A stretch of DNA of 64,000 nucleotides. Origin: Intrasporangiaceae bacterium. Lineage in GTDB: Bacteria > Actinomycetota > Actinomycetes > Actinomycetales > Dermatophilaceae. The stretch spans positions 5 to 64,004 of the forward strand of contig JAJPIW010000006.1 of assembly GCA_021324575.1 (NCBI GenBank), in the 5' to 3' direction. The position numbers were made by a program, and so were the translations under genes. The notes beneath the pieces are model-generated. The model worked only from the letters and a program-made list of their open reading frames with translations, was not told the DNA's origin and did no database searches. Shown piece after piece: positions 1-64,000 of the stretch; positions within the stretch are counted from its first letter, which is position 1, and each line of letters begins with the position of its first letter.

Positions 1-12
1 CTAGCAGAGGTT
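1..12. repeat. Right-end fragment of an approximately 80-bp palindromic intergenic repeat (copy C, cut by the window edge)
   Basis: CTAGCAGAGGTT at 1-12 matches the right arm TTAGCAGAGGTT of the copy at 15673-15752. The following bases are also similar (AGGTCAAGAGG vs GCGTCGAAGGG). Confidence 0.45.
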
Positions 13-101
13 AGGTCAAGAGGCCGGTCCGACGCCGAGTGACACGACGACGCCGACACCCCCGGGGGGAGTGTCGGCGTCGGACGTGTGCGGTGTCGGG
101 C

Positions 102-584
102 TCAGGAAGCCAGGACCTCGTCGAGGATGGCCTCGGCCTTGTCCTCGTTGGTCTTCTCGGCGAGCGCGAGCTCGGAGACGAGGATCTGGCGGGCCTTGGC
201 GAGCATGCGCTTCTCGCCCGCCGAGAGGCCACGGTCCTTGTCGCGGCGCCACAGGTCACGGACGACCTCGGCGACCTTGATGACGTCACCGGACGCGAGC
301 TTCTCCAGGTTGGCCTTGTAGCGGCGCGACCAGTTGGTGGGCTCCTCGGTGTACGGGGCGCGCAGCACATCGAAGACCTTCTCCAGGCCTTCCTGGCCGA
401 CGACGTCACGAACGCCGATGTCCTCACAGTTGTCTGCGGGAACCTTGATCGTCAGATCGCCCTGGGCGACCTTCAAGGTGAGATAGAGCTTTTCCTCTCC
501 ACGGACCGTACGTGTCTCGATTTCCTCGATTCGTGCGGCCCCGTGATGCGGGTACACGACCGTCTCGCCGACCTTGAACACCAT
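102..584 (-). CDS. carD: CarD-family RNA polymerase-binding transcriptional regulator
   Basis: 160-aa ORF. The N-terminus [21 protein letters not shown] (TRCF-RID-like) and the helical C-terminal domain are characteristic of actinobacterial CarD. Confidence 0.92.
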
Positions 585-772
585 GTGCTGTTATCCCCTT
601 TCGCGACCTACAGGATAACACGCAGGCTCCGCCCCCAACTAATTGTCCACAGGGCATCGACGCAGGTCAGGTGCCCTGTCCGACAACGACATCCGGCCGG
701 CGACCCCTTGACAAAACACCCCTCCCCATGCCTACCCCACGGGGTCGGGACGGTACCGCTAGGCTGTCCGCC

Positions 773-1303
773 GTGACGACTCGATCCGTTCGCGGCCTCG
801 GCGCCGCTGCCCTGCTGGCCGCCTCGCTGGGCCTCTCCGGGTGTGCGACATTCTCTCCGGTCCAGACCACGATCGACTACAACCCGGCCGACGGTGTGCC
901 CGTCGGGCTCGGGGCAGTGAAGATCGAGAACCTTCTCGTCGTGGCACCGGCCAAGGACGGTCCGGGCACCGTCTCGGCGAGCGTGGTCAACCCCACAAGC
1001 AAGGCCGTCGCGATCGCGTTCACCGACGCGACCTCTGGTGCGACCGCGACGTTCGAGGTCCCGGCCTTCACGACCAGCCAGGTGTCCGGGGACAGCAAGC
1101 TCGTCGAGCTGGGCAAGGTCTCCGGGGCTCCCGGCGCGATCATCACGATGGACGTCAGCTCGGCCGTCTCCGGGACCACCCAGGTCGTCGTCCCGGTGCT
1201 CGATGCCCAGCACTACTACCAGACCCTCCAGCCGACCGCCGCTCCGACGCCGGCCGCTCCGGTGCCCACCGCGCCGACGACCACCGCGACGGCCGCCGGC
1301 TGA
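773..1303 (+). CDS. Putative secreted lipoprotein, family not recognised
   Basis: The ORF track gives 671-1303. An in-frame GTG at 773 gives a signal peptide ending in the lipobox LSGC, and the C-terminus is Pro/Thr/Ala-rich. Confidence 0.6.
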   Translation: MTTRSVRGLGAAALLAASLGLSGCATFSPVQTTIDYNPADGVPVGLGAVKIENLLVVAPAKDGPGTVSASVVNPTSKAVAIAFTDATSGATATFEVPAFTTSQVSGDSKLVELGKVSGAPGAIITMDVSSAVSGTTQVVVPVLDAQHYYQTLQPTAAPTPAAPVPTAPTTTATAAG

Positions 1304-1308
1304 TCTCG

Positions 1309-1328
1309 CGGCATACGACCGTATGCCG
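1309..1328. terminator. Inverted pair of the 9-mer motif between convergent genes (possible bidirectional terminator)
   Basis: CGGCATACG-AC-CGTATGCCG is a near-perfect 20-bp palindrome. It lies between the lipoprotein stop (1303) and the regX3 stop (1352). Confidence 0.45.
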
Positions 1329-1351
1329 GGCCAGCTCGCGTCCCGGCCGGC

Positions 1352-2032
1352 CTAGGCCTCGAACTTGTAGCCGAGCCCGCGCACGGTGACGATGTGACGC
1401 GGCATGGCGGGGTCGGGCTCGATCTTGGCGCGCAGCCGCTTGACGTGGACATCGAGGGTCTTTGTGTCGCCGACGTAGTCACTGCCCCAGACCCGGTCGA
1501 TGAGCTGCATCCGGGTGAGGACCCGCCCCACGTTGCGCAGCAGCATCTCGAGCAGCTCGAACTCCTTGAGCGGCAGCGCGGCGCTATGGCCGCCGATCGT
1601 CACGACATGGCGCTCGACGTCCATCCGCACCGGACCGGCCTCCAGGGTCGGCGGCAGCAGGTCCTCGGGTTCGGCGAGCCGGCGGAGCACTGCCTTGATC
1701 CGGGCCAGCAGCTCGCGGGAGGAGTACGGCTTGGTCACGTAGTCGTCGGCGCCGATCTCCAGTCCGACGACCTTGTCGATCTCGCTGTCCTTGGCCGTGA
1801 GCATGATGATCGGTACCGACGAACGCTGTCGCAGCGCACGGCATACGTCGACGCCCGGCAACCCTGGAAGCATGAGGTCGAGGAGCACCAGATCGGCGCC
1901 GTTGGCGTCGAACTCGGTGATCGCGTCGGGACCGGTCTCGGCCACGGCGACGTCGTAGCCCTCCTTGCGCAGGAGGTAGGACAGCGGGTCGGAGAACGAC
2001 TCCTCGTCCTCGACGACCAGGATGCGGGTCAT
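1352..2032 (-). CDS. regX3: OmpR-family response regulator RegX3 (phosphate-limitation response)
   Basis: Only the C-terminal 226 aa of track ORF 1352-3268 are used, starting at MTRILVVEDEESFSDPL (ATG at 2032). The protein is near-colinear with mycobacterial RegX3 (LDLMLPG, DDYVTKPYS, TLDVHVKRLR). It overlaps senX3 by 4 bp. Confidence 0.9.
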   Translation of the reverse strand: MTRILVVEDEESFSDPLSYLLRKEGYDVAVAETGPDAITEFDANGADLVLLDLMLPGLPGVDVCRALRQRSSVPIIMLTAKDSEIDKVVGLEIGADDYVTKPYSSRELLARIKAVLRRLAEPEDLLPPTLEAGPVRMDVERHVVTIGGHSAALPLKEFELLEMLLRNVGRVLTRMQLIDRVWGSDYVGDTKTLDVHVKRLRAKIEPDPAMPRHIVTVRGLGYKFEA

Positions 2033-3210
2033 GGGGTCCCTTCGTGACGGGCCGGTTCGGGCTCGATGATGTCGGGGAGCCGCTGGGCCGAGGGCAGGCT
2101 CATGGTGAACGTCGACCCGTGCCCCGGTTGGCTCCAGACGGCCACGTGGCCGCCGTGGTTCTCGCAGATGTGCTTGACGATGGCCAGCCCCAGCCCGGTG
2201 CCACCGGTGGATCGGGACCGGGCAGCGTCGACCCGGTAGAACCGCTCGAAGACCCGCCCGAGGTCCTCCGCGGGGATGCCGCTGCCCTGGTCGGTCACGG
2301 CGACCTGGACCATGTCCTGGTCGCGACTGACGCGCACCGTCACTCGGGTGTTGACGTCGCTGTAGGTGACGGCGTTGCTCAGCAGGTTGTGGACGGCGGT
2401 CACCAGGAGGTCCTCGTCGCCGTAGACCGAGGCGCCGGGGTCGACGACCGCGACCAGCTCGATCCGGTTGTCCTCGGCGGCCAGCTTGGTCCGGTCCAGG
2501 GCCTCCCCCACGACCCGGCCGATGTCGACCAGGGCGGAGTCGGCCATCGGGTCGACCGTCTGCAGGCGCGACAGGTCGATGATCTCGGTGACCAGCCGGG
2601 CGAGACGGTCGGCCTCGACCCGCATCCGGCCGGCGAACCGGGCGATGGCCTCTGGGTCGTCCTTGGCGTCGAGGACGGCCTCGCTGAGCAGGCTGATACC
2701 GCCGACCGGTGTCTTGAGCTCGTGGCTGACGTTGGCGATGAAGTCGCGCCGGACCTCGTCGACCCGGCGGGCGGCGGTCATGTCCTCGATGAGGAGCAGG
2801 ACGTGGGCCGAGCCGAGCGGAGCCACCCGGGCGCGGACGTAGGTCCGGGCCTGTCCGGCCGGGGCACGGGCCAGGTCGAGCTCGGCCTCCCGGATCACGC
2901 CGTCGCGCCGCACCTGCCGCGCGAGGTGGCGCAGCTCGGCATGGACCAGCTCGTGGCCCCGCACCAGACCGTGGACCACCGCCGCCGGGGAGGTGTTCAC
3001 CACGGCATCGGAGCTGTCCAGGACGATGCCGCTGGAGCGCAGGACGGCGAGGACGTCGGCGACCCCGGCCGGGAGGGCCGGCTCGGCGGTCGGTGGGCCG
3101 GCTCGCTGCTCCCGCTCGGTGAACCGGGCGGCAAGGATCGCGGTGGCCCCAATGGCCACCCCCGCCAGACCACTGAGGGTCGCCGCCGTCGTCACGTCCA
3201 CGATGGTCAA
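2029..3210 (-). CDS. senX3: Sensor histidine kinase SenX3
   Basis: 393 aa with an H-box (FIANVSHELKTPV) and N/G boxes (LSNAVTY, DQGSGI, GGTGLGLAIV). It is translationally coupled to regX3. The start is TTG 3210 or GTG 3201 and is uncertain. Confidence 0.88.
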   Translation of the reverse strand: MTIVDVTTAATLSGLAGVAIGATAILAARFTEREQRAGPPTAEPALPAGVADVLAVLRSSGIVLDSSDAVVNTSPAAVVHGLVRGHELVHAELRHLARQVRRDGVIREAELDLARAPAGQARTYVRARVAPLGSAHVLLLIEDMTAARRVDEVRRDFIANVSHELKTPVGGISLLSEAVLDAKDDPEAIARFAGRMRVEADRLARLVTEIIDLSRLQTVDPMADSALVDIGRVVGEALDRTKLAAEDNRIELVAVVDPGASVYGDEDLLVTAVHNLLSNAVTYSDVNTRVTVRVSRDQDMVQVAVTDQGSGIPAEDLGRVFERFYRVDAARSRSTGGTGLGLAIVKHICENHGGHVAVWSQPGHGSTFTMSLPSAQRLPDIIEPEPARHEGTP

Positions 3211-3275
3211 GGGTACGCAGCGACGACACCTGTTCGGTCACCTCACCGACCCGGCTCGCACGGGACACGCCAGAA

Positions 3276-3308
3276 GTTCACCTTGGCTACGCACACCGTT
3301 CATCACTG
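3276..3308 (+). promoter_or_regulatory. PHO-box-like 11-nt direct repeat units in the senX3/phoU divergent region
   Basis: GTTCACCTTGG-CTACGCACACC-GTTCATCACTG. The two GTTCA units are in phase, 22 nt apart, and end 18 nt upstream of the phoU ATG. Confidence 0.45.
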
Positions 3309-3325
3309 CGTGCCACTCTCACGCC

Positions 3326-4006
3326 ATGCGTGAAGCCTTCCACGAGAACCTGCGGACCATCTCCGACCAGCTCGTCGAGATGACCCGGCTGGCATCCTCG
3401 GCCATGTCCCGGGCGACCACCGCCCTCCTCGACGCCGACGTGCACCTCGCGGAGTCGGTCATCGCCGCCGACAAGCAGATCGACGCGGTCCGCGAGGAGC
3501 TGGACCACCTCGCCGTCGACCTGCTCGCGCGCCAGCAGCCCGTCGCCACCGACCTGCGGATGGTCGTGACCAGCATGCGGATGAGCTCGGACCTGGAGCG
3601 GATGGGTGACCTGGCCCGGCACGTCGCCAAGGTGGCGCGACTGCGCTACCCCGAGTCGGCGGTTCCGCCCGAGCTGCGCGCGACGATCCTGCAGATGGGC
3701 CAGGTGGCAGAGCTGATCGTCAGCAAGGCCGGCTCGGTCATCGCGGCCCGCGACCTGGTCGCCGCCAAGGAGATCGAACGCGACGACGACGCGATGGACG
3801 CGCTGCACCGCGAGCTGTTCGAGCACCTCGTCGACGGCACCTGGCAGCACGGCACGGAGACCGCCGTCGACATCACCCTCCTCGGGCGCTACTACGAGCG
3901 GTATGCCGACCACGCCGTCTCGGTCGCTGCCCGCGTCATCTACCTCGTCACCGGCGAGTGGAACGCGGACATCGACGAGGACACCGCCGACGACCTCCCC
4001 CTCTGA
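3326..4006 (+). CDS. phoU: Phosphate signalling regulator PhoU
   Basis: ATG at 3326 within track ORF 2993-4006. The protein has two PhoU repeats (DLERMGDLARH and YYERYADHAV) and is divergent from senX3-regX3. Confidence 0.9.
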   Translation: MREAFHENLRTISDQLVEMTRLASSAMSRATTALLDADVHLAESVIAADKQIDAVREELDHLAVDLLARQQPVATDLRMVVTSMRMSSDLERMGDLARHVAKVARLRYPESAVPPELRATILQMGQVAELIVSKAGSVIAARDLVAAKEIERDDDAMDALHRELFEHLVDGTWQHGTETAVDITLLGRYYERYADHAVSVAARVIYLVTGEWNADIDEDTADDLPL

Positions 4007-4015
4007 GCAGTCCGT

Positions 4016-4037
4016 GAGCAGTAGCTGAGCAGTAGCT
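4016..4037. repeat. 11-bp tandem duplication just after the phoU stop
   Basis: GAGCAGTAGCT occurs twice in tandem (4016-4026 and 4027-4037). Confidence 0.6.
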
Positions 4038-4088
4038 GCGCGCGCTGAGGCCGGCTCCCGACGGGGCCTGACAACCTAGACTGCCCGG

Positions 4089-6155
4089 GTGGACGAGGCA
4101 GGGGTGCCCAGCTCGTCGGTCATGACCGACCAGCCGCGACCGGCGCGCGACCCGGGCGCCGACCATGACGAGCTCGTCCGGGCCCGGTCGGCCGAGCTGA
4201 CCCGTCTGGCGTACCTCGTGACCGGCGACCGCGAGCGCGCGATCGACCTTGCTGCGACCGCGCTCGCCGGCCTGCGCGACGAGTGGGCGGAGGTCATCGA
4301 GCGTGGCACCCCGCAGGCCGAGGCCCGGGCCGCCGTCGTCCGTCGCCTGCTCCCGGGGCGACGTCGTCAGCAGGACGGCGGAGGCCCGGCGGCCTTCCCG
4401 GCGACCGACCCCGAGGGCGAGTGGATGGGCGAAGGTGAGCATGCGGCATACGGGCTGGAGGCGGACGACGACCTTGATCCGGTCGTGCTCTCGGCGTATT
4501 CCGCGGAGCCGCCCGGTACGCGGGTGGCCCTCGTCCTCGCCGAGGTCGACCTCCTGGACCGGCCGTCCGTTGCCGCCGCGCTCGAGCGCGACCCTCGGGT
4601 CGCCGAGGAGGCCATCGAGGCCGGCCTGGACCGGATCGGCCGCGCGCGGGTGCAGGCTGCCGACGACCGCGATCGGGAGCGACCCGGCGGGGGCATCGAG
4701 ACACACCTCCGGCGCGTCCTGCTCACCCAGAGCAGCCGGGCCGGCCTGCCCGCCGACCTCACCGAGGAGGTGAGCGCATGCCGGGCGCGCACGGTCAGGA
4801 GGCGTCGGCTCCTCACTGCCGGTGCGGGCGGCCTCTGCCTGGCCGCCGTGGGGGCGGTCGGCGGTCCCGCACTCGTCCGCCACCGGGACAGCGCCCCGTT
4901 GACGAGCTCGGGGTCGCGGGGCACCGCGCCCACCGCTACGGCCCCGGTCGACGGCGTCCTCGACACACCCGTGACTCTGTCCTGGGATGCCGTGTGGCGC
5001 TGGCCCGCTCGGGGCTCCATGGTCAACGACGCCGCCGTGCAGGACCTCACGCGACAGAACCGGCAGCGGGTGATCTACGCCGAACGGGTCGGCGGCGATG
5101 TCCTGGTCATCACCGCCCAGCACGACGAGAACGTGACCGACGGCAACGGGCTCACCGACCAGCTCGCCACCTTGATGTCGATCCGGACCATCCAGGGGCG
5201 GAGGACTGCCGAGGACCAGGTCGGCGCGTTCGGGCTGGCCGACACCGGCCCGCTGGCCGTCACGGCCTCGCTGTACGGGCCGGGGCGGCTCGTCGTGCTG
5301 GCCCGTCCCGAGGTCAGGAGCGTCGAGGTGTCGAGCACGGTTCTCTTCAACCCGAACGGGACGAGCGCGAGGGTCGGGTGGCAGCCGCTCCCGCTCGCCG
5401 GCGGGGTCGCCCAGGCGGCGTCGCCCGCGATGGGCTCCTTCGGCATGTCGGTTCGGTATGCCGGTGAGCACCGGGGTGCATACAGCGGCGACTTCGGCTT
5501 CGGCGGAGTCTTCCGGCCGACGGGAGTCACCGCCGCGGAGCGCCGGTGGAACGCTGACCAGATCGTCACCGCCCTGACCAGGCGGGCCCGTGACGTCGCG
5601 TGCACGCTCACCGGCCTGAACCCGGGGCAGGTGTCCGTGACGGTGACCTGCCGCACGACCGTGCCGGCCCGCAGGCTGCCGATCTCGGTTGCGACCGAGC
5701 CGGGCGGTGGCGACCAACAGGCCTACCCGCCCCAGGACACCGAGGTCGCCGTCCTCGTGACCACGTTGCCAGGCGGTGCCCGGCTACGGTCCGTCGCGGT
5801 GTGGCACCCCGCGGTCGGCTCGACCGGCATGCCCTCGGTGAACCTGTGGGAGGAGTCCGCGCCCTATCCGGCAGCGGACATCGAGCGCCGACCCGTCGTC
5901 CTACAGGGCTCGGACGCCACCGGCCAGGTCCTGGGCATCATCGTGCCGGGGGCATCGTCGGTTCGGGTCTCCCGGATGGGACTCGGACCCGGCCAGAAGG
6001 CGATGGTTCCCGTGACCGGACGGCTGGCCCTGTTCTCCGTCGACCGCGTCGACGAGACCTCGACGATCAATGGCTTCGACGCCAAGGGCGCCAAGATCGG
6101 GACCTGGCCGTTCTCCTGGCCCGGCGCCGGGAACCCGTGGGATCTCTACGGCTAG
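4089..6155 (+). CDS. Hypothetical membrane-anchored protein with a sigma-70 region-2-like N-terminus
   Basis: 688-aa ORF. The N-terminal segment LVRARSAELTRLAYLVTGDRERAIDLAATAL resembles ECF sigma region 2. One TM helix (LLTAGAGGLCLAAVGAVGGPALV) is followed by an extracytoplasmic domain of about 430 aa. Confidence 0.65.
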   Translation: MDEAGVPSSSVMTDQPRPARDPGADHDELVRARSAELTRLAYLVTGDRERAIDLAATALAGLRDEWAEVIERGTPQAEARAAVVRRLLPGRRRQQDGGGPAAFPATDPEGEWMGEGEHAAYGLEADDDLDPVVLSAYSAEPPGTRVALVLAEVDLLDRPSVAAALERDPRVAEEAIEAGLDRIGRARVQAADDRDRERPGGGIETHLRRVLLTQSSRAGLPADLTEEVSACRARTVRRRRLLTAGAGGLCLAAVGAVGGPALVRHRDSAPLTSSGSRGTAPTATAPVDGVLDTPVTLSWDAVWRWPARGSMVNDAAVQDLTRQNRQRVIYAERVGGDVLVITAQHDENVTDGNGLTDQLATLMSIRTIQGRRTAEDQVGAFGLADTGPLAVTASLYGPGRLVVLARPEVRSVEVSSTVLFNPNGTSARVGWQPLPLAGGVAQAASPAMGSFGMSVRYAGEHRGAYSGDFGFGGVFRPTGVTAAERRWNADQIVTALTRRARDVACTLTGLNPGQVSVTVTCRTTVPARRLPISVATEPGGGDQQAYPPQDTEVAVLVTTLPGGARLRSVAVWHPAVGSTGMPSVNLWEESAPYPAADIERRPVVLQGSDATGQVLGIIVPGASSVRVSRMGLGPGQKAMVPVTGRLALFSVDRVDETSTINGFDAKGAKIGTWPFSWPGAGNPWDLYG

Positions 6156-6161
6156 AGGGGG

Positions 6162-6896
6162 CTAACGGCCCTGGTTGGCGACCGCCGCGGCGGCTGCCGC
6201 CGCGGCCTCGGGATCGAGGTAGCGCGCCGGCTCGATCGGCATGAAGTCCTCGCCCAGGGTGTAGACCAGCGGCTGGCCGGTCGGGATGTTCAGTGCGGCG
6301 ATGTCCTCGTCGCTGATCCCGTCCAGGTGCTTGACGAGGGCGCGCAGGCTGTTGCCGTGGGCGGTCACGAGCACGGTCTCGCCGGCGGCGAGGTCGGCCT
6401 GGATCGGGCCCTCCCAGTACGGCATCATCCGGGCGATCACGTCCTTGAGGCACTCGGTGAGCGGGACGGGCACATCGGCATACCGGATGTCGCTCGTCTG
6501 GTCGAACTCCGAGCCGGCCTCGATCGGCGGCGGCGGGACGTCGAACGAGCGGCGCCAGAGCATGAACTGCTCCTCGCCGTACTTCTCACGGGTGGCCGCC
6601 TTGTCCAGTCCCTGCAGTGCGCCGTAGTGGCGCTCGTTGAGCCGCCAGTCGCGCCGCACCGGGATCCAGGACCGGTAGGCCACGTCGAGGGCCAGGTTGG
6701 CCGTCGTGATCGCCCGGCGCAGCAGCGAGGTGTGAACGACGGTCGGCAGCACGCCCTCGGCCTTGAGCAGCTCGCCCGCGCGGACGCCTTCCTCGAGTCC
6801 TTGGTCGTTGAGCTCGACGTCGACCCAGCCGGTGAAGAGGTTCTTGGCGTTCCAGTCGGAGTGTCCGTGGCGCAGCAGGATGAGCGTGTATGCCAT
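6162..6896 (-). CDS. gpmA: 2,3-bisphosphoglycerate-dependent phosphoglycerate mutase
   Basis: 244 aa. It has the [10 protein letters not shown] (RHG) motif and ERHYGALQG, and is colinear with GpmA/Gpm1. Confidence 0.95.
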
Positions 6897-6915
6897 GGAC
6901 TCACCCTACTGAGAC

Positions 6916-7434
6916 TCACTCGGGACCGGGATCCCCATCTCGCTGCAGGATGGACCGGAACGCCTCGAGGTTGCGCAGGGACTCCCCCCGTGACACCCGC
7001 CAGGCCCATTCCTTGTGCATCGAGGACAGGAAGCCCAGCGCGAGCAGCTCGTTGAACGGCGCATCAGCCGCCTCCAGCACGGCGCCGAGGAGCCGGTCCA
7101 GCTCGTCGTCGTCGACGCCCCCGGCCGGGAGGCGGCCGGTGAGGTAGACGTCGCCGAGCTTGTCCACGGCGTACGCGATGGTCGGCAGTCTCAGGTTGCG
7201 GCGCAGGAGGAACCGGTAGAAGGCTGCCTCGTTCTCGTCCGGTTTGCGGATGACGAAGGCCGAGAGCGACAGTCCCTGCTCCGCCGCGACGAGGGAGCAG
7301 ACCGTCTTGAGCTTCTTGTCGCCCGGAAGCGTGACGACCAGCTCGCCGTCGCGGGCACCGGGCTCCCAGTCGATGCCCGCCTCCTCGAGGAAGGTCCGGA
7401 CGGTCGTGAAGAGCCCGTCGGAGGTGCTGGACAT
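6916..7434 (-). CDS. YbjN-domain protein
   Basis: 172 aa with a YbjN-like profile (FYRFLLRRNLRL, VYLTGRLP). It sits next to gpmA, as in mycobacteria. Confidence 0.7.
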   Translation of the reverse strand: MSSTSDGLFTTVRTFLEEAGIDWEPGARDGELVVTLPGDKKLKTVCSLVAAEQGLSLSAFVIRKPDENEAAFYRFLLRRNLRLPTIAYAVDKLGDVYLTGRLPAGGVDDDELDRLLGAVLEAADAPFNELLALGFLSSMHKEWAWRVSRGESLRNLEAFRSILQRDGDPGPE

Positions 7435-7435
7435 C

Positions 7436-8227
7436 TCAAGAGTCTCCCATCTGGAAGTTCGGCGCGGTCGTCACCGTGAGGACTGCCTCGCTCGACCATA
7501 CGTGCAGGTCGAGCAGCCCGTCGGGCCGCAGGTCGAGAGCCCGGGGAACGGTGCCCGGACCGAGCCCGACGACGACGCGCAGGACGTTGTCGAACAAGGC
7601 CGTCGACGTGCCCGTGACCCACCAGCCCTTGAGCCGCAGGTTGCGGTCGGGCAGCGCGGGCGGCCGCCCGACCGTCGCGGGTCGCGGGTCGAGGTGCAGG
7701 ACCAGCCCGTCGACGCCGGTGACGGTGAAGGTGACCCGGACGCTGTGACCGGTGGCGGTGGCGTCGACGACCAGGGGGCGACCCTGGGCCGGCGGGCTGT
7801 CGTCCCCGTATGCTGTGCCGCGCCAGAGTGCGTGGCCGCTGCGTATCTCCAGCGACGTGATTCGAATGTTCGTCAGGTCGGCGGTGACGTGCTCGCGATG
7901 ACCGGTCACCGACCCGGTGACCGCCGACACGAACGCGCCCCTCGTCGCGGTGTCGAGCATGACGCCGTCGCCGCGCGCGATGCGCAGCCCGCTGGACTGC
8001 ATGGACGCCGTGTAGCTGTCACCGAGGGTGATCTCGCCGCGAGCCACCGGGTCGACCGTGAGCAGCCCAGGCGCGGTCGCGACGAGACCGATGTCCCCCT
8101 TGGTCCAGCGCGGGACCTCGATGGTGAGCAGGAGCGCGAAGGCGGCCAGCACCGTGACGACGAGGGAGACCATGCTCCAACTCACCGTCCCCGTGCTCCG
8201 GTGCCGCCACCACGCCACGGCGGTCAC
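7436..8227 (-). CDS. Hypothetical N-terminally anchored protein
   Basis: 263-aa ORF with a single N-terminal TM helix (MVSLVVTVLAAFALLLTI). It abuts the downstream gene and no family was recognised. Confidence 0.55.
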   Translation of the reverse strand: MTAVAWWRHRSTGTVSWSMVSLVVTVLAAFALLLTIEVPRWTKGDIGLVATAPGLLTVDPVARGEITLGDSYTASMQSSGLRIARGDGVMLDTATRGAFVSAVTGSVTGHREHVTADLTNIRITSLEIRSGHALWRGTAYGDDSPPAQGRPLVVDATATGHSVRVTFTVTGVDGLVLHLDPRPATVGRPPALPDRNLRLKGWWVTGTSTALFDNVLRVVVGLGPGTVPRALDLRPDGLLDLHVWSSEAVLTVTTAPNFQMGDS

Positions 8228-8263
8228 TCTATGTGGGGCGGCCGCTCGGGCTAGAGTCGCGCC

Positions 8264-9058
8264 ATGCCGGGCGCCGGACCCGTGGGCTCGATCACCCGCG
8301 GCACGACCAACCCCAACCGGTTGCGCCGCGTCGACCGGTGGCTCGCCGACGTCCAGGGCTGGCGGCTGCGCCGGTCCCAGACCCCGCCCGTCGTCGTCGA
8401 CCTGGGTTATGGCGCCTCACCGGTCACCGCCGTCGAGCTGCACGACCGCCTCCGCCGGATCCGGGCCGACGTCGAGGTCGTCGGCCTGGAGATCGACCCG
8501 GGGCGGGTGCGCGCAGCCGCCCCCTTGACGCGGCCGGGGCTGAGGTTCGCCCACGGCGGGTTCGAAGTCCCACTGCCCGCCGGTGGACGGGCGACGATGG
8601 TGCGCGCCTTCAACGTTCTGCGTCAGTATCCCGAGGCAGAGGTCGCCGCGGCCTGGGCGACCGTGGTGAGTCGCCTTGCGCCACAAGGGATTCTCGTCGA
8701 CGGAACGTGCGACGAGATCGGCCGGCTGTCGACGTGGGTCGCCGTCGACGCCGACGGGCCGCAGTCCCTCACCCTCTCCTGGCGGCTTCGCGGGCTGGAG
8801 CGACCGAGTGACATCGCCGAGCGGCTCCCCAAGGCGCTCATCCACCGCAACGTGCCCGGAGAGCCGGTCCACGCGGTGCTCGAGCGGCTCGACGACGCGT
8901 GGCGACGCTCCGCGGCATACGCGAGCTACGGTGCCCGACAACGGTTCGTGGCGATGGCGTCAGCGCTGCGCGACGAGGGCGTCGGGGTGATCGGCGGCCC
9001 GAGCCGCTGGCGGCTGGGCGAGCTGACCGTCCAGTGGTCCGACGTCGAACCCAGGTGA
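8264..9058 (+). CDS. Class I SAM-dependent methyltransferase
   Basis: 264 aa with motif I VVVDLGYGASP followed by VVGLEID. Confidence 0.7.
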   Translation: MPGAGPVGSITRGTTNPNRLRRVDRWLADVQGWRLRRSQTPPVVVDLGYGASPVTAVELHDRLRRIRADVEVVGLEIDPGRVRAAAPLTRPGLRFAHGGFEVPLPAGGRATMVRAFNVLRQYPEAEVAAAWATVVSRLAPQGILVDGTCDEIGRLSTWVAVDADGPQSLTLSWRLRGLERPSDIAERLPKALIHRNVPGEPVHAVLERLDDAWRRSAAYASYGARQRFVAMASALRDEGVGVIGGPSRWRLGELTVQWSDVEPR

Positions 9059-9071
9059 GGCCGGCGACGCC

Positions 9072-9437
9072 TCAGCGCCGGTAGTCGTCCTGGAGGCGGA
9101 CGATGTCGGCCTCGTCGAAGGCACCGACGCCGAGCTCGAGGATGCGGACCGGCTCGGTCCCCTCGTTGGCCATCCGATGGGTCGCGCCCACGGGCACCCA
9201 CACCGACTCCCCCGCGGCCACCGAGCGCTTGTCGTCGTCGACGGTCACGGTGAGCGGCCCGTCGAGGACGAACCAGTACTCGGAGCGCTGGGCGTGCGTC
9301 TGGAGCGAGAGCCGGTGGCCGGGCAGGACGGTGACGATCTTGACGGTGACCGGCTTGCCCGACGTGAACTGTCGGAAGTTGCCCCACGGGCGCTCGACGA
9401 CGAAGACCTCTTCGGTGGGGTCCTGGTGGGTGGTCAT
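9072..9437 (-). CDS. Cupin-domain protein (phosphomannose isomerase type II C-terminal-like)
   Basis: 121 aa. The cupin motifs LSLQTHAQRSEYW and VPVGATHR are present. Confidence 0.75.
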   Translation of the reverse strand: MTTHQDPTEEVFVVERPWGNFRQFTSGKPVTVKIVTVLPGHRLSLQTHAQRSEYWFVLDGPLTVTVDDDKRSVAAGESVWVPVGATHRMANEGTEPVRILELGVGAFDEADIVRLQDDYRR

Positions 9438-9515
9438 GGGTGTTTCCTTGCGTCTCGCTTGTGGCGTGGTCCGGCCAATTCTGCCGTATGCCGGGTGGTC
9501 GTCAGTGCGTCCGAC

Positions 9516-9842
9516 TCACCAGGGACCGTAGGGACCCTGGCGTTGGCCGCCCTTGCCGGTGACCTGACGCAGGGCGGGCCGGACGTCGGCGAGATAGACC
9601 CCGGCCGCCACGACGGCGAGTAGCCCGACGAAGCCGCCGATGACGTTGAAGACGCTCACGAAGCCGAGGGCGACCGCGACGACGAGGAGGATGACCCAGA
9701 AGTTCTTCGTGCGTTTGCCGGCGGCGGGGTAGGCATCGGTGCGGTGGGTCACCGCGTCGACGAGCGCATAGATCTCCATGACGAGCGCGGCCACGCCGAG
9801 GACGAGCAGCACCCACCCCTGCGCGCTACCGATCGTTCCCAT
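9516..9842 (-). CDS. DUF2516-family small membrane protein
   Basis: ATG at 9842 (MGTIGSAQGWVLLVLG...) within track ORF 9516-10037. The 108-aa product has three hydrophobic helices, and the extension upstream of the ATG is Arg-rich. Confidence 0.7.
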   Translation of the reverse strand: MGTIGSAQGWVLLVLGVAALVMEIYALVDAVTHRTDAYPAAGKRTKNFWVILLVVAVALGFVSVFNVIGGFVGLLAVVAAGVYLADVRPALRQVTGKGGQRQGPYGPW

Positions 9843-9874
9843 GGCCAAAGCGTAACCGGACGGGCCTCGGCGAC

Positions 9875-10300
9875 TCAGACCTCTAGGACGATGGTGACCG
9901 GCCCGTCGTTGCTGAGCTCCACGGCCATGTCGGCGCCGAACCGACCGGTCTCGACGTGGATCCCCTTGTCCCGCAACGCTTTCACCACGGCATCGACGAG
10001 CGGCTCGGCGACCGGGCCGGGTGCCGCGGCGTTCCACGTCGGGCGTCGGCCCTTGCGGGTATCGCCGTAGAGCGTGAACTGGCTGATCACGAGCACCGGC
10101 GCGCCGGCGTCCAGGACGGACTGCTCCTCGCGCAGGATCCGCAGGTCGGCGATCTTGCGAGCCACCGTCTCGACCTGGGCCGGGCCGTCGTCGTGGGTGA
10201 CGCCGATGAGGGCGACCACTCCTGGTGAAGGCAGGCTGCCGACCACGTCACCATCGACGACGACGCGCGCGCTCGTGCAGCGCTGGAGGACGGCGCGCAT
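9875..10300 (-). CDS. dtd: D-aminoacyl-tRNA deacylase
   Basis: 141 aa with the motifs [15 protein letters not shown] and the C-terminal NDGPVT. Confidence 0.92.
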
Positions 10301-10304
10301 CGGG

Positions 10305-11423
10305 TCAGATGCCGACGGCGACGAGGGCGCCGACCGGCTCGCCGTGCCCGAGGACGGGGCTGTACTCGAGCTGTTCGTATGCCGGGGAGTCCACCCCGAG
10401 GGACCTCAGAACTGCGGCGAGGATCACAGGCTTGGCGCGGGGCGTCCCGTCGACGACCTTGACGGCGACGCCGCGGCCGTCGGCCAGCCCCACGGCATAC
10501 ACGCTCTCGGCCCCGTCCTTGGCGACGAGCCCCGGGGTCCGGGCCATGAGGGCGGTGACGTCGCGGCCGGTGCCGCCGACGTAGTCCGGGTGGGACCGCA
10601 TGGCGTCGGCGATCTCCCGCTCGGGAGTCCCCTCGGCCGCGGCGGCGAGCCGACCGAACGCACGGGCCAGCCCGGCCAGGCTGATCGCCATGACCGGTGC
10701 ACCGCAGCCGTCGACGGCGGTGGCCGCAACCGGCTCACCCGCGAGGTCCTCGATCGTCGCGGCAATGGCTCGCTGGAGCGGGTGCGCCGGGTCGCGGTAG
10801 GTCGTCGTGTCCCAGCCGTTGACGACGCACGTGGCGAGCATCGCCGCGTGCTTGCCGGAGCAGTTCTGGGCGACCGACTCCGGGGCAAGACCCTCGCGGA
10901 TCCACCGGTCGTGCTCGACGGCGTCGATGGGCAGGGTCGGGGTGTTCTGGAGGTCGTCGAGGGTCAAGCCGGCGCCGGCGAGGATGTCGGCAGCTGCGGC
11001 CTGGTGGAACGGCTCCCCGGAGTGGCTTGAGCAGGCGAGCGCCAGGAGACGCGGCTCGAGGCGGAGCCCGGCACGGACCATGGCCAGCGCCTGGACGGGC
11101 TTGTTGGCCGAGCGGGGGAAGATCGGCTCGTCGGCCGATCCCCAGGCGCGCTCCACGCTCCCGTCGGCCGCGGTGACCACGACGGCGGCGCGGTGCACCG
11201 ACTCGATGAACCCGTCGCGCACGAGATGGGCGAGGACGGGGGCATCGGCGAGGACGGGCGGCGTACCGTCCGGGCCCAGCGGTTGGGTCGGCTGGTGGGT
11301 GGGCTGCGGGGTCGTCACGGTCCCCGAACCTATCGCCCTCGCCGCTCGGCGGTGCAGCGGGAACGCCGAAGCGGCGGCCTCCGGGAGGAGACCGCCGCTT
11401 CGTGGGGTGCGTACGAGTCGCAA
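10305..11423 (-). CDS. Asparaginase-family protein (L-asparaginase II type)
   Basis: The ORF has an FIESVHR...[13 protein letters not shown] core and a CSGKHAAML motif. The start may instead be GTG at 11318, because the N-terminal 35 aa are Arg-rich. Confidence 0.78.
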
Positions 11424-11451
11424 CAGGAGCGACCGGCATACGGCGTCTGGG

Positions 11452-12171
11452 TCAGTCGCCGACCTTGGCAGCGGCCGTCTTGGTCGCCTTGGTGGCGCCG
11501 GCAGCGGTCTTCTTGACGCCGGTACCGGTCGCCTTGGCGGAGGTCGCGGCCTTCTTGGTGGCGTTGCGGGTCGTGGTCGTCGTGCGCTTGGCCGCGGTGC
11601 GGGTGCGGGCGGCGGACTGCTTGACCTCGGTCGTCGCGATCTCGACCTCGTCGGTCACGGACTCGACGATGGCGTCGGTGGCGCGGACGGCCTCCTTGCG
11701 GCCGGTCGTGAAGAGGGCCTTGGCCGAGGACTGGACGTCGGCGGCACCCTTGCGGGCGACGGTGACCGCACCCTTGGCGGAGGCGATGGTCGTCTCGGCC
11801 TGGGCGACGAGGTCCTTGGTGGCCTTCTGGTTGCGGATCCGGCTGACGAGCTTCTCGCCACGGACCGCGAGGTCGGCGTACTGGGCCTGGGCGAGCTCAC
11901 CGAGCTCGAGGCCACGGTTGAGGGCGAGCGCCGGGAGGTCCTGGACGGCCTTGACGGCCTTCTCGGGGAGCTCGGCAGCCTTGTCCTGGAGTTCGAGGGC
12001 CTTGGCCTGGAGCTTGGCCGGGGCGTACTCGGCGCGGAGCTTGGTACGGCGGGCCTCGGCCTCGACGCGGGCCTCGCGGGCCTTCTCGACGGCCAGGTCG
12101 ACGGTGCCGACGTAGGCCAGCAGCGGCTTGGTGTCGGTGAGGGTCTTGCGGATGTCGGTGACGACGGACAT
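11452..12171 (-). CDS. HbhA-like (heparin-binding hemagglutinin family) coiled-coil protein with a Lys/Thr/Ala-rich tail
   Basis: 239 aa. The N-terminal KPLLAYVGTVDLAV and the YADLAVRGEKLVSRIRNQ segment parallel mycobacterial HbhA. The basic tail is KRTTTTTRNATKKAATSAKATGTGVKKTAAGATKATKTAAAK. Confidence 0.75.
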   Translation of the reverse strand: MSVVTDIRKTLTDTKPLLAYVGTVDLAVEKAREARVEAEARRTKLRAEYAPAKLQAKALELQDKAAELPEKAVKAVQDLPALALNRGLELGELAQAQYADLAVRGEKLVSRIRNQKATKDLVAQAETTIASAKGAVTVARKGAADVQSSAKALFTTGRKEAVRATDAIVESVTDEVEIATTEVKQSAARTRTAAKRTTTTTRNATKKAATSAKATGTGVKKTAAGATKATKTAAAKVGD

Positions 12172-12176
12172 GTTCG

Positions 12177-12587
12177 TTACTCCTTGGTGGTGGTCGTGCG
12201 GGTGGCGGTGCGCTTGGGGCGGACCGGCTTGGCGGCACCCACGAACGACTCGTAGATGTCGATGAGCGCGTCTCGCTGACGCTGGGTGAGGTCGGGGTCG
12301 GCTGCGATGGCGGTCCTGACGGTGGTCGCCTCGGTGTCCGGCACCGGGCGGTCCTCGAGGATGCCGGCGCGGACGTAGAGGCTCTCGGCCGACACCTGCA
12401 GGCCCTTGGCGAGCTGCTGGAGGATCTCGGCGCTCGGCTTCTTCAGGCCCCGCTCGATCTGGCTGAGGTAGGGGTTGGAGACGCCGACGAGGTCGGACAG
12501 CTGCCGCAGCGACAGCTTGTGCGACTCACGCTGCTCACGCAGGTAGTCGCCCAGGTTGCCCAGGTCGGCGAGCGGGTTCCGGTTCAT
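12177..12587 (-). CDS. XRE-family helix-turn-helix transcriptional regulator
   Basis: 136 aa with the HTH LSLRQLSDLVGVSNPYLSQIERG. It lies immediately upstream of the hbhA-like gene, the same pairing as Rv0474-Rv0475. Confidence 0.85.
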   Translation of the reverse strand: MNRNPLADLGNLGDYLREQRESHKLSLRQLSDLVGVSNPYLSQIERGLKKPSAEILQQLAKGLQVSAESLYVRAGILEDRPVPDTEATTVRTAIAADPDLTQRQRDALIDIYESFVGAAKPVRPKRTATRTTTTKE

Positions 12588-12650
12588 GCCTCCAGTGTGC
12601 TTGCTCTAGTTAGCAAAATGCAAACTGGAGACAGCGTGAGGCTCTTCACA

Positions 12651-12684
12651 CGGCATACGGGAACAGGCGCTTCCCCGTATGCCG
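12651..12684 (-). terminator. Hairpin formed by an inverted pair of the 9-mer motif, downstream of the DUF4395 gene
   Basis: CGGCATACGGGAA-caggcgc-TTCCCCGTATGCCG gives a 13-bp stem with one bulge. It starts 11 nt after the stop of the gene at 12695. Confidence 0.55.
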
Positions 12685-12694
12685 GCCGCCCGGG

Positions 12695-13201
12695 TCAGAC
12701 GACGGTGGCACCCTGCGGGCGGCGCAGGCGGATGTCGTTGCACGCCTCGCAGGTCTCCTCGGGGATCAGGCCGAGGCGCATGAGGTGACCGAACGCCCAA
12801 CAGCCGGCACAGAAGCCGAGCACGCTCTCCAGGAGCGCAAAGGCGAGCAGGACGACCATCAGGCCGATGGCGATGGCGCGCTGGCCGAAACCGAGACTGA
12901 GCACCGCCGCGCTCGCCGTGAACACCAGGCCGACGGTCTGGGCGAACCGCTTGGGCGGCCCGGGCACCAGCTTGGGCTCGCCGAGACGGGGCGCGATGAC
13001 CCGCGTGGCCAGCTGCCCGAGCGGGCTGAGCCGGGGGCCGGTGAGCACCCGGGCGAGGAATCCGAGGGCCAGGAGAGCGATGAGCCAGTGCCAGCCGGTG
13101 ACGAGGACGACGACCGCGAGGACGGCGACGCCGGCGGCCACGGTGCGGGCCGCCTTCTCGTTGACCGGGTTCGGGAAACCGATGATGCTGCGCATAACCA
13201 C
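12695..13201 (-). CDS. DUF4395-domain membrane protein
   Basis: 168 aa with four hydrophobic segments and the C-terminal motif GFCAGCWAF...CEAC. Confidence 0.75.
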   Translation of the reverse strand: MVMRSIIGFPNPVNEKAARTVAAGVAVLAVVVLVTGWHWLIALLALGFLARVLTGPRLSPLGQLATRVIAPRLGEPKLVPGPPKRFAQTVGLVFTASAAVLSLGFGQRAIAIGLMVVLLAFALLESVLGFCAGCWAFGHLMRLGLIPEETCEACNDIRLRRPQGATVV

Positions 13202-13246
13202 AGATTATGCCTTACATAACCTCCCGTTGCGCCCCCTCCCTGAAGC

Positions 13247-13319
13247 AACCTCTGCTAGCAGAGCTTGGGTCTCCCAGCGCACGTTGCACCCTGTGCTGAG
13301 AGACCCAAGCTCTGCTGAG
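13247..13319. repeat. Palindromic intergenic repeat, copy A (right end degenerate)
   Basis: AACCTCTGCTAGCAGAGCTTGGGTCTCCCAGCGCACGTTGCACCCTGTGCTGAGAGACCCAAGCTCTGCTGAG. By eye it is about 90% identical to copy B over the first 60 bp or so. Confidence 0.75.
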
Positions 13320-13333
13320 TCGGGCCCGACCGG

Positions 13334-14821
13334 TCAGTGCCCGGCCGGCGACTCCTCGCGCGCCCGCATGGGAAGCAGGAAGGTGAGCGCGAAGGACAGC
13401 GCAACGAAGCCGACCGCCAGCCACATCGACGCACTCGCCGCCGCGCGGAAGGCACCGACCCGGCTCGTGCCGTCAGCGCCGGCGAGGACGTGGAAGAACA
13501 GGGTGCCGATCACGGCCACCCCGAAGGCGCCGCCCAGCTGTTGCACCGCCGTGAGGACGCCGGACGCGGACCCGGACTCGGCCTCGTCGACCCCGGCCAG
13601 GGCGATGTCGAAGAACGGCGCCATGGTCAGGCCCATCCCGATCCCCATGACCGCCAGCGCCGGCGACATCGACCAGATCGTGATGCCGTCGCCGGCCAGG
13701 TGCAGGGTGAGCACGAACCCGGCCAGCCCAAGCGCCGACAGCGCCTCACCGAGGTGCATGAGGTGCCGGCCGAGGCGTATGCCGAGTGGCTGGGAGGCGA
13801 TGAACCCGGCCACCATGCCGACCGCCTGGGCGATGCCGGCGAGACCGGCCTTGAGCGGTGAGTAGCCCAGGCCGAGCTGGACGAACAGCGTGAACACGAC
13901 GGACAGGCCCATGAGCGAGCCGAAGAGGGCCATCCCGGTGGCGATCCCACCGGTGAAGGCCCGCTTGGTGAAGAGCGACGGCGTGATCAGCGTGACCTTC
14001 CCGGCGCGGTCACGGCGCCGCTCGACGACCGCGAGGAGGACGAAACCGAGCAGCCCAGTCAGCACCGCGGCATACGTCCAGAGCGGCCAGCCCGCCTCCT
14101 GGCCCTGGATGAGGGGGTAGATCAGGGCGACCATCGAGGCGCTCGCGATGGCCGCACTCGTCAGCTCGACATGGAGGGTGCGGTCCGGGCGGGAGGCGGG
14201 CAGGATCCGCAGCCCGGCGACGAGGGCGACCAGGCCGATCGGGACGTTGATGGCAAAGATGGTCCGCCAGCCCCAGTCGAAGAGGTTCGCGTCGACGAGG
14301 AAGCCGGCGAGGATGGGGCCGCCGACAGCGGACAGGCCCATGATCGGACCGAACGCGCCGAAGGCCTGGCCGATCTGCTCCGGAGGGAACATCTCCTTGA
14401 TCAGGCCGAGGCCCTGCGGCAGCATCACCGCGCCGATCAGACCCTGTAGGACACGGAAGCTGATGAGCATCCCGGGGCCTTGGGCAAGGGCGGCTGCCAG
14501 CGACATCGCCGTGAAGCCGGCCATCCCGATGAGGAACATCCGCTTGCGGCCGTAGATGTCGCCGAGCCGCCCGCCGATGAGCAGGCCGCTCGCCATGGCG
14601 ATCGTGTAGCCGGCGGCGAGCCACTGGATGAGGGTCTGGCCGCCGCCGAGCTCGCGGACGATGGTCGGGCCGGCGATGGAGGTGATGAGCGCGTCGAGGA
14701 GGTCCATCACCTCGGCGGCGAGGATGACGAAGAGAGCGGGCCAGCGCAGGGCGTATGCCGCGCGGGCGCCGGGTGCTGCCGAGGGCGGCTCGACGGCGGC
14801 CGTCGTGGGTGAGGTGGTCAT
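13334..14821 (-). CDS. MFS transporter, DHA2 (14-TMS) drug:H+ antiporter type
   Basis: 495 aa with many TM segments and MFS motif A (GGRLGDIYGRKRMF). It is divergent from a TetR gene. Confidence 0.88.
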   Translation of the reverse strand: MTTSPTTAAVEPPSAAPGARAAYALRWPALFVILAAEVMDLLDALITSIAGPTIVRELGGGQTLIQWLAAGYTIAMASGLLIGGRLGDIYGRKRMFLIGMAGFTAMSLAAALAQGPGMLISFRVLQGLIGAVMLPQGLGLIKEMFPPEQIGQAFGAFGPIMGLSAVGGPILAGFLVDANLFDWGWRTIFAINVPIGLVALVAGLRILPASRPDRTLHVELTSAAIASASMVALIYPLIQGQEAGWPLWTYAAVLTGLLGFVLLAVVERRRDRAGKVTLITPSLFTKRAFTGGIATGMALFGSLMGLSVVFTLFVQLGLGYSPLKAGLAGIAQAVGMVAGFIASQPLGIRLGRHLMHLGEALSALGLAGFVLTLHLAGDGITIWSMSPALAVMGIGMGLTMAPFFDIALAGVDEAESGSASGVLTAVQQLGGAFGVAVIGTLFFHVLAGADGTSRVGAFRAAASASMWLAVGFVALSFALTFLLPMRAREESPAGH

Positions 14822-14838
14822 GGCTGAGGTCCTTGTCT

Positions 14839-14892
14839 CGAACAGTGTTCGTTAGTTGACGAACACCGTTCTACTCACGAACGGCGTTCGTG
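14839..14892. promoter_or_regulatory. Three CGAAC/GTTCG palindromes in the MFS/TetR divergent intergenic region (candidate TetR operators)
   Basis: CGAACAGTGTTCG (14839-14851), GAACACCGTTC (14861-14871) and CACGAACGGCGTTCGTG (14876-14892). Confidence 0.55.
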
Positions 14893-14924
14893 TCAAGCGG
14901 TGCCTCTCCACTAGACTGGTCACG

Positions 14925-15650
14925 ATGACCATCGCCGACCGGACCCCTCCCGACCTCGCCCGCGCACGGCCCCGCGCCCGCGGCGACAAGACGCCGCTGC
15001 GGCTGGACGCGATCGTCGACGAGGCGCTGCGGATCATCGACACCGAGGGCACCGACGCCGTGTCGATGCGCAAGGTCGCCGCCGCGTTCGACACCGGCCC
15101 GGCCAGCCTCTACGCACACGTCGACAACAAGGACGACCTGCTCCGGCTGGCGCTGCGCAAGGTGTTGGACACCATGCCCCTGCCCGCGGGCGAGACATGG
15201 CAGGCCATGTTCCGTGCCCACGCCCACACCATTCGCGCGGTGCTCGCGGCCCACAACGACCTGGCCCGGCTCACCTTCGGCACCGTTCCCGAGAGCGACC
15301 AGGTCACCGAGGGGAGCGAGCGCCTGCTCGCGGCGATGATCGGCGGTGGGGTCCCGCCCCAGGTCGCCGCCTGGTCCTTGGACGTCATCTCGCTGTACAT
15401 CGCCGCCGACGTCCACGAGGGCTGGCTGATGGGCCGGATCTTCGACGACGGGTCGGGGCGGCCGCCGGAGGAGGTCGGCATGGAGTACTTCAGGGGCTTC
15501 GGCGAGCGGATGGCGAGCCTGCCCAAGGACCGGTTCCCAACTCTCACCGGCCACCTCGAGGAGCTGATGGGCGGCGACGGGGACCAGCGGTTCAGCTTCG
15601 GGATCGACATGTTCATCGCCGGCATGGCCGCTCAGATCCCGCCGACGTAA
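14925..15650 (+). CDS. TetR-family transcriptional regulator
   Basis: ATG at 14925 within track ORF 14856-15650. The N-terminal HTH is VSMRKVAAAFDTGPASLYAHV. Confidence 0.85.
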   Translation: MTIADRTPPDLARARPRARGDKTPLRLDAIVDEALRIIDTEGTDAVSMRKVAAAFDTGPASLYAHVDNKDDLLRLALRKVLDTMPLPAGETWQAMFRAHAHTIRAVLAAHNDLARLTFGTVPESDQVTEGSERLLAAMIGGGVPPQVAAWSLDVISLYIAADVHEGWLMGRIFDDGSGRPPEEVGMEYFRGFGERMASLPKDRFPTLTGHLEELMGGDGDQRFSFGIDMFIAGMAAQIPPT

Positions 15651-15672
15651 CCCCCGCGAGCGCCCGATTCCT

Positions 15673-15752
15673 AACCTCTGCTAGCAGAGCTTGGGTCACT
15701 CAGCGCAGGTTGCAACCTCTGCTGAGAGACCCAGCCTCTGTTAGCAGAGGTT
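15673..15752. repeat. Palindromic intergenic repeat, copy B (complete)
   Basis: The terminal arms AACCTCTGCTAGCAGAG and CTCTGTTAGCAGAGGTT are inverted repeats (16/17). The internal palindrome is CTTGGGTCACTCAGC...GCTGAGAGACCCAG. Confidence 0.8.
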
Positions 15753-15766
15753 GCGTCGAAGGGTTG

Positions 15767-16630
15767 TCAGCGGGCAGGGCGAGGGGGACGACGGTCCCGT
15801 ATGCCGAGCAGCTCACGGGCCGCGTCGGTGGACATAGCCGGGCGCTGCATCGTGGCGGCCAGCTCGGCCGCGCGGGAGACCAGCTCGCTGTTGTGCTGCA
15901 CCTGCTGGCCGCGGGCGAACATGATGTTGTCCTCCATGCCGACCCGCAGGTGACCGCCACCGGCGAGCGCGGCCGCCAGGATCGGCAGGTGGGCGCGGCC
16001 GATCCCTGTCGCCGACCAGGAGGTGACCTCGGCCGGGAGAGCCTGCACACCGGCATACAGCGCCTCCGGCGTCCCGGGCATCCCACCGGGCACGCCGGTG
16101 ACGAAGTCGACGTGCACCTTGCCGCCGTACGGCAGGCCGTGGGTGTCGAGCAGGCGCCGCAGCGACCAGACGTGCCCGAGGTCGAACAGCTCGAACTCGG
16201 GCACCACCTCGCGCTCCTGGGCCTGGACGTAGAGGTCGGACATGAAGCCCCACGGGTTGAGGAACACGTCGTCGCCGAAGTTCGTCGTGCCACAGGTGAG
16301 GCTGCACGAGTCCGGCTCGGCATCGAGCACGGTGAGCCTGGCGGCGAGCGGGTCGTGGACCGAGCCGCCGGTCGAGAGCTGGACGACGAGGTCGGTGGCC
16401 TCACGCAGCGCCTGGACCGCGGCCGAGAGATATCCCCCGTCGAGCGTCGGCCGGTGCTCGGCGTCCCGGATGTGCAGGTGGATGAGCGACGCCCCGGCCG
16501 CCTCGCAGGCCACGGCCGTCGCGACGAGCTCGTCGAGGGTGGTCGGCAGCTGCGGGACGTCGTGCTTGGCCAGCTCGGCGCCGGTGGGTGCGACGGTGAT
16601 GAGGGTGCCGGACGACGTCGTCATGCGCAC
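15767..16630 (-). CDS. 3-keto-5-aminohexanoate cleavage enzyme family (BKACE/DUF849)
   Basis: 287 aa with LIHLHIRD and GGHLRVGMEDN motifs typical of BKACE. Confidence 0.82.
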   Translation of the reverse strand: MRMTTSSGTLITVAPTGAELAKHDVPQLPTTLDELVATAVACEAAGASLIHLHIRDAEHRPTLDGGYLSAAVQALREATDLVVQLSTGGSVHDPLAARLTVLDAEPDSCSLTCGTTNFGDDVFLNPWGFMSDLYVQAQEREVVPEFELFDLGHVWSLRRLLDTHGLPYGGKVHVDFVTGVPGGMPGTPEALYAGVQALPAEVTSWSATGIGRAHLPILAAALAGGGHLRVGMEDNIMFARGQQVQHNSELVSRAAELAATMQRPAMSTDAARELLGIRDRRPPRPAR

Positions 16631-16679
16631 ATCATGGCATCTGCCGTATGCCGGTCACGACAGGAGATCCTGCGGTCGG

Positions 16680-17723
16680 TCAGGGCTCGACGATGACAGT
16701 TTGCGCGGCGGAGACGCCTTCAACGACAAGATCCACATCGGCCGGAGTGTTTCGCTTGATCAGCGCCAGTCCGATCGGGCCGTCCTCGTGGTGCCGGGCG
16801 ACCGAGGTGAGGTACCCGACCGGACGCGCCGACTCACCGGCCACGAACACCGGCGCTCCGACCTCGGGCAGGGTGTGCCCCGAGCCGTCGAGGTGCAGGA
16901 AGACGAGTCGCCGCGGCGGACGACCGAGGTTGTGGACGCGGGCGATCGTCTCCTGGCCGCGGTAGCAGCCCTTGTGCAGATGCACGGCGGTCCGCAGCCA
17001 GTCCAGCTCGTGCGGGATGGTCCGGTGGTCGGTCTCCAGCCCCATCCGCGGGCGCCAGGCCGCCACCCGCAGCGCCTCGGCCGCCCACGTCCCGGCAAGC
17101 GGCCGGTCACCGACGAACGCCTCAAGCTCCTCCCGCGGCACGATCACCTCGCGCCACGACCGCGCCTCGCCCGGGTGCCCGTCGACCGGTCCGTATGCCG
17201 CGGTGTCGCCGACAAGAGCCGGCCAGCGGTCGACCCAGGTCGGCGGCTCGCCGGGGAGCCCGGCGCCCGAAAGCGGCTCTCCGACAACGGCATACGCGTC
17301 ACTGACGTCTGCGACCTCGACGCGGAGCATGAACCGCATCGAGTTGAGCCAGGCGACGAGCGCGGGCGCCGTGCCGGGCTCGACGGACAGCCAGGTCGTC
17401 GCCCCGTCGTCGACGACATGGAGGGCGTGCTCGACGTGGCCCTTGGGGGACAGGACGAGCGTCTCCGTCGACTCCCCCGGCGCGAGGCCGGTCAGCGACT
17501 GGGTGGTCATGGAGTGCAGCCAGGTCAGCCGGTCCGGGCCGGTGACGGTCACGACCCCCCGGTTGCCGAGGTCGACCGCAGCCAGTCCTTCGGCGAGAAG
17601 CCGCTGCTCGCGCAGCGGGTCGCCGTAGTGCATGGCGACCGACGCGTCGAGCCCGTCGCCCGCCACTGCTCCGGAGCGGGAGAGCAGCGGGGACCCCGCG
17701 ATCACGTCTGACACTTGGTGCAC
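16680..17723 (-). CDS. ygfZ: Folate-binding protein YgfZ (aminomethyltransferase-like)
   Basis: 347 aa with the KGCYRGQETIARV signature. The start may be GTG at 17705, which overlaps the fur stop as GTGA. Confidence 0.82.
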   Translation of the reverse strand: MHQVSDVIAGSPLLSRSGAVAGDGLDASVAMHYGDPLREQRLLAEGLAAVDLGNRGVVTVTGPDRLTWLHSMTTQSLTGLAPGESTETLVLSPKGHVEHALHVVDDGATTWLSVEPGTAPALVAWLNSMRFMLRVEVADVSDAYAVVGEPLSGAGLPGEPPTWVDRWPALVGDTAAYGPVDGHPGEARSWREVIVPREELEAFVGDRPLAGTWAAEALRVAAWRPRMGLETDHRTIPHELDWLRTAVHLHKGCYRGQETIARVHNLGRPPRRLVFLHLDGSGHTLPEVGAPVFVAGESARPVGYLTSVARHHEDGPIGLALIKRNTPADVDLVVEGVSAAQTVIVEP

Positions 17724-18163
17724 CTTCCCTGGACAGCCATGTGGGTGAACGCCGCGTCGAAGCCGCGCTGTTCCCGGATCCGCGCGACGAGATCGTCGGC
17801 GATCGAGGCGGGAACCTCCCCCACCGTGCCACAGCCGGTGCAGACCAGGTGAATGTGGTGGTCGTGGTCGGCGAGCTGGTAGCTCGGCGACCGGTGGTCC
17901 AGGTGGGTGTGCCGCAAGGCGCCGGCCTGCTCCATCGCCTCCAGCGCGCGGTAGATCGTGGAGGGCGGCAGCTGCGGACCGCCGTCGACGGCGACCCGGC
18001 TCAACACCTCCTCGGCGGTGGCGTGCCCCAGCTCGGCAACGGCCGCGAGAACCCGCTCGCGCTGCCGGGTGACCCGCAGCCCCTGTCGCCGGAGCAGCTC
18101 GCCATGCTCGTCCACCCCCTCACTGTAGGTCCGCTGCGAACGGTCGGCGCCTGCTCCCGGCAC
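17702..18163 (-). CDS. Fur-family metalloregulator
   Basis: RVTRQRERVL, a winged helix (STIYRALEAMEQAG), the metal sites HHIHLVCTGCG and a C-terminal CTKC. The exact start is uncertain. Confidence 0.85.
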   Translation of the reverse strand: MPGAGADRSQRTYSEGVDEHGELLRRQGLRVTRQRERVLAAVAELGHATAEEVLSRVAVDGGPQLPPSTIYRALEAMEQAGALRHTHLDHRSPSYQLADHDHHIHLVCTGCGTVGEVPASIADDLVARIREQRGFDAAFTHMAVQGRCTKCQT

Positions 18164-18213
18164 GCCGTTGGGGACAACAGGTGGCAGCCAGCCCGGACAC
18201 CTACACTGGCGCG

Positions 18214-19266
18214 ATGCTTGACGACATGGGCCTGCCCACCGAGGAGGCGTCCGATCCGGGCCCCGACACAGCTCGCCGCAAGCCGCGCTGGGGGCGACGG
18301 ATCCTCGGCATCCTGCTCGGCCTCGTCCTGCTCATTGTCATCGGGGTCGGCGGCTACCTCGGGTTCCTCAACCACACGGTGAGCAGCAACGTCAAGCAGC
18401 AGGACCTGCTGGGCGAGGACCAGGGCGGCGGAACGAACGTGCCCGACCCGGCCGCCTCGAAGGTGGTGTCGGGTCGGGGGACCAACTACCTGTTCATCGG
18501 GTCCGACGCACGCCCCGGCGACACCGTCTCCAGGTCCGACGTGATCATCCTGATGCACATCGACCAGGACTCCAACAAGGTCTACCTCATCCACTTCCCG
18601 CGCGACCTCTACGTCACGATCCCGGGTCACGGCAAGAACAAGATCAACGCCTCCTACGCCTTCGGTGGGGCTCCGCTCCTCGTCCGGACGGTCCAGGACC
18701 TCATCGGCGTGAAGATCAACCACGTCGCCAAGACCGACTTCACCGGGTTCTCCGCCATGACCGACGCCGTCGGCGGGGTCCGCGTCTGGGCCGCCGAGGC
18801 GAGCAACGGGACGGGCAATGGCGGCCCGGTGGTCATCCACAAGGGGTGGAACGACCTCAACGGCACCCAGGCGCTGGCTTTCGTCCGCGAGCGGCACGAC
18901 CTGAGCGAGGGCGACATCTCCCGCGGCCAACGGCAGCTGGCCTTCATCAAGGCGCTGATGACCAAGGCGATCAGCAAGCCGGTGGTCACCAACCCGATCA
19001 AGGTCGCCCAGTTCGTCGACGCGGCGACGAAGAACCTCGTCGTCGACAAGTCCCTCTCGGTGGGCGCCATGCGATCCCAGGCGTTCGCGCTGCGGAACAT
19101 CCGCAGCGGCGACATCGTCTTCGTGACCGCGCCGTTCACCGGGTTCGCCAACGACCCCAAGGCCGGCGCGATCGACGTCGTCGACGACGCCGGCATGGCC
19201 ACTCTGGGTCAGGACCTCGCCAACGACACGATGGACAAGTACGCCGACGTCAGCGTTGTCCCCTGA
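18214..19266 (+). CDS. LytR-CpsA-Psr (LCP) family cell-wall glycopolymer ligase
   Basis: The TM anchor is followed by SRSDVIILMHID, LIHFPRDLYV and LAFVRERH...GDISRGQRQ. The start is either ATG 18214 or GTG 18181. Confidence 0.88.
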   Translation: MLDDMGLPTEEASDPGPDTARRKPRWGRRILGILLGLVLLIVIGVGGYLGFLNHTVSSNVKQQDLLGEDQGGGTNVPDPAASKVVSGRGTNYLFIGSDARPGDTVSRSDVIILMHIDQDSNKVYLIHFPRDLYVTIPGHGKNKINASYAFGGAPLLVRTVQDLIGVKINHVAKTDFTGFSAMTDAVGGVRVWAAEASNGTGNGGPVVIHKGWNDLNGTQALAFVRERHDLSEGDISRGQRQLAFIKALMTKAISKPVVTNPIKVAQFVDAATKNLVVDKSLSVGAMRSQAFALRNIRSGDIVFVTAPFTGFANDPKAGAIDVVDDAGMATLGQDLANDTMDKYADVSVVP

Positions 19267-19282
19267 GGCCCTGCCGCTGGGA

Positions 19283-19304
19283 GGTGAGGGGTCGCCCCTC
19301 CACC
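19283..19304. terminator. GC-rich hairpin between convergent genes
   Basis: GGTGAGGGG-tcg-CCCCTCCACC lies between the LCP stop (19266) and the nitrobindin-like stop (19321). Confidence 0.4.
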
Positions 19305-19320
19305 GGCGCGGTCGGAACCT

Positions 19321-19818
19321 TCAGCCGACCCGCTTGAGCTCGGCCGACAGGTGGCTCTGCAATGGCTGGCCGACGGCGGCCATGTCCATGGCATACATGA
19401 GGTTGGAGTTGACCAGTCCGAGCAGGCGCGTGCCGGCCGAGTAGTCCTTGGCGTTCGGGCTGCGCAGGACGCCGTCGGTGCGCAGCTCGATCTTGGCCGG
19501 CTCGGCCGTGCCGTAGTACAGCTCGACGACCCCGAAGTTGTGCGCGAGGAGCAGCTCGACTTCACCGCCCTCGACGACCCGCCAGAAGCCCAGCTCGGTG
19601 GCCAGCGGACGGACCTTGTTGCCCTCCTCGTCGAGGAGCCAGCTGTGGCTCTGCCACTCCAGGAACGGCCGGCCGTCGTGCGAGCAGATGATCTCCTGCC
19701 CGTAGTTGCGCGACTCGATGGTCGGGTAGCCGACGACGCCGGCCCCCTCCCAGCGCCCGATCAGCCAGGCGAGCGGGGCGAGTTCGATCGGCATGTCGAG
19801 GTCGAGGTTGAAGGCCAC
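19321..19818 (-). CDS. FABP-fold / nitrobindin-like beta-barrel protein (DUF1794)
   Basis: 165 aa with the LAWLIGRWEG motif, as in the Rv0813c family. Confidence 0.78.
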   Translation of the reverse strand: MAFNLDLDMPIELAPLAWLIGRWEGAGVVGYPTIESRNYGQEIICSHDGRPFLEWQSHSWLLDEEGNKVRPLATELGFWRVVEGGEVELLLAHNFGVVELYYGTAEPAKIELRTDGVLRSPNAKDYSAGTRLLGLVNSNLMYAMDMAAVGQPLQSHLSAELKRVG

Positions 19819-19841
19819 GGGCCAAATCGTAGTCTGGCCGT

Positions 19842-20213
19842 ATGCCGTCCGCCCATCGCTCCCTCGTCGTCAAGGTGACCTGCGGGGTCGAGGCCCCCGA
19901 ACGACTCAACCAGGCCGTCACGGTGGCAGCCACCGCCGTCGCGAGCGGGTATGCCGTGAGCCTCTGGCTGACCGGCGAGGCCTCCTGGCTGGCGGTGCCC
20001 GGCCGGGCCGAACAGTTCGAGCTGGCGCAGGCGGCACCGCTGTCGGACCTGCTCGCGGCTGTTCTCGAGAGCGGCCGGGTCACCGTGTGCGGTCAGTGTG
20101 CGGCGCGCCGCGAGCTGACGACCGACGATCTGCTGGCCGGCGTCACGATCCGCGGCGCTGCGGCATACGTCGAAGAGGTCATGACCGAGGGCACGCAGGC
20201 ACTGGTCTACTGA
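19842..20213 (+). CDS. DsrE/DsrF-like family protein
   Basis: 123 aa with an alpha/beta DsrE-like pattern and the CGQC motif (VTVCGQCAARR). Its start ATG lies inside a CGTATGCCG motif copy. Confidence 0.65.
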   Translation: MPSAHRSLVVKVTCGVEAPERLNQAVTVAATAVASGYAVSLWLTGEASWLAVPGRAEQFELAQAAPLSDLLAAVLESGRVTVCGQCAARRELTTDDLLAGVTIRGAAAYVEEVMTEGTQALVY

Positions 20214-20230
20214 CTCGGTGCCCGCGGTCG

Positions 20231-21100
20231 TCAGCCCCCGAGCAGGACCCGGGTGAAGACGAGGACGACGACACCGTTCAGGAGCAGCGACGCCGCTGCC
20301 GAGGCGACCTGACCGCGGGTGCCGGCGATCGCGGGCAGGGTGGCGAGCACCCGACGCATGGCATGGCTCACCGCGCCGACGAGGAAGCCCAGCAGGACGG
20401 CCTGCCCGATGCGCGGCGAGCCAGCGGCCAGGCTGGCTAGCGCGGCCGCCCACCCGCCGAGCAGCATGGCGAGCGGCAGGAGCCAGGGCCGCAGCCTTGG
20501 GCGGTTGACGAAGAGGTCGGCCAGGGCCGCCGCCGCGACACCGGCCGCCGCGCACGCAAGGGCGTCGACGCCACCGGTCACCCGGGCCAGGCCGACGGCG
20601 GCGGCACCACAGGTGAGGATGGCCAGCGCGGCCGTGCTCGTCGTCACCGCCTCGGTGAGCCGCGAGCGGCCGTCACGACGGAACAGCTGGTGGGCCAGCA
20701 GGAGCAGCAGCCCTCCGCCCACGACGGCCGGCAGGTTGCGCAGGTAGGGGTCGTCGGGCGTGGCGGCGACGATCGCCGGACCGGCCACCGCGACCAGCCC
20801 GACGAGGATCCGGGGGACGGTCGGGGACGGGGCTTCGAACAGGTCGAGCCAGCCCCAGGCGAGGGCCAGACCGGTGAGCGCGACCGCACCGGCGAGAAGC
20901 AGCGGATCGGCATACGCGGTGAGTGCGGTCAGGCCGCTGAGGGCGACCGTCGCCACGACGACGAGCGGCCGACGGTCGATGGTCGCCGCCGGAAGCGGGC
21001 GGTCGCCGGTGCGAGCCATCCGGCGCGCCGCCCGGGTGGGCGGCTCCGAAGGCCCCGACAGCTCCGTCGACGCATCGCTGGACTCGGACACAGCCGTCAT
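20231..21100 (-). CDS. Hypothetical polytopic membrane protein
   Basis: ATG at 21100 (MTAVSESSD) within track ORF 20231-21178. The protein has multiple Ala/Leu/Gly-rich TM segments. Confidence 0.6.
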
Positions 21101-21107
21101 GATCGCA

Positions 21108-21380
21108 TCACCCACCGGCGAACGGCGGCAGGACCTCCAGGACGGAGCTCGGGGGCGCGTCGTCGTCCGGGCCGACACGGTGCCCGTCGACGAGCAGCGA
21201 GCAGAGCGGGAGGATCGCGGCCACGCCGGGGGCGAGCCGGGACGCAGCTGCGGTCACCTCGCCGACCCGGCCGGCCGCCACGACGACCTCCTCGACGCCA
21301 GCGGCTGCGCGGGCACCCGCCCAGAACCGGACGCGAACGGCGCGGTCCACTTCGTGGTGAGCGGGGTCGATAACGGTCAT
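21108..21380 (-). CDS. MoaD/ThiS-family ubiquitin-like small protein ending in Gly-Gly
   Basis: A 90-aa ORF ([10 protein letters not shown]...[10 protein letters not shown]) hidden inside the antisense track ORF 21108-22016. It has a C-terminal GG and a beta-grasp-like pattern ([10 protein letters not shown]). Confidence 0.6.
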
Positions 21381-21401
21381 GACGGCATATCCTGCCCTGT
21401 C

Positions 21402-22091
21402 ATGGCGGAGTTGTTGTTGCTGACCAACGCCTTGGCGCCGAGCGCCGAGGTGTTGCCGGCCCTCGGCCTGCTTGCACATCGGGTGCGGATCCTGCCCGCC
21501 GAGGCGACCGCCCTGCTCAACACCGCCCCCGCCGACGCCGTCCTGGTCGATGCCCGCCGCGAGCTGGCCGTGGCCCGCTCCCTGTGCCGCGTCCTGCGCA
21601 CGACCGGGGTGTCCGTCCCGCTCATCGCCATCCTCACCGAGGGCGGCCTGGCCGGAGTCACCCCGGAGTGGGGCCTGGACGACGTCATCGTCGACAGCGC
21701 CGGCCCGGCTGAGGTCGAGGCGCGTCTGCGGCTCGCCTCCGGCCGACTCGCCGACGAACCGACCACGGCTGAGGCCCGGATCCAGAGCGGCAACCTGTCC
21801 ATCGACGAGGCGACGTATGCCGCGAAGCTGCACGGCCGGGTCCTCGACCTGACCTACAAGGAGTTCGAGCTGCTCAAGTATCTCGCCCAGCACCCGGGCC
21901 GGGTCTTCACCCGCGCCCAGCTGCTGCAGGAGGTGTGGGGCTACGACTACTACGGAGGCACCCGTACCGTCGACGTCCACGTCCGGCGGCTGCGCGCCAA
22001 GCTCGGCGTCGACCACGAGCTGCTCATCGGCACCGTCCGCAACGTCGGCTACCGGTTCGTCCCTGAGGACGTCGAGACCGCGGCCGGCTGA
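21402..22091 (+). CDS. glnR: Orphan OmpR-type response regulator GlnR (nitrogen regulator)
   Basis: ATG at 21402 ([24 protein letters not shown]). The C-terminal half [54 protein letters not shown] matches actinobacterial GlnR, and mshD lies nearby as in the Rv0818-Rv0819 arrangement. Confidence 0.85.
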
Positions 22092-22107
22092 CCGGCATAC
22101 GAGCCGC

Positions 22108-22148
22108 GTCGCTTCGGTTTATCGGGTCACCCGATAAACCGAAGCGAC
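22108..22148. terminator. Perfect 19-bp stem, 3-nt loop hairpin between convergent glnR and the 5'-nucleotidase gene
   Basis: GTCGCTTCGGTTTATCGGG-tca-CCCGATAAACCGAAGCGAC. Confidence 0.75.
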
Positions 22149-22207
22149 ACATAGGTTCCAACTCTGTATCTGTGGACTTTCTCGGGTAACCCGATAAAGC
22201 AGGGGGC

Positions 22208-24037
22208 CTACGGGGAGGTGATCCGGTCGAGGGCCGCGGGGGTGTACGGGTCGTGGGCCGACAGGTAGCTGGCGAACGCGTCGATGTCCAGGCCGCCGAA
22301 GTACACGTTGGTCGAGGACTTGAACGTCCCGAAGTTGTCGCCGCCACCGGCGACGAAGTTGTTCGTCACGACCCGGTAGGTCGTCGTGTCGCTGATCGGC
22401 GTGCCGTTCAGCGTCACGGCGCCCAGCACGTTCCCGTTGTGGGAGTAGGCGAAGCCTTTGGAGACCTGGAGGACCTTGATGGTGCCCTTGTTGGCCGGGT
22501 CGTTCAGCCCCGACCACTGCTCGTTCAGCACCGACTTGATCTGCGCGCCGGTGAGGTCGAGCGAGACGAGATAGTTGTTGAACGGCTGGACCGCGAAGGC
22601 GTCACCGAAGGTGACCGTGCCACCGTCGTGGTAGGTGAGGTCGGTGCGGATGCCGCCGGGGTTCATCATTGCGATGACCGGGGTGGCGAACGGACCCTTG
22701 ACGCTGGGGTCGGCCAGCTGGGCGTCGGCGATGAGGTCACCGAGGGGCGTCTCGCCGCCGGCGTTGGCGGTGCGGGTCACCGATGTCGTGATGTGCCCGA
22801 TGACCCGGTTCTGCACCGGCGCGATGAGCGTCTTGTAGAGGTTGATGATGTTGGTCTCGGCCGGGTCCTTGGCCACCTCGCGGCTGACGATCACGTTCGT
22901 GCCCTTGACCGACGCCCGGACGATGTCCTGGGTGCGACGGTCGTAGGTCAGGTCCGTCTCGGTGAAGAGGCGACCGAACGACGACGCCGACGTCACGAGC
23001 CGCTGCTGGCCCTTGGGGTCGGGCACGCTGCAGACGTACGGCTGGTGGGTGTGGCCGGAGACGATCATGTCGATGGCCGGGTCGAGGTTCTTGGCGATGT
23101 CGAGGATCGGGGAGTCGCCGGTGATCGTCTTGTCGAAGGTCCCACCGTCACACGCCCACTTGTAGTTGGGGTTGACGTTGTAGGTCGTCCCGTTGGTCGC
23201 AGTCCACTGCTCGAGGGCTGGGGTGCCGCCCTGGTGGATCAGGACGACGATCGCATTGACACCTTGGGCGCGCAGCACCGGGACGAGGGCGTTGGCGGTG
23301 GCCACCTCGTCCTTGAAGGTGAGCCCGGCGACGCCGGCCTGGGTGACGATGGTCGGGGTGTCCTTGAGGGTCATCCCGATGAAGCCGATCTTGGCTCCCT
23401 TGAACGTCTTGATGCTGTAGGCCGGGAGGATCGTCTTGTTGGTTCCGCTGTAGAAGACGTTGGCCGCGAGGTAGTCGAAATTTGCCCCCGTGAACGTGTG
23501 CGCGGCGCAGGAGTTCTGGTTGGCGGCGCCGTCGCCGTCGTCGATACAGCCACCGTCGGCCATCCGCTGAAGCTCGAGGTAGCCCTCGTCGAACTCGTGG
23601 TTGCCCACCGAGGTGACGTCGAGGTGCAGAGCGTTCATGGCCTCGATCGTCGGCTCGTCGTGGAACGCCGCGGAGAGGAGCGGGGACGCGCCGATCAGGT
23701 CGCCGGCCGCGACGGTGAGGGAGTACGGATGGCCCTTGCGCGCCTCGGCGAGGTGGGTCGCGAGGTACTCGACACCACCGGCGTCCTGGGTCACGTCGCC
23801 CGCCGAGACGGCGCCCGTCGTGGGACTGGTGACCAGCTGGTGTCCGACGACGACGCGACCGCTGGAGCCGGACGGGGCCTCCAGGTTGCCGTGGAAGTCG
23901 TTGAAGGACAGGAGCTGGATGTCCATAGTCGGCCCGTTCGGGGCAGCCTCGGATGCCGTGCTCGTGAGCGCCGCGCCGGCGACGGTCGTCGTCGCCAGGG
24001 CGACGACGCTCGCGATCCTCTTGGTTGCTGTTCTCAT
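22208..24037 (-). CDS. Secreted bifunctional metallophosphatase / 5'-nucleotidase
   Basis: ATG at 24037 (MRTATKRIASVVALATT signal peptide). Motifs include NDFHGNLE and GNHEFDEG, plus a C-terminal 5'-nucleotidase domain. Confidence 0.9.
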   Translation of the reverse strand: MRTATKRIASVVALATTTVAGAALTSTASEAAPNGPTMDIQLLSFNDFHGNLEAPSGSSGRVVVGHQLVTSPTTGAVSAGDVTQDAGGVEYLATHLAEARKGHPYSLTVAAGDLIGASPLLSAAFHDEPTIEAMNALHLDVTSVGNHEFDEGYLELQRMADGGCIDDGDGAANQNSCAAHTFTGANFDYLAANVFYSGTNKTILPAYSIKTFKGAKIGFIGMTLKDTPTIVTQAGVAGLTFKDEVATANALVPVLRAQGVNAIVVLIHQGGTPALEQWTATNGTTYNVNPNYKWACDGGTFDKTITGDSPILDIAKNLDPAIDMIVSGHTHQPYVCSVPDPKGQQRLVTSASSFGRLFTETDLTYDRRTQDIVRASVKGTNVIVSREVAKDPAETNIINLYKTLIAPVQNRVIGHITTSVTRTANAGGETPLGDLIADAQLADPSVKGPFATPVIAMMNPGGIRTDLTYHDGGTVTFGDAFAVQPFNNYLVSLDLTGAQIKSVLNEQWSGLNDPANKGTIKVLQVSKGFAYSHNGNVLGAVTLNGTPISDTTTYRVVTNNFVAGGGDNFGTFKSSTNVYFGGLDIDAFASYLSAHDPYTPAALDRITSP

Positions 24038-24171
24038 GCGGTTCCCTTGCGATGTGCGCGGCAGCGTGCTGAGCACTGCCCCGGAAGATGTCGGTTGCTG
24101 ACGCCGAGCCGGCGGAGGGAGAGCCGACTCTCGAGACGCTAGCGGGTCACACCGACAAATGGGATGGTGCA

Positions 24172-25128
24172 ATGGTCACGATGATCAGCGACCTCCCTTG
24201 GCAGTTCACGACCCTGCCGCTCGACCCGGCGACCGGCCCCGAGGCCGTCCGCACCCTCGCGTCGGGGGCCACAGCGAGTGACGGGGTGGCCCCCCTCTCG
24301 GAGCACTCCCTCCTCCACCTCACCTCTCCCCTGTCGCGGCACCTCTTCGCGTATGCCGGGGAGCAGCTCGTGGGGTACGCCCAGGTCTGGCAGGACCGGG
24401 CCGCCGAGCTGGTGGTCGCCCCGGTCTCGCGGCGCCACGGCTTGGGGTCGGCGCTCTGGGAGGCAGCCACGGAGGCCGGCGCGGACCGGGGATGGGCCCA
24501 CGGCGACCTGCCCGGAGCGGCCGGTCTCGCCGCGGCATACGGGCTGGAGCGGGTCCGCGAGCTGCACCGGATGACAAGGGTGCTCACCGCCGACGACCGG
24601 ACGGACGTCACCCTCCCCGACGGCTACACGGCCCGGGCGTTCGTGCCGGGACAGGACGAGGAGGCCTGGCTCGTGACCAACGCGGCAGCCTTCGCGACGC
24701 ATCCGGAGCAGGGCAGCCTGACCCGCGCCGACCTCGACCAGCGGATGGCCCAGGACTGGTTCGACCCGGCTGACTTCCTCGTGGTCGAGCACGTCGGGGC
24801 CCCCGGCCGGATCGTGGCGTTCCACTGGACCAAGGTCGAACCAGGCGCACGCGCGGGTTGGGCCCACGGTCGAGACGGCGACGAAGGAGCCGGGTCGACC
24901 GGGGAAACGTATGTGGTCGGGGTGGACCCGGCATACCAGGGTCGAGGGCTGGCCGGGCCGCTCACCCGGCTCGGGATCGCCCACCTCGCCGGGCGTGGGC
25001 TGCACGAGGTCGAGCTCTATGTCGACGGCGACAACGTGCGAGCCCTGCGCACCTACGAGGGGCAGGGATTCAGGTCGGCGAATGTCGACGTCGTCTATGC
25101 GACCAGGGAGCGCGAACCCGGCCGCTGA
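24172..25128 (+). CDS. mshD: Mycothiol synthase (tandem GNAT acetyltransferase)
   Basis: Two GNAT repeats ([10 protein letters not shown] and [10 protein letters not shown]) and a length typical of MshD. The start is ATG 24172 or 24181. Confidence 0.85.
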
Positions 25129-25144
25129 CTGTCAGGATGGAGCC

Positions 25145-27466
25145 ATGACGACGACGGACCCCGGGCTGCAGGACATCGTCGAGCGCGAGCAGCCGCACGA
25201 GGCGCAGCAGGGGGAGCGGCGCGACGAGCCGGCCGGCCTGGAGCTCGTCCCCGACGTGACCGTCACGATGTCCTCGGCTGCCGACGAGCGACGCAGTACC
25301 CCGCGGGCCGCCAACGGCCGTTTCGTCCGGGTCACCGACAGCACCTCCGACGCCGAGGACCTGCCGGCCGACCGGTTCCTCGACCGCGAGATCTCCTGGC
25401 TGCAGTTCAACGAACGGGTCCTCCAGCTGGCAGCCGACGACAACCTGCCGTTGCTCGAGCGGGCCCGGTTCCTCGCCATCTTCACGAGCAACCTCGACGA
25501 GTTCTTCATGGTGCGGGTCGCCGGGCTGAAGCGGCGGATCGCCACCGGACTGGCCGTGCGCGCGTCCTCCGGGCTCGAGCCGCGCGAGGTGCTCGACCAG
25601 CTCGCCGTGGTCAGCCACGAGCTGCTCGCCCGACAGGCCCGCGTCTTCCACGAGCTGGTCCGGCCGGCGCTCTCGGAGGAGGGCATCACCGTCGTCCGCT
25701 GGGACGAGCTGGCGACCGAGGAGCAGGAAGCGCTCGGGGAGATGTTCACCGACGCGATCTTCCCGGTCCTCACCCCGCTCGCCGTGGACCCGGCCCACCC
25801 CTTCCCCTACATCTCCGGCCTCTCGCTCAACCTGGCCGTCCTGCTCATCAACCCGCGGACGGGCAAGGAGCACTTCGCCCGGGTCAAGGTGCCGCCGTCG
25901 CTGCCGCGCCTGGTCCGCGTCGAGGGTCGCACCGGCGAGGGCGGCTTCCTCGACCCGTATGCCGTGCGTTTCGTCCCCGTGGAGGACGTCATCGCCGCGC
26001 ACCTGGACCAGCTCTTCCCCGGGATGGAGCTCCGCGAGCACTTCACCTTCCGGGTGACCCGCAACGAGGACATGGAGGTCGAGGAGGACGACGCCGAGAA
26101 CCTCCTCACCGTTCTGGAGCGCGAGCTGACCCGCAGGCGGTTCGGTCCGCCGGTCCGCCTCGAGGTCGAGGAGACGATGGACGACCACGTCATGGACCTG
26201 CTCGTCCGCGAGCTAGGCGTCCACGAGTCCGAGGTCTACCGGCTGCCCGCCCCGCTCGACCTGCGCGCCCTCAACGTGGTCGCCGACCTCGAGCGCTCCG
26301 AGCTGCACTACCCGCCGTTCGTGTCGCGGAGCAACCCCGACCTGGCGCCCATCGAGCGGTCCAAGGCCGGCGACATCCTCGGCAGCATCCGACGACGCGA
26401 CGTGCTCCTCCAACACCCCTACGACTCGTTCTCCACGTCGGTCCAGGCCTTCATCGAGCAGGCGGCCGCCGACCCCAAGGTGCTCGCCATCAAGCAGACC
26501 CTCTATCGCACGAGCGGCGACTCCCCCATCGTCGACGCCCTCATCGACGCCGCCGAGGCCGGCAAGCAGGTCCTCGCGGTCGTCGAGATCAAGGCCCGCT
26601 TCGACGAGGTCAACAACATCTCCTGGGCCCGCAAGCTGGAGCATGCGGGCGTCCACGTCGTCTACGGGATCGTCGGCCTCAAGACGCACTGCAAGCTGTG
26701 CCTCGTGGTGCGCCAGGAGGGCGACGGCCTGGTCCGCTACTGCCACATCGGGACCGGCAACTACAACCCCAAGACGGCCCGCATCTACGAGGACTTCGGC
26801 CTGCTCACGACCGACCCGCAGGTGGGGGAGGACCTCGGCAAGCTGTTCAACCAGCTCTCCGGCCTGGCGCCGCGCAGCAAGTTCAAGCGGCTGCTCGTCG
26901 CGCCGCGGTCCGTGCGCAGCGGGCTGGTCGAGCGGATCGACGCCGAGATCGCCCACGCCGCCAAGGGCCGGGACGCGGTCATCGCGCTCAAGCTCAACGC
27001 CATCGTCGACGAGGCGACCATCGACGCCCTCTACCGCGCCTCGATGGCCGGGGTCAAGGTGAAGATCTGGGTCCGCGGCACCTGCGCTCTCCGCCCGGGC
27101 GTCCCCGGTCTGTCGGAGAACATCGAGGTGCGCTCCTACCTCGGCCGGTTCCTCGAGCACTCCCGCGTCTTCCTCTTCGGTGGTGACGGTGAGCCCGAGG
27201 CGTGGATCGGCAGCGCAGACATGATGCACCGCAACCTGGACCGCCGGGTGGAGGCACTCGTTCGGATCAGCGACCCCCGGCACGTCGCCGACCTCACCTC
27301 ACTCGTCGACCGTGCCTTCAGCGACGACTACGCGCACTGGCGGCTGGGGGCCGACGGCCGGTGGACCCGGCACCATCTCGACGCCGACGGCGTACCCCTC
27401 GCCGACCTGCAGAGCGCGCTGGTCGAGATGCACAACAAGCGGATCCGCAAGGCCCGCCGGCGCTGA
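25145..27466 (+). CDS. ppk: Polyphosphate kinase 1
   Basis: ATG at 25145 within track ORF 24911-27466. The 773-aa product has [13 protein letters not shown], the PLD-like HCKLCLVVR and a second HSRVFLF module. Confidence 0.93.
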
Positions 27467-27480
27467 GCCGGACTCTGCGT

Positions 27481-28416
27481 ATGCCGGTCATTCCTGCCGC
27501 CGGGACCATCCCCTGGCGCCACCGCCAGGGCACCCTCGAGGTCGCGCTCGTCCATCGGCCACGCTACGACGACTGGTCGTGGCCCAAGGGCAAGCTCGAC
27601 CCCGGCGAGGAGTGGACGGTGGCCGCGGCCCGGGAGACCCTGGAGGAGACCGGTCTGGCCGTCCACCTGGGCGTCCCCCTCCCCTCCTCGGAGTACACCG
27701 TCCTGGACCGTGACGGCAGCCCGGCGACCAAGGAGGTCCGCTACTGGGCGGCTGAGGTCGTGGGCGGCGACGGCCGGTTGGTCAACGAGATCGACGACGT
27801 CGCGTGGCTGGACCACGTCGCGGCATACGACCGGCTCGACTACGCGCGCGACCGCGACCAGCTGCTGGCGCTCGTGCGGGCCGACCAGCTGGGCTGCCTG
27901 GACACCCGGCCGCTCGCCATCGTCCGGCATGCCAAGGCGGTGCCCCGCTCGCTGTGGCGCCGCGACGACCGGCTGCGCCCGCTGGAGTCCCCCGGCGACC
28001 GACGGTCGGTCGCGCTGGCCCGGGTGCTCGCGGCATACGGGGTCACCCGCCTGGTCACGTCTCCCTCGGTCCGCTGCGCGGACACCCTCGCGCCGTATGC
28101 CGCGTCGCTGGGCCGGGCGATGAAGCTTCGCGACGCGCTGTCGGAGGAGGGCTTCGAGGCCGACCCGAGCGGTGCCGTCGCCGTCGTCCTGCGCGAGCTG
28201 ACTCGCAAGCGCGCAACCGCCCTGTGCAGCCACGGTCCGGTCCTGCCGACCATCCTGCGTACCGTGGCCGAGCGGGTCGACCCCGAGGCCGGTGAGGTCG
28301 GTGAGCTGCTCGAAGGGGTCGCCGAGGAGGGCATGTCCAAGGGCGAGGTGCTTGTCGTGCACCTGACACGGGACCCGGACCCGGTCGTGGTCGCGGTGGA
28401 GCGACACCGTCCCTGA
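27481..28416 (+). CDS. Nudix hydrolase fused to a histidine-phosphatase (SixA-like) domain, MutT1-like
   Basis: ATG at 27481. The Nudix box is GKLDPGEEWTVAAARETLEETG and the C-terminal domain carries IVRHAKA. It follows ppk, the same pairing as Rv2984-Rv2985. Confidence 0.85.
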   Translation: MPVIPAAGTIPWRHRQGTLEVALVHRPRYDDWSWPKGKLDPGEEWTVAAARETLEETGLAVHLGVPLPSSEYTVLDRDGSPATKEVRYWAAEVVGGDGRLVNEIDDVAWLDHVAAYDRLDYARDRDQLLALVRADQLGCLDTRPLAIVRHAKAVPRSLWRRDDRLRPLESPGDRRSVALARVLAAYGVTRLVTSPSVRCADTLAPYAASLGRAMKLRDALSEEGFEADPSGAVAVVLRELTRKRATALCSHGPVLPTILRTVAERVDPEAGEVGELLEGVAEEGMSKGEVLVVHLTRDPDPVVVAVERHRP

Positions 28417-28501
28417 CCCGACCTTCCCGGGGTTTGCCGGCATCGGGCTGAGCACGCCACACCCGTTCCGTGAATCGTTGGTCGCGCGAATGTCCGCCGC
28501 T

Positions 28502-28523
28502 GTTCACCCGGCGTTCACCCTCG
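28502..28523 (+). promoter_or_regulatory. PHO box: two 11-nt direct repeat units upstream of pstS
   Basis: GTTCACCCGGC-GTTCACCCTCG ends 90 nt upstream of the pstS GTG. It matches the GTTCACC direct-repeat core described for actinobacterial PhoP/RegX3-type regulators. Confidence 0.6.
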
Positions 28524-28613
28524 ACGGGCCGCTGCGTCACCCGCCCTCCCTACCTTCGAGTGGTCGGACACCGTTGCCGGCACCCTTTCCCCATTTCTTG
28601 GAAGGCACTACCC

Positions 28614-29738
28614 GTGAAGGTTCTCCGTATCGGCCAGCTGGCGGCCCTGTCCCTGGCCGGCTCCCTGACCCTGGCCGCCTGTGGCAGCGCCAGCAACGAC
28701 TCGAGCTCATCGACCACGAGCAGTGGCGGCAACACCTCCTCCTCGGCCGCCTCGGCCTGCGCGCCGGGCAACCTGTCGGCCGCCGGGTCCACCGCCCAGC
28801 TGAACGCCATGACCCAGGCCGGGTCGGGCTACAAGACCGCCTGCAACGCCGAGCTCGCCTACAACGGCACGGGCTCCGGTGCCGGCATCACCTCCTTCCT
28901 GAGCAAGCAGATCGACTTCGCCGGCTCCGACTCGGCGCTCAGCTCGACGGCCAAGGACGGCGACGAGTTCGCCAAGGCGAAGACGGCCTGCGGCTCCGAC
29001 GCGATCGACCTGCCGATGATCACCGGCCCGATCGCCGTCGCCTTCAACGTCAAGGGCGTCACCAAGCTCAACCTCACCGCCTCGCTCGTCGCGAAGATCT
29101 TCGCCGGCAAGGTCACGACGTGGAACGACAAGGCCATTGCCGACGCCAACTCCGGCGTCACGCTGCCGGCCACCCCGATCTCGGTCTTCTTCCGCTCCGA
29201 CTCCTCGGGCACGACCGACAACTTCACCAACTACCTGAACACCGCCGCGCCGGCTGACTGGACCGACGCCCACAGCAAGACGTGGACCGGCAAGGTCGGC
29301 CAGGGCAAGGCCAAGTCGGCCGGGGTCGGACAGGCCATCAAGGCCACCGACGGCGGCATCGGCTATGTCGAGTGGTCCTACGCGATCCAGAACCAGCTGC
29401 CGATGGCCGCCATCGACAACGGGGCCGGCCCGGTCGAGCTGACCGCCGACTCCGCCGGCAAGGCCGTGGAGGCCGCCACGATCAAGGGCACAGGCGGCGA
29501 CCTGTCGCTCAAGATCGACTACGCCACCAAGGCGGCCGGCGCCTACCCGATCGTCCTGGTGACCTACGAGATCGTCTGCACGAAGTACGCCGACGCCGCC
29601 AAGGGCGCGGCCGTGAAGTCGTTCATGAGCTACCTCGCATCCGACGCGTTCCAGAGCTCGCTGACCCAGATCGGCTCAGCTCCACTCCCCGCCTCGATCC
29701 TGGACAAGGTCAAGGCGTCGGTCGCCACCATCTCCTGA
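28614..29738 (+). CDS. pstS: Phosphate ABC transporter substrate-binding lipoprotein PstS
   Basis: GTG at 28614 (VKVLRIGQLAALSLAGSLTLAACGS, with a lipobox). GTGSGAG and FRSDSSGTT are PstS motifs. Confidence 0.92.
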   Translation: MKVLRIGQLAALSLAGSLTLAACGSASNDSSSSTTSSGGNTSSSAASACAPGNLSAAGSTAQLNAMTQAGSGYKTACNAELAYNGTGSGAGITSFLSKQIDFAGSDSALSSTAKDGDEFAKAKTACGSDAIDLPMITGPIAVAFNVKGVTKLNLTASLVAKIFAGKVTTWNDKAIADANSGVTLPATPISVFFRSDSSGTTDNFTNYLNTAAPADWTDAHSKTWTGKVGQGKAKSAGVGQAIKATDGGIGYVEWSYAIQNQLPMAAIDNGAGPVELTADSAGKAVEAATIKGTGGDLSLKIDYATKAAGAYPIVLVTYEIVCTKYADAAKGAAVKSFMSYLASDAFQSSLTQIGSAPLPASILDKVKASVATIS

Positions 29739-29765
29739 CGACCGCGACAGAGCAGCAGCTCCGAA

Positions 29766-29807
29766 CCTGCGGGGCGTCCAGGCCTGACCGGCCCGGCGCC
29801 CCGCAGG
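29766..29807 (+). terminator. Intercistronic stem-loop between pstS and pstC (possible attenuator or mRNA-stability element)
   Basis: CCTGCGGGGCG-(20 nt)-CGCCCCGCAGG is a perfect 11-bp stem starting 28 nt after the pstS stop. Confidence 0.5.
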
Positions 29808-29846
29808 ACATCCCCTCCAGGGCATCCCCTCCCAGACAGGCAGCAG

Positions 29847-30857
29847 ATGAGCTCGATCACCGGAGTCGCCCTCCCGGAGGAGACCCCCAGCGGCGGCCAG
29901 CCCAAGCCGCTCGACGCCGACCGGGCCAGCACCGGGCGGCTGGGTGACCGGATCTTCGGCGGGGCGGCCCTGGGCTCCGGCCTCCTCATCGTCGTCATCG
30001 TCACCCTCGTCGCGATCTTCCTGCTCGCCCAGGCGGTTCCTGCGCTGTCCAAGGACCACGCCAACTTCCTCACCTCGACCAGCTGGGTCACGTCCCAGCC
30101 GATGGCCTTCGGCATCGCCCAGCTGCTCTGGACGACGGTGGCCTCCTCGGTCGTCGCGCTCCTGTTCGCCGTGCCGTTCGCCGTGGCGATCGCGCTCTTC
30201 CTCACCCAGTACGCCCCCGCCTGGCTGGCTCGCCCCGCTGCCGGCCTCATCGACCTGCTCGCCGCGGTGCCGTCCATCGTCTTCGGCCTGTGGGGCGGCT
30301 TCATCGTGGCCCCCAAGTGGGCGCCCATCCAGCACTTCCTGTCCGACACCCTGGGCTGGATCCCGTTGTTCAAGCCGACCGCCGGCATCACCGGCGGCAA
30401 CACGATCTTCTTCGTCGGCATCATCCTGGCGATCATGATCCTGCCGATCATCACGGCCCTGTCGCGGGAGGTGTTCGCGCAGACGCCGACGACCCACAAG
30501 GAGGGTGCGCTCGCGCTCGGGGCCACCAAGTGGGAGATGGTGCGGACCGCAGTCCTGCCGTTCGGACGCCCCGGCGTCATCAGCGCCTCGATGCTCGGCC
30601 TGGGCCGAGCCCTCGGCGAGACCATCGCCGTCATGATGATCATCTCCGGGCTGCCGAACGGCGCCAAGTGGACCTGGTCGCTCTTCAACGGCGGCGCCAC
30701 GTTCGCCTCCAAGATCGCCAGCGACGCCTCGGAGTTCAGCGGCGGGCTGTCGACCGGCGCCTACATCGCCGCCGGCCTCGTGCTGTTCATCCTCACCTTC
30801 GTCGTCAACGCGATCGCCCGCATCATCATCGAGCGCCGGAAGGACTTCTCCGAATGA
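29847..30857 (+). CDS. pstC: Phosphate ABC transporter permease PstC
   Basis: 336 aa, polytopic, with the EAA-type loop [14 protein letters not shown]. Confidence 0.92.
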
Positions 30858-31759
30858 GCAGCACCACCGCGCGTCCCGAGGTCACCTTCGGCTCGAAGTC
30901 CTCCGGCCGGGCGATCCGGAACACGGTCGCGACCGTCCTCGTCTGGGCGGCGTTCCTCATCGCCCTCATCCCGCTCGGCTGGATCATGTGGACAGTCCTC
31001 ACCAAGGGCCTGCACGTCCTCTTCACGGGCACGTGGTGGCAGAAGGACCAGTCCGGGGCCCTGCCGCCCGGCTTCGACCACAACGTCCGCGGCGCCCGGC
31101 ACGCCCTCGTCGGCACCCTGGAGATGAGCGTCGTGACGTCGGTCATCGCGATCCCGATCGCGATCATGACCGCCATCTACCTCGTCGAGTACGGCCGCGG
31201 CAAGGTAGCCCGGCTGGTCAGCTTCATGGTCGACATCCTCTCCGGCATACCGTCGATCGTCGCCGCCCTGTTCATATACGCGATCTGGGTGACGACGTTC
31301 GGGCTCAAGCTGATCCCCGTGTGCGCCTCGATCGCCCTGGCCATGCTGATGATCCCGGTCGTCACCCGGTCGACCGAGGAGATGCTCAAGCTCGTCCCCA
31401 ACGAGCTGCGCGAGGCCTCCTATGCGCTCGGCGTGCCCAAGTGGAAGACGATCACCCGGGTCGTCCTGCCGACGTCGCTGTCCGGCATCGTCACCGGGGC
31501 CCTGCTCGGCTTCGCCCGCGTCGCCGGCGAGACCGCCCCCCTGATCCTGCTCGCGGCATACACCCAGTACCTCAACGAGAACATCTTCTCGGGCAACATG
31601 GCGGCCCTGCCGACCATGATCAGCACCGAGTTCAGCAACATCGGCGACGCGGTGTCCTCCGAGCGCCTGTGGGGAGCGGCGTGCACCCTCATCCTGCTCG
31701 TCCTCGTCATCAACCTCCTTGGTCGCCTCGTCGGGCGTCTGGCCAAGGTCAAGAAGTAA
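30854..31759 (+). CDS. pstA: Phosphate ABC transporter permease PstA
   Basis: ATG at 30854 overlaps the pstC stop (ATGA). The product is 301 aa and carries [14 protein letters not shown]. Confidence 0.92.
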
Positions 31760-31781
31760 CGGCAAAGGGACCACCACCACC

Positions 31782-32558
31782 ATGGCCAAGCGCATCGACG
31801 TCCAGGACCTGGACATCTTCTACGGCGACTTCAAGGCGGTCGAGGGCGTCAACCTCAGCGTCGAGCCACGGTCGGTCACCGCGTTCATCGGCCCCTCGGG
31901 TTGCGGCAAGTCCACCGTGCTGCGGACGCTCAACCGGATGCACGAGGTGATCCCCGGCGGCCGGGTCCAGGGCAAGGTGCTCCTGGACGACGAGGACCTG
32001 TATGCCGCGTCGATGGACCCCGTGGTCGTCCGGCGGACGGTCGGCATGGTCTTCCAGCGACCCAACCCGTTCCCGACGATGTCCATCGCCGACAACGTCG
32101 CCGCCGGCCTGCGGCTCAACGGGGTCAAGGACAAGAAGACGCTGAACGAGGTCGTCGAGAAGTCGCTCAAGGGCGCCAACCTCTGGAACGAGGTCAAGGA
32201 CCGCCTGGACAAGCCCGGCGCCGGCCTCTCCGGCGGCCAGCAGCAGCGGCTCTGCATCGCCCGCGCGATCGCCGTCCAGCCCCAGGTGCTGCTCATGGAC
32301 GAGCCCTGCTCGGCGCTGGACCCGATCTCCACGCTGGCGATCGAGGACCTCATCCACGAGCTCAAGGACAGCTTCACCGTCGTCATCGTCACGCACAACA
32401 TGCAGCAGGCGGCGCGGGTGTCGGACCAGACGGCGTTCTTCAACCTCAAGGCCACCGGCCAGCCCGGGCACCTCATCGAGATCGACGACACCAAGACGAT
32501 CTTCAACAACCCGACCGAGAAGGCCACCGAGGACTACATCAGCGGTCGCTTCGGCTGA
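31782..32558 (+). CDS. pstB: Phosphate ABC transporter ATP-binding protein PstB
   Basis: ATG at 31782. Walker A is GPSGCGKST, the signature is LSGGQQQRL and Walker B is [11 protein letters not shown]. Confidence 0.95.
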
Positions 32559-32635
32559 CCCCACCGCTTCCCGCGGGCCAGACGACGGTTCGTATGCCGG
32601 TGGCGCGATCCGGCTCGTATGCCGAGTGGCCCGGC

Positions 32636-33205
32636 TCAGCTCCTGCCGAACTCCGGGTCCCGGCCGATGAAGCCGAGCAGGCGGGTCTGCACGTCGGCGT
32701 CGTCGGGCACCGGCACGCGGGGCCCGAACTGCCCTGAGGACCGCATCAGCTCCTCGATCGGTGCCATCCCGGCGAGCAGGTCGGCGCAGGTCTGCGGGTC
32801 GAGCCGCTCGTCCTGACCGGTGGCACGGGCCAGGTCCCACGTGTGCATGAACACGTCCGAGGTGTAGAACTGGTCGACCGCGACCGGCAGCGGCATCTCC
32901 CCCACCATCGGGTGCCGGAAGGGGGTGGCTGCCTGCGGCCCTTCCAGCAGCCGCTGCACGGCGTCGGTGTGCACCTGCCAGGCGGCGACCGGGTCCTCGT
33001 CCGGGGACGGGCCGCGGTCGAGCGCCAGCCCGGTCGCACTCCCGAGGAACTCCGGGAACCAGTTGACGAGGTGACCGACCACGTCCCGGGCGCTCCAACC
33101 GGCCACCGGGGCCGGCGCGTCCCAGTCGGACGCCCCCTCCACCCGCGCCGTGAAGGCGGCGGTCACCGCGCGATGGCGCTCCGTCGGTTCAGCGGGGAGG
33201 GTCAT
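32636..33205 (-). CDS. DinB-like / mycothiol-dependent maleylpyruvate isomerase N-terminal domain family protein (TIGR03086-like)
   Basis: ATG at 33205 (MTLPAEPTERHRAV) within track ORF 32636-33583. The 189-aa product has WSARDVVGHL. Confidence 0.7.
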   Translation of the reverse strand: MTLPAEPTERHRAVTAAFTARVEGASDWDAPAPVAGWSARDVVGHLVNWFPEFLGSATGLALDRGPSPDEDPVAAWQVHTDAVQRLLEGPQAATPFRHPMVGEMPLPVAVDQFYTSDVFMHTWDLARATGQDERLDPQTCADLLAGMAPIEELMRSSGQFGPRVPVPDDADVQTRLLGFIGRDPEFGRS

Positions 33206-33726
33206 GCGTGCGCTCCTTCGGTCCTCGCAGCGATCCCGCCGGCGGCGAGCAGGGCGTCCAGCTTGGCGTAGCCCTGGTCGACGCCGACGTCCATGCCGCT
33301 GCGCAGCATGGCGTCCCGGCCCTCGAAGCTGTCGCACAGCGACTTGGTGTGCAGGCGGGTACGGCCGCCGCCGAGGTCTTCGAAGGTGAGCGTCCCCAGC
33401 GCGACCCCATCGGGGTCGCCTTCCCACGTGAAGGTCTGCACGATCCGATCCGGCCGGACCTCGTGGAAGCAGCCGTGGAAGCCGAACTCCACGCCGTCCC
33501 GGGCGGCGACGTAGCGCCAGCTGCCGCCGGTGCTGGCGTCCCAGCGGTCCACCGTGGTCGTCATCCCGTCCGGGCCGACCCACCGGACGAACAGCTCCGG
33601 GTCGGTGTGCGCGCGGAACAGCTGGGCCGGCGTGGCCGCGAAGTCCCGCGTGATGCGGATGGCCGGGACCGTGGGTCCGCCTCGATCGCTGCCTCCTTCA
33701 TGGTGTCGTTCATGCCGTCTCCTCAC
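33202..33726 (-). CDS. SRPBCC (AHSA1/START-like) domain protein
   Basis: ITRDFAATPAQLFRAHTDPELFVRW and GGSWRY are typical of this fold. It is coupled to the downstream gene by a 4-bp overlap, and its start is uncertain. Confidence 0.72.
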   Translation of the reverse strand: MRRRHERHHEGGSDRGGPTVPAIRITRDFAATPAQLFRAHTDPELFVRWVGPDGMTTTVDRWDASTGGSWRYVAARDGVEFGFHGCFHEVRPDRIVQTFTWEGDPDGVALGTLTFEDLGGGRTRLHTKSLCDSFEGRDAMLRSGMDVGVDQGYAKLDALLAAGGIAARTEGAHA

Positions 33727-34069
33727 GGGCCGGGCGGCGCCCGGCCTCTTCGTCGTCCAGCTCGGCCAGCACGGCGTCGAGCCGCTGGTACCTGGCCTCG
33801 GCCTGCTGCCGGTAGCGCTCGATCCACTTCGTCATCAGGTCGAAGACCTCCGCCTCCACGTGCACCGGGCTGCGGTGCCCGTCCGCGGAGCGGCTGACCA
33901 GGCCGGCCTGCTCGAGCACCTTCAGGTGCTTGGAGATGGCCTGCACACTGACCCGGTACGGCGCCGCCAGCTGCCCGACCGTGGCGTCGCCGTCGGTGAG
34001 CCGGGCCACCAGGTCGCGCCGGGTCGGGTCGGCCAGGGCCGCGAACACCTGCGACAGCGGGTCGCTCAT
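33710..34069 (-). CDS. ArsR/SmtB-family transcriptional regulator
   Basis: 119 aa with ALADPTRRDLVARL and the recognition helix VSVQAISKHLKVLEQAGLV. Confidence 0.88.
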   Translation of the reverse strand: MSDPLSQVFAALADPTRRDLVARLTDGDATVGQLAAPYRVSVQAISKHLKVLEQAGLVSRSADGHRSPVHVEAEVFDLMTKWIERYRQQAEARYQRLDAVLAELDDEEAGRRPAREETA

Positions 34070-34174
34070 CTCAGCCTCCGAACCTCAACCGATTGGTTGA
34101 GGAAACCGTACGCTCTGACCCGAGCCCACGTCAACCGAATGGTTGAGATCTGGTCCGTATGCCGGGCGCTCAGG

Positions 34175-35176
34175 TCAGACGAAGAGGTGGATCGCGGCAT
34201 ACGCTGCCGCTGCGGCCAGCCCGGCACCGGGGAAGGTGAACACCCACGCGCCGACGATGTTCTTGGCGACGCTCCAGCGGACCGCCTTGACCGACCGGGT
34301 CGCGCCGACGCCCATGATCGCCGAGGTGATGGCGTGGGTGGTCGAGATCGGCGCCTGCATCGCGGTCGCGACGAACAGGATCGACGCGGCGGTGATCTCG
34401 GCCGCGAAGCCCTGCGGGGGGTCGAGGTGGATGATCCGCCGGCCGAGGGTGCGCATGATCCGCCAGCCACCGGAGTACGTGCCCGCGCTGATGACGACCG
34501 CGGACATGACCAGGACCCAGAGCGGCACGTGCGAGGAGTCCCCGTGGAAGCCGCCGACGGTGAGCGCCAGGACGACGACGCCCGCGGTCTTGGCCGCGTC
34601 CTGCATGCCGTGGCCGAACGCCATGGCGGCCGCCGAGACGGTCTGGGCGTAGCGGAAGCCGCGACCCACCTTGGCCGGCATCTGCCGCCGGAAGATCCAC
34701 AGGATCGCGGTCATGACGAGGTAGCCGAGGATCAGGCCGACGATGGGCGACAGGACCATCGGGATGATGACCTTGTCGATGATGCCCTGCCACTTGACCG
34801 TGGCGCCGGCCGCGAGCGCTGCCCCGCCGAGCCCACCGATGAGGGCGTGGCTCGAGGAGGACGGCAGGCCGAACCACCAGGTGAGCAGGTTCCAGGCGAT
34901 GGCCCCGATGAGGGCGCCGGCGCAGATGACCAGCCCGGAGGTCCCTTGCGGTGCGGTGATGATGCCCTTGCCCACTGTGGCGGCAACCTTGGTGCCGGCG
35001 AACGCTCCGAACAGGTTGGCCGCGGCGGCCATGACCAGCGCGATGCGGGGGGTGAGCGCCCGGGTCGACACCGACGTGGCGATGGCGTTGGCCGAGTCGT
35101 GGAAGCCGTTGGTGTAGTTGAACCCCATCGCCAGGATGACGACAAGGATCACCCCGAGCAGGTTGGCCTGGTCCAT
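34175..35176 (-). CDS. pit: Inorganic phosphate transporter, PiT family
   Basis: 333 aa, polytopic. The signature NGFHDSANAIATS is present and there is a second repeat near the C-terminus. Confidence 0.9.
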   Translation of the reverse strand: MDQANLLGVILVVILAMGFNYTNGFHDSANAIATSVSTRALTPRIALVMAAAANLFGAFAGTKVAATVGKGIITAPQGTSGLVICAGALIGAIAWNLLTWWFGLPSSSSHALIGGLGGAALAAGATVKWQGIIDKVIIPMVLSPIVGLILGYLVMTAILWIFRRQMPAKVGRGFRYAQTVSAAAMAFGHGMQDAAKTAGVVVLALTVGGFHGDSSHVPLWVLVMSAVVISAGTYSGGWRIMRTLGRRIIHLDPPQGFAAEITAASILFVATAMQAPISTTHAITSAIMGVGATRSVKAVRWSVAKNIVGAWVFTFPGAGLAAAAAYAAIHLFV

Positions 35177-35183
35177 GGGCGGC

Positions 35184-35807
35184 TCAGGACTCCTTGACGG
35201 CGATGCTCTCGACCTTGTGGGCCACCTTCTCGAACGCGTCGGCAGCGGCCTCGAGCTCGTCGATGACCTCCTTCTGCTTCATGACGGTGATCGGGTCGGG
35301 GTTGGGGCCGTTGAAGAGCTCGGCGAGCAGGCGCCGGTAGGCCTTGTCGGCCTGGTTCTCGAGCCGGTTGATCTCGATCCAGTACTCGGAGAGGTCGCGC
35401 ATCGACCGGAGCTTGGGCATCGACTCGGCGGTGAGGTCGGCCATCCGGCACAGCACCTCGACCTGCTTGGTGACGCGCGGCAGCAGGTCGTCGATCTTGT
35501 AGAGGCCGATCAGGTCGACCGCCGCCTCCATGTGGTCGACGCAGTCGTCGAGCGCCACGGCGAGGTCGTGGATGTCCTCGCGGTCGAACGGAGTGATGAA
35601 GGAGCTGTTGGCCCGGTTGATGATGGCGTGGGTCGCCTCGTCGGCCTGGTGCTCGATCTCCATCATCTTCTTGACGATGTCCTTGCGCTCCTCGGCCGTC
35701 GCTCCGAGCACAGCCGTCAGCTGCTCGGCGCCCTCGACGAGATAACGGCTCGAGGCGGCGAACAGCTCATAGAAGCTGGTGTCCTGGGGTGTGAGGCGAA
35801 AGCCCAC
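35184..35807 (-). CDS. DUF47-family (PhoU-like) Pit accessory protein
   Basis: 207 aa. IEHQADEATHAI and REDIHDLAVALDD are present, and the gene lies immediately upstream of pit. Confidence 0.85.
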   Translation of the reverse strand: MGFRLTPQDTSFYELFAASSRYLVEGAEQLTAVLGATAEERKDIVKKMMEIEHQADEATHAIINRANSSFITPFDREDIHDLAVALDDCVDHMEAAVDLIGLYKIDDLLPRVTKQVEVLCRMADLTAESMPKLRSMRDLSEYWIEINRLENQADKAYRRLLAELFNGPNPDPITVMKQKEVIDELEAAADAFEKVAHKVESIAVKES

Positions 35808-35911
35808 GATTGTTCTCCCGGCAGAAGGTGACGGTGCGGGAGCAACAGTATGGCCAGAGAGAGGCGTGCGCCCAACCAGCAGGTGACGAAGTTTGCCCGG
35901 CGTGGCCCGCT

Positions 35912-36091
35912 CTAGCCGGCGACGGCCTCAGCGGAGACCTTGTCCCGCGGCTGGACGCCCAGCACCCGGTCGATGTCGGCCTGGGAGAGGTGTCCGTCGC
36001 TGCCGGCGGCGGCGATGACCAGCACACCGACAAGGGCGATCTCGTCGCGCAGCGGCGCGTCCACGAGGTCGTCTCGGTGTGAGCTTGTCAT
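35912..36091 (-). CDS. Candidate small ORF (59 aa), below the ORF-track cutoff
   Basis: ATG 36091 to TAG 35912 encodes MTSSHRDDLVDAPLRDEIALVGVLVIAAAGSDGHLSQADIDRVLGVQPRDKVSAEAVAG. Third codon positions are strongly G/C, but no clear Shine-Dalgarno sequence is present. Confidence 0.4.
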   Translation of the reverse strand: MTSSHRDDLVDAPLRDEIALVGVLVIAAAGSDGHLSQADIDRVLGVQPRDKVSAEAVAG

Positions 36092-36132
36092 CTGTCAAGG
36101 ATACGAACCGCGACGGGTTCGGGTGAGCCGTT

Positions 36133-36162
36133 TAGGTACAGGCTTGGTAAAACTTTCGTCAA
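36133..36162 (-). promoter_or_regulatory. Candidate sigma-70-type promoter for the small-ORF/DUF47/pit operon
   Basis: On the minus strand TTGACG (36162-36157) is followed by 18 nt and then TACCTA (36138-36133), within a locally A/T-richer patch. Confidence 0.3.
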
Positions 36163-36218
36163 GGTAACCGGTGCGCGGGGCTCGCCGGACCCGAGCCCGG
36201 ATCCGCCCTCGGTCGACC

Positions 36219-36266
36219 GATCACGACATGCGGCAGTCCCCCAACCATCTCCCGCATGTCGTGATC
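36219..36266. other. Perfect 15-bp inverted repeat with an 18-nt loop in a 430-bp gene-free spacer
   Basis: GATCACGACATGCGG-cagtcccccaaccatctc-CCGCATGTCGTGATC. The loop is C-rich on the plus strand. Confidence 0.5.
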
Positions 36267-36518
36267 GCTCGACTCAGGGAACCCGGGCTGGTGGGACCTG
36301 GCTCGACGTCAGCGACGCGTCCAGCGAGGAACGAGCTGGACAAGGAGTTGACGTCGGGCTGGGAGCGCCTCACGGCGCGTGGCCGCTCGTAGCGGCTAAT
36401 TTTGGGACCCGGGGCTGCCGCAGCCCGACGTCTGCACGACTCTAACCCCTCTGGCACCATTTTCGTTCCCGGAACGCGTCTGGCGAACCGCTTGCTGTTG
36501 CGCTCGTATGCCGCGCAG

Positions 36519-37175
36519 TCAGGTGAGCTCGCCGGCTCGCCAGAGCGCGGCACAAGCTCGCAGGTCGTTGCTCGTCTGCAGCATCGAGACACCTCGGCGC
36601 GTGAGCACACCGGCGGCGGGCCCGTCGCTGTCACCGGCCAGGTCGGCACGACCCGCTGAGATCACAGCGCAGAAGGCTGAGGCGCGGTCGAGCGCGATGG
36701 CGAAGTCACCGGCATACACGCCGGTGAGGATGTCGTCGGTGATCCGGCGGACCTCGTCGGGACCGGGTGGCTCCGCGACCCCGGCGACGGCGTGGGCGAC
36801 GTCGGTGAACCGGATGCCCGCGGCATACTCCCGGCTGACCTCGTGCGGTGAGCGACGGACCCATTCGCGGATCGCGTAGAGCCGCCAGAGTGCGCCGGGC
36901 AGCGAGCGCGCCGGGCGGTCGCTCCACAGGTCCGCGATGGTCGAGAGGCCGAGCTCGTCGACGAGTGCGACGAGGCGCCTGGTGATCTCCGGGTCGCGTG
37001 CGGCCCGGCCGGCGCCGACGATGACCGCCGCTGTCTCGTGGGCGATCTCGGAGATCTCGGCCGGCCCGGGCGTCGTGCCGCCGTGCTCCTCCAGCTGGTC
37101 CGGGCCGAAGGGCGCAGGCCGGCGGGGTATCGGTCGACCCGAAGGCGTGGTCACGTGTTCCATCCTCTCCCACAA
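36519..37175 (-). CDS. Conserved hypothetical protein
   Basis: 218-aa ORF with high GC3. The start may be the second ATG (MEHVTT). No family was recognised. Confidence 0.6.
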   Translation of the reverse strand: MWERMEHVTTPSGRPIPRRPAPFGPDQLEEHGGTTPGPAEISEIAHETAAVIVGAGRAARDPEITRRLVALVDELGLSTIADLWSDRPARSLPGALWRLYAIREWVRRSPHEVSREYAAGIRFTDVAHAVAGVAEPPGPDEVRRITDDILTGVYAGDFAIALDRASAFCAVISAGRADLAGDSDGPAAGVLTRRGVSMLQTSNDLRACAALWRAGELT

Positions 37176-37287
37176 GAGCGTTGATCGCCTGACCGCACCG
37201 CCGGAGCAGTACCTCCGGCATACGGCGTCCGCACTAGAGTTGGGCCCGCTCGCGCGGCACCGGACCTTGCCGATTCCGCTGCGCGAC

Positions 37288-37359
37288 GGGCCTCTAGCTC
37301 AATGGCAGAGCTGCGGACTTTTAATCCGTAGGTTGTCGGTTCGAATCCGACGGGGCCCA
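37288..37359 (+). tRNA. tRNA-Lys (anticodon UUU)
   Basis: A cloverleaf can be drawn by hand: acceptor GGGCCTC/GGGGCCC, D-arm GCTC-AATGGCA-GAGC, anticodon arm GCGGA-CTTTTAA-TCCGT, T-arm GTCGG-TTCGAAT-CCGAC and discriminator A. No CCA is encoded. Confidence 0.93.
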
Positions 37360-37406
37360 CAAACCTGCAGGTCAGGGGAGCCGACCTTCCGCGAATGCTC
37401 GCCCCG

Positions 37407-37428
37407 GGGCACACATATGGGCACACAT
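37407..37428. repeat. Direct repeat GGGCACACAT x2 between the tRNA and the integrase stop (possible arm-type site)
   Basis: GGGCACACAT (37407-37416), AT, then GGGCACACAT (37419-37428). Confidence 0.4.
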
Positions 37429-37436
37429 GTTGCGAA

Positions 37437-38618
37437 TCACGTCTCTTCCCGTCCTTGTGGACGTGAGGCCTTGGGTGCATCCGGGTCAGCCGACTCAAGC
37501 GCGGCGGCCACTGACGGATGGACAGCGCGCCGGCTCATGTAGACGTCTTGGGTCATCGAGATTCGGGCATGACCCAGCTGGTCTGCGATCATTCGCGCAC
37601 TGGCCCCTTGACCGTCGAGGATGGTCGCCACGGTCTTGCGGTAGGTGTGCGGTTTCACCCAGTCGAACTGCGTCCCCTTCCGAACCCGACGGAAGGAGGC
37701 ACCCACGTTGTTCTTGTCCCGGTATCCCCCCCTAGCGTCGGCGAAGACGGGTCCGTCATGTGTCGCAAACCGCTGCCGGCGAGCCGTGAGCATCGTCAGA
37801 CACCAGCCCGGTAGGACAAGGACTCTCATGGACGTCTTCGACTTGGGGCGCGACGCCACGATGCCCTTGCCCTTCACGCGAATCACGGTGCGCTGGACAG
37901 TGAGGACGCCCCGGTCGAAGTCGATGTCCGACCACCGCACCCCGAGGGCCTCACCGATGCGAAGACCGGTCGCGAGAATGAATCGAGCCAGTTCCGGCAG
38001 ATCCTTGCGTTGAGCGTCGCGGTTGCCGTCGAGAACGGCCAGCCACTCACGCACCTCGGCGGGGGTGAGAGCTCGTGGTGTCCTGTCGTGGTCGGACTCG
38101 AGCCGTCCGGCATCGCGGACGGGATTCGACGGGAGGGCGCCTTGGCGCGTCATGAAGCCGCATATGCCTGAGAGCACGGTGCGGGTGAGCTTCGCTGTGG
38201 CGTAGCCCTTGGTCTTGAGGACGCCTCGGAGAAAGCGATCGACTCGCGCGGTGGTCATCTCTCCGAGCCGTAGGCCCCCAATGCCTGGGATGACATGGCG
38301 TTCCACGGCGTCACGGTAGAGATCTAACGTCGATGGGGAGCGTGCGCCACGCTCGACGAGTGCCTCGAAGTCGTTCAGCCAGGCCCGAGCCCCGTCCTGG
38401 AGAGTGGATTTCGGTGAGAACTCCGCGTCAACGCCCATGGCGATCGCCTGCTCAACCGCCTTGAGCACCGTGCGTCGGGCCTCGGCCTTGCTGCGGCCTG
38501 TGGCCTTCACACGCCGGCGAACGCCCGCGTAGTCGCGGTAGTAGACCATTGCCAGCGTCCGCCCGGAACGCTCGCCGTAGATGACATCGCCGTGCTCCCC
38601 GAGCCCCAGCCGTCTCAT
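37437..38618 (-). CDS. int: Tyrosine-type site-specific integrase
   Basis: ATG at 38618 (MRRLGLGEHG) within track ORF 37437-38927. The catalytic pattern is TGLRIGEAL (R), KPHTYRKTVAT (H-x-x-R) and LGHARISMTQDVY (H...Y). Confidence 0.92.
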   Translation of the reverse strand: MRRLGLGEHGDVIYGERSGRTLAMVYYRDYAGVRRRVKATGRSKAEARRTVLKAVEQAIAMGVDAEFSPKSTLQDGARAWLNDFEALVERGARSPSTLDLYRDAVERHVIPGIGGLRLGEMTTARVDRFLRGVLKTKGYATAKLTRTVLSGICGFMTRQGALPSNPVRDAGRLESDHDRTPRALTPAEVREWLAVLDGNRDAQRKDLPELARFILATGLRIGEALGVRWSDIDFDRGVLTVQRTVIRVKGKGIVASRPKSKTSMRVLVLPGWCLTMLTARRQRFATHDGPVFADARGGYRDKNNVGASFRRVRKGTQFDWVKPHTYRKTVATILDGQGASARMIADQLGHARISMTQDVYMSRRAVHPSVAAALESADPDAPKASRPQGREET

Positions 38619-38905
38619 GCCACATCCGTCGACAATGATGCAACCCAGGCCTTGACGTCCTCGGGCCGATAGCGCAGTCGCCGCCCGACGAGGCGTCCCA
38701 GCGGACCTCGCCCCTGTCCCCGCCAGGAGTAGACAGTCTGCACTGGAACGTCGAGGAAGTACGCGACGTCGTCCACGGCCCAAAGGCGGTCCTCGGCCAA
38801 GGGACGAGCGCCGCCCGCCTCCGCGTGACGGATCACTCCCCCGTCCGACCGAAGGTCGATCGGAGGCTCGTCCACCCGTGCAGTGGATCGGGCAAGTATG
38901 GTCAT
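38615..38905 (-). CDS. xis: Excisionase / MerR-like HTH DNA-binding protein
   Basis: 96 aa with WAVDDVAYFLDVPVQTVYSWRGQGRGP. It overlaps the int start by 4 bp. Confidence 0.8.
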   Translation of the reverse strand: MTILARSTARVDEPPIDLRSDGGVIRHAEAGGARPLAEDRLWAVDDVAYFLDVPVQTVYSWRGQGRGPLGRLVGRRLRYRPEDVKAWVASLSTDVA

Positions 38906-39177
38906 AGTGGCTCCTCTCGACGTACATGATGAATACGTCCGTCGGGGGCCACTATTCGGCCGAGTGCGCTGTCGAATTCGCCCTGCTGTTGTCGTTGGGC
39001 GCGGGATTCAGGTCCGTCACCGTCGCCGGCCGAGCCATTCGATGTAGTTGCGCGCAGACGGCGGCGTGGCCTCTCTTGGCGGACCCAGCGGGAGAAGCAC
39101 AAGGCGCACGGCCCTGGAAAGGTCCACTTGTCGCACGTACTGCGTTGTGCGACAACGTTTTTGGGATCGACGACCCG

Positions 39178-40581
39178 TCACAAGCTCAGGGTTGGCCCGG
39201 TCTCCCGAGCTACGTGGCGCGCGGCCGGCAGGCGCAACTCGATCTGTCGGCTTATGTGCATGGTGGCGGCGGCGGCGAGATGCCAAGTCTCCGTCAGCGG
39301 TGCGACATCGTCGGAGGGGGCGACGCGGGTGTGCATTCGGCGTTTGGTGGTGAGGTCTTCCATAGTGGGCCGGGTGTGGGCTTTGGGTGTGTGCAGGAGG
39401 CCGGAGCGGGCGAGCCGGTCGGGCAGGTCGCGGGTTCGCCGCCACAGGTCGGCGATGGTGTGGGTCGCCGCGCCGAGATCGTTGAGGGCGCGTTGCCTGT
39501 CGAGTGCGTCCTTCCCTGGGGTCTGGAGTTCTTGGCTGATGTCGCCGAGGACGGTGAACAGGTCGCGGCTCGCGGCGGCGAAGCCGACGCTGGGCCGGGC
39601 CAGGGTGGTGAGTGCAGCGAGGTGGACGTCGGTGGCGCGGGCGGCCTTTGCCGCTTCGACGAGAGCCTTGCTGAGGGTGGCGTCCGGGTCGATCCGGTCG
39701 GCGTCGGGCGCGGCGGTGAGGAGCTCGCTGGTTACGGCGAATACGTGGGTGCTCTGGTTCGCCAAGGTGCGCAGGACGTCGGTGGAGGGGACGGCACGGT
39801 ACGTCTCGGCCGTGGCCGCGATCTCCCAGTGGTGCAGGGCCGCTTCGAGCCGGTCGTTGAGGGTGGCCGGTCGACTGAGGGGGGCGACGGCGCGGAGCCG
39901 GTCCAGGCTAGTGATGGTGATGTCGGGGTTGGTGATGGTGTCCAGGACGCGTTCGGCGTACTGGGCGACGGCCAGTGGCCGGTTGGCGTCGGCGTAGGGG
40001 CCGCGGCCGACGGCGTAGCCGGCGGCGACCAGGCCGATGGCCAGGATGTGCCGGGTGGTGGCCGCGGCCTCGCCGGGCTGGTCCAGGACGGGTTGTCCGG
40101 CCTCGTGGGCGCCGTGGAGCAGGTCGGCCAGAGCCCCGAGGGTGACACCGAGCCGGGCCATCGGATGGGGGTCGGTGGGGTCGGGCGGGGTCAGGTCCGG
40201 GCGGGCGTCCAGGTCGCGGGCGCGGATGGCGATGGCGTCGCCGTCGCGAGCCACGTGTAGGTTCCCGGTGCGGATCCGCCGGTAGACGGCCTGCCGGGTG
40301 ATGTCGAGCAGCCGGGCGGCTTGCATGGGGGTCAGGGGGATGTCGGCCGGCGGCCGCAGCGGGGCGGGGTAGCTGCGGATGGCGGACCTCAGCGCCAGCT
40401 GCTGCGGGTCGGCCCGGGGCACGTAGGCGGCGTCGGCGCCGACGATCTCGTGCAGGACCCGGTGGAAGGCGACGTCGAAGGGTTCCCATTGGGCGGCGCC
40501 GACCGGGTCGGTGTGCTCGCGCAGGGTTCGGGTGAGCCGGTCGGCGCGGTCGAGGAGGTCGGCGGCGGTCGTGGTGCTCAT
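39178..40581 (-). CDS. Hypothetical ICE protein with an excisionase-like HTH
   Basis: ATG at 40581 (MSTTTAADLL) overlaps the upstream stop. The HTH is LTPMQAARLLDITRQAVYRRIRTGNL. GC3 is high on this strand, and the antisense 444-aa ORF is Gly/Val-rich. Confidence 0.65.
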   Translation of the reverse strand: MSTTTAADLLDRADRLTRTLREHTDPVGAAQWEPFDVAFHRVLHEIVGADAAYVPRADPQQLALRSAIRSYPAPLRPPADIPLTPMQAARLLDITRQAVYRRIRTGNLHVARDGDAIAIRARDLDARPDLTPPDPTDPHPMARLGVTLGALADLLHGAHEAGQPVLDQPGEAAATTRHILAIGLVAAGYAVGRGPYADANRPLAVAQYAERVLDTITNPDITITSLDRLRAVAPLSRPATLNDRLEAALHHWEIAATAETYRAVPSTDVLRTLANQSTHVFAVTSELLTAAPDADRIDPDATLSKALVEAAKAARATDVHLAALTTLARPSVGFAAASRDLFTVLGDISQELQTPGKDALDRQRALNDLGAATHTIADLWRRTRDLPDRLARSGLLHTPKAHTRPTMEDLTTKRRMHTRVAPSDDVAPLTETWHLAAAATMHISRQIELRLPAARHVARETGPTLSL

Positions 40582-40895
40582 CGCCGGCCGCCCTGGTTGG
40601 TGGCTTCGTGGCGGGCCAGTTCGGCCAGGTGCCAGGCCCACAGGGGTAGCTCGGGCGGTCCGTCTAGGGGGTCGATGGCGTCCAGGCAGGCCAGGGCGGC
40701 CCGGAGCCGGCCGGTGACGGTGTCGGGCCCGGTCGGGGTGTCGCCGGCCAGGAGGTCGGGCAGGATCCCGGCCCGGTTGAGACGGATCTGCCCGGCCAGG
40801 GCGTGACCGTGGGCGGTGTGACCCGCGTCGGCGAGGTCGGCGGCAGCGTCGAGGTGGGCGGCGGCCTGCTGCAGGAGGGTGTCGGCGGCGGTCAT
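40578..40895 (-). CDS. Hypothetical ICE protein
   Basis: ATG at 40895 (MTAADTLLQQAAAHLD), 105 aa, coupled to the next gene. Confidence 0.55.
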   Translation of the reverse strand: MTAADTLLQQAAAHLDAAADLADAGHTAHGHALAGQIRLNRAGILPDLLAGDTPTGPDTVTGRLRAALACLDAIDPLDGPPELPLWAWHLAELARHEATNQGGRR

Positions 40896-40921
40896 GTGTG
40901 GTGCTCCCGGTGGTGGTGGGG

Positions 40922-42337
40922 TCAGGGCAGGGTCAGGCCGGTGGGTTCGCAGACCGGCCGGCTGGGCTGGGCGGGTAGGGCGGCGCGGGCCAGGGCGCGG
41001 GCGAAGGCGCCGTCGGGGTTCCAGCCCTGCCGGGTCATCTCCGCGACCGCGCCGGCGGCCAGGTCCCGCCCCTGTTCGTCCGGCAGCGACTGGAGCAGCG
41101 GGGTCAGGGCGGCGGTGACGTCCGGGATGGGGCGGCGGGTGCCGGCCAGGACGGCGCGGACCAGCTCCGGCCCCGGCTGCCGCAGGAACGGGTTGCGGTG
41201 GGTGGTGCCGAGGCCGAGCCGGGTCAGGCCGTCGGGGCCATGCTGGGCGAGCCAGCCGGCCGGGTCGGTGCCGGGGTCGAGGTCGATGACCTGGACGTTG
41301 TGGCCGAGCTGGTGCAGCAGCATGGCGACCCACCGCTGGGTGCCGTCTCGCCCGGCGGCGTCGCCGTCCATGGCCAGGATGACCGGCCGGTCGGTGAGGG
41401 TGGCCACCCGGCGGGCCTGGGCGGCGCTGACGGTAACGCCACCGGCGGCGACGGCCAGCACATCGTGACGGCTGGTGTGGGCGACGGCTGCGGCGATGGC
41501 CAGGGCATCGAGCGGTCCTTCGACGACGACCACGCGGGGGTGCCCGCCGTGGGCCGGGGCTGGCAGGTAGAGGCTGGTGGCCTTGTCGTGGGTGACGGTG
41601 CGGGTCGGGTTGCGGTACTTCGGTGCCCGCGGGTCACCGCTGGTGTCGCGGCCGATCAGGCCGGCGATCCGGCCGTCGGCGGCGGTGACCGGGACGATGA
41701 GCCGGTCCCGGAGGCTGTCGATGAGGGTGCCTCGGCGGGTGGGCTGGGCCAGGTCGAGGGCGGTCAGCTCGTCGTCGGTGACGCCGCGCCCGCGCAGGTG
41801 GTCGGTCAGGGTGGTCCAGCCGGTCCCGGCGTGCCCGACCACGGGCCGGTCCAGTCGGGCTTCCAACGCGGCGACGTCCAAGCCGCGGCGGCGGCGGAGG
41901 TGGCTGACCGCGGCGGCGTGGCCGACCGGGTTGCTGTAGTGCGCCCACGCCATCGCGTTGATGGTGTACGCCCGCTCCGTCGGCGGCCCATGCGGTGCGG
42001 TCGGCGCGGGAACGGTTGCGGGAGAACCGAACTGGCGGGTGCCTGGGATCCGGTGTTCGAGGTGGGCGACGGCGTCGGTGAACGACAGGCCGTGCAGCCG
42101 CTCGACGAAGTCGATGACGTCGCCGGCCGCGCCGCAGCCGAAGCAGTGGAACCGGTCTGGGACGCCGCCGACCGACAACGACGGGGTGCCGTCGTCGTGG
42201 AACGGGCAGCACCCGACCCAGGCCCGGCCGGCCCGGCGCAGGTCGACACCGGCGGCGGCCACGACCTCGGGCAAGGGGTGGGCGGCCCGGACGGCGGCCG
42301 TGTCGATCGCGGGGCGGTTCACAGCTCGGCCCTGCAC
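40922..42337 (-). CDS. DNA primase-like protein (CHC2 zinc finger plus Toprim)
   Basis: The zinc finger is CCPFHDDGTPSLSV...FHCFGCGAAGDVIDF, with Toprim motifs VVVVEGPLDALA and ILAMDGDAAGRDG. Confidence 0.85.
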   Translation of the reverse strand: MQGRAVNRPAIDTAAVRAAHPLPEVVAAAGVDLRRAGRAWVGCCPFHDDGTPSLSVGGVPDRFHCFGCGAAGDVIDFVERLHGLSFTDAVAHLEHRIPGTRQFGSPATVPAPTAPHGPPTERAYTINAMAWAHYSNPVGHAAAVSHLRRRRGLDVAALEARLDRPVVGHAGTGWTTLTDHLRGRGVTDDELTALDLAQPTRRGTLIDSLRDRLIVPVTAADGRIAGLIGRDTSGDPRAPKYRNPTRTVTHDKATSLYLPAPAHGGHPRVVVVEGPLDALAIAAAVAHTSRHDVLAVAAGGVTVSAAQARRVATLTDRPVILAMDGDAAGRDGTQRWVAMLLHQLGHNVQVIDLDPGTDPAGWLAQHGPDGLTRLGLGTTHRNPFLRQPGPELVRAVLAGTRRPIPDVTAALTPLLQSLPDEQGRDLAAGAVAEMTRQGWNPDGAFARALARAALPAQPSRPVCEPTGLTLP

Positions 42338-42987
42338 GGCTCAAGGCCCTGGGTACCTAGGTAGGGCGGGGCGGGTGCCCGATGCCGCAGGAGCGCGACC
42401 ACGTCGTCGAGGTCCGGGTGCGGGTCGCTCGCGAGAGCGGCATCGCGCACCTGCTCCGCCGTGCTGGTGGGGACGTCGCGGCCCAGGACGGCGTACTCGT
42501 CCCAGGTCCGGTCGTAGGCGTACAGCATGCCGCTGCCGCCGCCACGCTGGCGGCGGTGGGAGACCCGGATGTCGCGGCGGTGGCCCCACCGGTGGCCCAG
42601 GTCGTGGTCGATGCCCGGCTGGGCTTCGGTGGCCCGGGCGAACGCGATCGGGCCCATCCAGGTCAGGCGGTCCCGGGTGCCGGGGTACGGCCCGGGCTCG
42701 GTCGCGTGGAGCAGGACGCCGAGGTCGGTGACGCCCTCGGCGAGCAGGTCGGTGACCCGGTCGGCGGCGGCGCGGGTGGTGTCGCCGGCGCGTCCGGTGA
42801 CCAGCAGGGCGGCGGCGTAGGCGTAGGCGTCGCGCTGGCCTTGCCGATACCAGTAGTCGTCGTCCAGGTCCAGCCCCTGCTGGGCGGAGGTCGCCATCCC
42901 CAGCAGCTGGGCGCGGTGGACGTTGCGGGTGGCGGGTGTCTCGGTCATGGCGGGCCCTTCCTCGCGCGGCCGAATGCCGCGCCTCAC
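42319..42987 (-). CDS. Hypothetical ICE protein
   Basis: 222-aa ORF whose start may be MTETPATR at 42948. No family was recognised. Confidence 0.55.
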   Translation of the reverse strand: MRRGIRPREEGPAMTETPATRNVHRAQLLGMATSAQQGLDLDDDYWYRQGQRDAYAYAAALLVTGRAGDTTRAAADRVTDLLAEGVTDLGVLLHATEPGPYPGTRDRLTWMGPIAFARATEAQPGIDHDLGHRWGHRRDIRVSHRRQRGGGSGMLYAYDRTWDEYAVLGRDVPTSTAEQVRDAALASDPHPDLDDVVALLRHRAPAPPYLGTQGLEPCRAEL

Positions 42988-43039
42988 AAGGGAATACGCC
43001 GCTCAGGGGCCACCATTGGCCCGCCCAGGGGTACGGCCG

Positions 43040-43486
43040 TCAGGTGCCGGCGATCCCGGGGAGGCGGGTGCGCGGTGGCGGGTCGCGGTGCTCGTGCAGG
43101 GTGCACTGGGTCAGCGCGGCCTGCTCGTGGAGCAGCTGTCCGGCCTCGCGGTAGGCGCGGAGCCATTCCGCGGCCGAGCGCGGGTCGGCGTCCTCGGCGT
43201 AGGAGGCGCGTTCGTGGTCCCGCAGGGCGGCCAAGGCCTCGACCATGCCGTTGTGTCGAGCCCAGCAGGGCGGGAGGGTGCGGGCGTCGATGGCGAACCG
43301 GTCGATGAGCCGGTCGACCCACAGCGTCAGGTCGTCCATCGCGGCGGCCCGTTCCGCGGCGGTCAGGGAGGGGACGTGCATCGGCCCCCCGCCCGCGGGC
43401 CGGGTGCCGCCGGTGCCCTCCAGGGGGTGGAACCACGGCGGCTTGTCTCCCTCGGCCGGGTCCGGGGCGGGGTCAGGGGGTGGCAT
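43040..43486 (-). CDS. DUF4913-like protein (usual partner of actinobacterial coupling proteins)
   Basis: The core LTLWVDRLIDRFAIDARTLPPCWARHNGMVEALAALRD lies directly downstream of the T4CP gene. The start is uncertain. Confidence 0.65.
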   Translation of the reverse strand: MPPPDPAPDPAEGDKPPWFHPLEGTGGTRPAGGGPMHVPSLTAAERAAAMDDLTLWVDRLIDRFAIDARTLPPCWARHNGMVEALAALRDHERASYAEDADPRSAAEWLRAYREAGQLLHEQAALTQCTLHEHRDPPPRTRLPGIAGT

Positions 43487-45257
43487 GGGCGCGGTGGATC
43501 TCTGCTTCGACCCGCAACCGGTCGGCGGTCAGCTGCGCCGCGTCGGGGCGGGCGGTCCACGGGGTCAGGGTCAGGGCGATGGGTCGGGCCGCCCGCAGCA
43601 GCAGGATGGCCGTGCCGAACGGCAGGGTCCGCAGCCGGGCCGGTTCCAGGATCGGCACCTGCGTGGTCGACGTTGAGGTGCTGGTGTGCCCGTCGCGGCC
43701 TCGGCTGGTTGTGGTCGTGGCCTTGTCGCGTTGCCCGATCAGGGTGGACAGGTCTTGCAGGTCGCGGGCGTTGGACCCGCCGCCGAGGATGACCTTGACG
43801 ATGGCGGCGTCCCAGATCGCCGAGGCGGCGTGTTCGCCCCAGACGGCCCGGGCTTGGGCCAGGGACTGCAGGACCACGACGGTGGAGATGCCGGTGCCGC
43901 CGCCGTCGCTCATCAGGGCCGGCAGGGACGGCAGCGGGTAGTTCGCCGCCTCGTCCAGGACCAGCGCCAGCGGCGGGTCGAGACGGGAGCTGGCGGAGCG
44001 GGCAGCCAGCCGGCGCGCCGCCTCGGCGACGTCCTCGACGAACGCGCCGACCAACCCCGCGGTCGCGGCCGACCCGGTCGCGGTCCCGATCAGGTAGATG
44101 GTGCCGTTGCCGGTCAGGAACGTCTCGGGGTCGAAGTGCTCCCCCGGGCCGGGTGAGACAGCGTCCAAAACCAACGGGTCGGCCAGCGCCGCGAACGCGA
44201 TCGTGACCATCGCCCACACCGAGTCCCGCTGCCGCGGGTCGGCAGTCAGGATCGCGTCCAGCGCCTGATGCCAGGCGCCGGCCGCGCGAGGGTGGGAGGC
44301 CAGGATGACCACGGCCTCCTTGGCCTGCGCCGCCGACAACGACCACCGGTACAGGTCCGCCGACGTGTCCCCACCCAGGGCGGCAGCGTGCAGCAGGCAC
44401 CGGACCGCCTGCTCGGCGGAGGCCTGCCAGAAGGTCGAATCCGTCGTTCCCGCCGCGGTGGCCGACGTCAGCGCCTTGGCCCGGACCATCGCGATGTGCG
44501 GGTCGTCGCAGCCCCGGATTGGGGACCAGCGCGTCGCGGACCGGATGCCGCGAGCCAACCCCTGCGGGTCGAACACCGCCACCGGCCCGCGGCCCGTCCG
44601 GGCGTGCAACGTCGCCGTGAGGTTGTCCGGACGAGTGCTCGTGGTCAGGACCGGACCGGGCGCGTCCAGAATCATCGGGATCGCCAGGTGGATCCCCTTG
44701 CCCGACCGGGGCGGGCCGAGCACGACCAGCGAGTCCTCGACTGTGGCGTACACGTCAACCCCGCGACCCGCGCCCAGTCGGTAGCCAAGGTCGTTGACCC
44801 GCGGCTTGCTCAGCCCGGGACGCAGCGCACTGGCACGGGCCAACAGGGTCCGCGCGCTGGCCGCCCTTCGGATCTCACCGCGCGTCGCACACCCGTCGGT
44901 CCCCAACGCCACGACCGAAGGTCCTCCCCGGGCGAGCCGAAGGCAGACGCCGACGACAGCGATGGCGACCGCAATCACCAATGCCGTCGCCGACCAGTAC
45001 GCTGCCGGCGGCGGTGCGCCGGCACCCCAAACCCGATGCAACTCAAGTGGATTGGCCAAGGCCAAGAACGGTCTTGCGAGCGAGGGCCTCGGTCGTTGGC
45101 CTCCCGTGAACATGAAGGCGAGGTAGGCGCCGCCCTGAAGGACCCCCCACACGCCGCCAACCGTCAGTAGCGCTGCCCCAACAAGGTTGTCTGTCGAACC
45201 TGGATCCACCTTGGCCATCTGAACCGCCCTCTCGAGTCGTCGCAAGGGGAACGGCAC
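43473..45257 (-). CDS. Type IV secretion coupling protein (VirD4/TraG/TraD family)
   Basis: N-terminal TM helices, Walker A VVLGPPRSGKG and Walker B-like LALVLDEAANY. The start may be MAKVDPGS at 45218. Confidence 0.88.
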   Translation of the reverse strand: MPFPLRRLERAVQMAKVDPGSTDNLVGAALLTVGGVWGVLQGGAYLAFMFTGGQRPRPSLARPFLALANPLELHRVWGAGAPPPAAYWSATALVIAVAIAVVGVCLRLARGGPSVVALGTDGCATRGEIRRAASARTLLARASALRPGLSKPRVNDLGYRLGAGRGVDVYATVEDSLVVLGPPRSGKGIHLAIPMILDAPGPVLTTSTRPDNLTATLHARTGRGPVAVFDPQGLARGIRSATRWSPIRGCDDPHIAMVRAKALTSATAAGTTDSTFWQASAEQAVRCLLHAAALGGDTSADLYRWSLSAAQAKEAVVILASHPRAAGAWHQALDAILTADPRQRDSVWAMVTIAFAALADPLVLDAVSPGPGEHFDPETFLTGNGTIYLIGTATGSAATAGLVGAFVEDVAEAARRLAARSASSRLDPPLALVLDEAANYPLPSLPALMSDGGGTGISTVVVLQSLAQARAVWGEHAASAIWDAAIVKVILGGGSNARDLQDLSTLIGQRDKATTTTSRGRDGHTSTSTSTTQVPILEPARLRTLPFGTAILLLRAARPIALTLTPWTARPDAAQLTADRLRVEAEIHRAHATP

Positions 45258-45450
45258 CCAGGGGCCACTATGCGTGCAACCATCCCGGGACGCTCAAGTC
45301 GGCCAGAATCGAGCGATCATCCGGCTTCACGCGTGAGGGCAGCGGAGGGCGACCTTTCGACGCAGGACCTGTCGACCCACCATTCGGGATATGTGGGGGA
45401 TCCGTCCGGACATAGCCGATGGTCGGACGTGATGAGACAGACTTACGCGC

Positions 45451-45600
45451 ATGGATCGTGACGGTCATCAGGAGATCCATTACCGGGCCCTCGAAGGGGA
45501 CGTCGACGGCATTAGCGATCGACTCGCGGCCGGCGACGACATCAGCTGGACCGATAGACGAGGCTTCACGGCATTGCACTTCGCGGCCCAGCAGTCACAG
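45451..45600 (+). pseudogene. Truncated ankyrin-repeat gene fragment
   Basis: EIHYRALEGDVDGISDRLAAGDDISWTDRRGFTALHFAAQQ fits the ankyrin consensus (G-x-T-x-L-H-x-A). The reading frame runs straight into transposase-like sequence. Confidence 0.45.
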
Positions 45601-45913
45601 CGCAAGAAGCGTCCGGTCATCGTCAACGTCGCGGTCGCCCGCGAGCTGGCCGGATGGTGCTGGTCGTTGGCCACCCAGCCGCAGTAGATCCCGGCCCCCG
45701 AGCTGACCGTGGGGGTCAACGACCCGGACCGCCAGCGTGCGGAACGACCCGCGTCGAGGCTATGAGCAGCCGGTCCCACAACGACGTTCGCGTCGCCAGG
45801 GACGCGGTGACGCCCGACACTAGACTCGCGGCCTCCGTTCCCGCCGAACAGCCGGTCCTGCGGTACCCAACGGCGCATATCAGCCTTGACCACGCGTCGA
45901 CCACGACACGCTG
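45601..45913 (+). pseudogene. 3'-terminal remnant of an IS110-family transposase gene
   Basis: KRPVIVNVAVARELAGWCWSLA resembles the conserved C-terminal helix of IS110/IS116/IS902 transposases. No N-terminal DEDD domain is present, and frames are broken downstream. Confidence 0.4.
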
Positions 45914-46095
45914 ACCGGGCCCACGACCCCCACGCGTCACCGCCGTCCAAGAACCTCTCCACAAATCGAGGAAGTTCCGGCGCACCTATCTTGAGAACGA
46001 GGCACTCCATATCAGCCTCCGGCCGGTGGCCAACGAGTTGAACTGCCCTTCACGCGGGCGCGGTGAGGGTGCGGGAGGGTGCGAGCGGTCATGGT

Positions 46096-46593
46096 CTACG
46101 GGCCGAGTGCCGCCATGAGCGCGGGAACGTCTTGACGTGCCTCAGCTACAAAGCGAAGCATTGCTGACGGGGCGAGGTTGGCCCCGATCCACAGATACAT
46201 GTCGGGTTGGTTGTCGTTCTCGCTCACGCGGATAACGTCAGCACCCCCGGCTCCGCCGTCGGACTCTATGAAGGCCGTCCAGGGCCCAGGGCTTGCCGCT
46301 TGGACCCGCGCGCCGATAGCCGCGACGGATTCGGCCGGTGGGGCGTGTCCACCGAGCGCTTCGAGCAGCAGGGGGATGTCAGAGAACAGGTTGCCGATGA
46401 AACGCACGTCGTGACCAGACGCGGGCACGCCCTCACGGGTCACTCGCAGCTCCTCGTCCAATTCGTCCATCCGCACCCGGAGCCGACAGACCCCAGCAGG
46501 CATCTCCTCGACGCTGACTTCGAGCTTGCCCAGCGCGGAGAGCCGAGTCCTTATCGCTCTGACGTACGACTCGGTGAGCATCATGGGCCCCAT
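46096..46593 (-). CDS. Putative cognate immunity protein of the RHS toxin
   Basis: 165-aa ORF overlapping the RHS stop (an alternative ATG at 46584 gives an ATGA overlap). It has no signal peptide. The assignment rests on position only. Confidence 0.6.
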   Translation of the reverse strand: MGPMMLTESYVRAIRTRLSALGKLEVSVEEMPAGVCRLRVRMDELDEELRVTREGVPASGHDVRFIGNLFSDIPLLLEALGGHAPPAESVAAIGARVQAASPGPWTAFIESDGGAGGADVIRVSENDNQPDMYLWIGANLAPSAMLRFVAEARQDVPALMAALGP

Positions 46594-49500
46594 CCGAGAT
46601 AGCCGCCGTAGAAGGGGTAGTCCTTCCCTCCGAACCTGAGATTCTTAGGCACGTTCGGCGTGAGCTCACTCCATTCACAAGCACCGCCGCCCAAGCACAC
46701 GTCCACGTGTTGATAATTCATCTCGCCAACCGTGGGATTAAACTCGGGCGCAGGCTCGACGGAACCACCAGCCGCGCGAATCTCGCCAGCAGTCGTTGAT
46801 CGGAAACTGCCGTGGACGACACCTTGACCAGCCTCCTCAACTGTGCGCCCTTGGGCCCCTGAGAAGACCTCGCCAGCGTTCGGCATGGCGCTTTGGCCAC
46901 CGCGAGCGATGACTCTCGAATCCGAGATTAGGGGTTCTGCGGCAGTCGTCTCTGCAGCTCCGCTAGCGGCTTCTTCGGCGGCTCCTTCGGCTACTCCAAC
47001 CACACCTGCCTCGACGCCGTCGGTCAGGGGATCTAGGCCGCCTTGGGCAAAGTTTAGGACGGTAAGGAAAAAGATGCCAAGGTTGCTAGCTTCTTGTTTG
47101 CCGGTGGCTTCCTTCCAACTGGGATCTTCGTAGTCGATGCGGCTGCCGGGTTTGCCGTCGCTAAGTTGGCCGCCAATTTTGGCTACGGCTTTGGTCTTCT
47201 TGCCGACGATGAGGCCGTAGTCCACATTTGTGAGCCGACCCCTGCTATCTGTGCGGTATCCAGTGACGTGGTATCCGGTGAACGGTTTGTGGTGGTGGTG
47301 GTAGGTCTGGTAGGCGGCTCGGGCTTTGGCCGGTGCGGTGACCATGCCCATGCCGGTTTCGTCGCCGTACGCGTCGATTCCTCGTTGGCCGCTGGGGTCG
47401 CTGAGGGTGATGGGGCTGTTGTCGGCGTAGGAGTAGCCGTTGAGCGCGTTTCCGGTTTGGAGGATGGGGTCTAGGGAGGTGAAGCGTCCGAGGCTGGGTT
47501 GGTAGTCGCGGGCGCCGAGATGGACCGTGGTGACGGTGGACCAGGGGTTGGTGGGTGCGCCCAGGAACCCGTGGTCGGGGTCGGGCCAGGTGGGTGCGTT
47601 GGTGTCGCGCGAGTTGCCGAAGGGGTCATAGTGCCGCACGATGGTGGCGGCCGTGACGCCGTTTTCGGCGACGGTGGCGGTGCTTTGGGGGTCGACGTCG
47701 AACCAGTTGACGGTGGCGGTGGTGGAGCCGGCCGGTACGGTGCGGACGGCCACGGCGTGGCCCAAGGCGGTGTAGGTGCGGGTGGCGCGGGCGGTGCTCG
47801 CGCCGGGGGCGTAGTGCAGTTCGGTGTCGCCGAGGAGCAGCGTGGTGCCGGTGGTCGGGTCGGTTTGGGCGAGCAGGGTGCCGGACGCGTCGTAGGTGTC
47901 AGTCTGGGTGGCGGTGCCGATGTGGGTCGTGCCGAGGCGGTGTTCGGCGTCCCAGGTCAGGGTTTGGCCGGGGAGGGTGGTCATGGCGCCGTCGGCGTCG
48001 TAGGCGTAGGTGTCGGTGCCGGTGGTGGTCCAGCCGGTCCCGCCGGGGGTGGTGCCGGCCGGGGCTGTCGCGTGGGTGACCGCGGTGACGGCGTTGGGGC
48101 GGGTGACCCCGGCCCCGGGTGTGGGGTAGGCGTAGGTGTCGTTGGTGTCGGTGCCGCTGGCGGTGGTGGCATGCCGGTCGATCGAGGTGCGGTCGCCCAG
48201 TGCGTCGTAGGTGTAGGACTGCCAGTAGGGGGCGGGTCCGCCCAGGTTGCCGCTGCTGGGGCTGGTGGTGCAGCCGCCGGTTGTGGGGGTCCATGCCTGT
48301 CCCAGGCGCCCGGCCCAGTCGTAGGTGAAGCATTGTGTGTCGGTTGACGTTGATGCGGTGTCGACGACTTGGGTGATCTTGCCGGCATTGTCGAAGGTAT
48401 AGGCGCGGTTGGCCGCGACGTTGTTCGAGGAGGCGCCGGTGGTGGCTTCCACACCGGTGAGCCGTCCGGTGCCGTTCTCCCAGGTGTAGCTGTCGACCAG
48501 GTAGTTGTTGGCGTAACCGTGGGTGGTTTGCCCGAGCTGGCCCAGGGCGTTGTAGGCGATGGGCATGAGGTAGTCAGATCGCCCGGTGTAGGCGGCTAGG
48601 TTCCCGACGGTGGTGTACGACGAGGTCAGGGTTTCGGCGGGTAGTCCGGCCATGGCCGGGTCGGTCTGGGTGGCCAGGGTCTGGTCGGGGTTGTAGGTGT
48701 AGTTGGTGGTGTAGGTGGCTGCGGGGGCGGCTTGCACGGCTGGGATGCCGTATTTGGTGCCGGTGGGGTTGCCGGCGCTGTCGTAGCCGGTGATCGACTC
48801 GGTCCAGTTCCCGGTGGGTGTGTAGCGGGTGCTGGTCGACAGTTTTTCTTTGCCGTTGGGCACGGCCGGGTCGCTGTAGGTCCACCCGGCCAGCTGGGTG
48901 CCGCTGGTGCTTGTTCCGGCGTACTCGCCGGTGCGGTGGTCCAGTGCGTCGTAGCTGTAGGTGAGGGCCTGGTTGCGGTTGTCGGTGACGGTCAGGACTC
49001 GTCCGGCCAGGTCGTAGCTGGCGGTGGTGGTCCCGGCGTTGGGGTCGACGGACGTGGTTTGTTGGCCGAGCAGGTTGTAGGTCCAGGACCAGTGGTCTCC
49101 GGCGGTGTCGGTCAGGCCGGTTTGGCGTCCGGCGTGGTCGTAACCGTAGGTGAGGGTGTCGGCGGTCCCGGTCGGGGTTCCTCCGTGCCAGGTCAGTTGT
49201 TTGCTGGTGTTGCCGCGGGCGTCGAGGTACGTCGTGGTGGCGGTGCCGCCGGTCGGGGGGGTGGTGTCGACGTGGTCGCCGCGGTAGGCGTTGGTGGTGC
49301 GCCATTTCTCGGTGCCGAAGACCTTGAGGACGGTGGCGGTGGCCCGGCCGGCGCCGTCGAAGATGGTGTCGTTCTGGGTGGCGATGTTGCTTTCGCCGGC
49401 GCCGGGGACCAGAAGGGCGGCCGAGGGGACGGACCCCATCAGGTAGTTGCCGTTGGTGAGGACGGTTTGGCCGAGGGTGTCGCGGACGGTGTCGCTGACC

Positions 49501-52500
49501 AGGGTTCCGTTGCTGCCGGAGGTGCCCTGCTGGGCGCCCAAGGTTTGCGCTTCGGCGGGGACCTGGGTTTGGCGGACGCGGCCGAGCCCGTCGTACAGGG
49601 TGTAGGAGGTGACGGTGTTTCCGGTGGCGTTCAGGGTGGTCGTTCCGACGGCTGAGGTGCCGGTGGTGGACACGGTGTAGCTGTAGCTGGTGGACGGCGC
49701 GGAGGGGTAGGTGGCTTGGGCGCGCCCGGGCAGCCAGACCTGGCTGCGGCGGCCGAGCGGGTCGTAGGTGATGGTGGCCGTGGCCTGGTTCGGGTCGACC
49801 ACGGACGTCGGTGTTCCCCAGGCGGGGGCTGCTTGGGTGATCGTGTGCAGCCCGGCAGCGTCGGCGACATCGGATTGGGTGAGCGGGCCGACGTTGCCGG
49901 TCAGCGGCGCTACACCGGAGGGGGTGTAGCTGGTGGTGCTGGTACGCCCGAGGGCGTCGGTGCTGCCGGTTTGTCGGCCGAGGGCGTCGTACGTGGCATT
50001 TTGCTGGGCTGTTTGCCAGACGGCGGTGTCTTCGGTGGTTCCGGTGTAGCTGGTGGCTTCTTGGGTTTGGGTGAGGTCGCCCTTGGTCGGGACCTGACCG
50101 GTGAAGGTGGTGGCCCCGTCGTAGAAGGAGCGGGTGTCGTTGATCGTGTCGGTGTGATAGTTGGGGGTGGCGGTGCAGGTCACCCCCACGGTGTTCACGT
50201 CGGCCGGCAAGTTCAGACGGTTGGCGCCCGGGTTGTCGGCGTAGCTGGTGCGGGTGCACCGGTCGTCACCGGCGGTGGAGGTGTCGCCCAGGTCGTCGAC
50301 CGCGGTGACCCGCCCGTAGCTGTCGTAGGTGTTCTTGGTGTCGGTGACCCGGTTACCGCCGGCGGAGAGGGCGGTGTAGGTCGTGGTGTCGGCATCACCG
50401 GTGTGTCTGGCCGTGTTGACGCCGTCGTTGGCGGTGACCGCCGAAGCCCACGGGGTAGTGACCGCGTCGGACACCATCGGGCCGGGGCTCGTGCCGCTCA
50501 TCCCGTTGTAGATGACGGTTTCCAGGGCTTGCCCGGCCCACCACAGCGAGTCCGTCACATGGGTTCCGTTGCTGGCGGCCAGGGTGACGGACTTGGTGCC
50601 CCCAGTCGGGGAGGCCTTGTCCCCGTCCATGCCCTGGAAGTAGGTGTCGTCTTCGACTTGCTGCCCGGTCGGGTTGGCGGGGTCTCCATGAGTGACCCGG
50701 ACCTTGCTGTACCCGGCCCAGACCGACCAGGTCCGGGACGCGTCGGGGACAAGCGGTGAGGTGTCGTACCTCCAAGCGGGGGTGCTCAGGCTGTAGTTGT
50801 AGAACGTCTCGGTCGCGGGGGTGGTGGTGGCGCCCTGGTCGCCGGTCACGCCGTCCTCGGTGACCTGGGCAAGGGGGTACTTGTTGAACCAGTCCATGAA
50901 CGCGGCCCCGCCCGGCGGGGTCCACCACTGCGGGAAGCACCGCATGGTGTTGGTTTCGGGCTTGGCGGGCAGGTTGGTGGACGTGCATTGCGCCGGGGTG
51001 TAGCCGACGTTGATGGTGCCGCCCTGTTCGGTGCTGATGGTCGCGATGCGCTGCTTCATCAGCGCCGGCCACCCGCCGGTCGTGGCGGTCCGGTTCTGCA
51101 GCCAGATCCCGGAGAACTGGACGTCGGGCATGGTGGCGGTGCCGCCGACCAGTCCGGCGTGGGTGATCCCGGTCAGCCACAACATCGCGGAGGTGCCGTC
51201 GGTCGGGTTGGGGTAGGCCTGGTGCAGGCTCCACTTGTCCACCAGCACGTAGCTGCCGGCGGTGTTGCGGTACTGCGTGGTCACGGTGTCCAGCCGCTGG
51301 GACGACCAGAACGTGGGGTCGGTGATCGCGCAGGCGGAGACAGTGCAGCTATAGTCCCAGGGGACGTCCGGCCAGTCTTGGGGGTCGGTGCTGTTGCAGA
51401 CCGTGCTGGGCAGGCAGCGCGAGGCGGGGGTGAACACCACCTGCTCGGGGGCCGGTGAGGTCAGCTCGAACCCGTGCTGCATGCCGTAGTCGATCCTGGA
51501 CAGGAACCCGCCCCGGATGTACGACACGATCGTGGTGCCGTTCTGCTTGTAGTAGTTCGTCTCCGGGGTGTAGTACAGGGCCTGGCTGTTGCCGTGGACG
51601 TCGACGACGTAGTCCAGGTTCCACCGGTAGGCCTGGGTGCAGACGCTGGTGGCGAAGGTCGTCCCGTGGCAGGGTTCACCGGTGTTGTTGCCGAAGACCG
51701 GTGCGGTGAAGGTCGACTGGGTCGTCGGGTTTCCGGTGGTCCAGCCGGGCAGATGGTTCAGACCGAAGTAGTACTGGGTGCCGTCGGTGGTGGTCAGGCG
51801 CCAGTACTCCCCCTGGTTGGCACCGTTGACTGCGCCAGTCAGTTTTTCCACCTTGGTGTTGTCGTCACCTTGCAGGTGCCACCCGGTGGTCGGGTCGTTG
51901 ACGATGGTGCCGGAGTGACCGGCGAAGGTCACGGTGGCGTTGTCGCTCTTCCAGCACTGGTCGTTGGAGCCTGCCTGCCCGTCTTGCGCGCAGGGGACGT
52001 AGCGGCGTTCGATGGCGCCGCCGGCCTGCAGGGACCACCCGTCGCCCAGGGCGCTGGGCTGGTTGTTAGCGGCGGCCGTCTCCCCATCCAGCGACCCGGA
52101 GTCGTAGCTGAACGCGACGTCCGGTTCCGGTCCGGCCGCGGCCGGCGGCACCCGCAGCGGGTAGTTGTAGGTGAAGTCACCGGTCTGCTCGGTGGCCTGC
52201 CACGCGGTCGACGCCGACAGGGAGGTCGCGGAGAAGGTGCCGGTGCCGGACGCGTCCGGGGCGGCCGTTCCCGCCATCGCGGTCGCCGAGGCAAGCGGGG
52301 CCGATGCCGACGTGGACGAGCGTCGGGTGGCCGGCCCTGCCGGGGTGGGGTTGGCGGTGGTCACCGCGAGGACGACAGGGGTGTCGCCGACGGCGACGGC
52401 GGCGTCGTCGGTGCGGACCGTGTCACGGCTACCGGGTGAACCGCTGGGGGATACCGTCGCAGTGGACACGGCCTGCGGCTGCCCGGTCGGGCCGGTGGTG

Positions 52501-53009
52501 AGGGTGGTCCAGCGGGCCCGGCGGGCAAAGTCGGCGCCGAACAGCCGGGTCAGCTCGGCCGGGGCAAGGGACACCGCAACCGTGGCCGGGGCGGGAGCAT
52601 CCGTGCGCTCCAGCTGCACAGCCAGGCCGGGCACACCAGCCCGGCGCGGGTCGCCGGGCGACAGGATCTCGACGCGTAGCTGCGGGGCGTCACCGGTGAC
52701 GGCCAGGGGCCGGATGGTCAGGCCGCTTTGCCCGACTGATGCGCGGGAGGTGTGGGAGGTGGCGAGGGTGAACCGGCCGGCGGCTGGTCCCGGGCCGGGC
52801 GGGGTCACGCTGGCCCTGGACTCAGCTGGTCGGGCGTGGGCGGTGGCGTGGCCGCCGGGCACCGGTTTGATCGTCTGCATCCGGGGGTGGACGGCGCCCC
52901 CGGCAACAGCCGCCGCGAACCCTGCCGACGGGTGCAGGCCGGTGACCACCACGACGACGCTGGCGGCAGCCGCCGCAGCGCGACGCATCAGAACAGCACG
53001 ACCGGACAC
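46581..53009 (-). CDS. RHS/YD-repeat polymorphic toxin with a variable C-terminal domain
   Basis: About 2142 aa. The likely start is GTG 53009, 5 nt after AAGGAGG (the track starts at TTG 53027), followed by a signal peptide. There are many YD repeats (YDALGR, YDPLGR, YDLAGR, YDGLGR, YDADGA, HYDPFGN). The core ends ARDYQPSLGRFTSLDPI...YADNSPITLSDPSGQ and is followed by a tail of about 265 aa. Confidence 0.9.
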   Translation of the reverse strand: MSGRAVLMRRAAAAAASVVVVVTGLHPSAGFAAAVAGGAVHPRMQTIKPVPGGHATAHARPAESRASVTPPGPGPAAGRFTLATSHTSRASVGQSGLTIRPLAVTGDAPQLRVEILSPGDPRRAGVPGLAVQLERTDAPAPATVAVSLAPAELTRLFGADFARRARWTTLTTGPTGQPQAVSTATVSPSGSPGSRDTVRTDDAAVAVGDTPVVLAVTTANPTPAGPATRRSSTSASAPLASATAMAGTAAPDASGTGTFSATSLSASTAWQATEQTGDFTYNYPLRVPPAAAGPEPDVAFSYDSGSLDGETAAANNQPSALGDGWSLQAGGAIERRYVPCAQDGQAGSNDQCWKSDNATVTFAGHSGTIVNDPTTGWHLQGDDNTKVEKLTGAVNGANQGEYWRLTTTDGTQYYFGLNHLPGWTTGNPTTQSTFTAPVFGNNTGEPCHGTTFATSVCTQAYRWNLDYVVDVHGNSQALYYTPETNYYKQNGTTIVSYIRGGFLSRIDYGMQHGFELTSPAPEQVVFTPASRCLPSTVCNSTDPQDWPDVPWDYSCTVSACAITDPTFWSSQRLDTVTTQYRNTAGSYVLVDKWSLHQAYPNPTDGTSAMLWLTGITHAGLVGGTATMPDVQFSGIWLQNRTATTGGWPALMKQRIATISTEQGGTINVGYTPAQCTSTNLPAKPETNTMRCFPQWWTPPGGAAFMDWFNKYPLAQVTEDGVTGDQGATTTPATETFYNYSLSTPAWRYDTSPLVPDASRTWSVWAGYSKVRVTHGDPANPTGQQVEDDTYFQGMDGDKASPTGGTKSVTLAASNGTHVTDSLWWAGQALETVIYNGMSGTSPGPMVSDAVTTPWASAVTANDGVNTARHTGDADTTTYTALSAGGNRVTDTKNTYDSYGRVTAVDDLGDTSTAGDDRCTRTSYADNPGANRLNLPADVNTVGVTCTATPNYHTDTINDTRSFYDGATTFTGQVPTKGDLTQTQEATSYTGTTEDTAVWQTAQQNATYDALGRQTGSTDALGRTSTTSYTPSGVAPLTGNVGPLTQSDVADAAGLHTITQAAPAWGTPTSVVDPNQATATITYDPLGRRSQVWLPGRAQATYPSAPSTSYSYTVSTTGTSAVGTTTLNATGNTVTSYTLYDGLGRVRQTQVPAEAQTLGAQQGTSGSNGTLVSDTVRDTLGQTVLTNGNYLMGSVPSAALLVPGAGESNIATQNDTIFDGAGRATATVLKVFGTEKWRTTNAYRGDHVDTTPPTGGTATTTYLDARGNTSKQLTWHGGTPTGTADTLTYGYDHAGRQTGLTDTAGDHWSWTYNLLGQQTTSVDPNAGTTTASYDLAGRVLTVTDNRNQALTYSYDALDHRTGEYAGTSTSGTQLAGWTYSDPAVPNGKEKLSTSTRYTPTGNWTESITGYDSAGNPTGTKYGIPAVQAAPAATYTTNYTYNPDQTLATQTDPAMAGLPAETLTSSYTTVGNLAAYTGRSDYLMPIAYNALGQLGQTTHGYANNYLVDSYTWENGTGRLTGVEATTGASSNNVAANRAYTFDNAGKITQVVDTASTSTDTQCFTYDWAGRLGQAWTPTTGGCTTSPSSGNLGGPAPYWQSYTYDALGDRTSIDRHATTASGTDTNDTYAYPTPGAGVTRPNAVTAVTHATAPAGTTPGGTGWTTTGTDTYAYDADGAMTTLPGQTLTWDAEHRLGTTHIGTATQTDTYDASGTLLAQTDPTTGTTLLLGDTELHYAPGASTARATRTYTALGHAVAVRTVPAGSTTATVNWFDVDPQSTATVAENGVTAATIVRHYDPFGNSRDTNAPTWPDPDHGFLGAPTNPWSTVTTVHLGARDYQPSLGRFTSLDPILQTGNALNGYSYADNSPITLSDPSGQRGIDAYGDETGMGMVTAPAKARAAYQTYHHHHKPFTGYHVTGYRTDSRGRLTNVDYGLIVGKKTKAVAKIGGQLSDGKPGSRIDYEDPSWKEATGKQEASNLGIFFLTVLNFAQGGLDPLTDGVEAGVVGVAEGAAEEAASGAAETTAAEPLISDSRVIARGGQSAMPNAGEVFSGAQGRTVEEAGQGVVHGSFRSTTAGEIRAAGGSVEPAPEFNPTVGEMNYQHVDVCLGGGACEWSELTPNVPKNLRFGGKDYPFYGGYLGWGP

Positions 53010-53049
53010 GTAGGCCTCCTTGGTCAACGTCGAACAGACAGGAACACGG

Positions 53050-56000
53050 TTAGATGCCGCCGCCGGGAGGGAGGGCGGAAAGCTGGAGGTCGGTCAGGGC
53101 GCCGGCGTACGTGATCGGGTTCTGGACGGACCCGGTGAACCATCCCGACCCGGTCGAGGTCGTGGTGCCGCGGCCCACCCGGAACACCCCGGTGCTCGCC
53201 GCGGCGGGCGCCGTGACGGTGGCCGCAGACGCCGCCGGGGTCACCGTTCCCGAGGTCGGCGGGTTGACGTACAACCGCAGCTGGGAACCTCCCCGTCCGC
53301 CCGGGTCGTACACGACGGCCAGGGTGTCCCAGCCGCCGGTAGCGGGTGTCGTTCCGGCGGTGCACGTGCCGTTGAGGCAGGCCTGGTAGTTGCCGCTGCC
53401 GTCCACGCCCAGTGTGAGGACGCTGGCTGTGCCGGCGGCGTTGTCCTGGGAGGCCAATGTCACGTTCCGGGCGCTGGTCGGCACCTGGGCGTAACCGGAC
53501 ACGGAAAACCCGTTGGACACGTTCACCGGGGCCGTGTTTGCGGTGTCGGCCTCACCGGTGCCGGCGAACGTCATCGCACCACCGGCGCCGGCCGGCCCGG
53601 TGGTGGCCCACCCAACCGCGGAGGACAAGGTCAGCGTCGTCCCGGCGACGGTGTCGATCACGGCGGACGGACGCGACCCGGTCGCGTCGGTCACCCACGC
53701 ATGGGTCTGCGAGGGGGTGGATGCGTTGAGCGTGCCCGAGGACCCGGCGATCTTGCCCGCGTCCGGGTTCGAGGTCTGGTCGTAGGCGACGGCGCTGATG
53801 GCGAAGGTCCCGACCGCCTCCGGGACATAGTTGAACGTGTACGACCACGTGGTCCCCGACCCGGACGGGCACAACCAGTGGACCTGGTTGATCGCGTCCC
53901 AGCCGGTGGGATTGGACGGCGACGGGCACGACACGGTGCCCGGTTTGAGCGCCGGGAACGTCGGGGTCGCGGCGTCGGACCAGGCGATCCACGCCTGGGA
54001 CTGCGCGTCGGTTGTCGTGGCGATCGTGACCGGGGCCGCCTGCCCGACCGGCGGCCCTCCCGACGTCCCGGCGAACGCGGTCGCCGACACGGTCGGCGTC
54101 GCCGGGAGGGCGTTGTTCACAGTAAAGGTGCACGACGCGGCGGCCGAGGTGTTGTTCGCAGTCGACGGGGACGTGTTGGTGGCCGTCACGGTCACCGTCG
54201 CATTGGACCCGCTGGCGAACGTTCCCGCGGGGATGGGCGAGCCGGCCACGACCGTGCTGCCCGAGTTCGTCAGGGCGCTGGTCCACGACCATGACCCGGC
54301 CGTGAACTTGACGGTCATCTGCTTGCCGTCCGGGTCGGACACCGTCGCCTGCGGGGTGATCGGCTGGTCCCCGCGGACAGTCCCACCGCACGCCACATCC
54401 GGCGAGGCGGACTTCACCCCGGTCGGGGTGCCTGGGGCCGGGTCGCTGATCACGACCTTGCACCAGGTGGACACCGGCCCAGAGGGTTCGGGGCTGGTCC
54501 CAGTGAAGACCCCATCTCGGGGGTACCAGCGGAAGGCCAACGAAAAACCATGCGGGAACGAGGCGCTGCCGGCACCCACCGAGTAGGACACCGTGCCACC
54601 CGACGACACCGTCCCCGACGACCACGACGTGACCAAGGTGGTTTCGTCGGCTTGATACTCCTGGAAGAAGCCGTGGACCGCGTAGCCGGCCGGGTCAGCC
54701 AACTTGGCGTTCAGCGTGAACGCCTCGGACCCGTCGACGGTGATCGTTTGCTGGCTGGCGCATGTATCCGTTTGGGTTGTGCCGCCGTTCACCTTGTGGG
54801 ATACCGACACGGCCGACACGCTCGGCGGGGAGGTGTACGTCACGGTCATCGTGGTGGTGAAATCCTTCAGCGTGTACGCGCCAGCGACATCGTTGCCGCG
54901 GAACCCGAAGTAGTCGGTGTTGGTTCCCTTGGCCACCTCCGCCGCGACGTAGCTGGTCAACCCGGAGCCCGTCAACGTCCCCGTCGTGCCGCCCAGCGAT
55001 CCGGACGCCAGGACGGTCCCGGTCCCGATCGCGCCGGCATAATTCAACGCCGTCGCGTGATACATGTACGTGGGCTCGCTGGTGGACGTTCCCCCGCACG
55101 TGCACTTGGTCGCCGTCACGTAGGCGTTGGTCACCTCGGTGCCCAGAATGCTGGACAGGTCATAGTGGCCGACCGACCTCCAGTACACCGTGGTGCCCGC
55201 CTCGTTGGGGTTGCCCGTCTGCGAGGTGCACGCGCCGCACACCGTCCCATCGCTCTTGTACGCCGTCACGTTCGTGTCCCCGATCGTCGGGTCGATATCG
55301 ATCGGGAACGCCGAGGCCGGCTGCGCCGCGAGCCACACGGGGTCGATCGAGACCGTCAGCTGCCCGTTCGAGACACCCATCACCGCGTGCGCCTGCCCAA
55401 ACCCGTCGCCATCGGCCGTCACCACCAGCGGCGCGTACAGGTGCAGCTGCTGACCCAGGGCACCGCTCGGAGTCAGCGACCCGTCAGCCTGCGCCACCAA
55501 CGACGAGGCATCCGTCGACGAACTCGTCGACGACGACAGCATCGTCGACGACACCGACGACCACGAGCCCGTGTCGACAGCGAACGAGAACGACGACCCG
55601 GCCGAGGCGTCCTTGAGCAGGATCGACTCCTTCACCAGATCACCACGAACCTGATACGTCAGGTCCGTCGAGGGCCACACATTCGCATACGTCACCCCGT
55701 CCCCGGCCGTGTTGCGCACCGGCGCCACCGACGACCCACCAACCGGGGCGACCACGATCGACCCAGCCGAGGTCGTCACCGCCACACCTTGGGAGGAGGC
55801 ACCAAAATGAGCACCCCATGAGTTCGCCTTGTTGACCAACCCGCCCGAGACCGACGGGTCGGCCACCAACGTGTTGTCGATCGGGTGCCACGCACCCGCT
55901 GAGTCCTGGTAGTTCACCGCGGCATCGGAGGACACCAGGGTCTGCGTTCCATCCGCATTGGCGTAGTTCGTCCACGACAACCCGAGCCCGTTGGCGACTG

Positions 56001-56157
56001 AGCTCGCCGCGTCAAACCCCAGCGGAACCGTCGCGGCGACAGCGGCGCCAGGCCCGGCGGTAACCGCCAGACCAGCCAGCGCCAGGACCGCCGCCATCGA
56101 CCCAACCCTCAACCGCGCCAGCCTCGTCACGGGCCTGCCCCGCACAGGCAACCGCAT
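53050..56157 (-). CDS. Large secreted protein with a C-terminal LamG/concanavalin-A-like domain
   Basis: ATG at 56157 (MRLPVRGRPVTRLARLRVGSMAAVLALAGLAVTAG signal peptide). The body is Thr/Ser/Gly-rich and predicted beta-rich. The C-terminus reads LRLYVNP...VFRVGRG...GWFTGSVQNPITY. The gene lies 40 bp upstream of the RHS gene. Confidence 0.75.
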   Translation of the reverse strand: MRLPVRGRPVTRLARLRVGSMAAVLALAGLAVTAGPGAAVAATVPLGFDAASSVANGLGLSWTNYANADGTQTLVSSDAAVNYQDSAGAWHPIDNTLVADPSVSGGLVNKANSWGAHFGASSQGVAVTTSAGSIVVAPVGGSSVAPVRNTAGDGVTYANVWPSTDLTYQVRGDLVKESILLKDASAGSSFSFAVDTGSWSSVSSTMLSSSTSSSTDASSLVAQADGSLTPSGALGQQLHLYAPLVVTADGDGFGQAHAVMGVSNGQLTVSIDPVWLAAQPASAFPIDIDPTIGDTNVTAYKSDGTVCGACTSQTGNPNEAGTTVYWRSVGHYDLSSILGTEVTNAYVTATKCTCGGTSTSEPTYMYHATALNYAGAIGTGTVLASGSLGGTTGTLTGSGLTSYVAAEVAKGTNTDYFGFRGNDVAGAYTLKDFTTTMTVTYTSPPSVSAVSVSHKVNGGTTQTDTCASQQTITVDGSEAFTLNAKLADPAGYAVHGFFQEYQADETTLVTSWSSGTVSSGGTVSYSVGAGSASFPHGFSLAFRWYPRDGVFTGTSPEPSGPVSTWCKVVISDPAPGTPTGVKSASPDVACGGTVRGDQPITPQATVSDPDGKQMTVKFTAGSWSWTSALTNSGSTVVAGSPIPAGTFASGSNATVTVTATNTSPSTANNTSAAASCTFTVNNALPATPTVSATAFAGTSGGPPVGQAAPVTIATTTDAQSQAWIAWSDAATPTFPALKPGTVSCPSPSNPTGWDAINQVHWLCPSGSGTTWSYTFNYVPEAVGTFAISAVAYDQTSNPDAGKIAGSSGTLNASTPSQTHAWVTDATGSRPSAVIDTVAGTTLTLSSAVGWATTGPAGAGGAMTFAGTGEADTANTAPVNVSNGFSVSGYAQVPTSARNVTLASQDNAAGTASVLTLGVDGSGNYQACLNGTCTAGTTPATGGWDTLAVVYDPGGRGGSQLRLYVNPPTSGTVTPAASAATVTAPAAASTGVFRVGRGTTTSTGSGWFTGSVQNPITYAGALTDLQLSALPPGGGI

Positions 56158-56592
56158 GAATGGCCGACGCTGGACTCCGGCCGGACGCCGAAAGAACCCG
56201 TCGGTTCCGCTGATGCTGGCCCCAGCCTGCCCACTGCCCACAAGAACCCTCCCGGCGCTGGGGACGTGAACCCCCGGAAAATCAACTTCGATGCTGCGCA
56301 GCGGTTACCAAACCCGAGGATCCCCACCAGCGGCAGCAAGCACCGGAACTGGTGCCCGAGACCGGGATACAACCAGTCAGTGGCCGAGCGCCAGCGCTAC
56401 CGAAAATTTTACGAAATCCGTACCAACGTTTTACCCAACCATGGGGTATTTGGCGGCATATTCCCAGACTCTCCACCCTGAATTCTCAGGCAAGGCGGAA
56501 GTGCCCGACCGTACACTCCGCGGGATCCTCGTCGTCCTGCTGAGTACCCTGAACACTCAACTTCCCGCCGGAACCGTCGACAATCCTGGGAA

Positions 56593-58050
56593 CTACCGGG
56601 AAACAGGAATCATTCGCTGGTTGGTGTCGAAGAGGGCGAGTTCGTCCTCGGTGGCAACGTGCCGGACGACGAAGGCGTGTTGGCCAACTCGCCATAGCCC
56701 TTCCCCGCGTTGCAGGTCGGGGAGTTGGGCGCGCTCGGCCGAGGTGAGGCCGAGGTGGGTTGCGGTGTTTGCGGATTCGCTGACTTCCTGTTGGTAGACG
56801 ATCTTGGTGGAGCAGTCGCCGAGCAGTCCGCGGGCGAGTGCTCGGGCTTCGGAGGTGGCGTCGCCGACGGCGTCCAGGTCGGACAGTCGGTGGACGATCA
56901 GGAGGTTGGCGATTCCGAGGCCGCGGGAGAGTTTCCATTGGGACTGCATCCGCGCGAGCAGCGCGGGTTGCCGCATCAGGCGCCAGGCCTCGTCGTAGAT
57001 GACCCAGCGTTGGCCGCCGTCGGGGTCGGCGAGGGCGGCTTCCATCCAGGCGGAGGCGCAGGTCATCACCATGGCCAGGAGCTGGTCCGAGCCTTGGATG
57101 GCGGCCAGGTCGAGGGTGACCATCGGTAGGGAGGGGTCGAACCTGACGGTGGAGGGTCCGTCGAACAGCCCGGCGAGGTCGCCAGCGACCAGGCGTCGCA
57201 GGGCGTGGCCGAGGTCGCGCCCGTCCCGGGCGAGCTGGACAGGGGTTGCCCCCGCCATCGATGTCGACGGGCCGAGCAGGGCTTGGACGACACCGGGCAG
57301 TGTTGGGGTTGTTGAGGATTCGAGCGCTGCGTAAAGGGCGGCGTCCAGGGCGGTGTGTTCGGTGGCGGCGAGGGGTCGGCCGAGGCTGGATTCGGCCAAG
57401 GACCCGAGGAGTGTTCGCCGGCGGCGGGCTGTCTCGGTGTGCCACTGCTCGTCGGCCAAGCCACGGGGTCGGGGGCCGGGGTCCAGTGGGTTGACCCGGT
57501 TGCCGGTTCCCGGTCCGAGACGGATCGAGATCCCGCCGACGGCCTGAGCGACGGCGGTCCACTCCCCTTTGGGGTCGCCGGGGACGTAGACCCGGCGGCC
57601 GAAGGCGATCGAGCGGGTGGCGATCGACTTGGCCAGGCAGGACTTGCCCTTGCCGACGACCCCGGCCAGTAGCGCGTTGGGATTGGTCAGGACGCCGTCG
57701 GCGTAGAGCACCCACGGGTCGTAGCAGAAGCCGCCTCCGGACCAGGCGTCCTGGCCGATGTAGACGCCGTGGCCGCCGAGGCCGCCTTCGGCGAGGAACG
57801 GGTAGGCACCGGCGACCGTGTCGGAGGTGCCCCGGTGGGCGGGGAGTCGGAGCTCGTGCCAGGACCGTCCGGCCTGCGGTCCGGTCTCGCCGCCAGCCGG
57901 CAGGTAGGCGGCACCGTCAGCCCTGTCGGGCGTGTCGGGATCGGTTGCCGGGCGGGCCGGCCGGGTGATGGCCGGCGGCCGGCGGCCGAACCATCGCCGC
58001 CGGGCGCCGGCAGGCTCGTAGAACGCCGCCGGCGCGGACCAGGGCGCCAT
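56593..58050 (-). CDS. VirB4-like conjugal transfer ATPase (ATPase half)
   Basis: 485 aa with Walker A GVVGKGKSCLAKS and Walker B RWVIYDEAWRL. Confidence 0.85.
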   Translation of the reverse strand: MAPWSAPAAFYEPAGARRRWFGRRPPAITRPARPATDPDTPDRADGAAYLPAGGETGPQAGRSWHELRLPAHRGTSDTVAGAYPFLAEGGLGGHGVYIGQDAWSGGGFCYDPWVLYADGVLTNPNALLAGVVGKGKSCLAKSIATRSIAFGRRVYVPGDPKGEWTAVAQAVGGISIRLGPGTGNRVNPLDPGPRPRGLADEQWHTETARRRRTLLGSLAESSLGRPLAATEHTALDAALYAALESSTTPTLPGVVQALLGPSTSMAGATPVQLARDGRDLGHALRRLVAGDLAGLFDGPSTVRFDPSLPMVTLDLAAIQGSDQLLAMVMTCASAWMEAALADPDGGQRWVIYDEAWRLMRQPALLARMQSQWKLSRGLGIANLLIVHRLSDLDAVGDATSEARALARGLLGDCSTKIVYQQEVSESANTATHLGLTSAERAQLPDLQRGEGLWRVGQHAFVVRHVATEDELALFDTNQRMIPVSR

Positions 58051-58051
58051 A

Positions 58052-59494
58052 TCAGTTGACCTTCCGGGCGAGTGGGAGGGCGGCGGTGGTGAAGGCGCGC
58101 GCCTGTTGCCCGTAGAGGCGTCGGGTCTCGCACCCGGACTGGATGGCGGCGCGGCTGATCTCGGCGACGGCGGTCTCGAGCTGGTCGCGGCTGGGGGCGG
58201 TGATGGTGAGCAGGCCGGTGAACTTCACGTCGGCGTGTCCGGCGAGCAGGGCCCGTTCGCGGTCGAGGACGTCGGCGTGTTCGGCGTCGTCGGACAGGTC
58301 CGCGAGGGTGCCGATCTTGGCCTTCTGGGCGGCGTCGGTGACGTGCTCGACCTTGGCCTTGCGGATGGCGCGCATGGCGGCGTCGATCGGCACGGGCTCG
58401 ATGGTCAGCGACAGGGTCTTGCGGATGGCCGATTGGAAGACCAGCGCGTGCAGGAAGAACGGTGGGGTGGGGGTGCGGGGCCACTGGCTGATCCACAGGA
58501 CGGCGGAGTGGCCGGTGTCGTGTCGGAGGTGGTCCCAGTGCTCGTCCACGGCCATCGGTCCGGCGCTCTGGAGTCCGGAGCCGGGGCTGTCGCCCGTGTC
58601 GTGTCCGGGGTCGTATGCCGTGCGCAGGGTGGCTGCGAGCTCGGACTCGTCCAGCCAGCAGGCGACGGTGAGGTCCGCGGCCCTCAGCCCCGCCGACAGG
58701 GAGGTCATCTCCTGCCGCAGGAACGCTGCGGCGCCGGGCACCCCGCGGCCGGACTGACGGATGTGGTTGCGGGCTTTGCGCAGGTCGAGGCTGACCGCGA
58801 TGAGGGTGCGGTGGGTCGAGGAGGCGGGGACCACGGTCGTCATCAGGTGCTCGTACTGGGTCACGGCCCATCCCGTCGTCTTGGTCTTGTGGGTGTCCCA
58901 CCAGCCGGTGATGCCGCGTCCGGCGTCGGGCAGGGTCACCTCGAGCACCTGGATCCGCGTCCCGGTCCCCGATGCGGCCAGGGTGGCGATGGCGCGGCCC
59001 CAGCCGTGGACGCGGCGGGCTTGCTCGTCCGCGGACAGCAGGACGTAGGCCGGGTGGTGGACGAGGGCGACGGCGGTCAGGGTTTGGGCGTGTGGGTCGT
59101 GCAGCATGGCCGCGCCGGTGTCGGCGTCGAGGAGGAACCGGAGGCGTGCGGCGTCGCCGGGTAGGGCGAGGGTGCCGGCGGGTCGTGGATGGGCCGGTCG
59201 GGTCCGGAACCGGGTTTGGCCGGTGGCCCGGCGCAGGAGGTAGTGGGCGGTGGTGGGGACGGACTCGACCAGGGGCTTCCCGCCGGCCCGGACGAACGCC
59301 AGGACCAAGAGGCCCGCCCAGAGCGGCGAGGCAAGAGCCGCGCCGAGGGATCCGCCGATGAACAGGGCCGGCACGAGGACGGCAAGGGCGACGGCGACGC
59401 AGGCGACTCGGGACGCGGACAGCCCGAGGAGCAGCCCGCGGCGGGGTAGCCGCCCGAACCGGACGGTCAGGGCGGGGTGGGTGGTGTCGGTCAT
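58052..59494 (-). CDS. SCO6880-family conjugation protein (VirB3/VirB4 N-terminal-like membrane part)
   Basis: 480 aa with two N-terminal TM helices. It lies directly upstream of the ATPase (1-nt gap) and overlaps the VirB6-like gene by 4 bp. Confidence 0.7.
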   Translation of the reverse strand: MTDTTHPALTVRFGRLPRRGLLLGLSASRVACVAVALAVLVPALFIGGSLGAALASPLWAGLLVLAFVRAGGKPLVESVPTTAHYLLRRATGQTRFRTRPAHPRPAGTLALPGDAARLRFLLDADTGAAMLHDPHAQTLTAVALVHHPAYVLLSADEQARRVHGWGRAIATLAASGTGTRIQVLEVTLPDAGRGITGWWDTHKTKTTGWAVTQYEHLMTTVVPASSTHRTLIAVSLDLRKARNHIRQSGRGVPGAAAFLRQEMTSLSAGLRAADLTVACWLDESELAATLRTAYDPGHDTGDSPGSGLQSAGPMAVDEHWDHLRHDTGHSAVLWISQWPRTPTPPFFLHALVFQSAIRKTLSLTIEPVPIDAAMRAIRKAKVEHVTDAAQKAKIGTLADLSDDAEHADVLDRERALLAGHADVKFTGLLTITAPSRDQLETAVAEISRAAIQSGCETRRLYGQQARAFTTAALPLARKVN

Positions 59495-60798
59495 GGCGTA
59501 TTCCTTTTCGGGGGAACGGGATTGGGTCGGGCCGGCGCGGCGCCGTCACCTTCGGTGGGCAGCGCGCCCGTAGCGGTCCGCACGGCGCCGGTGCCGGCCC
59601 TCGCTGCTGAACGGGCGACGGCGGCGGCGGCGGCGAGGGCTGGGGCGGCCGGTGCGCCGGCGGCTGGGGCGGCCGGTGCGCCGGCGGCTGCGGCGCCGGT
59701 CGGGCCGACCGCCCCAGCCGCTCCGTTCCCGCCCGGGGTGGGCGGCGGACCGGGTCGGGGTGCACTGTCCGGGGTGCTGTCGGAGGCCGGCGGTTGGGGT
59801 TCGGGCAACCGTCCGCCGGAGGAGGTGCCGCCGCGCAGGGACCGCGTCTGGGCCTGCAGGGCGGCGACCTTCTGCGGAGCGGCCACGATGGACCGGGCCC
59901 CGGTCGCGGCCTGCCCGGCGGTGGCGTGCGCGGCATACAGGGTGTCGCCGGCGAAGTGGAACATCCGCACGGCCACCCACGGGGACAGGCCACCGAGCAG
60001 CAGGACCAGGGCGCCGCCGGCCAGCTGGGTGGCGCCCTGCCCGACCCCGCTACCGGACTGTCCGGCGCCGTCGACCACGGCCACCCCGATGGACAGGATG
60101 ATGACGAGCAGCAGCTTGGACGCGACCATGGCCGCGACGAACTCGATCCACTTGCGGACCCAGCCGCGGGTGATGTCGGCGGTGGCGCCGGAGAACGCCA
60201 GCGGCGCCAGGACCGCGGCGATGAGCAGCATCACCTTGCGGATCATCATGGCCGCCCACACGATGACGACCGCGGCGATGATGACCACCGACAGCAGCAG
60301 CGACACCGCCGGGTTGGAGACGCCCGCGAGCTGGGTCACGGCCAGGCGGGCGCCGAGCCCGGTCACGTTGGTGTGCATCGTGTACTGGACGAACCCGGCC
60401 GACAGGGCGTCGACGGCGGCGATCACCGTCTGGGTGGTGGCCAGGGCGAGCGCGGACCCGACGAAGCTGACCACCAGCCCGGAGAGGGCCCGCCCGAGGC
60501 CGCCGGCTTCGCGGCGGACCGCGGAGGTGATGACCTGGATCAGGAACAGCCCCAGGCACAGGACGACGGCGATGGCACCGGTCGCGGCGAGCTCGGTCTT
60601 CAGGCCGGCTGAGCGCAGGTCCAGGGTGGTGGCCGAGTCGATGGTCTGCCAGAGCCATTGCGTGGCGTTCTGGGCGGCGAGGCCGAAGTAGCCGGCGATG
60701 TGGGTGAAGGCGCTGTCGGCCACGCTGTTTCCGACGGCCGAGCTGGCCAGGGAGACGAGGCAGATCGGGTTGGTGGCCATCATTCCGGCGCAGTTCAT
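59491..60798 (-). CDS. VirB6/TrbL-like polytopic conjugation membrane protein with a Pro/Ala/Gly-rich tail
   Basis: ATG at 60798 (MNCAGMMATNP) overlaps the upstream stop. The protein has at least 6 TM segments and a C-terminal low-complexity tail of about 120 aa. Confidence 0.7.
   Translation of the reverse strand: MNCAGMMATNPICLVSLASSAVGNSVADSAFTHIAGYFGLAAQNATQWLWQTIDSATTLDLRSAGLKTELAATGAIAVVLCLGLFLIQVITSAVRREAGGLGRALSGLVVSFVGSALALATTQTVIAAVDALSAGFVQYTMHTNVTGLGARLAVTQLAGVSNPAVSLLLSVVIIAAVVIVWAAMMIRKVMLLIAAVLAPLAFSGATADITRGWVRKWIEFVAAMVASKLLLVIILSIGVAVVDGAGQSGSGVGQGATQLAGGALVLLLGGLSPWVAVRMFHFAGDTLYAAHATAGQAATGARSIVAAPQKVAALQAQTRSLRGGTSSGGRLPEPQPPASDSTPDSAPRPGPPPTPGGNGAAGAVGPTGAAAAGAPAAPAAGAPAAPALAAAAAVARSAARAGTGAVRTATGALPTEGDGAAPARPNPVPPKRNTP
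59641..59688. repeat. Perfect 24-bp tandem duplication inside the VirB6-like tail
   Basis: TGGGGCGGCCGGTGCGCCGGCGGC occurs twice, in frame (8 aa each). Confidence 0.8.
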
Positions 60799-61604
60799 GA
60801 GGACTCCAGGGGGATGGCGGTGTAGGTGACGGCGGCGACGAAGCCCCACCTGTCACGGGTGGGTGGGCCTTCGAGGTTGACGGCGAGGCTGACGCTGAAC
60901 CGTTGCGTCGCCGGCCCGCCGGCGGAGGTCGTGTGCCGGGTGATGGTGGCGGCGACGAGTCGGCCGGTGACGCCGTCGTCGGAGATCCGGCCCGCGGCGA
61001 CCGCGTTGGACCAGGCCAACGGTTCCAGGACCCGGTCGATCCGGACCGTGGTGTAGCCGCCCTGCGCGGCCAGGGACGACCACTGCGAGGCGGTGGGGAT
61101 GGGCGCGGTGTCGCCCGTCGCGTCGGTCACCGAGAACACGGCCAGTCGATCGCGCAGATCGGCGGGGACGAGGCCCAGGACCAGCGGTTCGCTGGTCTGG
61201 GCGGATTCGGCTTGGACCCACGCCAGCAGGGCGGCCCGTGGGGTCCGGTAGTCCTGGGTGAGTAACCGGCGGACGAACTCTGCGGCATACAGGTCGGGTT
61301 GGGTGGTGACGTCTCCGGTGATCCGCGGCAGGGCGCTGGCCCCGGTGACCGGCGGCATGGCCCGCAGCCGGTTGACCTCGGCGGCGAGTTCGGTGGCGTT
61401 GCCGGGGAGGTCCCCGGTCGTCCCGGTTCGAGCCGGCTGCGTCGAGGTCGGCGCGGTGGGCCGCGCCTCGGGCCCGGACTGGCCGTCGTCCGAGCGGCCC
61501 TTGGAAAGGACGGGCCAGAGCAGCACATTGGCGGTCACGAGCATTACGACCGCGGTGAACGCGAGGACGAGGACCCAGCGGCGACGGACCATGGAGGGTC
61601 GCAT
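60795..61604 (-). CDS. Hypothetical N-terminally anchored conjugation protein
   Basis: 269 aa with a single TM helix (WVLVLAFTAVVMLVTANVLLW), lying within the transfer operon. Confidence 0.6.
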   Translation of the reverse strand: MRPSMVRRRWVLVLAFTAVVMLVTANVLLWPVLSKGRSDDGQSGPEARPTAPTSTQPARTGTTGDLPGNATELAAEVNRLRAMPPVTGASALPRITGDVTTQPDLYAAEFVRRLLTQDYRTPRAALLAWVQAESAQTSEPLVLGLVPADLRDRLAVFSVTDATGDTAPIPTASQWSSLAAQGGYTTVRIDRVLEPLAWSNAVAAGRISDDGVTGRLVAATITRHTTSAGGPATQRFSVSLAVNLEGPPTRDRWGFVAAVTYTAIPLESS

Positions 61605-61606
61605 GG

Positions 61607-61885
61607 TCAGTGCACCGCCGAGCCGGCGTTGCTGAAGAAGGTGACGATGGTGTTCGCGGCGCCGATCAGCATGGCCGCGCCGCCGGAGACCAGGACGCCG
61701 GTCTTGCCGCGGCCGGCGACGTGCGGGTTGGAGGAGTGGGACCCGATGGCCCAGGCGATGGCCGAGATGGCGATGCCGGCGACGGCGGCGACCAGGCCGT
61801 AGGTGAGCAGCGCGCCGACGATGGACTCCAGGGCGGCGATGCCGGGCAGGCCGGTGGTGTTGGGCCCGATGTCGATGGTGTTCAT
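61607..61885 (-). CDS. Small two-helix membrane protein, VirB2/TrbC pilin-like candidate
   Basis: 92 aa with two hydrophobic helices separated by a short polar loop. Its position is typical of pilin-like subunits. Confidence 0.55.
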   Translation of the reverse strand: MNTIDIGPNTTGLPGIAALESIVGALLTYGLVAAVAGIAISAIAWAIGSHSSNPHVAGRGKTGVLVSGGAAMLIGAANTIVTFFSNAGSAVH

Positions 61886-61969
61886 GGTTGAGGACCTTTC
61901 GCAGCTGGGTCGGGGGGGTTCCGCCCGTGATGGGTAGACGGAGGGTTCGGGGTCACCATCGGTCAGCGG

Positions 61970-63043
61970 TTATGCGATGTGTCGCAATCCGGACAGGCCG
62001 CGGGCGACGAAGGAGGCGTAGGTGACGACCGTGACGACGTCGCCGGTCTTGGGTGCGGCCACGACCAGGCCGTGGCCGATGAACATCCCGACGTGGCCGG
62101 GCAGGGCGATGGTGCCGTCGCCGCCTGGGGTCAGGACCAGGTCGCCCGGAGCCAGGTGGGCGGCGTCGGTGGGGGTGCCGTCGTGGATCTGGTCGTAGGT
62201 GGTGCGGCTGATCGCGATGCCGGCGCGGCGCCACGCCTGTTGGGTCAGGCCGGAGCAGTCGTAGGTGTCCGGTCCGGTGGCGCCCCACTGGTAGGGCTTG
62301 CCGAGCTGGGCTAGGGCGAAGGTCACGGCGGTCCGGGCCGCCGGGGTGGCGGCGGACGGGATGGTGTAGCCAGCGGGGAGGCCGTGGGCGGCGGCTGACC
62401 CGGGTGTGAGGGCGCTGGCGGAGGCACCGCAGTCCAGGTGTGCGGAGTCGTGCTCGACCTGGGTCAGGATCGCGAGCGCCTCGTCCACCTGGGCCTGGTA
62501 GTTGCCGCCGACGACGGGTGAGTAGTGGTTGGCCGGGCGTGGTTGTCCGTCGTAGGCCGAGCGCTGGACCAGCTGCGCGGCATACGACGGGGGCACCGAT
62601 CCCCAGTCGGGCACCCGCAGCAGCGCGTCGAGGAAGAGGGTGGTCGAGGCGGCGGGGTCCATCCGCTGGGCGGCGCTGCCCCAGCCGGGGCGTTGCTGGA
62701 ACAGGCCGAGGGAGTCGTGGTCGCTGCCGGTGCCCTGGTTCGGGTAGGCCGCACCGGACGGGTCGTTGGGGTTGGCCAGGACCCGCAGCCCGGACTCGGT
62801 GATGGCGGTCACCAGGGCGACGAGGGCGGCCGGGTGCCCGCCCCGGGCCGTGCTGGCGGCGACGATGGTGCGGGCGTTGGCGGCCTGGGCGTTGGTCAGG
62901 CCGGGCAGCGGTCCGGCGGTGGCGCAGATGGTCGCGGCGGCGGCGGGCGGGGTCCCGAGCGCACCGACGACGGCCAGGCACAGGACGGCAGTGAGCACCG
63001 CTGCTCCGGCAGCGGCGGCGGTGAAGAGGCGTGTTGGTGGCAT
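61970..63043 (-). CDS. Secreted cell-wall hydrolase: N-terminal glycosidase-like region plus C-terminal NlpC/P60 (C40) peptidase
   Basis: ATG at 63043 (MPPTRLFTAAAAGAAVL). SLGLFQQRPGWG resembles a lytic-transglycosylase-type motif. The C40 catalytic Cys (YDCSGLTQQAW) and His (PGHVGMFIG) are present. Confidence 0.85.
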   Translation of the reverse strand: MPPTRLFTAAAAGAAVLTAVLCLAVVGALGTPPAAAATICATAGPLPGLTNAQAANARTIVAASTARGGHPAALVALVTAITESGLRVLANPNDPSGAAYPNQGTGSDHDSLGLFQQRPGWGSAAQRMDPAASTTLFLDALLRVPDWGSVPPSYAAQLVQRSAYDGQPRPANHYSPVVGGNYQAQVDEALAILTQVEHDSAHLDCGASASALTPGSAAAHGLPAGYTIPSAATPAARTAVTFALAQLGKPYQWGATGPDTYDCSGLTQQAWRRAGIAISRTTYDQIHDGTPTDAAHLAPGDLVLTPGGDGTIALPGHVGMFIGHGLVVAAPKTGDVVTVVTYASFVARGLSGLRHIA

Positions 63044-63146
63044 GCCAAGTTCACGGCCCTGTCGGGGCCAGCATCGGGCGCCCGGTTGCGGTGTCGGTCC
63101 CCGGCGGGACAGTGTGGGGGTGACCGTGAAGGTGAGGGAGCACCAG

Positions 63147-63623
63147 ATGCGACGCAGCGCGCGCCCGGATCCTCCCGTGGCGCTGGCCGCCGCGGGGGTC
63201 GCCGACGCCCGCGCCCTGGCCCTAGAGCTCGGCGGTGGGCACGGGCCGGCGGTGCCCGTGGACGTCATGCGGCTCGGGGTCACCCTCGAGCCGGGCGAGT
63301 CCGCGTTCCGGGCGGTGACGCTGTGGCTGCGCTGGCAGGTCGACGGTGTCTGGAGCCAGGCATCCCTGTGCCTGGTGGTGGTCACCGACCGGCGGGCGGT
63401 GGCCCGTCTGCCGGTCGGTGGCCTGCGCTCGTTCTGGTGGGGTTCGCTCGTCGGGCTGGACATCGATCTGGTCGCCGGCCATGTCGTCCTCGACTACGGC
63501 GACGGGCGACCGCGGTCCCTGTCCGGGGAGGGCGCCGGCGTCGTGGCCGTCATGGCCGTGGCCCAGGCGTACGGGGTGGCGGCCCTGACGACTCATGCGG
63601 CGATCGCTCCCCTGCGCAGGTGA
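63147..63623 (+). CDS. Hypothetical protein (one of the few plus-strand ICE ORFs)
   Basis: ATG at 63147 is preceded by GGTGAGGGAG. The product is 158 aa with high GC3. It lies within track ORF 62766-63623. Confidence 0.55.
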   Translation: MRRSARPDPPVALAAAGVADARALALELGGGHGPAVPVDVMRLGVTLEPGESAFRAVTLWLRWQVDGVWSQASLCLVVVTDRRAVARLPVGGLRSFWWGSLVGLDIDLVAGHVVLDYGDGRPRSLSGEGAGVVAVMAVAQAYGVAALTTHAAIAPLRR

Positions 63624-64000
63624 GACCCGGCCAGGTCGCCATGTACGAGCAGCTTGAGCTGGCGGCGCGCGTAGACCCGCTGCTCGGTGGTGAGCTCGAT
63701 CTGGTAGACGAAGAGCTCGAGCAGGCCGAGCCAGCCTGATGGGGAGCCGGCGAACAGCCGGAAGATGACGCGTCGCTCATCGCGGGTGAAGCCGAGCTGG
63801 TCCAGCATCCGCTTGGTGCACACCCGGGAGTTGCCGCCCGATCGGCTGTTCGTCACGGTTCGCAGCGGGTCCTTGGCGCCACGGCGTTTGGCCTCCTCGA
63901 CCCGGCTCACGAAGACCTCGAAGGCCGGGATGAGCTTGGCCCGCCAGATCACCTGCTCGTCGCAGTCGAGCTCATCAACCAGCCAGTCCGGGAACACAAA
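63593..64000 (-). CDS. Hypothetical ICE protein, probably truncated by the window end
   Basis: The reading frame is open to the last base of the window and GC3 is high. No family was recognised. Confidence 0.55.
   Translation of the reverse strand, partial: FVFPDWLVDELDCDEQVIWRAKLIPAFEVFVSRVEEAKRRGAKDPLRTVTNSRSGGNSRVCTKRMLDQLGFTRDERRVIFRLFAGSPSGWLGLLELFVYQIELTTEQRVYARRQLKLLVHGDLAGSHLRRGAIAA

Follow-up and report, generated by a model that had tools for sequence, protein, structure and literature searches.

Specific DNA-uptake signals are so far known in two Gram-negative families only, according to bioRxiv 10.1101/2025.10.24.684340, the introduction of which also lists each of the genomic features of these signals (DUS and USS) that match those of the word described here. 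HIP1, the third known hyper-abundant octamer, is reported in a preprint to enhance transformation. Here, we describe an octamer, CGGCATAC, present on both strands of the chromosome of a Nostocoides/Tetrasphaera relative at about one copy per kb. The window is a stretch of 64,000 nt, of which about 37 kb are core chromosome.

The word and its abundance

The first-pass annotation of this DNA had reported a 9-mer that was extremely abundant in the core and scarce in the integrative conjugative element (ICE) beyond tRNA-Lys. All of its starts were reproduced exactly, i.e. 16 on the plus and 19 on the minus strand in 1309-37224, and two more (58612 and 62578) beyond tRNA-Lys. The unit itself had to be revised: it is an 8-mer, CGGCATAC, which occurs 47 times in 1-37300 (1.26/kb) and four times in the island, and 12 of the core copies have a ninth base other than G and lay outside the earlier list. 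The core copies are given here with coordinates, strand, next base and context.

1309-1316, plus, G; hairpin left arm, pairs with 1321-1328 (RNA fold, -19.4 kcal/mol); intergenic, convergent genes
1321-1328, minus, G; hairpin right arm; intergenic
1839-1846, plus, G; CDS 1352-2032(-), opposite strand, GTA-TGC-CGT-GCG (VCRA)
3901-3908, minus, C; intergenic (our gene calls)
4444-4451, plus, G; CDS 4089-6155(+), GCG-GCA-TAC-GGG (AAYG)
5456-5463, minus, C; CDS 4089-6155(+), CGG-TAT-GCC-GGT (RYAG)
6476-6483, plus, C; CDS 6162-6896(-), CGG-TAT-GCC-GAT (RYAD)
8913-8920, plus, G; CDS 8264-9058(+), GCG-GCA-TAC-GCG (AAYA)
9486-9493, minus, G; intergenic, 23 nt after stop of CDS 9516-9848(-)
10377-10384, minus, G; CDS 10305-11318(-), CCG-GCA-TAC-GAA (PAYE)
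10493-10500, plus, A; CDS 10305-11318(-), GTG-TAT-GCC-GTG (VYAV)
11434-11441, plus, G; intergenic, 11 nt after stop of CDS 11452-12171(-)
12651-12658, plus, G; intergenic; 13-bp-stem hairpin with 12677-12684 (-28.5 kcal/mol), 11 nt after stop of CDS 12695-13201(-)
12677-12684, minus, G; intergenic; other arm of the 13-bp-stem hairpin
13777-13784, minus, G; CDS 13334-14821(-), CTC-GGC-ATA-CGC (LGIR)
14068-14075, plus, G; CDS 13334-14821(-), ACG-TAT-GCC-GCG (TYAA)
14753-14760, minus, G; CDS 13334-14821(-), GCG-GCA-TAC-GCC (AAYA)
15799-15806, minus, G; CDS 15767-16630(-), CTC-GGC-ATA-CGG (LGIR)
16051-16058, plus, A; CDS 15767-16630(-), CTG-TAT-GCC-GGT (LYAG)
16646-16653, minus, G; intergenic, tandem minus-strand genes either side
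17193-17200, minus, G; CDS 16680-17723(-), GCG-GCA-TAC-GGA (AAYG); word at same site in 4 other taxa
17288-17295, plus, G; CDS 16680-17723(-), GCG-TAT-GCC-GTT (AYAV)
19840-19847, minus, G; includes ATG start of CDS 19842-20213(+); conserved in L287
19949-19956, minus, C; CDS 19842-20213(+), GGG-TAT-GCC-GTG (GYAV)
20161-20168, plus, G; CDS 19842-20213(+), GCG-GCA-TAC-GTC (AAYV); conserved in L287
20908-20915, plus, G; CDS 20231-21178(-) (call corrected from relatives), GCG-TAT-GCC-GAT (AYAD); conserved in L287
21815-21822, minus, G; glnR-like CDS ~21393-22091(+), ACG-TAT-GCC-GCG (TYAA)
22093-22100, plus, G; intergenic, 2 nt after stop at 22091; conserved in L287
24351-24358, minus, G; CDS 24172-25128(+), GCG-TAT-GCC-GGG (AYAG); common to 3 other taxa
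24533-24540, plus, G; CDS 24172-25128(+), GCG-GCA-TAC-GGG (AAYG)
24929-24936, plus, C; CDS 24172-25128(+), CCG-GCA-TAC-CAG (PAYQ); common to 4 other taxa
25957-25964, minus, G; ppk 25145-27466(+), CCG-TAT-GCC-GTG (PYAV); conserved in L010
27479-27486, minus, G; includes ATG start of CDS 27481-28416(+); conserved in L287
27821-27828, plus, G; CDS 27481-28416(+), GCG-GCA-TAC-GAC (AAYD)
28031-28038, plus, G; CDS 27481-28416(+), GCG-GCA-TAC-GGG (AAYG); common to L010, L002 and L008; GCC/GCG-TAC in word-free relatives
28095-28102, minus, G; CDS 27481-28416(+), CCG-TAT-GCC-GCG (PYAA)
31243-31250, plus, C; pstA-like CDS 30854-31759(+), TCC-GGC-ATA-CCG (SGIP); CGGCATTC at same site in the CGGCATTC-dialect MAG
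31554-31561, plus, A; CDS 30854-31759(+), GCG-GCA-TAC-ACC (AAYT)
32000-32007, minus, A; pstB-like CDS 31782-32558(+), CTG-TAT-GCC-GCG (LYAA)
32592-32599, minus, G; intergenic, convergent genes; direct pair with 32617
32617-32624, minus, G; intergenic, 12 nt after stop of CDS 32636-33205(-)
34157-34164, minus, G; intergenic, 11 nt after stop of CDS 34175-35176(-)
34195-34202, plus, G; PHO4 CDS 34175-35176(-), GCG-TAT-GCC-GCG (AYAA); conserved in L010
36506-36513, minus, G; intergenic, 6 nt after stop of CDS 36519-37175(-); conserved in L010
36710-36717, plus, A; CDS 36519-37175(-), GTG-TAT-GCC-GGT (VYAG); conserved in L010
36821-36828, plus, T; CDS 36519-37175(-), GAG-TAT-GCC-GCG (EYAA)
37216-37223, plus, G; last core copy; intergenic, 65 nt 5' of tRNA-Lys

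Between 0.4 and 2.3 copies of CGGCATAC would be expected in these 37.3 kb, and the over-representation ranges from 35 to 120 fold across the null models used. The 9-mer has 37 copies in the window. Shuffles that preserve dinucleotides give 0.38 ± 0.63 (largest 3), and an order-3 Markov model predicts 1.06. A maximal-order Markov model gives an expectation as high as 33.6 copies because every sub-word is itself equally enriched. The flanking C previously described as invariant precedes all 35 of 35 GGCATACG and 47 of 49 GGCATAC, and the usual form in the window is C-N-CGGCATAC-G. The flanks of the copies are mutually unrelated; hence CGGCATAC is an independent word, and its copies are not fragments of one longer repeat. 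A 15-mer pointed out at 13776 and 32616 does exist, at about the level expected by chance among 37 copies (our arithmetic). Spacing is Poisson-like (CV 0.99), with four close pairs where a Poisson process of equal density would give about 3.4, again by our arithmetic.

Placement at the lowest-cost sites

The word is placed where it costs least, i.e. just after stop codons, in some cases as inverted hairpin pairs, and at Ala-Tyr or Tyr-Ala by means of rare synonymous codons. Copies outside CDSs number 16 of 47, whereas only 8.2% of the DNA is non-coding (p=5e-7), and for most of them the nearest stop codon is no more than about 40 nt away; for the 9-mer, a hand count gives 15 of 35, close to the 40% suggested before. 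Two inverted pairs form hairpins of -28.5 and -19.4 kcal/mol when folded as RNA. Across taxa, 13 of 16 close pairs are inverted (p=0.011), and the bias of close pairs concerns this orientation only, not their number.

Coding copies fall almost exclusively, in two frames, at Ala-Tyr (GCA-TAC) or Tyr-Ala (TAT-GCC). Overall, 5.6% of Ala codons are GCA, but this codon is used in 15 of the 31 Ala-Tyr pairs (p=8e-12); for TAT, the figures are 17% of Tyr codons and 19 of the 40 Tyr-Ala pairs (p=3e-7). Relatives free of the word have no GCA-TAC and zero or one TAT-GCC. These figures bear out the earlier remarks on rare codons, including the four plus-strand TAT cases (21814, 24350, 25956, 28094) and the GCA-TAC cases. 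The ATG starts at 19842 and 27481, also remarked upon, do lie within the word, and the gene lengths agree with those of orthologues.

Lineage range and mobile DNA

The sites are conserved far more often than control 8-mers. In a relative 83% identical, 11 of 14 copies are conserved, vs 27.5% of all 8-mers (p=1e-4), and in a second relative 6 of 8, vs 37% (p=0.035). Together with the codon-pair statistics, this site conservation shows constraint at the DNA level, as first suspected. What is read is the double-stranded DNA form of CGGCATAC, rather than an RNA or a peptide, and a force on the DNA sequence itself keeps up some one copy per kb.

The pattern recurs in a dozen loci of related genomes. 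All sampled loci surround a single gene, ppk, so that uniformity of the word along whole genomes is something we infer. Densities of CGGCATAC are high (about 0.5-1.2/kb) in Nostocoides, Knoellia, Ca. Phosphoribacter and Ornithinibacter: 24 copies per 22 kb in Knoellia koreensis, 26 in Ca. Phosphoribacter, 15 in N. japonicum, 12 in K. sinensis and 8 per 14 kb in Ornithinibacter. One Phycicoccus MAG has CGGCATTC instead (27 copies), at Ala-Phe and Asn-Ala. Its sister Phycicoccus jejuensis, nested among carriers, has no CGGCATAC at the sampled locus, and neither has Oryzobacter; the remaining Actinobacteria sampled show it at background only (0.021/kb over 2.36 Mb of ppk loci). CGGCATAC is a lineage-specific word that belongs to some of the Dermatophilaceae.

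Mobile DNA is poor in the word. The island beyond tRNA-Lys does carry the genes of an ICE, as first annotated, and has 4 copies in 26.7 kb (p=1e-10 vs core density), which are above background and clustered in the T4SS module.

37288-37360, plus; tRNA-Lys (UUU), by ARAGORN; border of word-rich core and word-poor island
37437-64000, minus; ICE, runs off the window; Pfam: tyrosine integrase, primase, VirD4/TraG coupling protein, RHS-repeat protein, TrbL/VirB6, NlpC/P60 hydrolase; 0.15 copies/kb
58613-58620, minus, G; copy in CDS 58052-59494(-), ACG-GCA-TAC-GAC (TAYD)
59931-59938, plus, A; copy in CDS 59491-60798(-), CTG-TAT-GCC-GCG (LYAA)
61283-61290, plus, A; copy in CDS 60795-61604(-), CTG-TAT-GCC-GCA (LYAA)
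62578-62585, plus, G; copy in CDS 61970-63463(-), TCG-TAT-GCC-GCG (SYAA)

Phage TJE1, whose host is Tetrasphaera jenkinsii, shows no enrichment in CGGCATAC (2 copies in 49 kb).

A putative self-DNA recognition word

The reading that we favour, quite possible if somewhat short of probable on these genomic patterns, is that CGGCATAC may be a word by which self DNA is recognized in uptake or recombination. Some component of a DNA-exchange pathway that binds DNA sequence-specifically, most probably the receptor of a natural-transformation (DNA-uptake) machine, would prefer fragments bearing the word, and conspecific DNA would therefore be taken up and recombined more often. Molecular drive and selection for transformability would spread and maintain the word over the core genome. 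If the receptor changed its specificity, a new dialect would arise, such as CGGCATTC in one Phycicoccus lineage or a ninth base G vs C, and if the system were lost, the word would decay, as perhaps in P. jejuensis. Newly arrived DNA (ICE cargo, phage) would come without it.

Any other process that favours CGGCATAC and is strand-symmetric, sequence-specific and lineage-specific would likewise produce every genomic hallmark observed. The lack of strand skew speaks against a word of the Chi or KOPS type, with 24 plus and 23 minus copies in the core and 107/94 summed over eleven syntenic loci (p=0.40).

Our literature search turned up neither a report of natural competence for Dermatophilaceae nor, in line with the first-pass annotation, an earlier description of CGGCATAC or of such an actinobacterial word. 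The resemblance to DUS and USS proposed at the outset holds feature by feature, and extends to hallmarks beyond those first noted: the word is restricted to certain lineages, has dialects, is lost from a nested lineage, is symmetric between strands and forms inverted hairpin pairs after stops. Against the self-DNA recognition reading stand the short core of 8-9 nt, where DUS (10-12) and USS (9 plus flanks) are longer, the restriction of known specific uptake signals to two Gram-negative families, and the lack of any report of competence. HIP1 is a palindrome, and CGGCATAC is not. In sum, an actinobacterium has an uptake-signal-like word whose pattern had so far been reported from two Gram-negative families, for their DNA-uptake signals, and from nowhere else.

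An over-represented octamer in the core chromosome

The first-pass annotation had drawn attention to a hyper-abundant 9-mer, CGGCATACG, and a search of both strands recovers all 37 of its positions (35 in 1309-37224, the others at 58612 and 62578). One hundred dinucleotide-preserving shuffles average 0.38 ± 0.63 copies and never exceed 3, so none reaches 37, and an order-3 Markov model predicts 1.06. The copies are thus all present, but the 9-mer is not the unit. Positions 1-37300, the housekeeping core, contain 51 GGCATA, 48 CGGCATA, 47 CGGCATAC and 35 CGGCATACG, and these sub-word counts make the 8-mer CGGCATAC the unit, hereafter the word. The earlier core tally was incomplete, having missed 12 copies of the 8-mer whose ninth base is other than G. 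The leading C, which it had described as invariant, is genuine: it precedes every GGCATACG and 47 of the 49 GGCATAC. The 47 copies in 37.3 kb of core, where 0.4-2.3 are expected, represent a 35-120 fold enrichment, and their rate is 60 times the 0.021/kb found over 2.36 Mb of other actinobacterial loci. A maximal-order Markov expectation, proposed in the first-pass annotation as the yardstick, was also computed, but it is uninformative (33.6 expected for 35 observed) because all sub-words are co-enriched. Our nulls are instead the order-3 Markov model, the dinucleotide shuffles and the empirical background.

The copies might have been pieces of one longer dispersed repeat. An alignment of all copies with 25 nt on each side shows otherwise, since the only non-random positions are -2, 1-8 and +9, i.e. 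outside the word only a C at -2 (25/37 of the 9-mers, 29/47 of the 8-mers) and a G at +9 are conserved. Such unrelated flanks indicate an independent word. Nor is this a unit of the REP or MITE type, for which an intergenic element of 20 bp or more with related flanks would be expected: two thirds of the copies are inside genes. The recurrence of a 15-mer containing the word was judged to be chance, from flank comparison and arithmetic. Finally, CGTATGCCG is part of the Illumina P7 adapter ATCTCGTATGCCGTCTTCTGCTTG. Since the adapter includes the 9-mer, contamination had to be ruled out, and none of the window's word copies runs on into Illumina adapter sequence. Adapter-trimming or contamination screens using short seeds could, however, wrongly flag or clip reads of these genomes.

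Genes were called with a heuristic of our own, based on codon-position GC content and checked with Pfam; those in 20231-22091 were re-set from the gene calls of relatives. The first 37.3 kb encode carD, a senX3/regX3-like pair, glnR, ppk, a mutT1-like gene, pstSCAB, PHO4 and a phoU-like gene. No competence gene is found among the annotated genes of the window.

Core copies are evenly divided between the strands (24 plus, 23 minus), and those in coding sequence are equally indifferent to the gene, 15 being on its strand and 16 on the opposite one. When eleven loci all oriented by ppk are pooled the counts are 107/94 (p=0.40) and no single locus is skewed, so that neither an orientation bias of the Chi type nor a polarity to dif of the KOPS/SRS type is seen. 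Spacing over the 37 kb of core is Poisson-like (CV 0.99), without short-range periodicity. Sixteen of the 47 core copies are outside CDSs, compared with 8.2% of non-coding DNA (p=5e-7); the majority are no more than ~40 nt from a stop codon, three of them exactly 11 nt past one. Two inverted pairs directly downstream of stop codons form hairpins, neither of which is followed by a U-tract. Across taxa 13 of 16 close pairs are inverted (p=0.011), and the number of pairs itself is not above the Poisson expectation. Two start codons (19842 and 27481) had been placed inside word copies, and the resulting gene lengths agree with those of orthologues.

Hairpins, gene models and repeats of the core
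1309-1328: inverted pair of word copies (1309/1321), hairpin of -19.4 kcal/mol
12651-12684: inverted pair of word copies (12651/12677), hairpin of -28.5 kcal/mol
3319-3876, minus strand: two adjacent ORFs with codon-position GC of 0.40 / 0.73 / 0.95
20231-22091: fused plus-strand ORF in the composition-based call; in relatives, two minus-strand genes (an unknown protein of ~285 aa and ThiS)
start near 21393: glnR of ~232 aa, which comes after the two minus-strand genes in the relatives' gene calls
13244-13263, 15670-15689 and 15736-15755: ~40-bp repeat with the 14-bp perfect palindrome CTCTGCTAGCAGAG
1-10: fourth copy of the repeat's unit TAGCAGAGGTTAGG, at the window start
13334-15650: MFS transporter-TetR gene pair flanked by the repeat

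The two ORFs at 3319-3876 are either a Ser/Thr-rich protein or a mis-call, which bears on the intergenic status of the copy at 3901. As to the repeat, DUF4395 and BKACE, the genes neighbouring the MFS-TetR pair, lie side by side in Oryzobacter, strain NEB 688 and Phycicoccus BSK3Z-2, and the pair therefore looks like an insertion bounded by these repeats. It nonetheless holds three copies of CGGCATAC.

Codon choice, site conservation and mobile DNA

Core and ICE together have 35 coding copies, of which 31 fall into two phases, xCG-GCA-TAC (Ala-Tyr) or xxG-TAT-GCC-G (Tyr-Ala), and codon choice at these pairs is unusual. GCA represents 5.6% of Ala codons overall and 15/31 at Ala-Tyr (odds ratio 19, p=8e-12), while TAT represents 17% of Tyr codons overall and 19/40 at Tyr-Ala (p=3e-7). 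The same pairs in genes of the integrative conjugative element (ICE) have GCA in 1/26 and TAT in 4/32 cases. Codon alignments of orthologues show CGGCATAC in carriers, i.e. relatives with the word, and CGGCGTAC, CCGCCTAC or TTGCGTAC at the same Ala-Tyr site in non-carriers; in word-free relatives the codons at orthologous sites are GCC/GCG and TAC. The sites are also conserved. In a metagenome contig with 83% identical DNA 11/14 copies are preserved, whereas 27.5% of all 8-mer windows are (p=1e-4), and in a Nostocoides MAG the figures are 6/8 and 37% (p=0.035). Cross-genome site conservation above neutral expectation, a feature of the cyanobacterial HIP1 octamer, is thus found for the word. 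Substitutions at word sites between close relatives are few in number and show no single recurrent type.

Since the orientation of the word is independent of the gene strand, it cannot function as RNA or peptide and must be read as duplex DNA. A strand-symmetric, lineage-specific force on the DNA sequence keeps about one copy per kb wherever this is cheap. The most conserved genes hold very few copies: ppk has one in the window (25145-27466) and none in Knoellia, Phosphoribacter or N. japonicum, and a 3.1-kb gap without copies covers pstS-pstC (pstSCAB, 28614-31242). The sparse copies in ppk and pst genes fit accumulation only at permissive sites.

The tRNA-Lys gene and the ICE
37288-37360: tRNA-Lys, beside which the ICE starts
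37437-58500: integrase-primase-VirD4-RHS half, without word copies in the 20.7 kb adjoining the integrase
46581-52952, minus strand: cargo gene for a 2,123-aa RHS-repeat protein
53050-56157, minus strand: cargo gene for a 1,035-aa protein without Pfam match
58613-62585: the four ICE copies of the word, all in the T4SS module (58.6-62.6 kb)

The ICE encodes a tyrosine integrase, a primase, VirD4/TraG, an RHS-repeat protein, TrbL/VirB6 and NlpC/P60. The core has 1.26 copies/kb, the ICE only 0.15/kb (p=1e-10), a scarcity in acquired DNA that is also seen for DUS and USS, the uptake sequences of Neisseriaceae and Pasteurellaceae. Its four copies are above the background prediction (p=0.0026) but far below that from core density. 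They show the usual Ala-Tyr and Tyr-Ala phases and lie in the EccE-like, TrbL/VirB6 and NlpC/P60 genes, at ~0.7-1 per kb depending on the span taken. From this distribution we infer that the ICE is a mosaic whose transfer module would have spent time in word-bearing lineages, and it suggests that parts of the element differ in residence time. The 3' part of tRNA-Lys has no repeat of at least 14 nt elsewhere in the window, which places the distal attachment site and the ICE terminus beyond base 64000. Both cargo proteins have low first-position and high second-position GC and may be a toxin or surface-protein pair.

Among phages, Tetrasphaera phage TJE1 (49.2 kb, 57.7% GC) has 2 copies, or 0.04/kb. 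Viral contigs scanned for inverted pairs of the word gave chance matches only, in DNA of 36-64% GC, and no enriched phage. Among the contigs matching this pattern, three from IMG/VR (L237, L204 and L170) have 5 copies each within 7-14 kb despite a much lower GC content of 53-64%. No Dermatophilaceae plasmid was found in a search with the ICE coupling protein.

Dialects and presumed loss among relatives

We compared loci from one genome per species, metagenomes and named genomes. All are centred on ppk, and several have non-syntenic flanks which also bear the word. The window PPK is 92% identical to that of a Nostocoides MAG (partial gene), 90% to that of an ENA metagenome contig and 82% to that of N. 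japonicum, which places the organism in the Nostocoides/Tetrasphaera group of Dermatophilaceae. Eleven related genomes, MAGs and metagenome contigs have word densities of 0.5-1.2/kb in their loci. Among the matches listed for metagenome PPK relatives (at most 71% identity), only the loci L081 and L082 have the word.

Copies of the 8-mer per locus of ~22 kb, unless another length is given
Ca. Phosphoribacter hodrii: 26
Knoellia koreensis: 24
N. japonicum: 15
MAG MFD04580: 13
K. sinensis: 12
ENA metagenome contig (PPK 90% identical): 12 in 11.6 kb
MFD01721: 11
L081: 11
Ornithinibacter MAG: 8 in 14 kb
Nostocoides MAG: 6 in 5 kb
Pedococcus: 5
Angustibacter: 1
Phycicoccus jejuensis, Phycicoccus BSK3Z-2, Oryzobacter R7 and strain NEB 688: 0 each
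About 140 other actinobacterial loci: 0-1 each

When every locus was screened de novo for over-represented 8-mers, a dialect emerged in the Phycicoccus MAG Go_SlDig_bin_253, where CGGCATTC occurs 27 times (14 plus, 13 minus). This locus has just 5 CGGCATAC, 3 of them at sites common to other taxa. Dialect copies are found at Ala-Phe (GCA-TTC, 6/35) and Asn-Ala (AAT-GCC, 8/15), pairs for which the other taxa use GCG-TTC and AAC-GCC throughout. The ninth base also differs between lineages. It is G in the window (35/47), in the contig with 83% identical DNA (10/12) and in the Nostocoides MAG (5/6), and C in K. koreensis (14/24), Phosphoribacter (15/26) and the related loci L004 (9/13) and L081 (7/11). 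N. japonicum T1-X7 (positions 1-22289 of its locus) has a relaxed 5' part: only 15 of its 35 GCATAC are within CGGCATAC. In word-free genomes this hexamer occurs 0-2 times. N. japonicum may recognise a shortened or less strict version of the word, or else its copies may be in decay.

We built a neighbour-joining tree (simple distance) from eight concatenated orthologues, with 2,397 aligned residues. The word-free P. jejuensis is sister to the CGGCATTC MAG, and the pair is nested among CGGCATAC carriers. The simplest history for these sequences would be an ancestral CGGCATAC followed by one dialect switch and at least one loss.

Other dispersed words were sought in relatives with few or no CGGCATAC. 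The candidates were rejected, being longer clustered intergenic repeats or operator-like pairs.

Rejected alternative words
CTTTGCCTC: Oryzobacter
TTCACACACGT: strain NEB 688
CCGCATACAAAGTCG: Pedococcus

Oryzobacter sp. R7 has clustered intergenic arrays of CGCTTTGCCTCCCG (1851-1976 and 18047-18172 of its locus). Strain NEB 688 has inverted pairs of GTTCACACACGTTCGCG (542-575, 1189-1224 and 13355-13390), one of them immediately upstream of pstS and perhaps a PHO-box-like operator, and Pedococcus has pairs of CCGCATACAAAGTCG (17615-17668 and 18313-18366).

Proposed self-DNA recognition, its rivals and known systems

Uptake sequences leave a genomic signature, as a 2025 comparative preprint describes it in its introduction (bioRxiv 10.1101/2025.10.24.684340): a short word present in hundreds to thousands of copies, with dialects among relatives, forming intergenic inverted repeats that serve as terminators, constrained in frame within genes, enriched in the core and absent from recently acquired genes. 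The first-pass annotation had likened the distribution of the 9-mer to DUS or USS, and the likeness extends to every item: abundance, strand equality, intergenic excess with hairpins, frames, scarcity in ICE and phage, and dialects. In cyanobacteria HIP1, whose function was long unknown, enhances transformation according to the abstract of a preprint. Given the complete signature and this report, we tentatively adopt a reading that falls just short of probable: by analogy with these systems, CGGCATAC would be the word by which DNA uptake and recombination recognise self DNA, and molecular drive would have spread it. The host would then be naturally competent, a receptor would bind the word, dialect changes would follow changes of the receptor, and non-carriers would be lineages having lost the system.

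It is quite possible, if still doubtful, that part of the Dermatophilaceae (Nostocoides/Tetrasphaera, Knoellia, Ca. Phosphoribacter, Ornithinibacter and a Phycicoccus lineage) possesses a system of sequence-specific DNA uptake or self-recognition whose own word is CGGCATAC, with dialects in CGGCATTC and in the ninth base (G or C). The system would be the first in a Gram-positive or actinobacterium and would have arisen independently of DUS and USS, with a receptor other than a ComP-type pilin crossing the outer membrane. In the literature we found no report of natural competence in Dermatophilaceae. We also found there no description of such a word in actinobacteria, in agreement with the first-pass annotation, coverage of subscription papers being incomplete.

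Four other readers of the word, or sources of it, deserve consideration. One is an abundant sequence-specific nucleoid or chromosome-organising protein, its sites being selected for folding or segregation and not for DNA exchange. The word is strand-symmetric, dense and core-restricted, and its sites are conserved within and between genes as in HIP1 (Xu et al. 2018). A structural reading was formerly proposed for HIP1 too. Yet spacing over the 37 kb of core lacks short-range order, and an essential reader of what would be thousands of sites is unlikely to be lost in P. jejuensis, Oryzobacter and NEB 688. A change of specificity between sister lineages would not be expected either, and we know of no actinobacterial nucleoid protein that reads a specific 8-mer. 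Outright loss in nested lineages disfavours this explanation, which we regard as unlikely.

The word could also be Chi-like. An end-resection helicase-nuclease (AdnAB or RecBCD) would read it and shift from degradation to RecA loading, marking and protecting self DNA. A short asymmetric 8-mer that is enriched in the core, scarce in foreign DNA and conserved at the DNA level would fit, and the niche is open, since to our knowledge no Chi has been defined in Actinobacteria. Known Chi sites, however, are skewed to the leading strand, over-represented a few-fold and conserved over wide taxa. Here orientation bias is zero in the window (24/23) and over eleven syntenic loci (107/94), enrichment is 35-120 fold, and the word switches dialect between sister lineages and is gone from one; its inverted-pair hairpins are also foreign to Chi. 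Zero skew, extreme enrichment and rapid dialect turnover disfavour a Chi-like role and make it improbable.

Alternatively, a functionless word might be the by-product of a mutation or repair bias, e.g. VSP-like repair or methyltransferase-linked conversion of near-cognates. Such a process would be strand-symmetric and lineage-specific, lost or changed with its enzyme and slow to act on newly acquired DNA, and HIP1 is tied to methyltransferases. But typical methyltransferase and Vsr targets are palindromic, contrary to the word, and its sites are conserved well above controls. No single substitution recurs between close relatives in our small sample, and 35-120 fold far exceeds the repair-bias effects that we know of. 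Site conservation and asymmetry disfavour this origin, and we find it improbable.

A conjugative or chromosome-mobilising translocase, either a TraB/FtsK-type pump or distributive conjugal transfer as in mycobacteria, is a very unlikely reader. Actinobacteria do possess these systems, whose function would also be the exchange of self DNA, and 8 bp would suit the winged-helix domains of FtsK, SpoIIIE and TraB, which read words of this length (KOPS, SRS and TRS). But KOPS and SRS are strongly polar, and TRS, as far as we know, cluster in the clt locus and do not cover the chromosome. The ICE in the window is of the VirD4/T4SS type and its cargo half lacks the word. The absence of polarity and the word-free cargo disfavour a translocase word. 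Lastly, despite the P7 adapter match of the 9-mer and the REP-like look of two inverted pairs, fragments of a dispersed mobile repeat (MITE or REP), assembly or adapter artefacts and chance are refuted by flanks unrelated beyond -2 and +9, by the two thirds of copies in frame within conserved housekeeping genes, by the lack of adapter continuation, by identical sites in independent isolate genomes and MAGs, and by the shuffles (0/100 with 37 copies).

Self-DNA recognition through hyper-abundant words is firm in two proteobacterial families only, with cyanobacterial HIP1 as a recent candidate. If our preferred reading is true, i.e. if CGGCATAC serves self-DNA recognition, an independent high-GC Gram-positive case with dialect switching and loss would mean that the strategy evolved repeatedly, and would point to unrecognised natural transformation, or another pathway of self-DNA exchange, in Dermatophilaceae. 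These include the dominant polyphosphate-accumulating bacteria of wastewater treatment plants, Ca. Phosphoribacter and Tetrasphaera, for which we know of no genetic tools; the word could be added to DNA constructs for testing and improving transformation. Carriers, the dialect lineage and nested non-carriers make a phylogenetic-profiling design for the protein reading the word. Its density is a sensitive marker of foreign DNA, such as ICEs and phages, and for binning and classifying Dermatophilaceae MAGs.

How the word compares with known systems depends on the feature considered. REP, BIME and MITE elements have many copies and some intergenic hairpins, as here, but they are 20-150 bp long, intergenic only and conserved in their flanks, whereas 8-9 nt are conserved in the word and 66% of its copies are in genes. 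The recognition sequences of KOPS, SRS and TraB, 8-mers of the FtsK family, are likewise 8 bp long and recognised as duplex DNA; KOPS and SRS are polar towards dif and TRS clustered in the plasmid clt locus, in contrast to a non-polar, dispersed word. With the Chi of RecBCD and AddAB, an asymmetric word of 5-8 nt that acts as a self marker, it has in common over-representation in core genomes. Yet Chi shows strand skew, much weaker enrichment and stability in evolution, while the word (107/94, 35-120 fold) changes between sister lineages.

HIP1 (GCGATCGC) is a hyper-abundant octamer as well, 15- to 300-fold over-represented, and its sites too are conserved within and between genes, which was taken as selection and not replenishment (Xu et al. 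2018). It differs in being palindromic, methylated by DmtA/DmtC and phylum-wide. CGGCATAC is not its own reverse complement, belongs to part of one family and is Poisson-like in its spacing in the window. The USS of Pasteurellaceae, of the Hin and Apl types, have a short core between flanks of weak conservation (in the word, C at -2 and G/C at +9), occur in genes in frames giving acceptable peptides and switch type between sub-clades. All of this resembles the word, which lacks their AT-rich flanking segments and is from a different phylum. The DUS of Neisseriaceae match it in density (~1 copy/kb, which from these ppk-centred loci implies abundance on the scale of thousands), strand equality, intergenic enrichment, inverted-pair hairpins after genes, tolerance of only some reading frames, enrichment in the core with scarcity in ICEs and recent DNA, and one-base dialects among related genera. 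The sequences are unrelated, the only hexamer common to the DUS 12-mer ATGCCGTCTGAA and the word, ATGCCG, being taken as coincidence, and the word core has 8-9 nt to the 10-12 nt of DUS. The DUS receptor is the minor pilin ComP, whereas the host here is a high-GC Gram-positive without outer membrane or known ComP. The novelty would be a hyper-abundant self-DNA word in another phylum, the kind itself being already known.

Follow-up and report, generated by a model that had tools for sequence, protein, structure and literature searches.

An RHS polymorphic toxin cassette as probable cargo at a variable junction of an actinobacterial conjugative element

Introduction

What is a toxin operon doing in the middle of a train of conjugation genes? 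The question is raised by a 64-kb stretch of actinobacterial DNA (64,000 nucleotides, here called the window) in which, reading along the minus strand, the gene for a VirB4-type ATPase is followed by a spacer, genes for a LamG-like protein, an RHS protein and a 162-aa protein, an ankyrin/IS110 scar, and then the gene for the coupling protein (T4CP). From ATPase to T4CP the distance in this element is 11.4 kb. An earlier note, drawn from the sequence alone, considered that the intervening genes might serve to kill neighbours lacking the conjugative element (ICE), to stabilize the ICE, or to promote mating-pair formation. All of the features it described were found where it placed them or a few bases away (Table 1).

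Results

The integrase gene starts 77 bp from a tRNA-Lys gene. The ATPase does match a VirB4-like model (the CD1110 family), as the name used in the earlier note implied, but its 485 aa cover only positions 373-730 of the 752 in the model, and the SCO6880-family gene upstream of it matches positions 200-363. VirB4 is thus split over two genes, the ATPase ORF supplying the C-terminal half alone. The T4CP ORF occupies 43473-45257 with a probable ATG at 45218; the N-terminus of the protein is intact, as alignment with relatives begins at residue 6-25. Since tRNA-Lys, integrase, and excisionase genes lie together at 37288-38905, and since genes for the split VirB4, T4CP, a VirB6-like protein, NlpC/P60, and a primase are all present, we identify the element as a T4SS-type actinobacterial ICE that is integrated at tRNA-Lys. 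Its second end and a relaxase gene are absent within the 64-kb window.

Table 1. Positions in the window of the conjugative element's genes and of the cassette they enclose
Feature	Position	Strand	Basis or remark
tRNA-Lys (TTT)	37288..37360	+	ARAGORN; probable integration site, one ICE end
Tyrosine integrase	37437..38618	-	Pfam Phage_integrase E 8e-20, Phage_int_M 8e-6
Excisionase-like HTH_17 protein	38615..38905	-	Pfam HTH_17 E 1.4e-9
ICE backbone 3' of T4CP	39178..43486	-	gene order same in relatives
HTH protein	39178-40641	-	backbone gene
DnaG-type primase	40922-42337	-	backbone gene; Pfam Zn_ribbon_DnaG 7.6e-23 and Toprim
p222	42319-42987	-	backbone gene
p148	43040-43486	-	backbone gene
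VirD4/TraG-type coupling protein (T4CP)	43473..45218	-	TraG-D_C 5.5e-29, T4SS-DNA_transf 1.2e-19
Scar: ankyrin-like fragment and IS110-family 3' end	45436..45934	+	tblastn, nucleotide comparison
Probable cognate immunity protein, 162 aa	46096..46584	-	ATGA overlap on RHS stop; no signal peptide
C-terminal toxin domain, ~115-119 aa	46584..46940	-	putative; homologue comparison
Pre-toxin linker	46941..47384	-	hydrophobic/Gly-Ala-rich segment; not conserved in RHS paralogues
Rhs-associated core, ends ...LSDPSGQ	47385..47630	-	NCBIfam TIGR03696 E 1.3e-15
RHS/YD-repeat polymorphic toxin, 2142 aa	46581..53009	-	signal-peptide-like N-terminus; domain matches
Secreted LamG-like partner ('lectin arm'), 1035 aa	53050..56157	-	homologue context, profile match
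Low-GC spacer	56158..56592	.	59-61% GC; left cargo junction
VirB4 C-terminal (ATPase) half	56593..58050	-	485 aa; NCBIfam CD1110 family E 8e-18
SCO6880-family protein, VirB4 N-terminal half	58052..59494	-	NF042935 E 1.2e-118
Remaining mating-pore module	59491..63463	-	order conserved among relatives
SCO6881/VirB6-like	59491-60849	-	mating-pore module
p269	60795-61604	-	mating-pore module
DUF6112	61607-61885	-	mating-pore module
NlpC/P60 hydrolase	61970-63463	-	mating-pore module

The earlier note had proposed aligning homologous ICEs, and we compared 160 related loci whose ATPases are 57-78% identical to that of the window. These keep the order NlpC/P60 - DUF6112 - SCO6881 - SCO6880 - ATPase - [gap] - T4CP - p148, and the LamG-like, RHS, and immunity genes occur in none of the 160. 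They are thus no universal structural part of the T4SS, which the earlier note had named as a refutation of its reading. In length the gap varies between about 0 and more than 10 kb. Of the 105 loci in which both ATPase and T4CP are visible, 42 have a gap smaller than 300 bp, 30 one of 300-1000 bp, 16 one of 1-3 kb, 13 one of 3-6.5 kb, and 4 one larger than 6.5 kb; in 11 further loci, T4CP is absent within at least 8 kb. The contents are mutually unrelated: GmrSD with a double-GTPase, tyrosine recombinases, ThiF, NhaA, SulP, a CDF transporter, a histidine kinase, an oxidoreductase, or DprA with a sortase-anchored surface protein. In one class of relatives, this last takes the form of a signal-peptide protein of ~1014 aa with a LAHTG sortase-type anchor beside DprA. 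Because unrelated cargo fills a variable gap between constant flanks, the ATPase-T4CP junction is a cargo hotspot. Other ICE families are well known to have hotspots of this sort between their core genes. The comparison bears out the view that a polymorphic toxin operon lies here as cargo, co-oriented with the genes on either side. We found no near-identical ICE whose site is empty, and since the best relative is only 78% identical, neither the boundaries nor the event of insertion can be reconstructed.

The RHS gene begins with GTG at 53009, 40 bp past the stop of the LamG-like gene and 5 nt downstream of AAGGAGG. Its product matches RHS_repeat (E 1.3e-5), Rhs_assc_core (E 1.3e-15), and the YD repeat (E 3.6e-6), and the nearest solved structure is the Rhs protein 7q97 (E 1e-9, residues 1664-1887); a cell-wall-binding domain was not detected in it. 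BLASTP similarity to three paralogues extends from residue ~45 to 1876-1883, so that the boundary of polymorphism falls at the Rhs core, whose last residues, LSDPSGQ, are the predicted site of autoproteolysis. GC content is 60% in the C-terminal region, compared with 68% in the body of the gene.

The domain at the C-terminus has no match in Pfam or among PDB sequences and no significant match by Foldseek (its AlphaFold model has a pLDDT of 78.9). It has 12 homologues, 56-80% identical, three of them behind PT-HINT domains, and it occurs also in stand-alone proteins of ~200 aa. In one PT-HINT toxin locus (L090) and one stand-alone toxin locus (L089), a homologue of the 162-aa protein (57% and 41% identity) is encoded directly 3' of the same toxin domain, hence as the next gene in both of the other contexts examined. 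This association argues that the 162-aa protein is the cognate immunity protein of the toxin domain.

One might suppose the cassette to be aimed at eukaryotes, its RHS cocoon resembling those of insecticidal (Tc) or teneurin-like proteins and its lectin arm recognizing host glycans. Tc toxins do use RHS cocoons with lectin-type domains against eukaryotic cells, fused relatives of the window's proteins carry sugar-binding PA14, LamG, and once GLEYA, and the toxin domain has no assigned activity. However, no TcA-like partner is present, and the tightly coupled downstream gene varies together with the toxin domain across three scaffolds, a pattern that marks self-protection from a toxin acting in the bacterial cytoplasm. 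We consider an anti-eukaryotic role unlikely.

The LamG-like ORF runs from 53050 to 56241, and the ATG at 56157 gives a protein of 1035 aa, made up of an N-terminal module, Ig-like repeats, and a C-terminal jelly roll of the ConA/LamG type. A Pfam scan of the protein gave no direct match even at E<=5. The jelly roll emerged from a profile of six homologues, in which the C-terminal ~155 positions match ConA/LamG-type structures (6lve, E 6.5e-5) and also a pentraxin (3flp, E 0.0028); PF13385 is found in one of the homologues, and NCBI gives one the name LamG. The earlier name 'LamG protein' is therefore apt for the C-terminus but describes only about 15% of the whole.

Could this protein, by itself or together with the RHS protein, be a surface adhesin for mating-pair formation, as the earlier note entertained? 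Aggregation substances and LPXTG adhesins are encoded within Gram-positive T4SS operons, and the gene is co-oriented with the tra genes, its product looks secreted and has lectin-type domains, and the LAHTG-anchored protein of ~1014 aa shows that adhesin-like cargo occurs at this junction. The company the protein keeps points elsewhere. It has no homologue in the 160 related T4SS loci and no evident cell-wall anchor motif. In all four readable contexts of its homologues, an RHS gene follows 14-267 bp later, and these pairs adjoin ordinary genes unconnected with conjugation, with no T4SS genes. Moreover, at least 10 proteins of 1600-2650 aa carry its N-terminal 400-700 aa on one chain with PA14, Laminin_G_3, and RHS repeats. 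Given these pairings with RHS away from conjugation loci, and the fusions to RHS in other proteins, an adhesin seems improbable, and the protein is most likely the arm by which the toxin binds a surface or target.

Both large proteins and their homologues begin with a positively charged region and then a hydrophobic core, consistent with the Sec-type signal peptides claimed for them in the earlier note; by this hydrophobicity heuristic, the sole means by which signal peptides were called, the immunity protein has none. The position of the RHS gene, between both motor ATPase genes and in the same orientation, might suggest that the toxin is an effector of the ICE's own T4SS, delivered through the mating channel. 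Against this stand the signal-peptide-like N-termini (as judged by the heuristic), the homologous cassettes with no T4SS genes nearby, the absence of the cassette from the 160 related T4SS loci, and the unrelated cargo at the same position in others. Such delivery is extremely unlikely.

The spacer between ATPase and cassette, of which 56242-56592 has a GC content of 59.0%, compared with 71-73% in the flanking T4SS genes (the low-GC string quoted in the earlier note begins at 56402), may house the promoter of the cassette. No sigma-70-type consensus was found in 56158-56592, a scan for promoters and terminators was uninformative on transcription of the cassette relative to the tra genes, and the spacer is not similar to the gap sequences of relatives. 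At the T4CP side, in an ORF at 45436-45687 (+), an ankyrin-like N-terminus (a weak match) continues in frame into the final ~30 codons of an IS110-family transposase, 73-85% identical to annotated IS110 transposases (tblastn, E 7e-8), and a stretch of about 340 nt (344; 45600-45934) shows 74% identity to an IS copy in another locus (L123). This scar is a record of earlier cargo turnover. No direct repeats were seen flanking the cassette.

Perhaps, then, the cassette is itself decaying baggage, left from a past IS-mediated rearrangement and now without function. The scar adjoins it, and in a copy of the element from another sample (L088), a 1-bp deletion shifts the frame of the RHS gene, perhaps through decay or an assembly error. 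But in the window both large ORFs (1035 and 2142 codons) are intact, with a coding-type GC3 of 0.86-0.88, and both are 100% identical to a contig of an independent metagenome collection; the RHS gene has a strong ribosome binding site and the immunity gene is coupled to it by ATGA. We regard inert baggage as very unlikely.

Discussion

The best explanation, to which we assign a probability of about 0.8, is that the cargo at the variable ATPase-T4CP junction is a self-contained, portable, three-gene RHS polymorphic toxin system. The partner of ~1000 aa would be exported by Sec and bind a surface or target through its carbohydrate-binding-type domains. The RHS shell, likewise exported by Sec, would release its C-terminal ~265 aa at the Rhs core motif, judging from homologous proteins, and these carry the putative toxin domain of ~115 aa. 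The immunity protein, predicted to be cytoplasmic, would be produced by translational coupling to the toxin gene. The whole should work without the T4SS. Its most likely target would be neighbouring bacteria without the immunity gene, in which case cells bearing the ICE would gain a competitive advantage and loss of the ICE would be penalized.

The system resembles WapA/WapI of Bacillus subtilis, reportedly a Sec-dependent RHS toxin in the work of Koskiniemi and colleagues (2013), in that a large YD/RHS-repeat protein has an N-terminal signal peptide, makes no use of a T6SS, and ends in an Rhs core and variable toxin with an immunity gene immediately 3'. Unlike WapA, the window's RHS protein has no detected cell-wall-binding domain, its toxin domain belongs to an unannotated family, and a separate, obligately linked lectin-type partner of ~1000 aa is encoded upstream; moreover, the locus is part of an ICE and its host is an actinobacterium. 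Related Sec-dependent RHS toxins of Gram-positive bacteria include WapA of S. suis (PMC12704120).

Closer in architecture are single-chain proteins found here (e.g., P0031, P0035, P0073, and P0120), in which the N-module, PA14, Laminin_G_3, and RHS follow one another; a LamG-type domain is present in three of the four scanned with Pfam (P0031, P0035, and P0073). They share with the partner its N-terminal 400-700 aa (28-40% identity), and their RHS core is homologous to residues ~1400-1876 of the window's RHS protein. What they carry on one polypeptide is divided in the window between two genes with 40 bp between them; the window's shell also has a longer N-terminal part and a signal peptide of its own. 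We found no characterization of such single-chain lectin-armed RHS proteins as far as our search went.

Tc toxins (TcA with TcB/TcC) also combine a toxin-encapsulating RHS shell with a separate large binding component in a multigene system, but the partner has no detectable similarity to TcA, and the immunity gene found here is lacking in Tc systems; membership in that group is not supported.

Toxin/immunity pairs dependent on contact or proximity are carried by other conjugative elements: a CDI system on an ICE of Proteus mirabilis (PMC11278526) and a T6SS with Rhs-type effectors on ICEs of Bacteroidales (PMC4714493), and CDI is described as stabilizing mobile elements (PMC4927057). The arrangement, which to the knowledge of the earlier note had not been characterized in actinobacterial ICEs, is less unusual than that implied, in that ICE-borne polymorphic toxins are documented in other phyla by the first two of these sources. 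Those systems are Gram-negative and have a dedicated T5SS or T6SS, whereas export in the window is presumably by Sec, and here the cassette sits between VirB4-type and T4CP genes of an actinobacterial T4SS-type ICE. The expected pay-off would be the same: neighbours without the element would be killed, and its loss kept under surveillance. The cassette represents the type of cargo to be expected of an ICE rather than a new type of system.

The conjugative element

The window (GC 70%) carries, besides the toxin genes, a conjugation and integration module, and a tRNA-Lys gene stands beside its integrase gene (see table). By that gene set and that tRNA, the element is a T4SS-type ICE integrated at tRNA-Lys. 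It has an integrase at a tRNA gene, both halves of VirB4, and a coupling protein. Neither a relaxase nor a second att repeat was found in the window among the subset of ORFs scanned, and the element extends past 64000.

The ATPase that the earlier note called VirB4-like does match VirB4, but only as the C-terminal half of a split protein. In the alignment to the CD1110 model, positions 200-363 fall to the SCO6880-family protein and positions 373-730 to the 485-aa ATPase. The VirB4 matches of the two halves (E 8e-18) are nonetheless under the equivalog cut-offs. VirB4 occupies two adjacent genes (56593-59494 on the minus strand of the window) across the ICE family, in all 160 related loci described below.

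Features of the ICE and of the toxin cassette within it, from the far end of the module to the tRNA gene
Feature	Position	Strand	Remarks
Conjugation and integration module	64000 down to about 37300	-	
NlpC/P60 hydrolase	61970-63463	-	
DUF6112 protein	61607-61885	-	
269-aa protein (p269)	between DUF6112 and SCO6881-family genes	-	
SCO6881-family/VirB6-like protein	59491-60849	-	
SCO6880-family protein	58052-59494	-	NF042935, E 1.2e-118
ATPase, 485 aa	56593-58050	-	VirB4 model
Spacer	56242-56592		GC 59%, against 71-73% in adjoining tra genes
LamG-like partner	53050-56157	-	ATG start at 56157; 1035 aa
RHS protein	46581-53009	-	GTG start at 53009; 2142 aa
Pre-toxin linker, within RHS	46941-47384	-	about 150 aa between Rhs core and toxin domain
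Immunity ORF	46096-46584	-	162 aa
IS-like part of the scar region	45600-45934		about 340 nt; shares 74% identity with another IS copy, on a related contig
Scar: ankyrin-like N-terminus in frame with last ~30 codons of an IS110-family transposase	45436-45687	+	
VirD4/TraG coupling protein (T4CP)	43473-45257	-	TraG-D_C, 5.5e-29
Two small proteins, DnaG-type primase, HTH protein	between T4CP and HTH_17 genes	-	
HTH_17 excisionase-like gene	38615-38905	-	
Tyrosine integrase	37437-38618	-	Phage_integrase, 8e-20
tRNA-Lys	37288-37360		adjoins integrase gene

The junction of the motor genes as a cargo hotspot

The ATPase and T4CP genes of the window are separated by 11.4 kb. The earlier note had read this interval as a toxin operon carried as cargo between two motor genes of the T4SS, and every element that it named there was found at the locus, the string it quoted from the spacer lying at 56402. 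The RHS ORF begins 40 bp past the upstream stop with AAGGAGG ahead of it, and its own stop is overlapped (ATGA) by the immunity ORF. No convincing gene occupies the 877 bp separating the immunity ORF from the coupling protein, and the small ORFs of 45.2-46.1 kb match nothing in Pfam or NCBIfam, even at E<=5. A scan for promoters and terminators (unsuited to high-GC actinobacterial promoters) gave one promoter-like and one terminator-like site, no more than expected from shuffled sequence. That the cassette is decaying baggage is unlikely.

With the ATPase as query, 80 loci were drawn from species-representative genomes (57-77% identity) and 80 more from metagenome contigs. The genome loci belong mainly to Intrasporangiaceae, Microbacteriaceae, and other Micrococcales, and also to MAGs of Acidimicrobiia. 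One contig filed as Stenotrophomonas maltophilia P13 (L057 among the related loci, JACEFY010000001.1) carries a copy of this actinobacterial ICE module laid out as in the Microbacterium loci L051, L052, L055, and L065; the likely source is contamination or mis-binning, not a transfer between phyla. The metagenome that gave the window's contig (L087) contains a second member of the ICE family (L163, Ga0073909_10000007), 73% identical, so related ICEs co-occur within one community.

All loci were probed by tblastn with all of the proteins of the window. The earlier note had proposed that homologous ICEs be compared, and the comparison over the 160 loci bears it out: the flanking genes keep the order NlpC/P60 - DUF6112 - (p269) - SCO6881 - SCO6880 - ATPase - gap - T4CP - p148 (- p222 - primase - HTH), whereas the cargo of the junction varies. 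Matches to the LamG-like, RHS, and immunity proteins (E<=1e-5) were found in none of them. The cassette is thus not the universal possession of homologous ICEs that the note had named as grounds for abandoning its reading. One might otherwise have taken a putatively secreted LamG-like protein encoded between two motor genes for a mating adhesin. A structural or adhesin part of the T4SS would be expected to be conserved in homologous T4SS clusters, however, and its absence from all 160 makes that interpretation unlikely.

Gap lengths, corrected for the unaligned N-terminus of T4CP, were obtained for the 105 loci in which both motor genes are visible. The gap is below 300 bp in 42 of these, 300-1000 bp in 30, 1-3 kb in 16, 3-6.5 kb in 13, and greater than 6.5 kb in 4. 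(In 11 further loci, T4CP is absent within at least 8 kb.) What fills the gap differs from locus to locus: a GmrSD restriction enzyme with a double-GTPase (L012), pairs of tyrosine recombinases, i.e., nested elements (L015, L016), a ThiF-family protein with an HTH regulator (L004), NhaA and SulP transporters (L062), a CDF transporter with a histidine kinase (L001), or a pyridine-nucleotide oxidoreductase (L060). A recurrent class of about 5 kb (L039, L048, L050, L053, L078) consists of DprA and a signal-peptide protein of ~1014 aa. Since the larger gaps of the relatives contain unrelated genes, the junction is a hotspot for cargo, of which the RHS cassette is only one kind among many alternatives. 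The genes on both sides of the cassette are intact, as relatives align with T4CP from residue 6-25 and with the ATPase to residue 480-485.

The pair of DprA and the ~1014-aa protein is present at the same junction in L035 (11612-16472), L045 (8010-11057), and L077 (18265-21318) as well. The larger protein has no Pfam match. Its C-terminus carries LAHTGGG, followed by a membrane span and a charged tail (a sortase-type anchor), and it is a candidate adhesin for conjugation in this ICE family.

Neither the genome nor the metagenome collection yielded a near-identical ICE with an empty or different junction, the best ATPase relatives being 73-78% identical. Apart from the IS110 fragment, the DNA of the spacer and scar does not recur in the gaps of relatives, and direct or inverted repeats flanking the cargo were not found beyond repeats internal to RHS and pairs at chance level.

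The history of the hotspot may be recorded in the scar, which the earlier note had described as an IS110/ankyrin scar. An ankyrin-like N-terminus there continues in frame into the extreme C-terminus of an IS110 transposase, and the 3' end of the IS comes next, the whole spanning 45436-45934 on the plus strand. The transposase part shows 73-85% identity with IS110 transposases annotated elsewhere (best E 7e-8). This indicates what would be the trace of an earlier cargo, since deleted, and implies at least two past events at the hotspot (arrival of an ankyrin-gene cargo and insertion of an IS), then deletion. Since immunity proteins of polymorphic toxin loci include a known class with ankyrin repeats, the scar could be the relic of a previous toxin cassette.

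The RHS protein

The RHS protein has RHS/YD repeats (Pfam RHS_repeat, E 1.3e-5, over the cut-off; TIGR01643 YD repeat, E 3.6e-6) together with an Rhs-associated core that ends in LSDPSGQ, of the DPxG type (TIGR03696, E 1.3e-15; 57.6 bits, the cut-off being 32.5). It matches 7q97 (E 1e-9), Tse5, and 8h8a in PDB, the nearest solved relatives being T6SS-associated Rhs proteins. Three paralogues, each linked to a homologue of the LamG-like partner, are 44-57% identical to it from residue ~45. Residues 45-290 form a region whose conservation is confined to RHS proteins linked to such a partner. In the two that are complete genes (L082, L084), similarity ends at residue 1876-1883, i.e., with the Rhs core, beyond which there is none; the small genes downstream also differ. 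In the third (L086), similarity reaches residue 1256, where the gene is truncated by the end of the contig. Homology up to the Rhs core and variability beyond it is, as read from these alignments, the defining architecture of polymorphic toxins. The low GC of the C-terminal region (60%) and the immunity gene (65%), compared with 68% for the body of RHS, fits module exchange.

In the linker that precedes the toxin domain there are a run of HHHH and a segment that is hydrophobic and rich in Gly/Ala (…NLGIFFLTVLNFAQGG…GVVGVAEGAA…), and similar Gly/Ala-rich linkers lie ahead of the toxin domain in its PT-HINT relatives. Perhaps the segment serves in entry or translocation.

A second copy of the element (L088, ENA ERZ27279686) matches the window with zero mismatches over 20.9 kb. 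It has a 1-bp deletion in a run of C (window 52381), shifting the frame of RHS from about residue 209 onward. In its SCO6881-family gene, the Pro/Ala repeat has lost 24 bp without a change of frame (window 59690). Either difference could be a true variant or an error of assembly.

The toxin domain and its putative immunity protein

Twelve homologues (56-80% identity) were found for the toxin domain, the last ~115 aa of RHS. Three of them lie behind pretoxin-HINT, and several are proteins of ~200 aa with hydrophobic N-termini. At the two loci examined, a homologue of the immunity protein overlaps the stop of the toxin gene, with 57% identity in L090 (a PT-HINT toxin) and 41% in L089 (a stand-alone toxin). 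The toxin domain thus shifts among three scaffolds while its downstream partner remains unchanged, which is strong genetic evidence that the domain and the 162-aa protein are a putative cognate toxin/immunity pair. The pair lies outside Pfam and is common to RHS, PT-HINT, and stand-alone scaffolds; neither protein matches Pfam or NCBIfam, even at E<=5. In L089 (1-7142), the stand-alone domain stands amid a row of small genes on the same strand, including one for an Imm53-family immunity protein, and the row resembles a series of short toxin genes, each paired with an immunity gene.

A profile of the toxin domain gave only chance-level TIM matches among PDB sequences. Foldseek with its AlphaFold model, of acceptable confidence (pLDDT 78.9), found nothing in PDB at E<=0.001, the best non-antibody match being AvrPphF ORF2 (1s21; probability 0.54, TM 0.42). 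In the alignment, His43, Arg55, Glu66, His78, and an Asn of the domain do not vary and Asp80 hardly does, a set that would, speculatively, be compatible with a hydrolytic enzyme. An R-S-E ADP-ribosyltransferase, considered on account of an RGG...STT...PE pattern, was rejected, since the Arg of that pattern varies among the aligned homologues.

The LamG-like partner

The label LamG, given to the partner in the earlier note, holds in part. The protein itself has no match in Pfam or NCBIfam at E<=5, but a profile built from six members of its family matches jelly rolls of the ConA/LamG type in PDB (E 6.5e-5 and 0.0028), over the last ~155 positions only, and a homologue, P0003, carries PF13385.

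Full-length relatives are few: six by a word-indexed search and seven cluster representatives by an exhaustive one. In all four readable contexts, the next gene after the homologue encodes RHS, 14-267 bp downstream. Around them lie ordinary genes with no part in conjugation (luciferase-like oxygenases with a TrkA-domain protein and an M48 peptidase, or a response regulator with an aldehyde dehydrogenase), and T4SS genes are found at none of the four. An exhaustive profile search showed, moreover, that the N-terminal 400-700 residues of the partner also begin many longer proteins (2000-3100 aa), at least ten of which also align with the core of the window's RHS. Four fused proteins were scanned against Pfam. 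All have PA14 and RHS repeats, and all but P0120 have Laminin_G_3 as well; two shorter proteins with the N-module have CBM96/DUF6531/RHS. A putatively secreted, lectin-type family is thereby tied to RHS toxins in two ways, by conserved gene neighborhood and by gene fusion. Given this double linkage, the partner is best read as the putative sugar- or surface-binding arm of the toxin, here a separate polypeptide. A literature search for LamG with RHS in Actinobacteria found nothing relevant.

Predicted export and probable function of the cassette

Both large proteins and their homologues have N-termini resembling signal peptides, with a positive N-region and a 12-residue hydrophobic core (mean Kyte-Doolittle 2.5-2.6), as judged by a heuristic rather than a dedicated predictor. 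By the same heuristic, the immunity protein has none. Lying between motor genes of a T4SS, the toxin might be supposed to be an effector of that system. The signal-peptide-like N-termini, the cassettes that lie away from T4SS genes, and the absence of the cassette from related T4SS loci point instead to a predicted export via Sec, independent of the conjugation machine, and a T4SS effector is unlikely.

The most probable interpretation (with a probability of about 0.8) is a portable RHS toxin/immunity cassette carried as cargo of the hotspot. Somewhat less securely, its function would probably be interbacterial antagonism that also penalizes loss of the ICE. The argument is one of analogy: CDI systems stabilize mobile elements (PMC4927057), and Gram-negative ICEs carry toxin systems (PMC11278526, PMC4714493).

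A fuller scheme, doubtful when all its parts are taken together, is that of an undescribed two-component RHS toxin exported by Sec. The secreted arm (N-module, Ig repeats, LamG) would dock the RHS cocoon on cell-wall glycans of neighboring actinobacteria and would be needed to deliver a new class of toxin domain. ICE-free neighbors would be killed unless they acquired the immunity gene along with the ICE by conjugation, and the toxin would in this way enforce maintenance of the ICE and select transconjugants.

Comparison with known systems

The closest characterized analogue of the cassette is WapA/WapI, the Gram-positive type of RHS toxin. The cassette differs in that no cell-wall-binding domain was found in the window's RHS (Pfam, NCBIfam), the putative binding domains residing on the separate partner. 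A lectin-type protein beside an RHS protein might also recall the Tc toxin complex; a TcA-like pentameric translocator was not found, however, since searches of Pfam, NCBIfam, and PDB with the partner family brought up no TcA. An anti-eukaryotic toxin is also unlikely.

The ICEs that share the hotspot are of the T4SS type and form a widespread actinobacterial family, with 455-512 relatives or more per collection, that experiments have hardly touched. The cargo of the hotspot ranges from defense systems, transporters, and nested recombinase elements to candidate adhesins and, here, a putative interbacterial toxin. Hotspots for ICE cargo, Sec-dependent RHS toxins, and polymorphic toxins on mobile elements are all of kinds already known. 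New are the hotspot in an uncharacterized actinobacterial ICE family, the split organization of lectin arm and RHS, and the unannotated toxin/immunity family. That conjugative elements make use of polymorphic toxins is a principle established before in Gram-negative systems. Should the ICE benefit from its toxin, it would offer a tractable Gram-positive case in which such an element is maintained or spread with the help of a polymorphic toxin.

Follow-up and report, generated by a model that had tools for sequence, protein, structure and literature searches.

The distal end of a gene for an RHS/YD-repeat protein, together with the small gene that follows it, raises the question whether the two form an exchangeable toxin/immunity cassette and, if so, by which activity the toxin would act. 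Both lie in a stretch of 64,000 nucleotides from an Intrasporangiaceae bacterium, which was analysed as a whole and is here called the window. We consider it probable (roughly 0.8) that a secreted polymorphic toxin of the RHS type has its variable module, warhead and antidote together, at positions 46096-47384. The features of the locus are collected in Table 1.

Table 1. Features of the RHS toxin locus, with positions counted from the first letter of the window.
Feature	Extent	Position	Strand	Basis
RHS/YD-repeat polymorphic toxin gene	2148 aa	46581..53027	-	ORF; Pfam RHS_repeat; NCBIfam YD_repeat_2x and Rhs_assc_core
RHS-associated core domain	aa 1800-1881	47385..47630	-	TIGR03696, 57.6 bits, E 1.3e-15
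Pre-toxin linker	aa 1882-2030, 149 residues	46938..47384	-	no detectable homologs
C-terminal toxin domain (predicted)	aa 2031-2148, 118 residues	46584..46937	-	stop codon 46581-46583
Cognate immunity gene (candidate)	162 aa	46096..46584	-	homologs adjacent to toxin in other loci
Lower-GC spacer (0.63-0.69)	immunity stop codon to T4SS coupling-protein gene	45258..46095	.	composition

The shell repeats of the large protein were recognised in three stretches by Pfam RHS_repeat (E 1.3e-5) and by the YD_repeat_2x model TIGR01643 (E 3.6e-6), and 44 RHS homologs were found for residues 1500-1881. The N-terminus, MRRAAAAAASVVVVVTGLHPSAGFA, resembles a Sec/Tat signal peptide; over the first 100 residues, KD19 hydrophobicity peaks at 1.77. 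Two aspartyl-autoprotease motifs are present in the RHS core, DPILQ (47457-47471; residues 1853-1857) and PITLSDPSGQ (47385-47414; residues 1872-1881), spaced by 19 residues and with Q instead of L as the last motif residue. The RHS boundary motif has been described as PxxxxDPxGL, with two DPxGL motifs 17 residues apart (PMC8636562). PITLSDPSGQ is the end of the conserved RHS shell; an earlier, sequence-only reading of this DNA had placed the boundary at SPITLSDPSGQ, and this string is indeed present on the minus strand at 47385-47417. No wall-binding domain was detected in the RHS protein by a Pfam scan, and no PAAR, prePAAR, VgrG or EagR features were found in this actinobacterial host, which has no T6SS context. 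The RHS gene sits inside a conjugation-like gene cluster, in which a T4SS coupling-protein gene lies beyond the spacer.

The tail downstream of the boundary comprises 267 residues, close to the 265 codons or so that had been estimated, and the predicted fall in GC content behind the core motif was confirmed by computation and greatly exceeds chance variation. GC3 was 0.896 in the RHS core (1881 codons), 0.640 in the tail (267 codons) and 0.753 in the immunity ORF, so that the lower values do extend into the latter gene, as had been proposed. For the other genes, GC3 averaged 0.917 (sd 0.036, minimum 0.81; 208 windows of 267 codons from 13 genes of the stretch), which places the tail 7.7 sd below them. 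Composition is not uniform across the junction: the maximum-likelihood change point was codon 1913 (~47288; about 0.89 to 0.62; likelihood-ratio statistic 105), which falls within the pre-toxin linker, past PITLSDPSGQ. The 30-mer that had been quoted as an example of lower GC was located at 47049. A shift of this kind could also arise without any acquired cassette, from an assembly chimera, amino-acid content or relaxed codon selection; the window does stem from a metagenome assembly, and core and tail are not quite alike in GC1 and GC2 either. However, the largest drop is at third positions, and the break is therefore not an effect of amino-acid composition. Nor is the junction an assembly chimera, since 44000-50000 agrees at every position with an independent Logan contig of 9.6 kb from the metagenome of the source soil; k-mer depth is flat and the reading frame is unbroken. 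The same kind of drop in GC3 from RHS core to tail was seen in four unrelated high-GC genomes, from 0.97 to 0.62 (L013), 0.93 to 0.60 (L016), 0.92 to 0.64 (L020) and 0.98 to 0.68 (L022). An origin of the shift without a cassette, against which the mosaic identity pattern described below also speaks, is thus largely refuted already, and we regard it as extremely improbable.

Homologs of the tail mark its last 118 residues as a domain of their own. Besides 12 close homologs, a profile search revealed 355 representatives of the domain (counted at E<=1e-3), with a C-terminal position in all of them; the genome scan was based on an alignment of 13 sequences. Among 146 family members, the N-terminal modules included RHS (23), PT-HINT (14) and PT-TG (1) as well as signal peptides. 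Hosts of the domain are found in Actinomycetota, Stenotrophomonas, Verrucomicrobiota, Myxococcales and Acidobacteria. The domain also occurs in orphan toxin/immunity arrays, adjoining barnase-barstar and DNase pairs. Across 157 members, G2043, G2044, S2056, T2079, R2084, G2087 and G2088 are invariant or nearly so in the first half, as are P2094, E2095, N2104, H2107, N2125 and R2131 in the second, with S2056, T2079, E2095, N2104, H2107 and R2131 as the invariant residues (E2095 in 154/157, H2107 in 155/155 and R2131 in 149/149; R2084 is kept in 143/156). The corresponding motifs of the family are RGG, FSG, TTAG-IR, GG-V, PE, N-x-x-H-V and N-x-P-K-x-x-R. The invariant S, T, R, E, N, H and R are kept even in members sharing no more than 34-47% identity with the domain of the window, a pattern of conservation that suggests an enzyme. 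Judged from these comparisons, the last 118 residues form a recurrent, mobile domain that is predicted to be toxic and represents a family of polymorphic toxins not described so far. Neither plasmid and phage collections nor the window itself yielded another copy: the former contained no match to the toxin, and no second toxin or immunity gene was found in the latter.

The gene downstream of the tip had been read as an ORF of 165 aa. The ORF itself was upheld and its start revised: a start at the upstream in-frame ATG 46593 would yield 165 aa, whereas the ATG at 46584 overlaps the toxin TGA as ATGA, and the homologs, which begin at an MM or MI equivalent to 46584, make the latter the most likely start. 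We found 96 homologs of the encoded protein. A homolog lies directly downstream of the toxin domain in loci L001-L008 and L018-L023, and the adjacency was counted at 10 distinct loci besides that of the window, with a start/stop overlap of 1-7 nt. The gene, translationally coupled to the toxin gene, thus goes with this toxin subtype in every case. The protein is soluble and acidic (pI 4.7; family median 4.46), and its lack of a signal peptide or TM segment points to a cytoplasmic site of toxin action. Two alpha-beta3-alpha units, arisen by tandem duplication, make up the protein, with PGPW (residue 99) in the second; the AF2 model (pLDDT 90.7, pTM 0.87) had no match in the PDB by Foldseek at E<=0.001, and neither did the sequence profile. 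The suggestion that PGPW recalls phage-associated proteins gained support, as residues 91-163 match positions 7-67 of phrog_1667 (E 5.6e-6; part of the profile only) and the protein weakly matches Gordonia phage gp87 in tblastn (E 3e-3), its sole match in the plasmid and phage collections. A search of the literature on the PGPW motif found no relevant paper. Both phrog_1667 and gp87 of Gordonia phages Asapag/Birdsong align with the C-terminal unit (residues 89-163); the phage proteins are single units of undescribed function, whereas the immunity protein has its unit duplicated in tandem and is encoded in a toxin locus and not in a phage. It is probably the cognate partner, which would neutralise the tip.

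The identity patterns of toxin domain and carrier are mosaic, with the domain 58-71% identical among proteins whose RHS cores are only 25-37% identical. The alignment with the nearest RHS core (L017, 49% identical) stops at residue 1890, where the tails become different. A near-identical core with another tail, sought as direct proof of a swap, was not found, and in place of such a before/after comparison we infer the exchange from composition and mosaic identity. The lower GC3 of the module and the presence of the domain on unrelated scaffolds indicate that it was acquired through recombination immediately past the motif that ends the core. The displacement of a cassette postulated by the sequence-only reading thus agrees with the GC3 break, the mosaic identity, the adjacency of toxin and immunity genes in other loci and the unrelated delivery scaffolds, which include HINT and small secreted carriers as expected of an exchangeable C-terminal tip; together these observations support the view that the RHS tip and immunity gene were acquired as a module. 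The spacer of ~840 bp past the immunity gene may have come in with the acquired segment or be what is left of decayed sequence. Six-frame translations and frame-specific GC gave no convincing ORF in it, with a weak Ank_4 match as the only hit (E 0.017; plus strand, 45451-45687), and no orphan cassettes or similarity to other loci were found there. A promoter/terminator scan returned no terminator and a single promoter-like site, within the tail and not above expectation.

The first part of the tail differs from the domain that it precedes. Its His patch (YHHHHKPF; 47280-47303) and its hydrophobic Gly-rich segment (GIFFLTVLNFAQGGLDPLTDGVEAGVVGV; 46992-47078, residues 1984-2012; KD19 1.26) were both found where they had been described, within the linker. 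For the linker, tblastn gave no hits, and the homologs of the tail align with no more than its C-terminal 31-56%; neither the His patch nor the first ~150 tail residues as a whole have detectable relatives. The proposal of a hydrophobic pre-toxin segment fared better, in that hydrophobic Gly/Ala-rich segments recur directly upstream of the toxin domain in 55% of 82 family members, compared with 8% of control segments; the tail had no Pfam match to PT-TG (PF14449) at E<=0.1, so that the segment is PT-TG-like in position only. The recurrence of such segments might be taken to mean that the segment itself is the toxic principle, inserting into membranes or forming pores, with the last 118 residues as an accessory. 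However, what is conserved and moves as a unit is the domain of 118 residues, which is also found without the segment on small secreted proteins, while the linker has no homologs and its KD19 in the window reaches only 1.26. Immunity to pore-formers is usually membrane-bound, and the immunity protein of this pair is soluble; we therefore judge a pore-forming toxin to be very improbable.

As to the activity of the domain, the sequence-only reading had found no known toxin fold in the tail, and this was sustained by all searches. Pfam, NCBIfam, PADLOC and PHROGs gave no toxin match for the tail, the domain, the 146 members or 10 maximally diverse sequences at E-values up to 10. Searches of PDB sequences with the single sequence and two profiles returned only spurious matches to triosephosphate isomerase and RHS cores, and Foldseek found no match of the toxin model in PDB or BFVD at E<=0.001. 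Profile and structure-prediction searches thus assigned no known family to the toxin domain or to the immunity fold. The AF2 model of the toxin domain is mostly beta and of moderate confidence (pLDDT 79.8, pTM 0.76; last 16 residues <50), and the domain has a non-basic pI of 4.9, against a family median of 6.1.

An R-S-E ADP-ribosyltransferase (ART) had been considered from VIARGG, FRSTT and CEWSE, all of which are present within 46665-46913. The domain would then be a minimal R-S-E ART or an ART-fold NADase, with R2042 in strand 1, S/T-T-T and a catalytic Glu, and would use NAD+ to modify its target, either a protein or an RNA. Strand 1 does end in hhhRGG, FRSTTAG forms a strand followed by a helix in the AF2 model like STS motifs, T2079 and E2095 are invariant, and a neutral or acidic pI fits an enzyme with a small-molecule cofactor. 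The family-wide alignment nevertheless contradicts the proposed residues: the Glu of CEWSE is not conserved, both Glu positions being mostly P, and R2042 is R in 127/150, K in 15/150 and H in 2/150 members, with M, I or F in individual ones. At the S-T-S positions, T2079 is invariant and T2078 is T in 82%, while S2077, the first position, is variable. The catalytic feature was sought as [QE]-x-E at a strand start, ~35-50 residues past STS; E2095 lies 16 residues past TT in a P-E context with no [QE]xE. ART models of Pfam and NCBIfam matched neither the domain of the window nor its 146 relatives, for Pfam also at permissive E-values. The best Foldseek match of the toxin model was the ART-like effector AvrPphF ORF2/HopF2 (1s21; probability 0.51; 73 aligned columns), but with scores no better than chance (E 0.7, TMq 0.34, 15% identity) and as the one ART-like structure among the best 50 matches. 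No ART domain as small as this core of ~100 aa is known to us. ART tips are common among RHS toxins (PMC8661411, PMC9825190). We regard an ART-related activity as improbable here; the R-S-E identity as proposed was not supported, in view of the unconserved Glu, the variable Arg and the lack of ART family or structure matches.

Tentatively, the domain may be a cytoplasm-acting metal-independent RNase of the Glu/His/Arg type. This guess follows criteria given in PMC3482391, namely a size of ~100 aa, a mostly-beta fold, a Glu/His/Arg inventory and an acidic immunity protein. The predicted metal-independent RNase toxin domains of Zhang et al. 2012 (among others Ntox9, Ntox22, Ntox37 and Tox-ColE3; PMC3482391) are like the domain of the window in their ~100 aa and mostly or all beta structure and in their conserved His, Glu and Arg without a metal-binding acidic cluster, and share with its family RHS/HINT scaffolds, Sec/T2SS-type export and small immunity partners. 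The support thus consists of residue inventory, with E2095, H2107, R2131 and R2084 conserved, and of size; the non-basic pI counts against it. The Pfam models of these families matched neither the domain nor its 146 relatives, and other RNase-family models of Pfam gave no match to them either. Barnase, T1, ColE3 and BECR structures were absent from the best 50 Foldseek matches of the toxin model, and the motif set from RGG to N-x-P-K-x-x-R was not found in the parts of the family table of PMC3482391 that were consulted. Since no RNase fold or family model matched, the proposal concerns how the domain may work and not its membership of an RNase family.

The domain might instead be an enzyme of different or new chemistry, modifying nucleotides or proteins, or a DNase of new fold, a possibility that we hold with similar reserve and that becomes the default should both the RNase and the ART assignments fail. 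It accords with the lack of sequence or structure relatives in Pfam, NCBIfam, PADLOC, PDB and BFVD and with the conserved Gly-rich loops (RGG, FSG and GG), which recall those that bind phosphate or nucleotides. Recently validated polymorphic-toxin domains of new fold proved to be DNases (10.1101/2021.10.19.465003). No specific finding counts against the possibility, although the non-basic pI speaks mildly against a non-specific DNase. A bolder and rather unlikely version is that the domain combines a new fold with a new chemistry, distinct both from known RNases and from ARTs, and has travelled as a self-contained low-GC cassette through five or more phyla, where two or more unrelated kinds of immunity protein go with it; here it would arm the Sec-exported RHS protein of a conjugative element, which may itself kill or exclude neighbours lacking it.

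By analogy with RHS toxins, the protein would be exported through its signal peptide, the RHS shell would enclose the tail, and aspartyl autoproteolysis at DPSGQ would free it. The hydrophobic pre-toxin segment would aid passage across the target membrane, the toxin domain would act as an enzyme in the cytoplasm of the neighbour, and the immunity protein would shield the producer by binding the toxin 1:1. If the RNase guess is right, which is itself doubtful, H2107 and E2095 might form the acid/base pair; equally tentatively, R2084 and R2131 might bind phosphate, with S2056, T2079 and N2104 positioning the substrate.

RHS toxins with swapped tips are textbook knowledge; the architecture is therefore not news, and the value of the locus lies in its tip. 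The compact toxin domain is represented hundreds of times among bacteria of soil and freshwater that belong to several phyla, with no Pfam, NCBIfam or PADLOC model and no structural relative in the PDB, and the immunity protein, a confident partner, is just as devoid of annotation. More than once, orphan toxin domains of this kind have proved to be new enzymes, among them nucleases, deaminases now used in base editing and toxins that target NAD or nucleotides. As a recurrent low-GC cassette in very high-GC hosts, the module is moreover a clean example of mobility.

Among known systems, Photorhabdus Rhs1-Tre23 and Salmonella Rhs-TreTu (PMC8636562, PMC8661411, PMC9825190) are like the window's toxin tripartite RHS proteins with a downstream immunity gene. 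These T6SS Rhs toxins share with it the PxxxxDPxG boundary and two DPxG motifs ~17-19 residues apart, and their C-terminal tips differ from the shell in GC content and codon usage (PMC8636562). In contrast to them, the locus of the window is without PAAR, VgrG or EagR, has DPSGQ and not DPLGL as second motif, and carries no recognisable ART tip. WapA/WapI of Bacillus subtilis differs from the window in that the toxin and immunity sequences are unrelated and that the gene of the window lies in a conjugation-like cluster, with no wall-binding domain detected in its product. WapA is reportedly a Sec-exported, wall-associated RHS/YD toxin with a polymorphic C-terminal tRNase and an immunity protein (Koskiniemi et al. 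2013). WapA/WapI and the system of the window both belong to monoderm hosts and have a signal peptide, in the window a predicted one, rather than a T6SS/PAAR/VgrG adaptor, and both combine a YD/RHS shell with a variable C-terminal toxin and a small cytoplasmic immunity gene directly downstream.

The large RHS gene of the window encodes a protein with RHS/YD repeats (Pfam RHS_repeat; TIGR01643), in which residues 1800-1881 form the RHS-associated core domain (TIGR03696, 57.6 bits). Rhs proteins carry a PxxxxDPxGL boundary with paired DPxG aspartyl-autoprotease motifs (PMC8636562). PITLSDPSGQ, ending in Q instead of L, and DPILQ, the first motif, located 19 residues upstream, constitute this arrangement in the window's protein. 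Everything beyond residue 1881 is the variable tail. The N-terminus is signal-peptide-like (MRRAAAAAASVVVVVTGLHPSAGFA; hydrophobicity measure KD19 1.77), and no PAAR, VgrG, LXG or WXG module was found in the protein by a Pfam scan. At the level of sequence, the window can be assigned to the RHS polymorphic-toxin class.

Features of the RHS locus and its surroundings in the window
Feature	Position	Strand	Basis
Conjugation-system-like co-directional cluster	39178-61604	-	
DnaG-type primase	40922-42337	-	cluster annotation
VirD4/TraG coupling protein	43473-45257	-	cluster annotation
Lower-GC stretch, 840 bp	45258-46095		
Ankyrin-like fragment	45451-45687	+	Ank_4, E 0.017
ORF 3' of large RHS ORF, 165 codons	46096-46593	-	ORF call
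Large RHS ORF, 2148 codons	46581-53027	-	ORF call
Variable tail, 267 residues	46584-47384		
Promoter-like site	47051-47080	-	
PITLSDPSGQ, end of RHS core	47385-47414	-	motif location
1063-aa protein	53050-56241	-	
AAA_10-like ATPase	56593-58050	-	cluster annotation
EccE-like membrane protein	58052-59494	-	cluster annotation
TrbL/VirB6-like protein	59491-60849	-	cluster annotation

To which family the tail belongs was addressed by a word-indexed search with its whole length, which returned only 12 proteins, all aligning to its C-terminal 31-56%. A profile built from these 12 proteins (alignment A1) and scored against 1.84 billion representative proteins yielded 355 matches at E<=1e-3, of which 103 passed E<=1e-30. 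In all matches listed the domain occupied the extreme C-terminus, in proteins of 81 to 4263 residues; the N-terminal parts of 146 members carried RHS repeats (23), pre-toxin HINT (14), PT-TG (1), or a signal peptide alone. A genome scan revealed the domain in Actinomycetota, Stenotrophomonas, Verrucomicrobiota, Myxococcales and Acidobacteria. It is part of orphan toxin/immunity cassette arrays in two metagenomic loci, beside a colicin-DNase-type gene in L001, and downstream of a large RHS gene and beside a barnase-like/barstar pair in L002. By this distribution, the defining behaviour of a polymorphic-toxin C-terminal domain, the final 118 residues represent a mobile toxin domain whose family is undescribed. 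The two arrays (L001, 255-7290; L002, 3453-7121) include a Colicin-DNase/WHH gene, an Imm53 gene, a barnase-like/barstar pair and the family studied here. In another locus (L004/L006, MAG contig_40368, 7655-8001) the domain is spread across two reading frames with its first ~13 positions missing, and the immunity homolog downstream is intact; this is either an orphan/degraded remnant or a long-read frameshift error.

The toxin domain matched nothing in Pfam, NCBIfam or PADLOC, even with 10 maximally diverse members at E<=10, nor in PDB sequences (single-sequence and profile searches) or in phage and plasmid collections. In its AlphaFold2 model (pLDDT 79.8, pTM 0.76), ~100 residues fold into eight short strands plus two or three short helices, a predominantly beta arrangement for which Foldseek gave no match in PDB and BFVD at E<=0.001. 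The window could not be assigned to any named Ntox, Tox or Imm family.

The sequence-only reading had described a drop in GC after the RHS core motif, and all sequence strings that it quoted were found at the positions it gave. The drop was confirmed: total GC fell from 0.72-0.74 at 47500-48250 to 0.57-0.61 at 46450-47350, and was ~0.66 across the immunity ORF. The shift was concentrated at third codon positions, whose GC content (GC3) was 0.896 for core codons, against 0.640 for those of the tail and 0.753 for those of the downstream ORF. A single-change-point likelihood fit (likelihood-ratio statistic 105) placed the break at codon 1913 (~47288), 32 codons past the core end, with GC3 of 0.894 on the core side and 0.617 beyond it. 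In 13 other genes of the window, sampled as 208 segments of 267 codons, GC3 was 0.917 ± 0.036, with a minimum not below 0.81. The sequence originates from a soil metagenome, and an independent 9.6-kb contig of the same metagenome run spans 44000-50000 with zero differences and flat depth, which excludes an assembly chimera at the core/tail junction.

Identity was likewise mosaic. The toxin domain was 58-71% identical in other loci (L008, L018-L020, L022) whose attached RHS cores were only 25-37% identical to that of the window; against L022, identity was 0.40 for the core, 0.25 for the linker and 0.62 for the toxin domain. The nearest core found, from a Frankiales MAG, was 49% identical, with the alignment ending at residue 1890 and a different tail beyond. 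The same drop in GC3 was seen in each high-GC genome in which an RHS core carries the domain (L013, 0.97 to 0.62; L016, 0.93 to 0.60; L020, 0.92 to 0.64; L022, 0.98 to 0.68), and the immunity genes of these and related loci had GC3 of 0.61-0.77. The cassette therefore keeps its own composition across hosts. Composition, mosaic identity and recurrence in other hosts agree in supporting the toxin/immunity cassette exchange that had been proposed from the sequence; because a near-identical RHS core with a different tip was not found, the swap is deduced rather than directly witnessed.

The linker between core and toxin domain (residues 1882-2030) had no detectable homologs and no Pfam match, PT-TG included, and we found no support for a function of the His patch to which the earlier reading had drawn attention. 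The hydrophobicity of its Gly-rich segment is no more than moderate (KD19 1.26). Even so, members of the family recurrently have, as an accessory, a hydrophobic Gly/Ala-rich stretch in the 120 residues preceding the domain: KD19 was at least 1.2 in 55% of 82 members versus 8% of 238 control segments (Mann-Whitney p 1.6e-24), a somewhat flattering contrast given that the controls, taken from more N-terminal parts of the same proteins, consist largely of hydrophilic RHS repeats. A role of this stretch in membrane passage may reasonably be proposed.

The likeliest start of the immunity gene is the ATG at 46584, in an ATGA overlap with the toxin TGA; homologs, 96 of which were found, start at the equivalent MM/MI. 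In every inspectable locus with the window's toxin subtype, 10 distinct ones (L001, L002/3, L004/6, L005, L007, L008, L018/19, L020/21, L022, L023), an immunity homolog directly follows the toxin with an overlap of 1-7 nt, and the window holds one copy of each gene. Genomic evidence thus designates the downstream ORF as the predicted cognate immunity gene. Its product is acidic (pI 4.7; family median 4.46) and lacks both a signal peptide and a membrane segment, so that the toxin is predicted to act in the cytoplasm. The AlphaFold2 model is confident (pLDDT 90.7, pTM 0.87) and displays an alpha-beta3-alpha unit in tandem duplication, matched by a motif, F-[IV]-x-x-A-x-x-D-[IV]-P-x-L-[LM], that occurs twice in the immunity alignment (A3); no relative was found by Foldseek or in PDB. 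The second unit, with its invariant PGPW, has a match in the phage family phrog_1667 (E 5.6e-6) and a weak one in Gordonia phage gp87, so the earlier remark that PGPW is phage-like holds. In P0106, a distant homolog, PGPW is present in the first unit too.

Behind more distant toxin relatives (L009-L015, 45-58% identical) comes a second, unrelated immunity candidate of ~100-130 residues (about 4240-4660 in each) with conserved YREFYDVPR...LDCPFD...DDY...FD-T-R motifs and no Pfam match, and behind the relative in L016 (Nonomuraea sp.) a third type. In such systems it is typical for a single toxin fold to be countered by several kinds of immunity protein. A promoter-like site (TTGGCA-18 nt-TAAACT) lies in the tail of the window upstream of toxin domain and immunity gene; one site versus 0.4 expected is not significant. 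Internal promoters of immunity genes are known in such loci.

Residue conservation was counted across 157 toxin-domain members, some only 34-47% identical to that of the window. Polar residues found to be invariant or nearly so were S2056 (FSG; 151/153), T2079 (TTAG; 153/157), R2084 (143/156), E2095 (PE; 154/157), N2104 and H2107 (N-x-x-H-V; each 155/155), N2125 (148/151) and R2131 (149/149), as well as several Gly turns; position 2072 is His in 140/156 and Tyr in 11 members. The R-S-E spacing of ADP-ribosyltransferases (ARTs), suggested earlier for the tail, lost two of its three legs: the Glu positions of CEWSE are mostly Pro across the family, and K, H, M, I or F can stand in place of R2042. 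The sole ART-like structural match of the toxin model, AvrPphF ORF2, was at chance level (Foldseek E 0.7, TM 0.34), and no other ART structure was among the top 50. The window does not qualify as an R-S-E ART, and for these reasons an ART or ART-fold NADase is improbable. Metal-independent RNase toxins of polymorphic systems are predicted by a signature described in PMC3482391. The toxin fits this signature in four features: an invariant Glu/His pair with two Arg, ~100 residues, a mostly-beta fold and an acidic cytoplasmic immunity protein. RNase would be the single most likely activity (probability roughly 0.35); no RNase fold was detected in the domain, which is not basic (pI 4.9; family median 6.1), and another or a novel chemistry has about the same probability.

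The RHS gene lies inside the conjugation-system-like cluster, and an RHS toxin within a mobile element could benefit the element itself. Directly upstream is the 1063-aa protein, which has no Pfam match and, by eye, a hydrophobic, signal-peptide-like stretch in its N-terminal part. L022 (1-1616) has the same layout, with a 1158-aa orphan protein, a 2111-aa RHS protein and an immunity gene, plus a TrwC relaxase at a distance of ~5 kb; the 1063-aa and 1158-aa proteins share no tblastn similarity. The stretch of lower GC (0.63-0.69) that separates the immunity stop codon from the coupling-protein gene holds no convincing ORF. The weak ankyrin-like fragment within it has coding-like frame-specific GC, and the stretch may represent a gene in decay or else belong to the acquired segment.

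Encapsulation, aspartyl autocleavage and release are known from Rhs toxins of T6SS and from Tc toxins (PMC8636562), and the same steps would be expected of the RHS protein of the window. What is new are the toxin and immunity families, which are without annotation or structural relatives, while the type of RHS system and its architecture are known and ordinary. The warhead is a widely distributed and experimentally tractable unknown. In the monoderm B. subtilis, WapA is an RHS/YD toxin exported by a signal peptide, with a polymorphic tip acting in the cytoplasm and the gene for its immunity protein, WapI, adjacent. WapA/WapI is the closest functional analogue of the RHS system described here.
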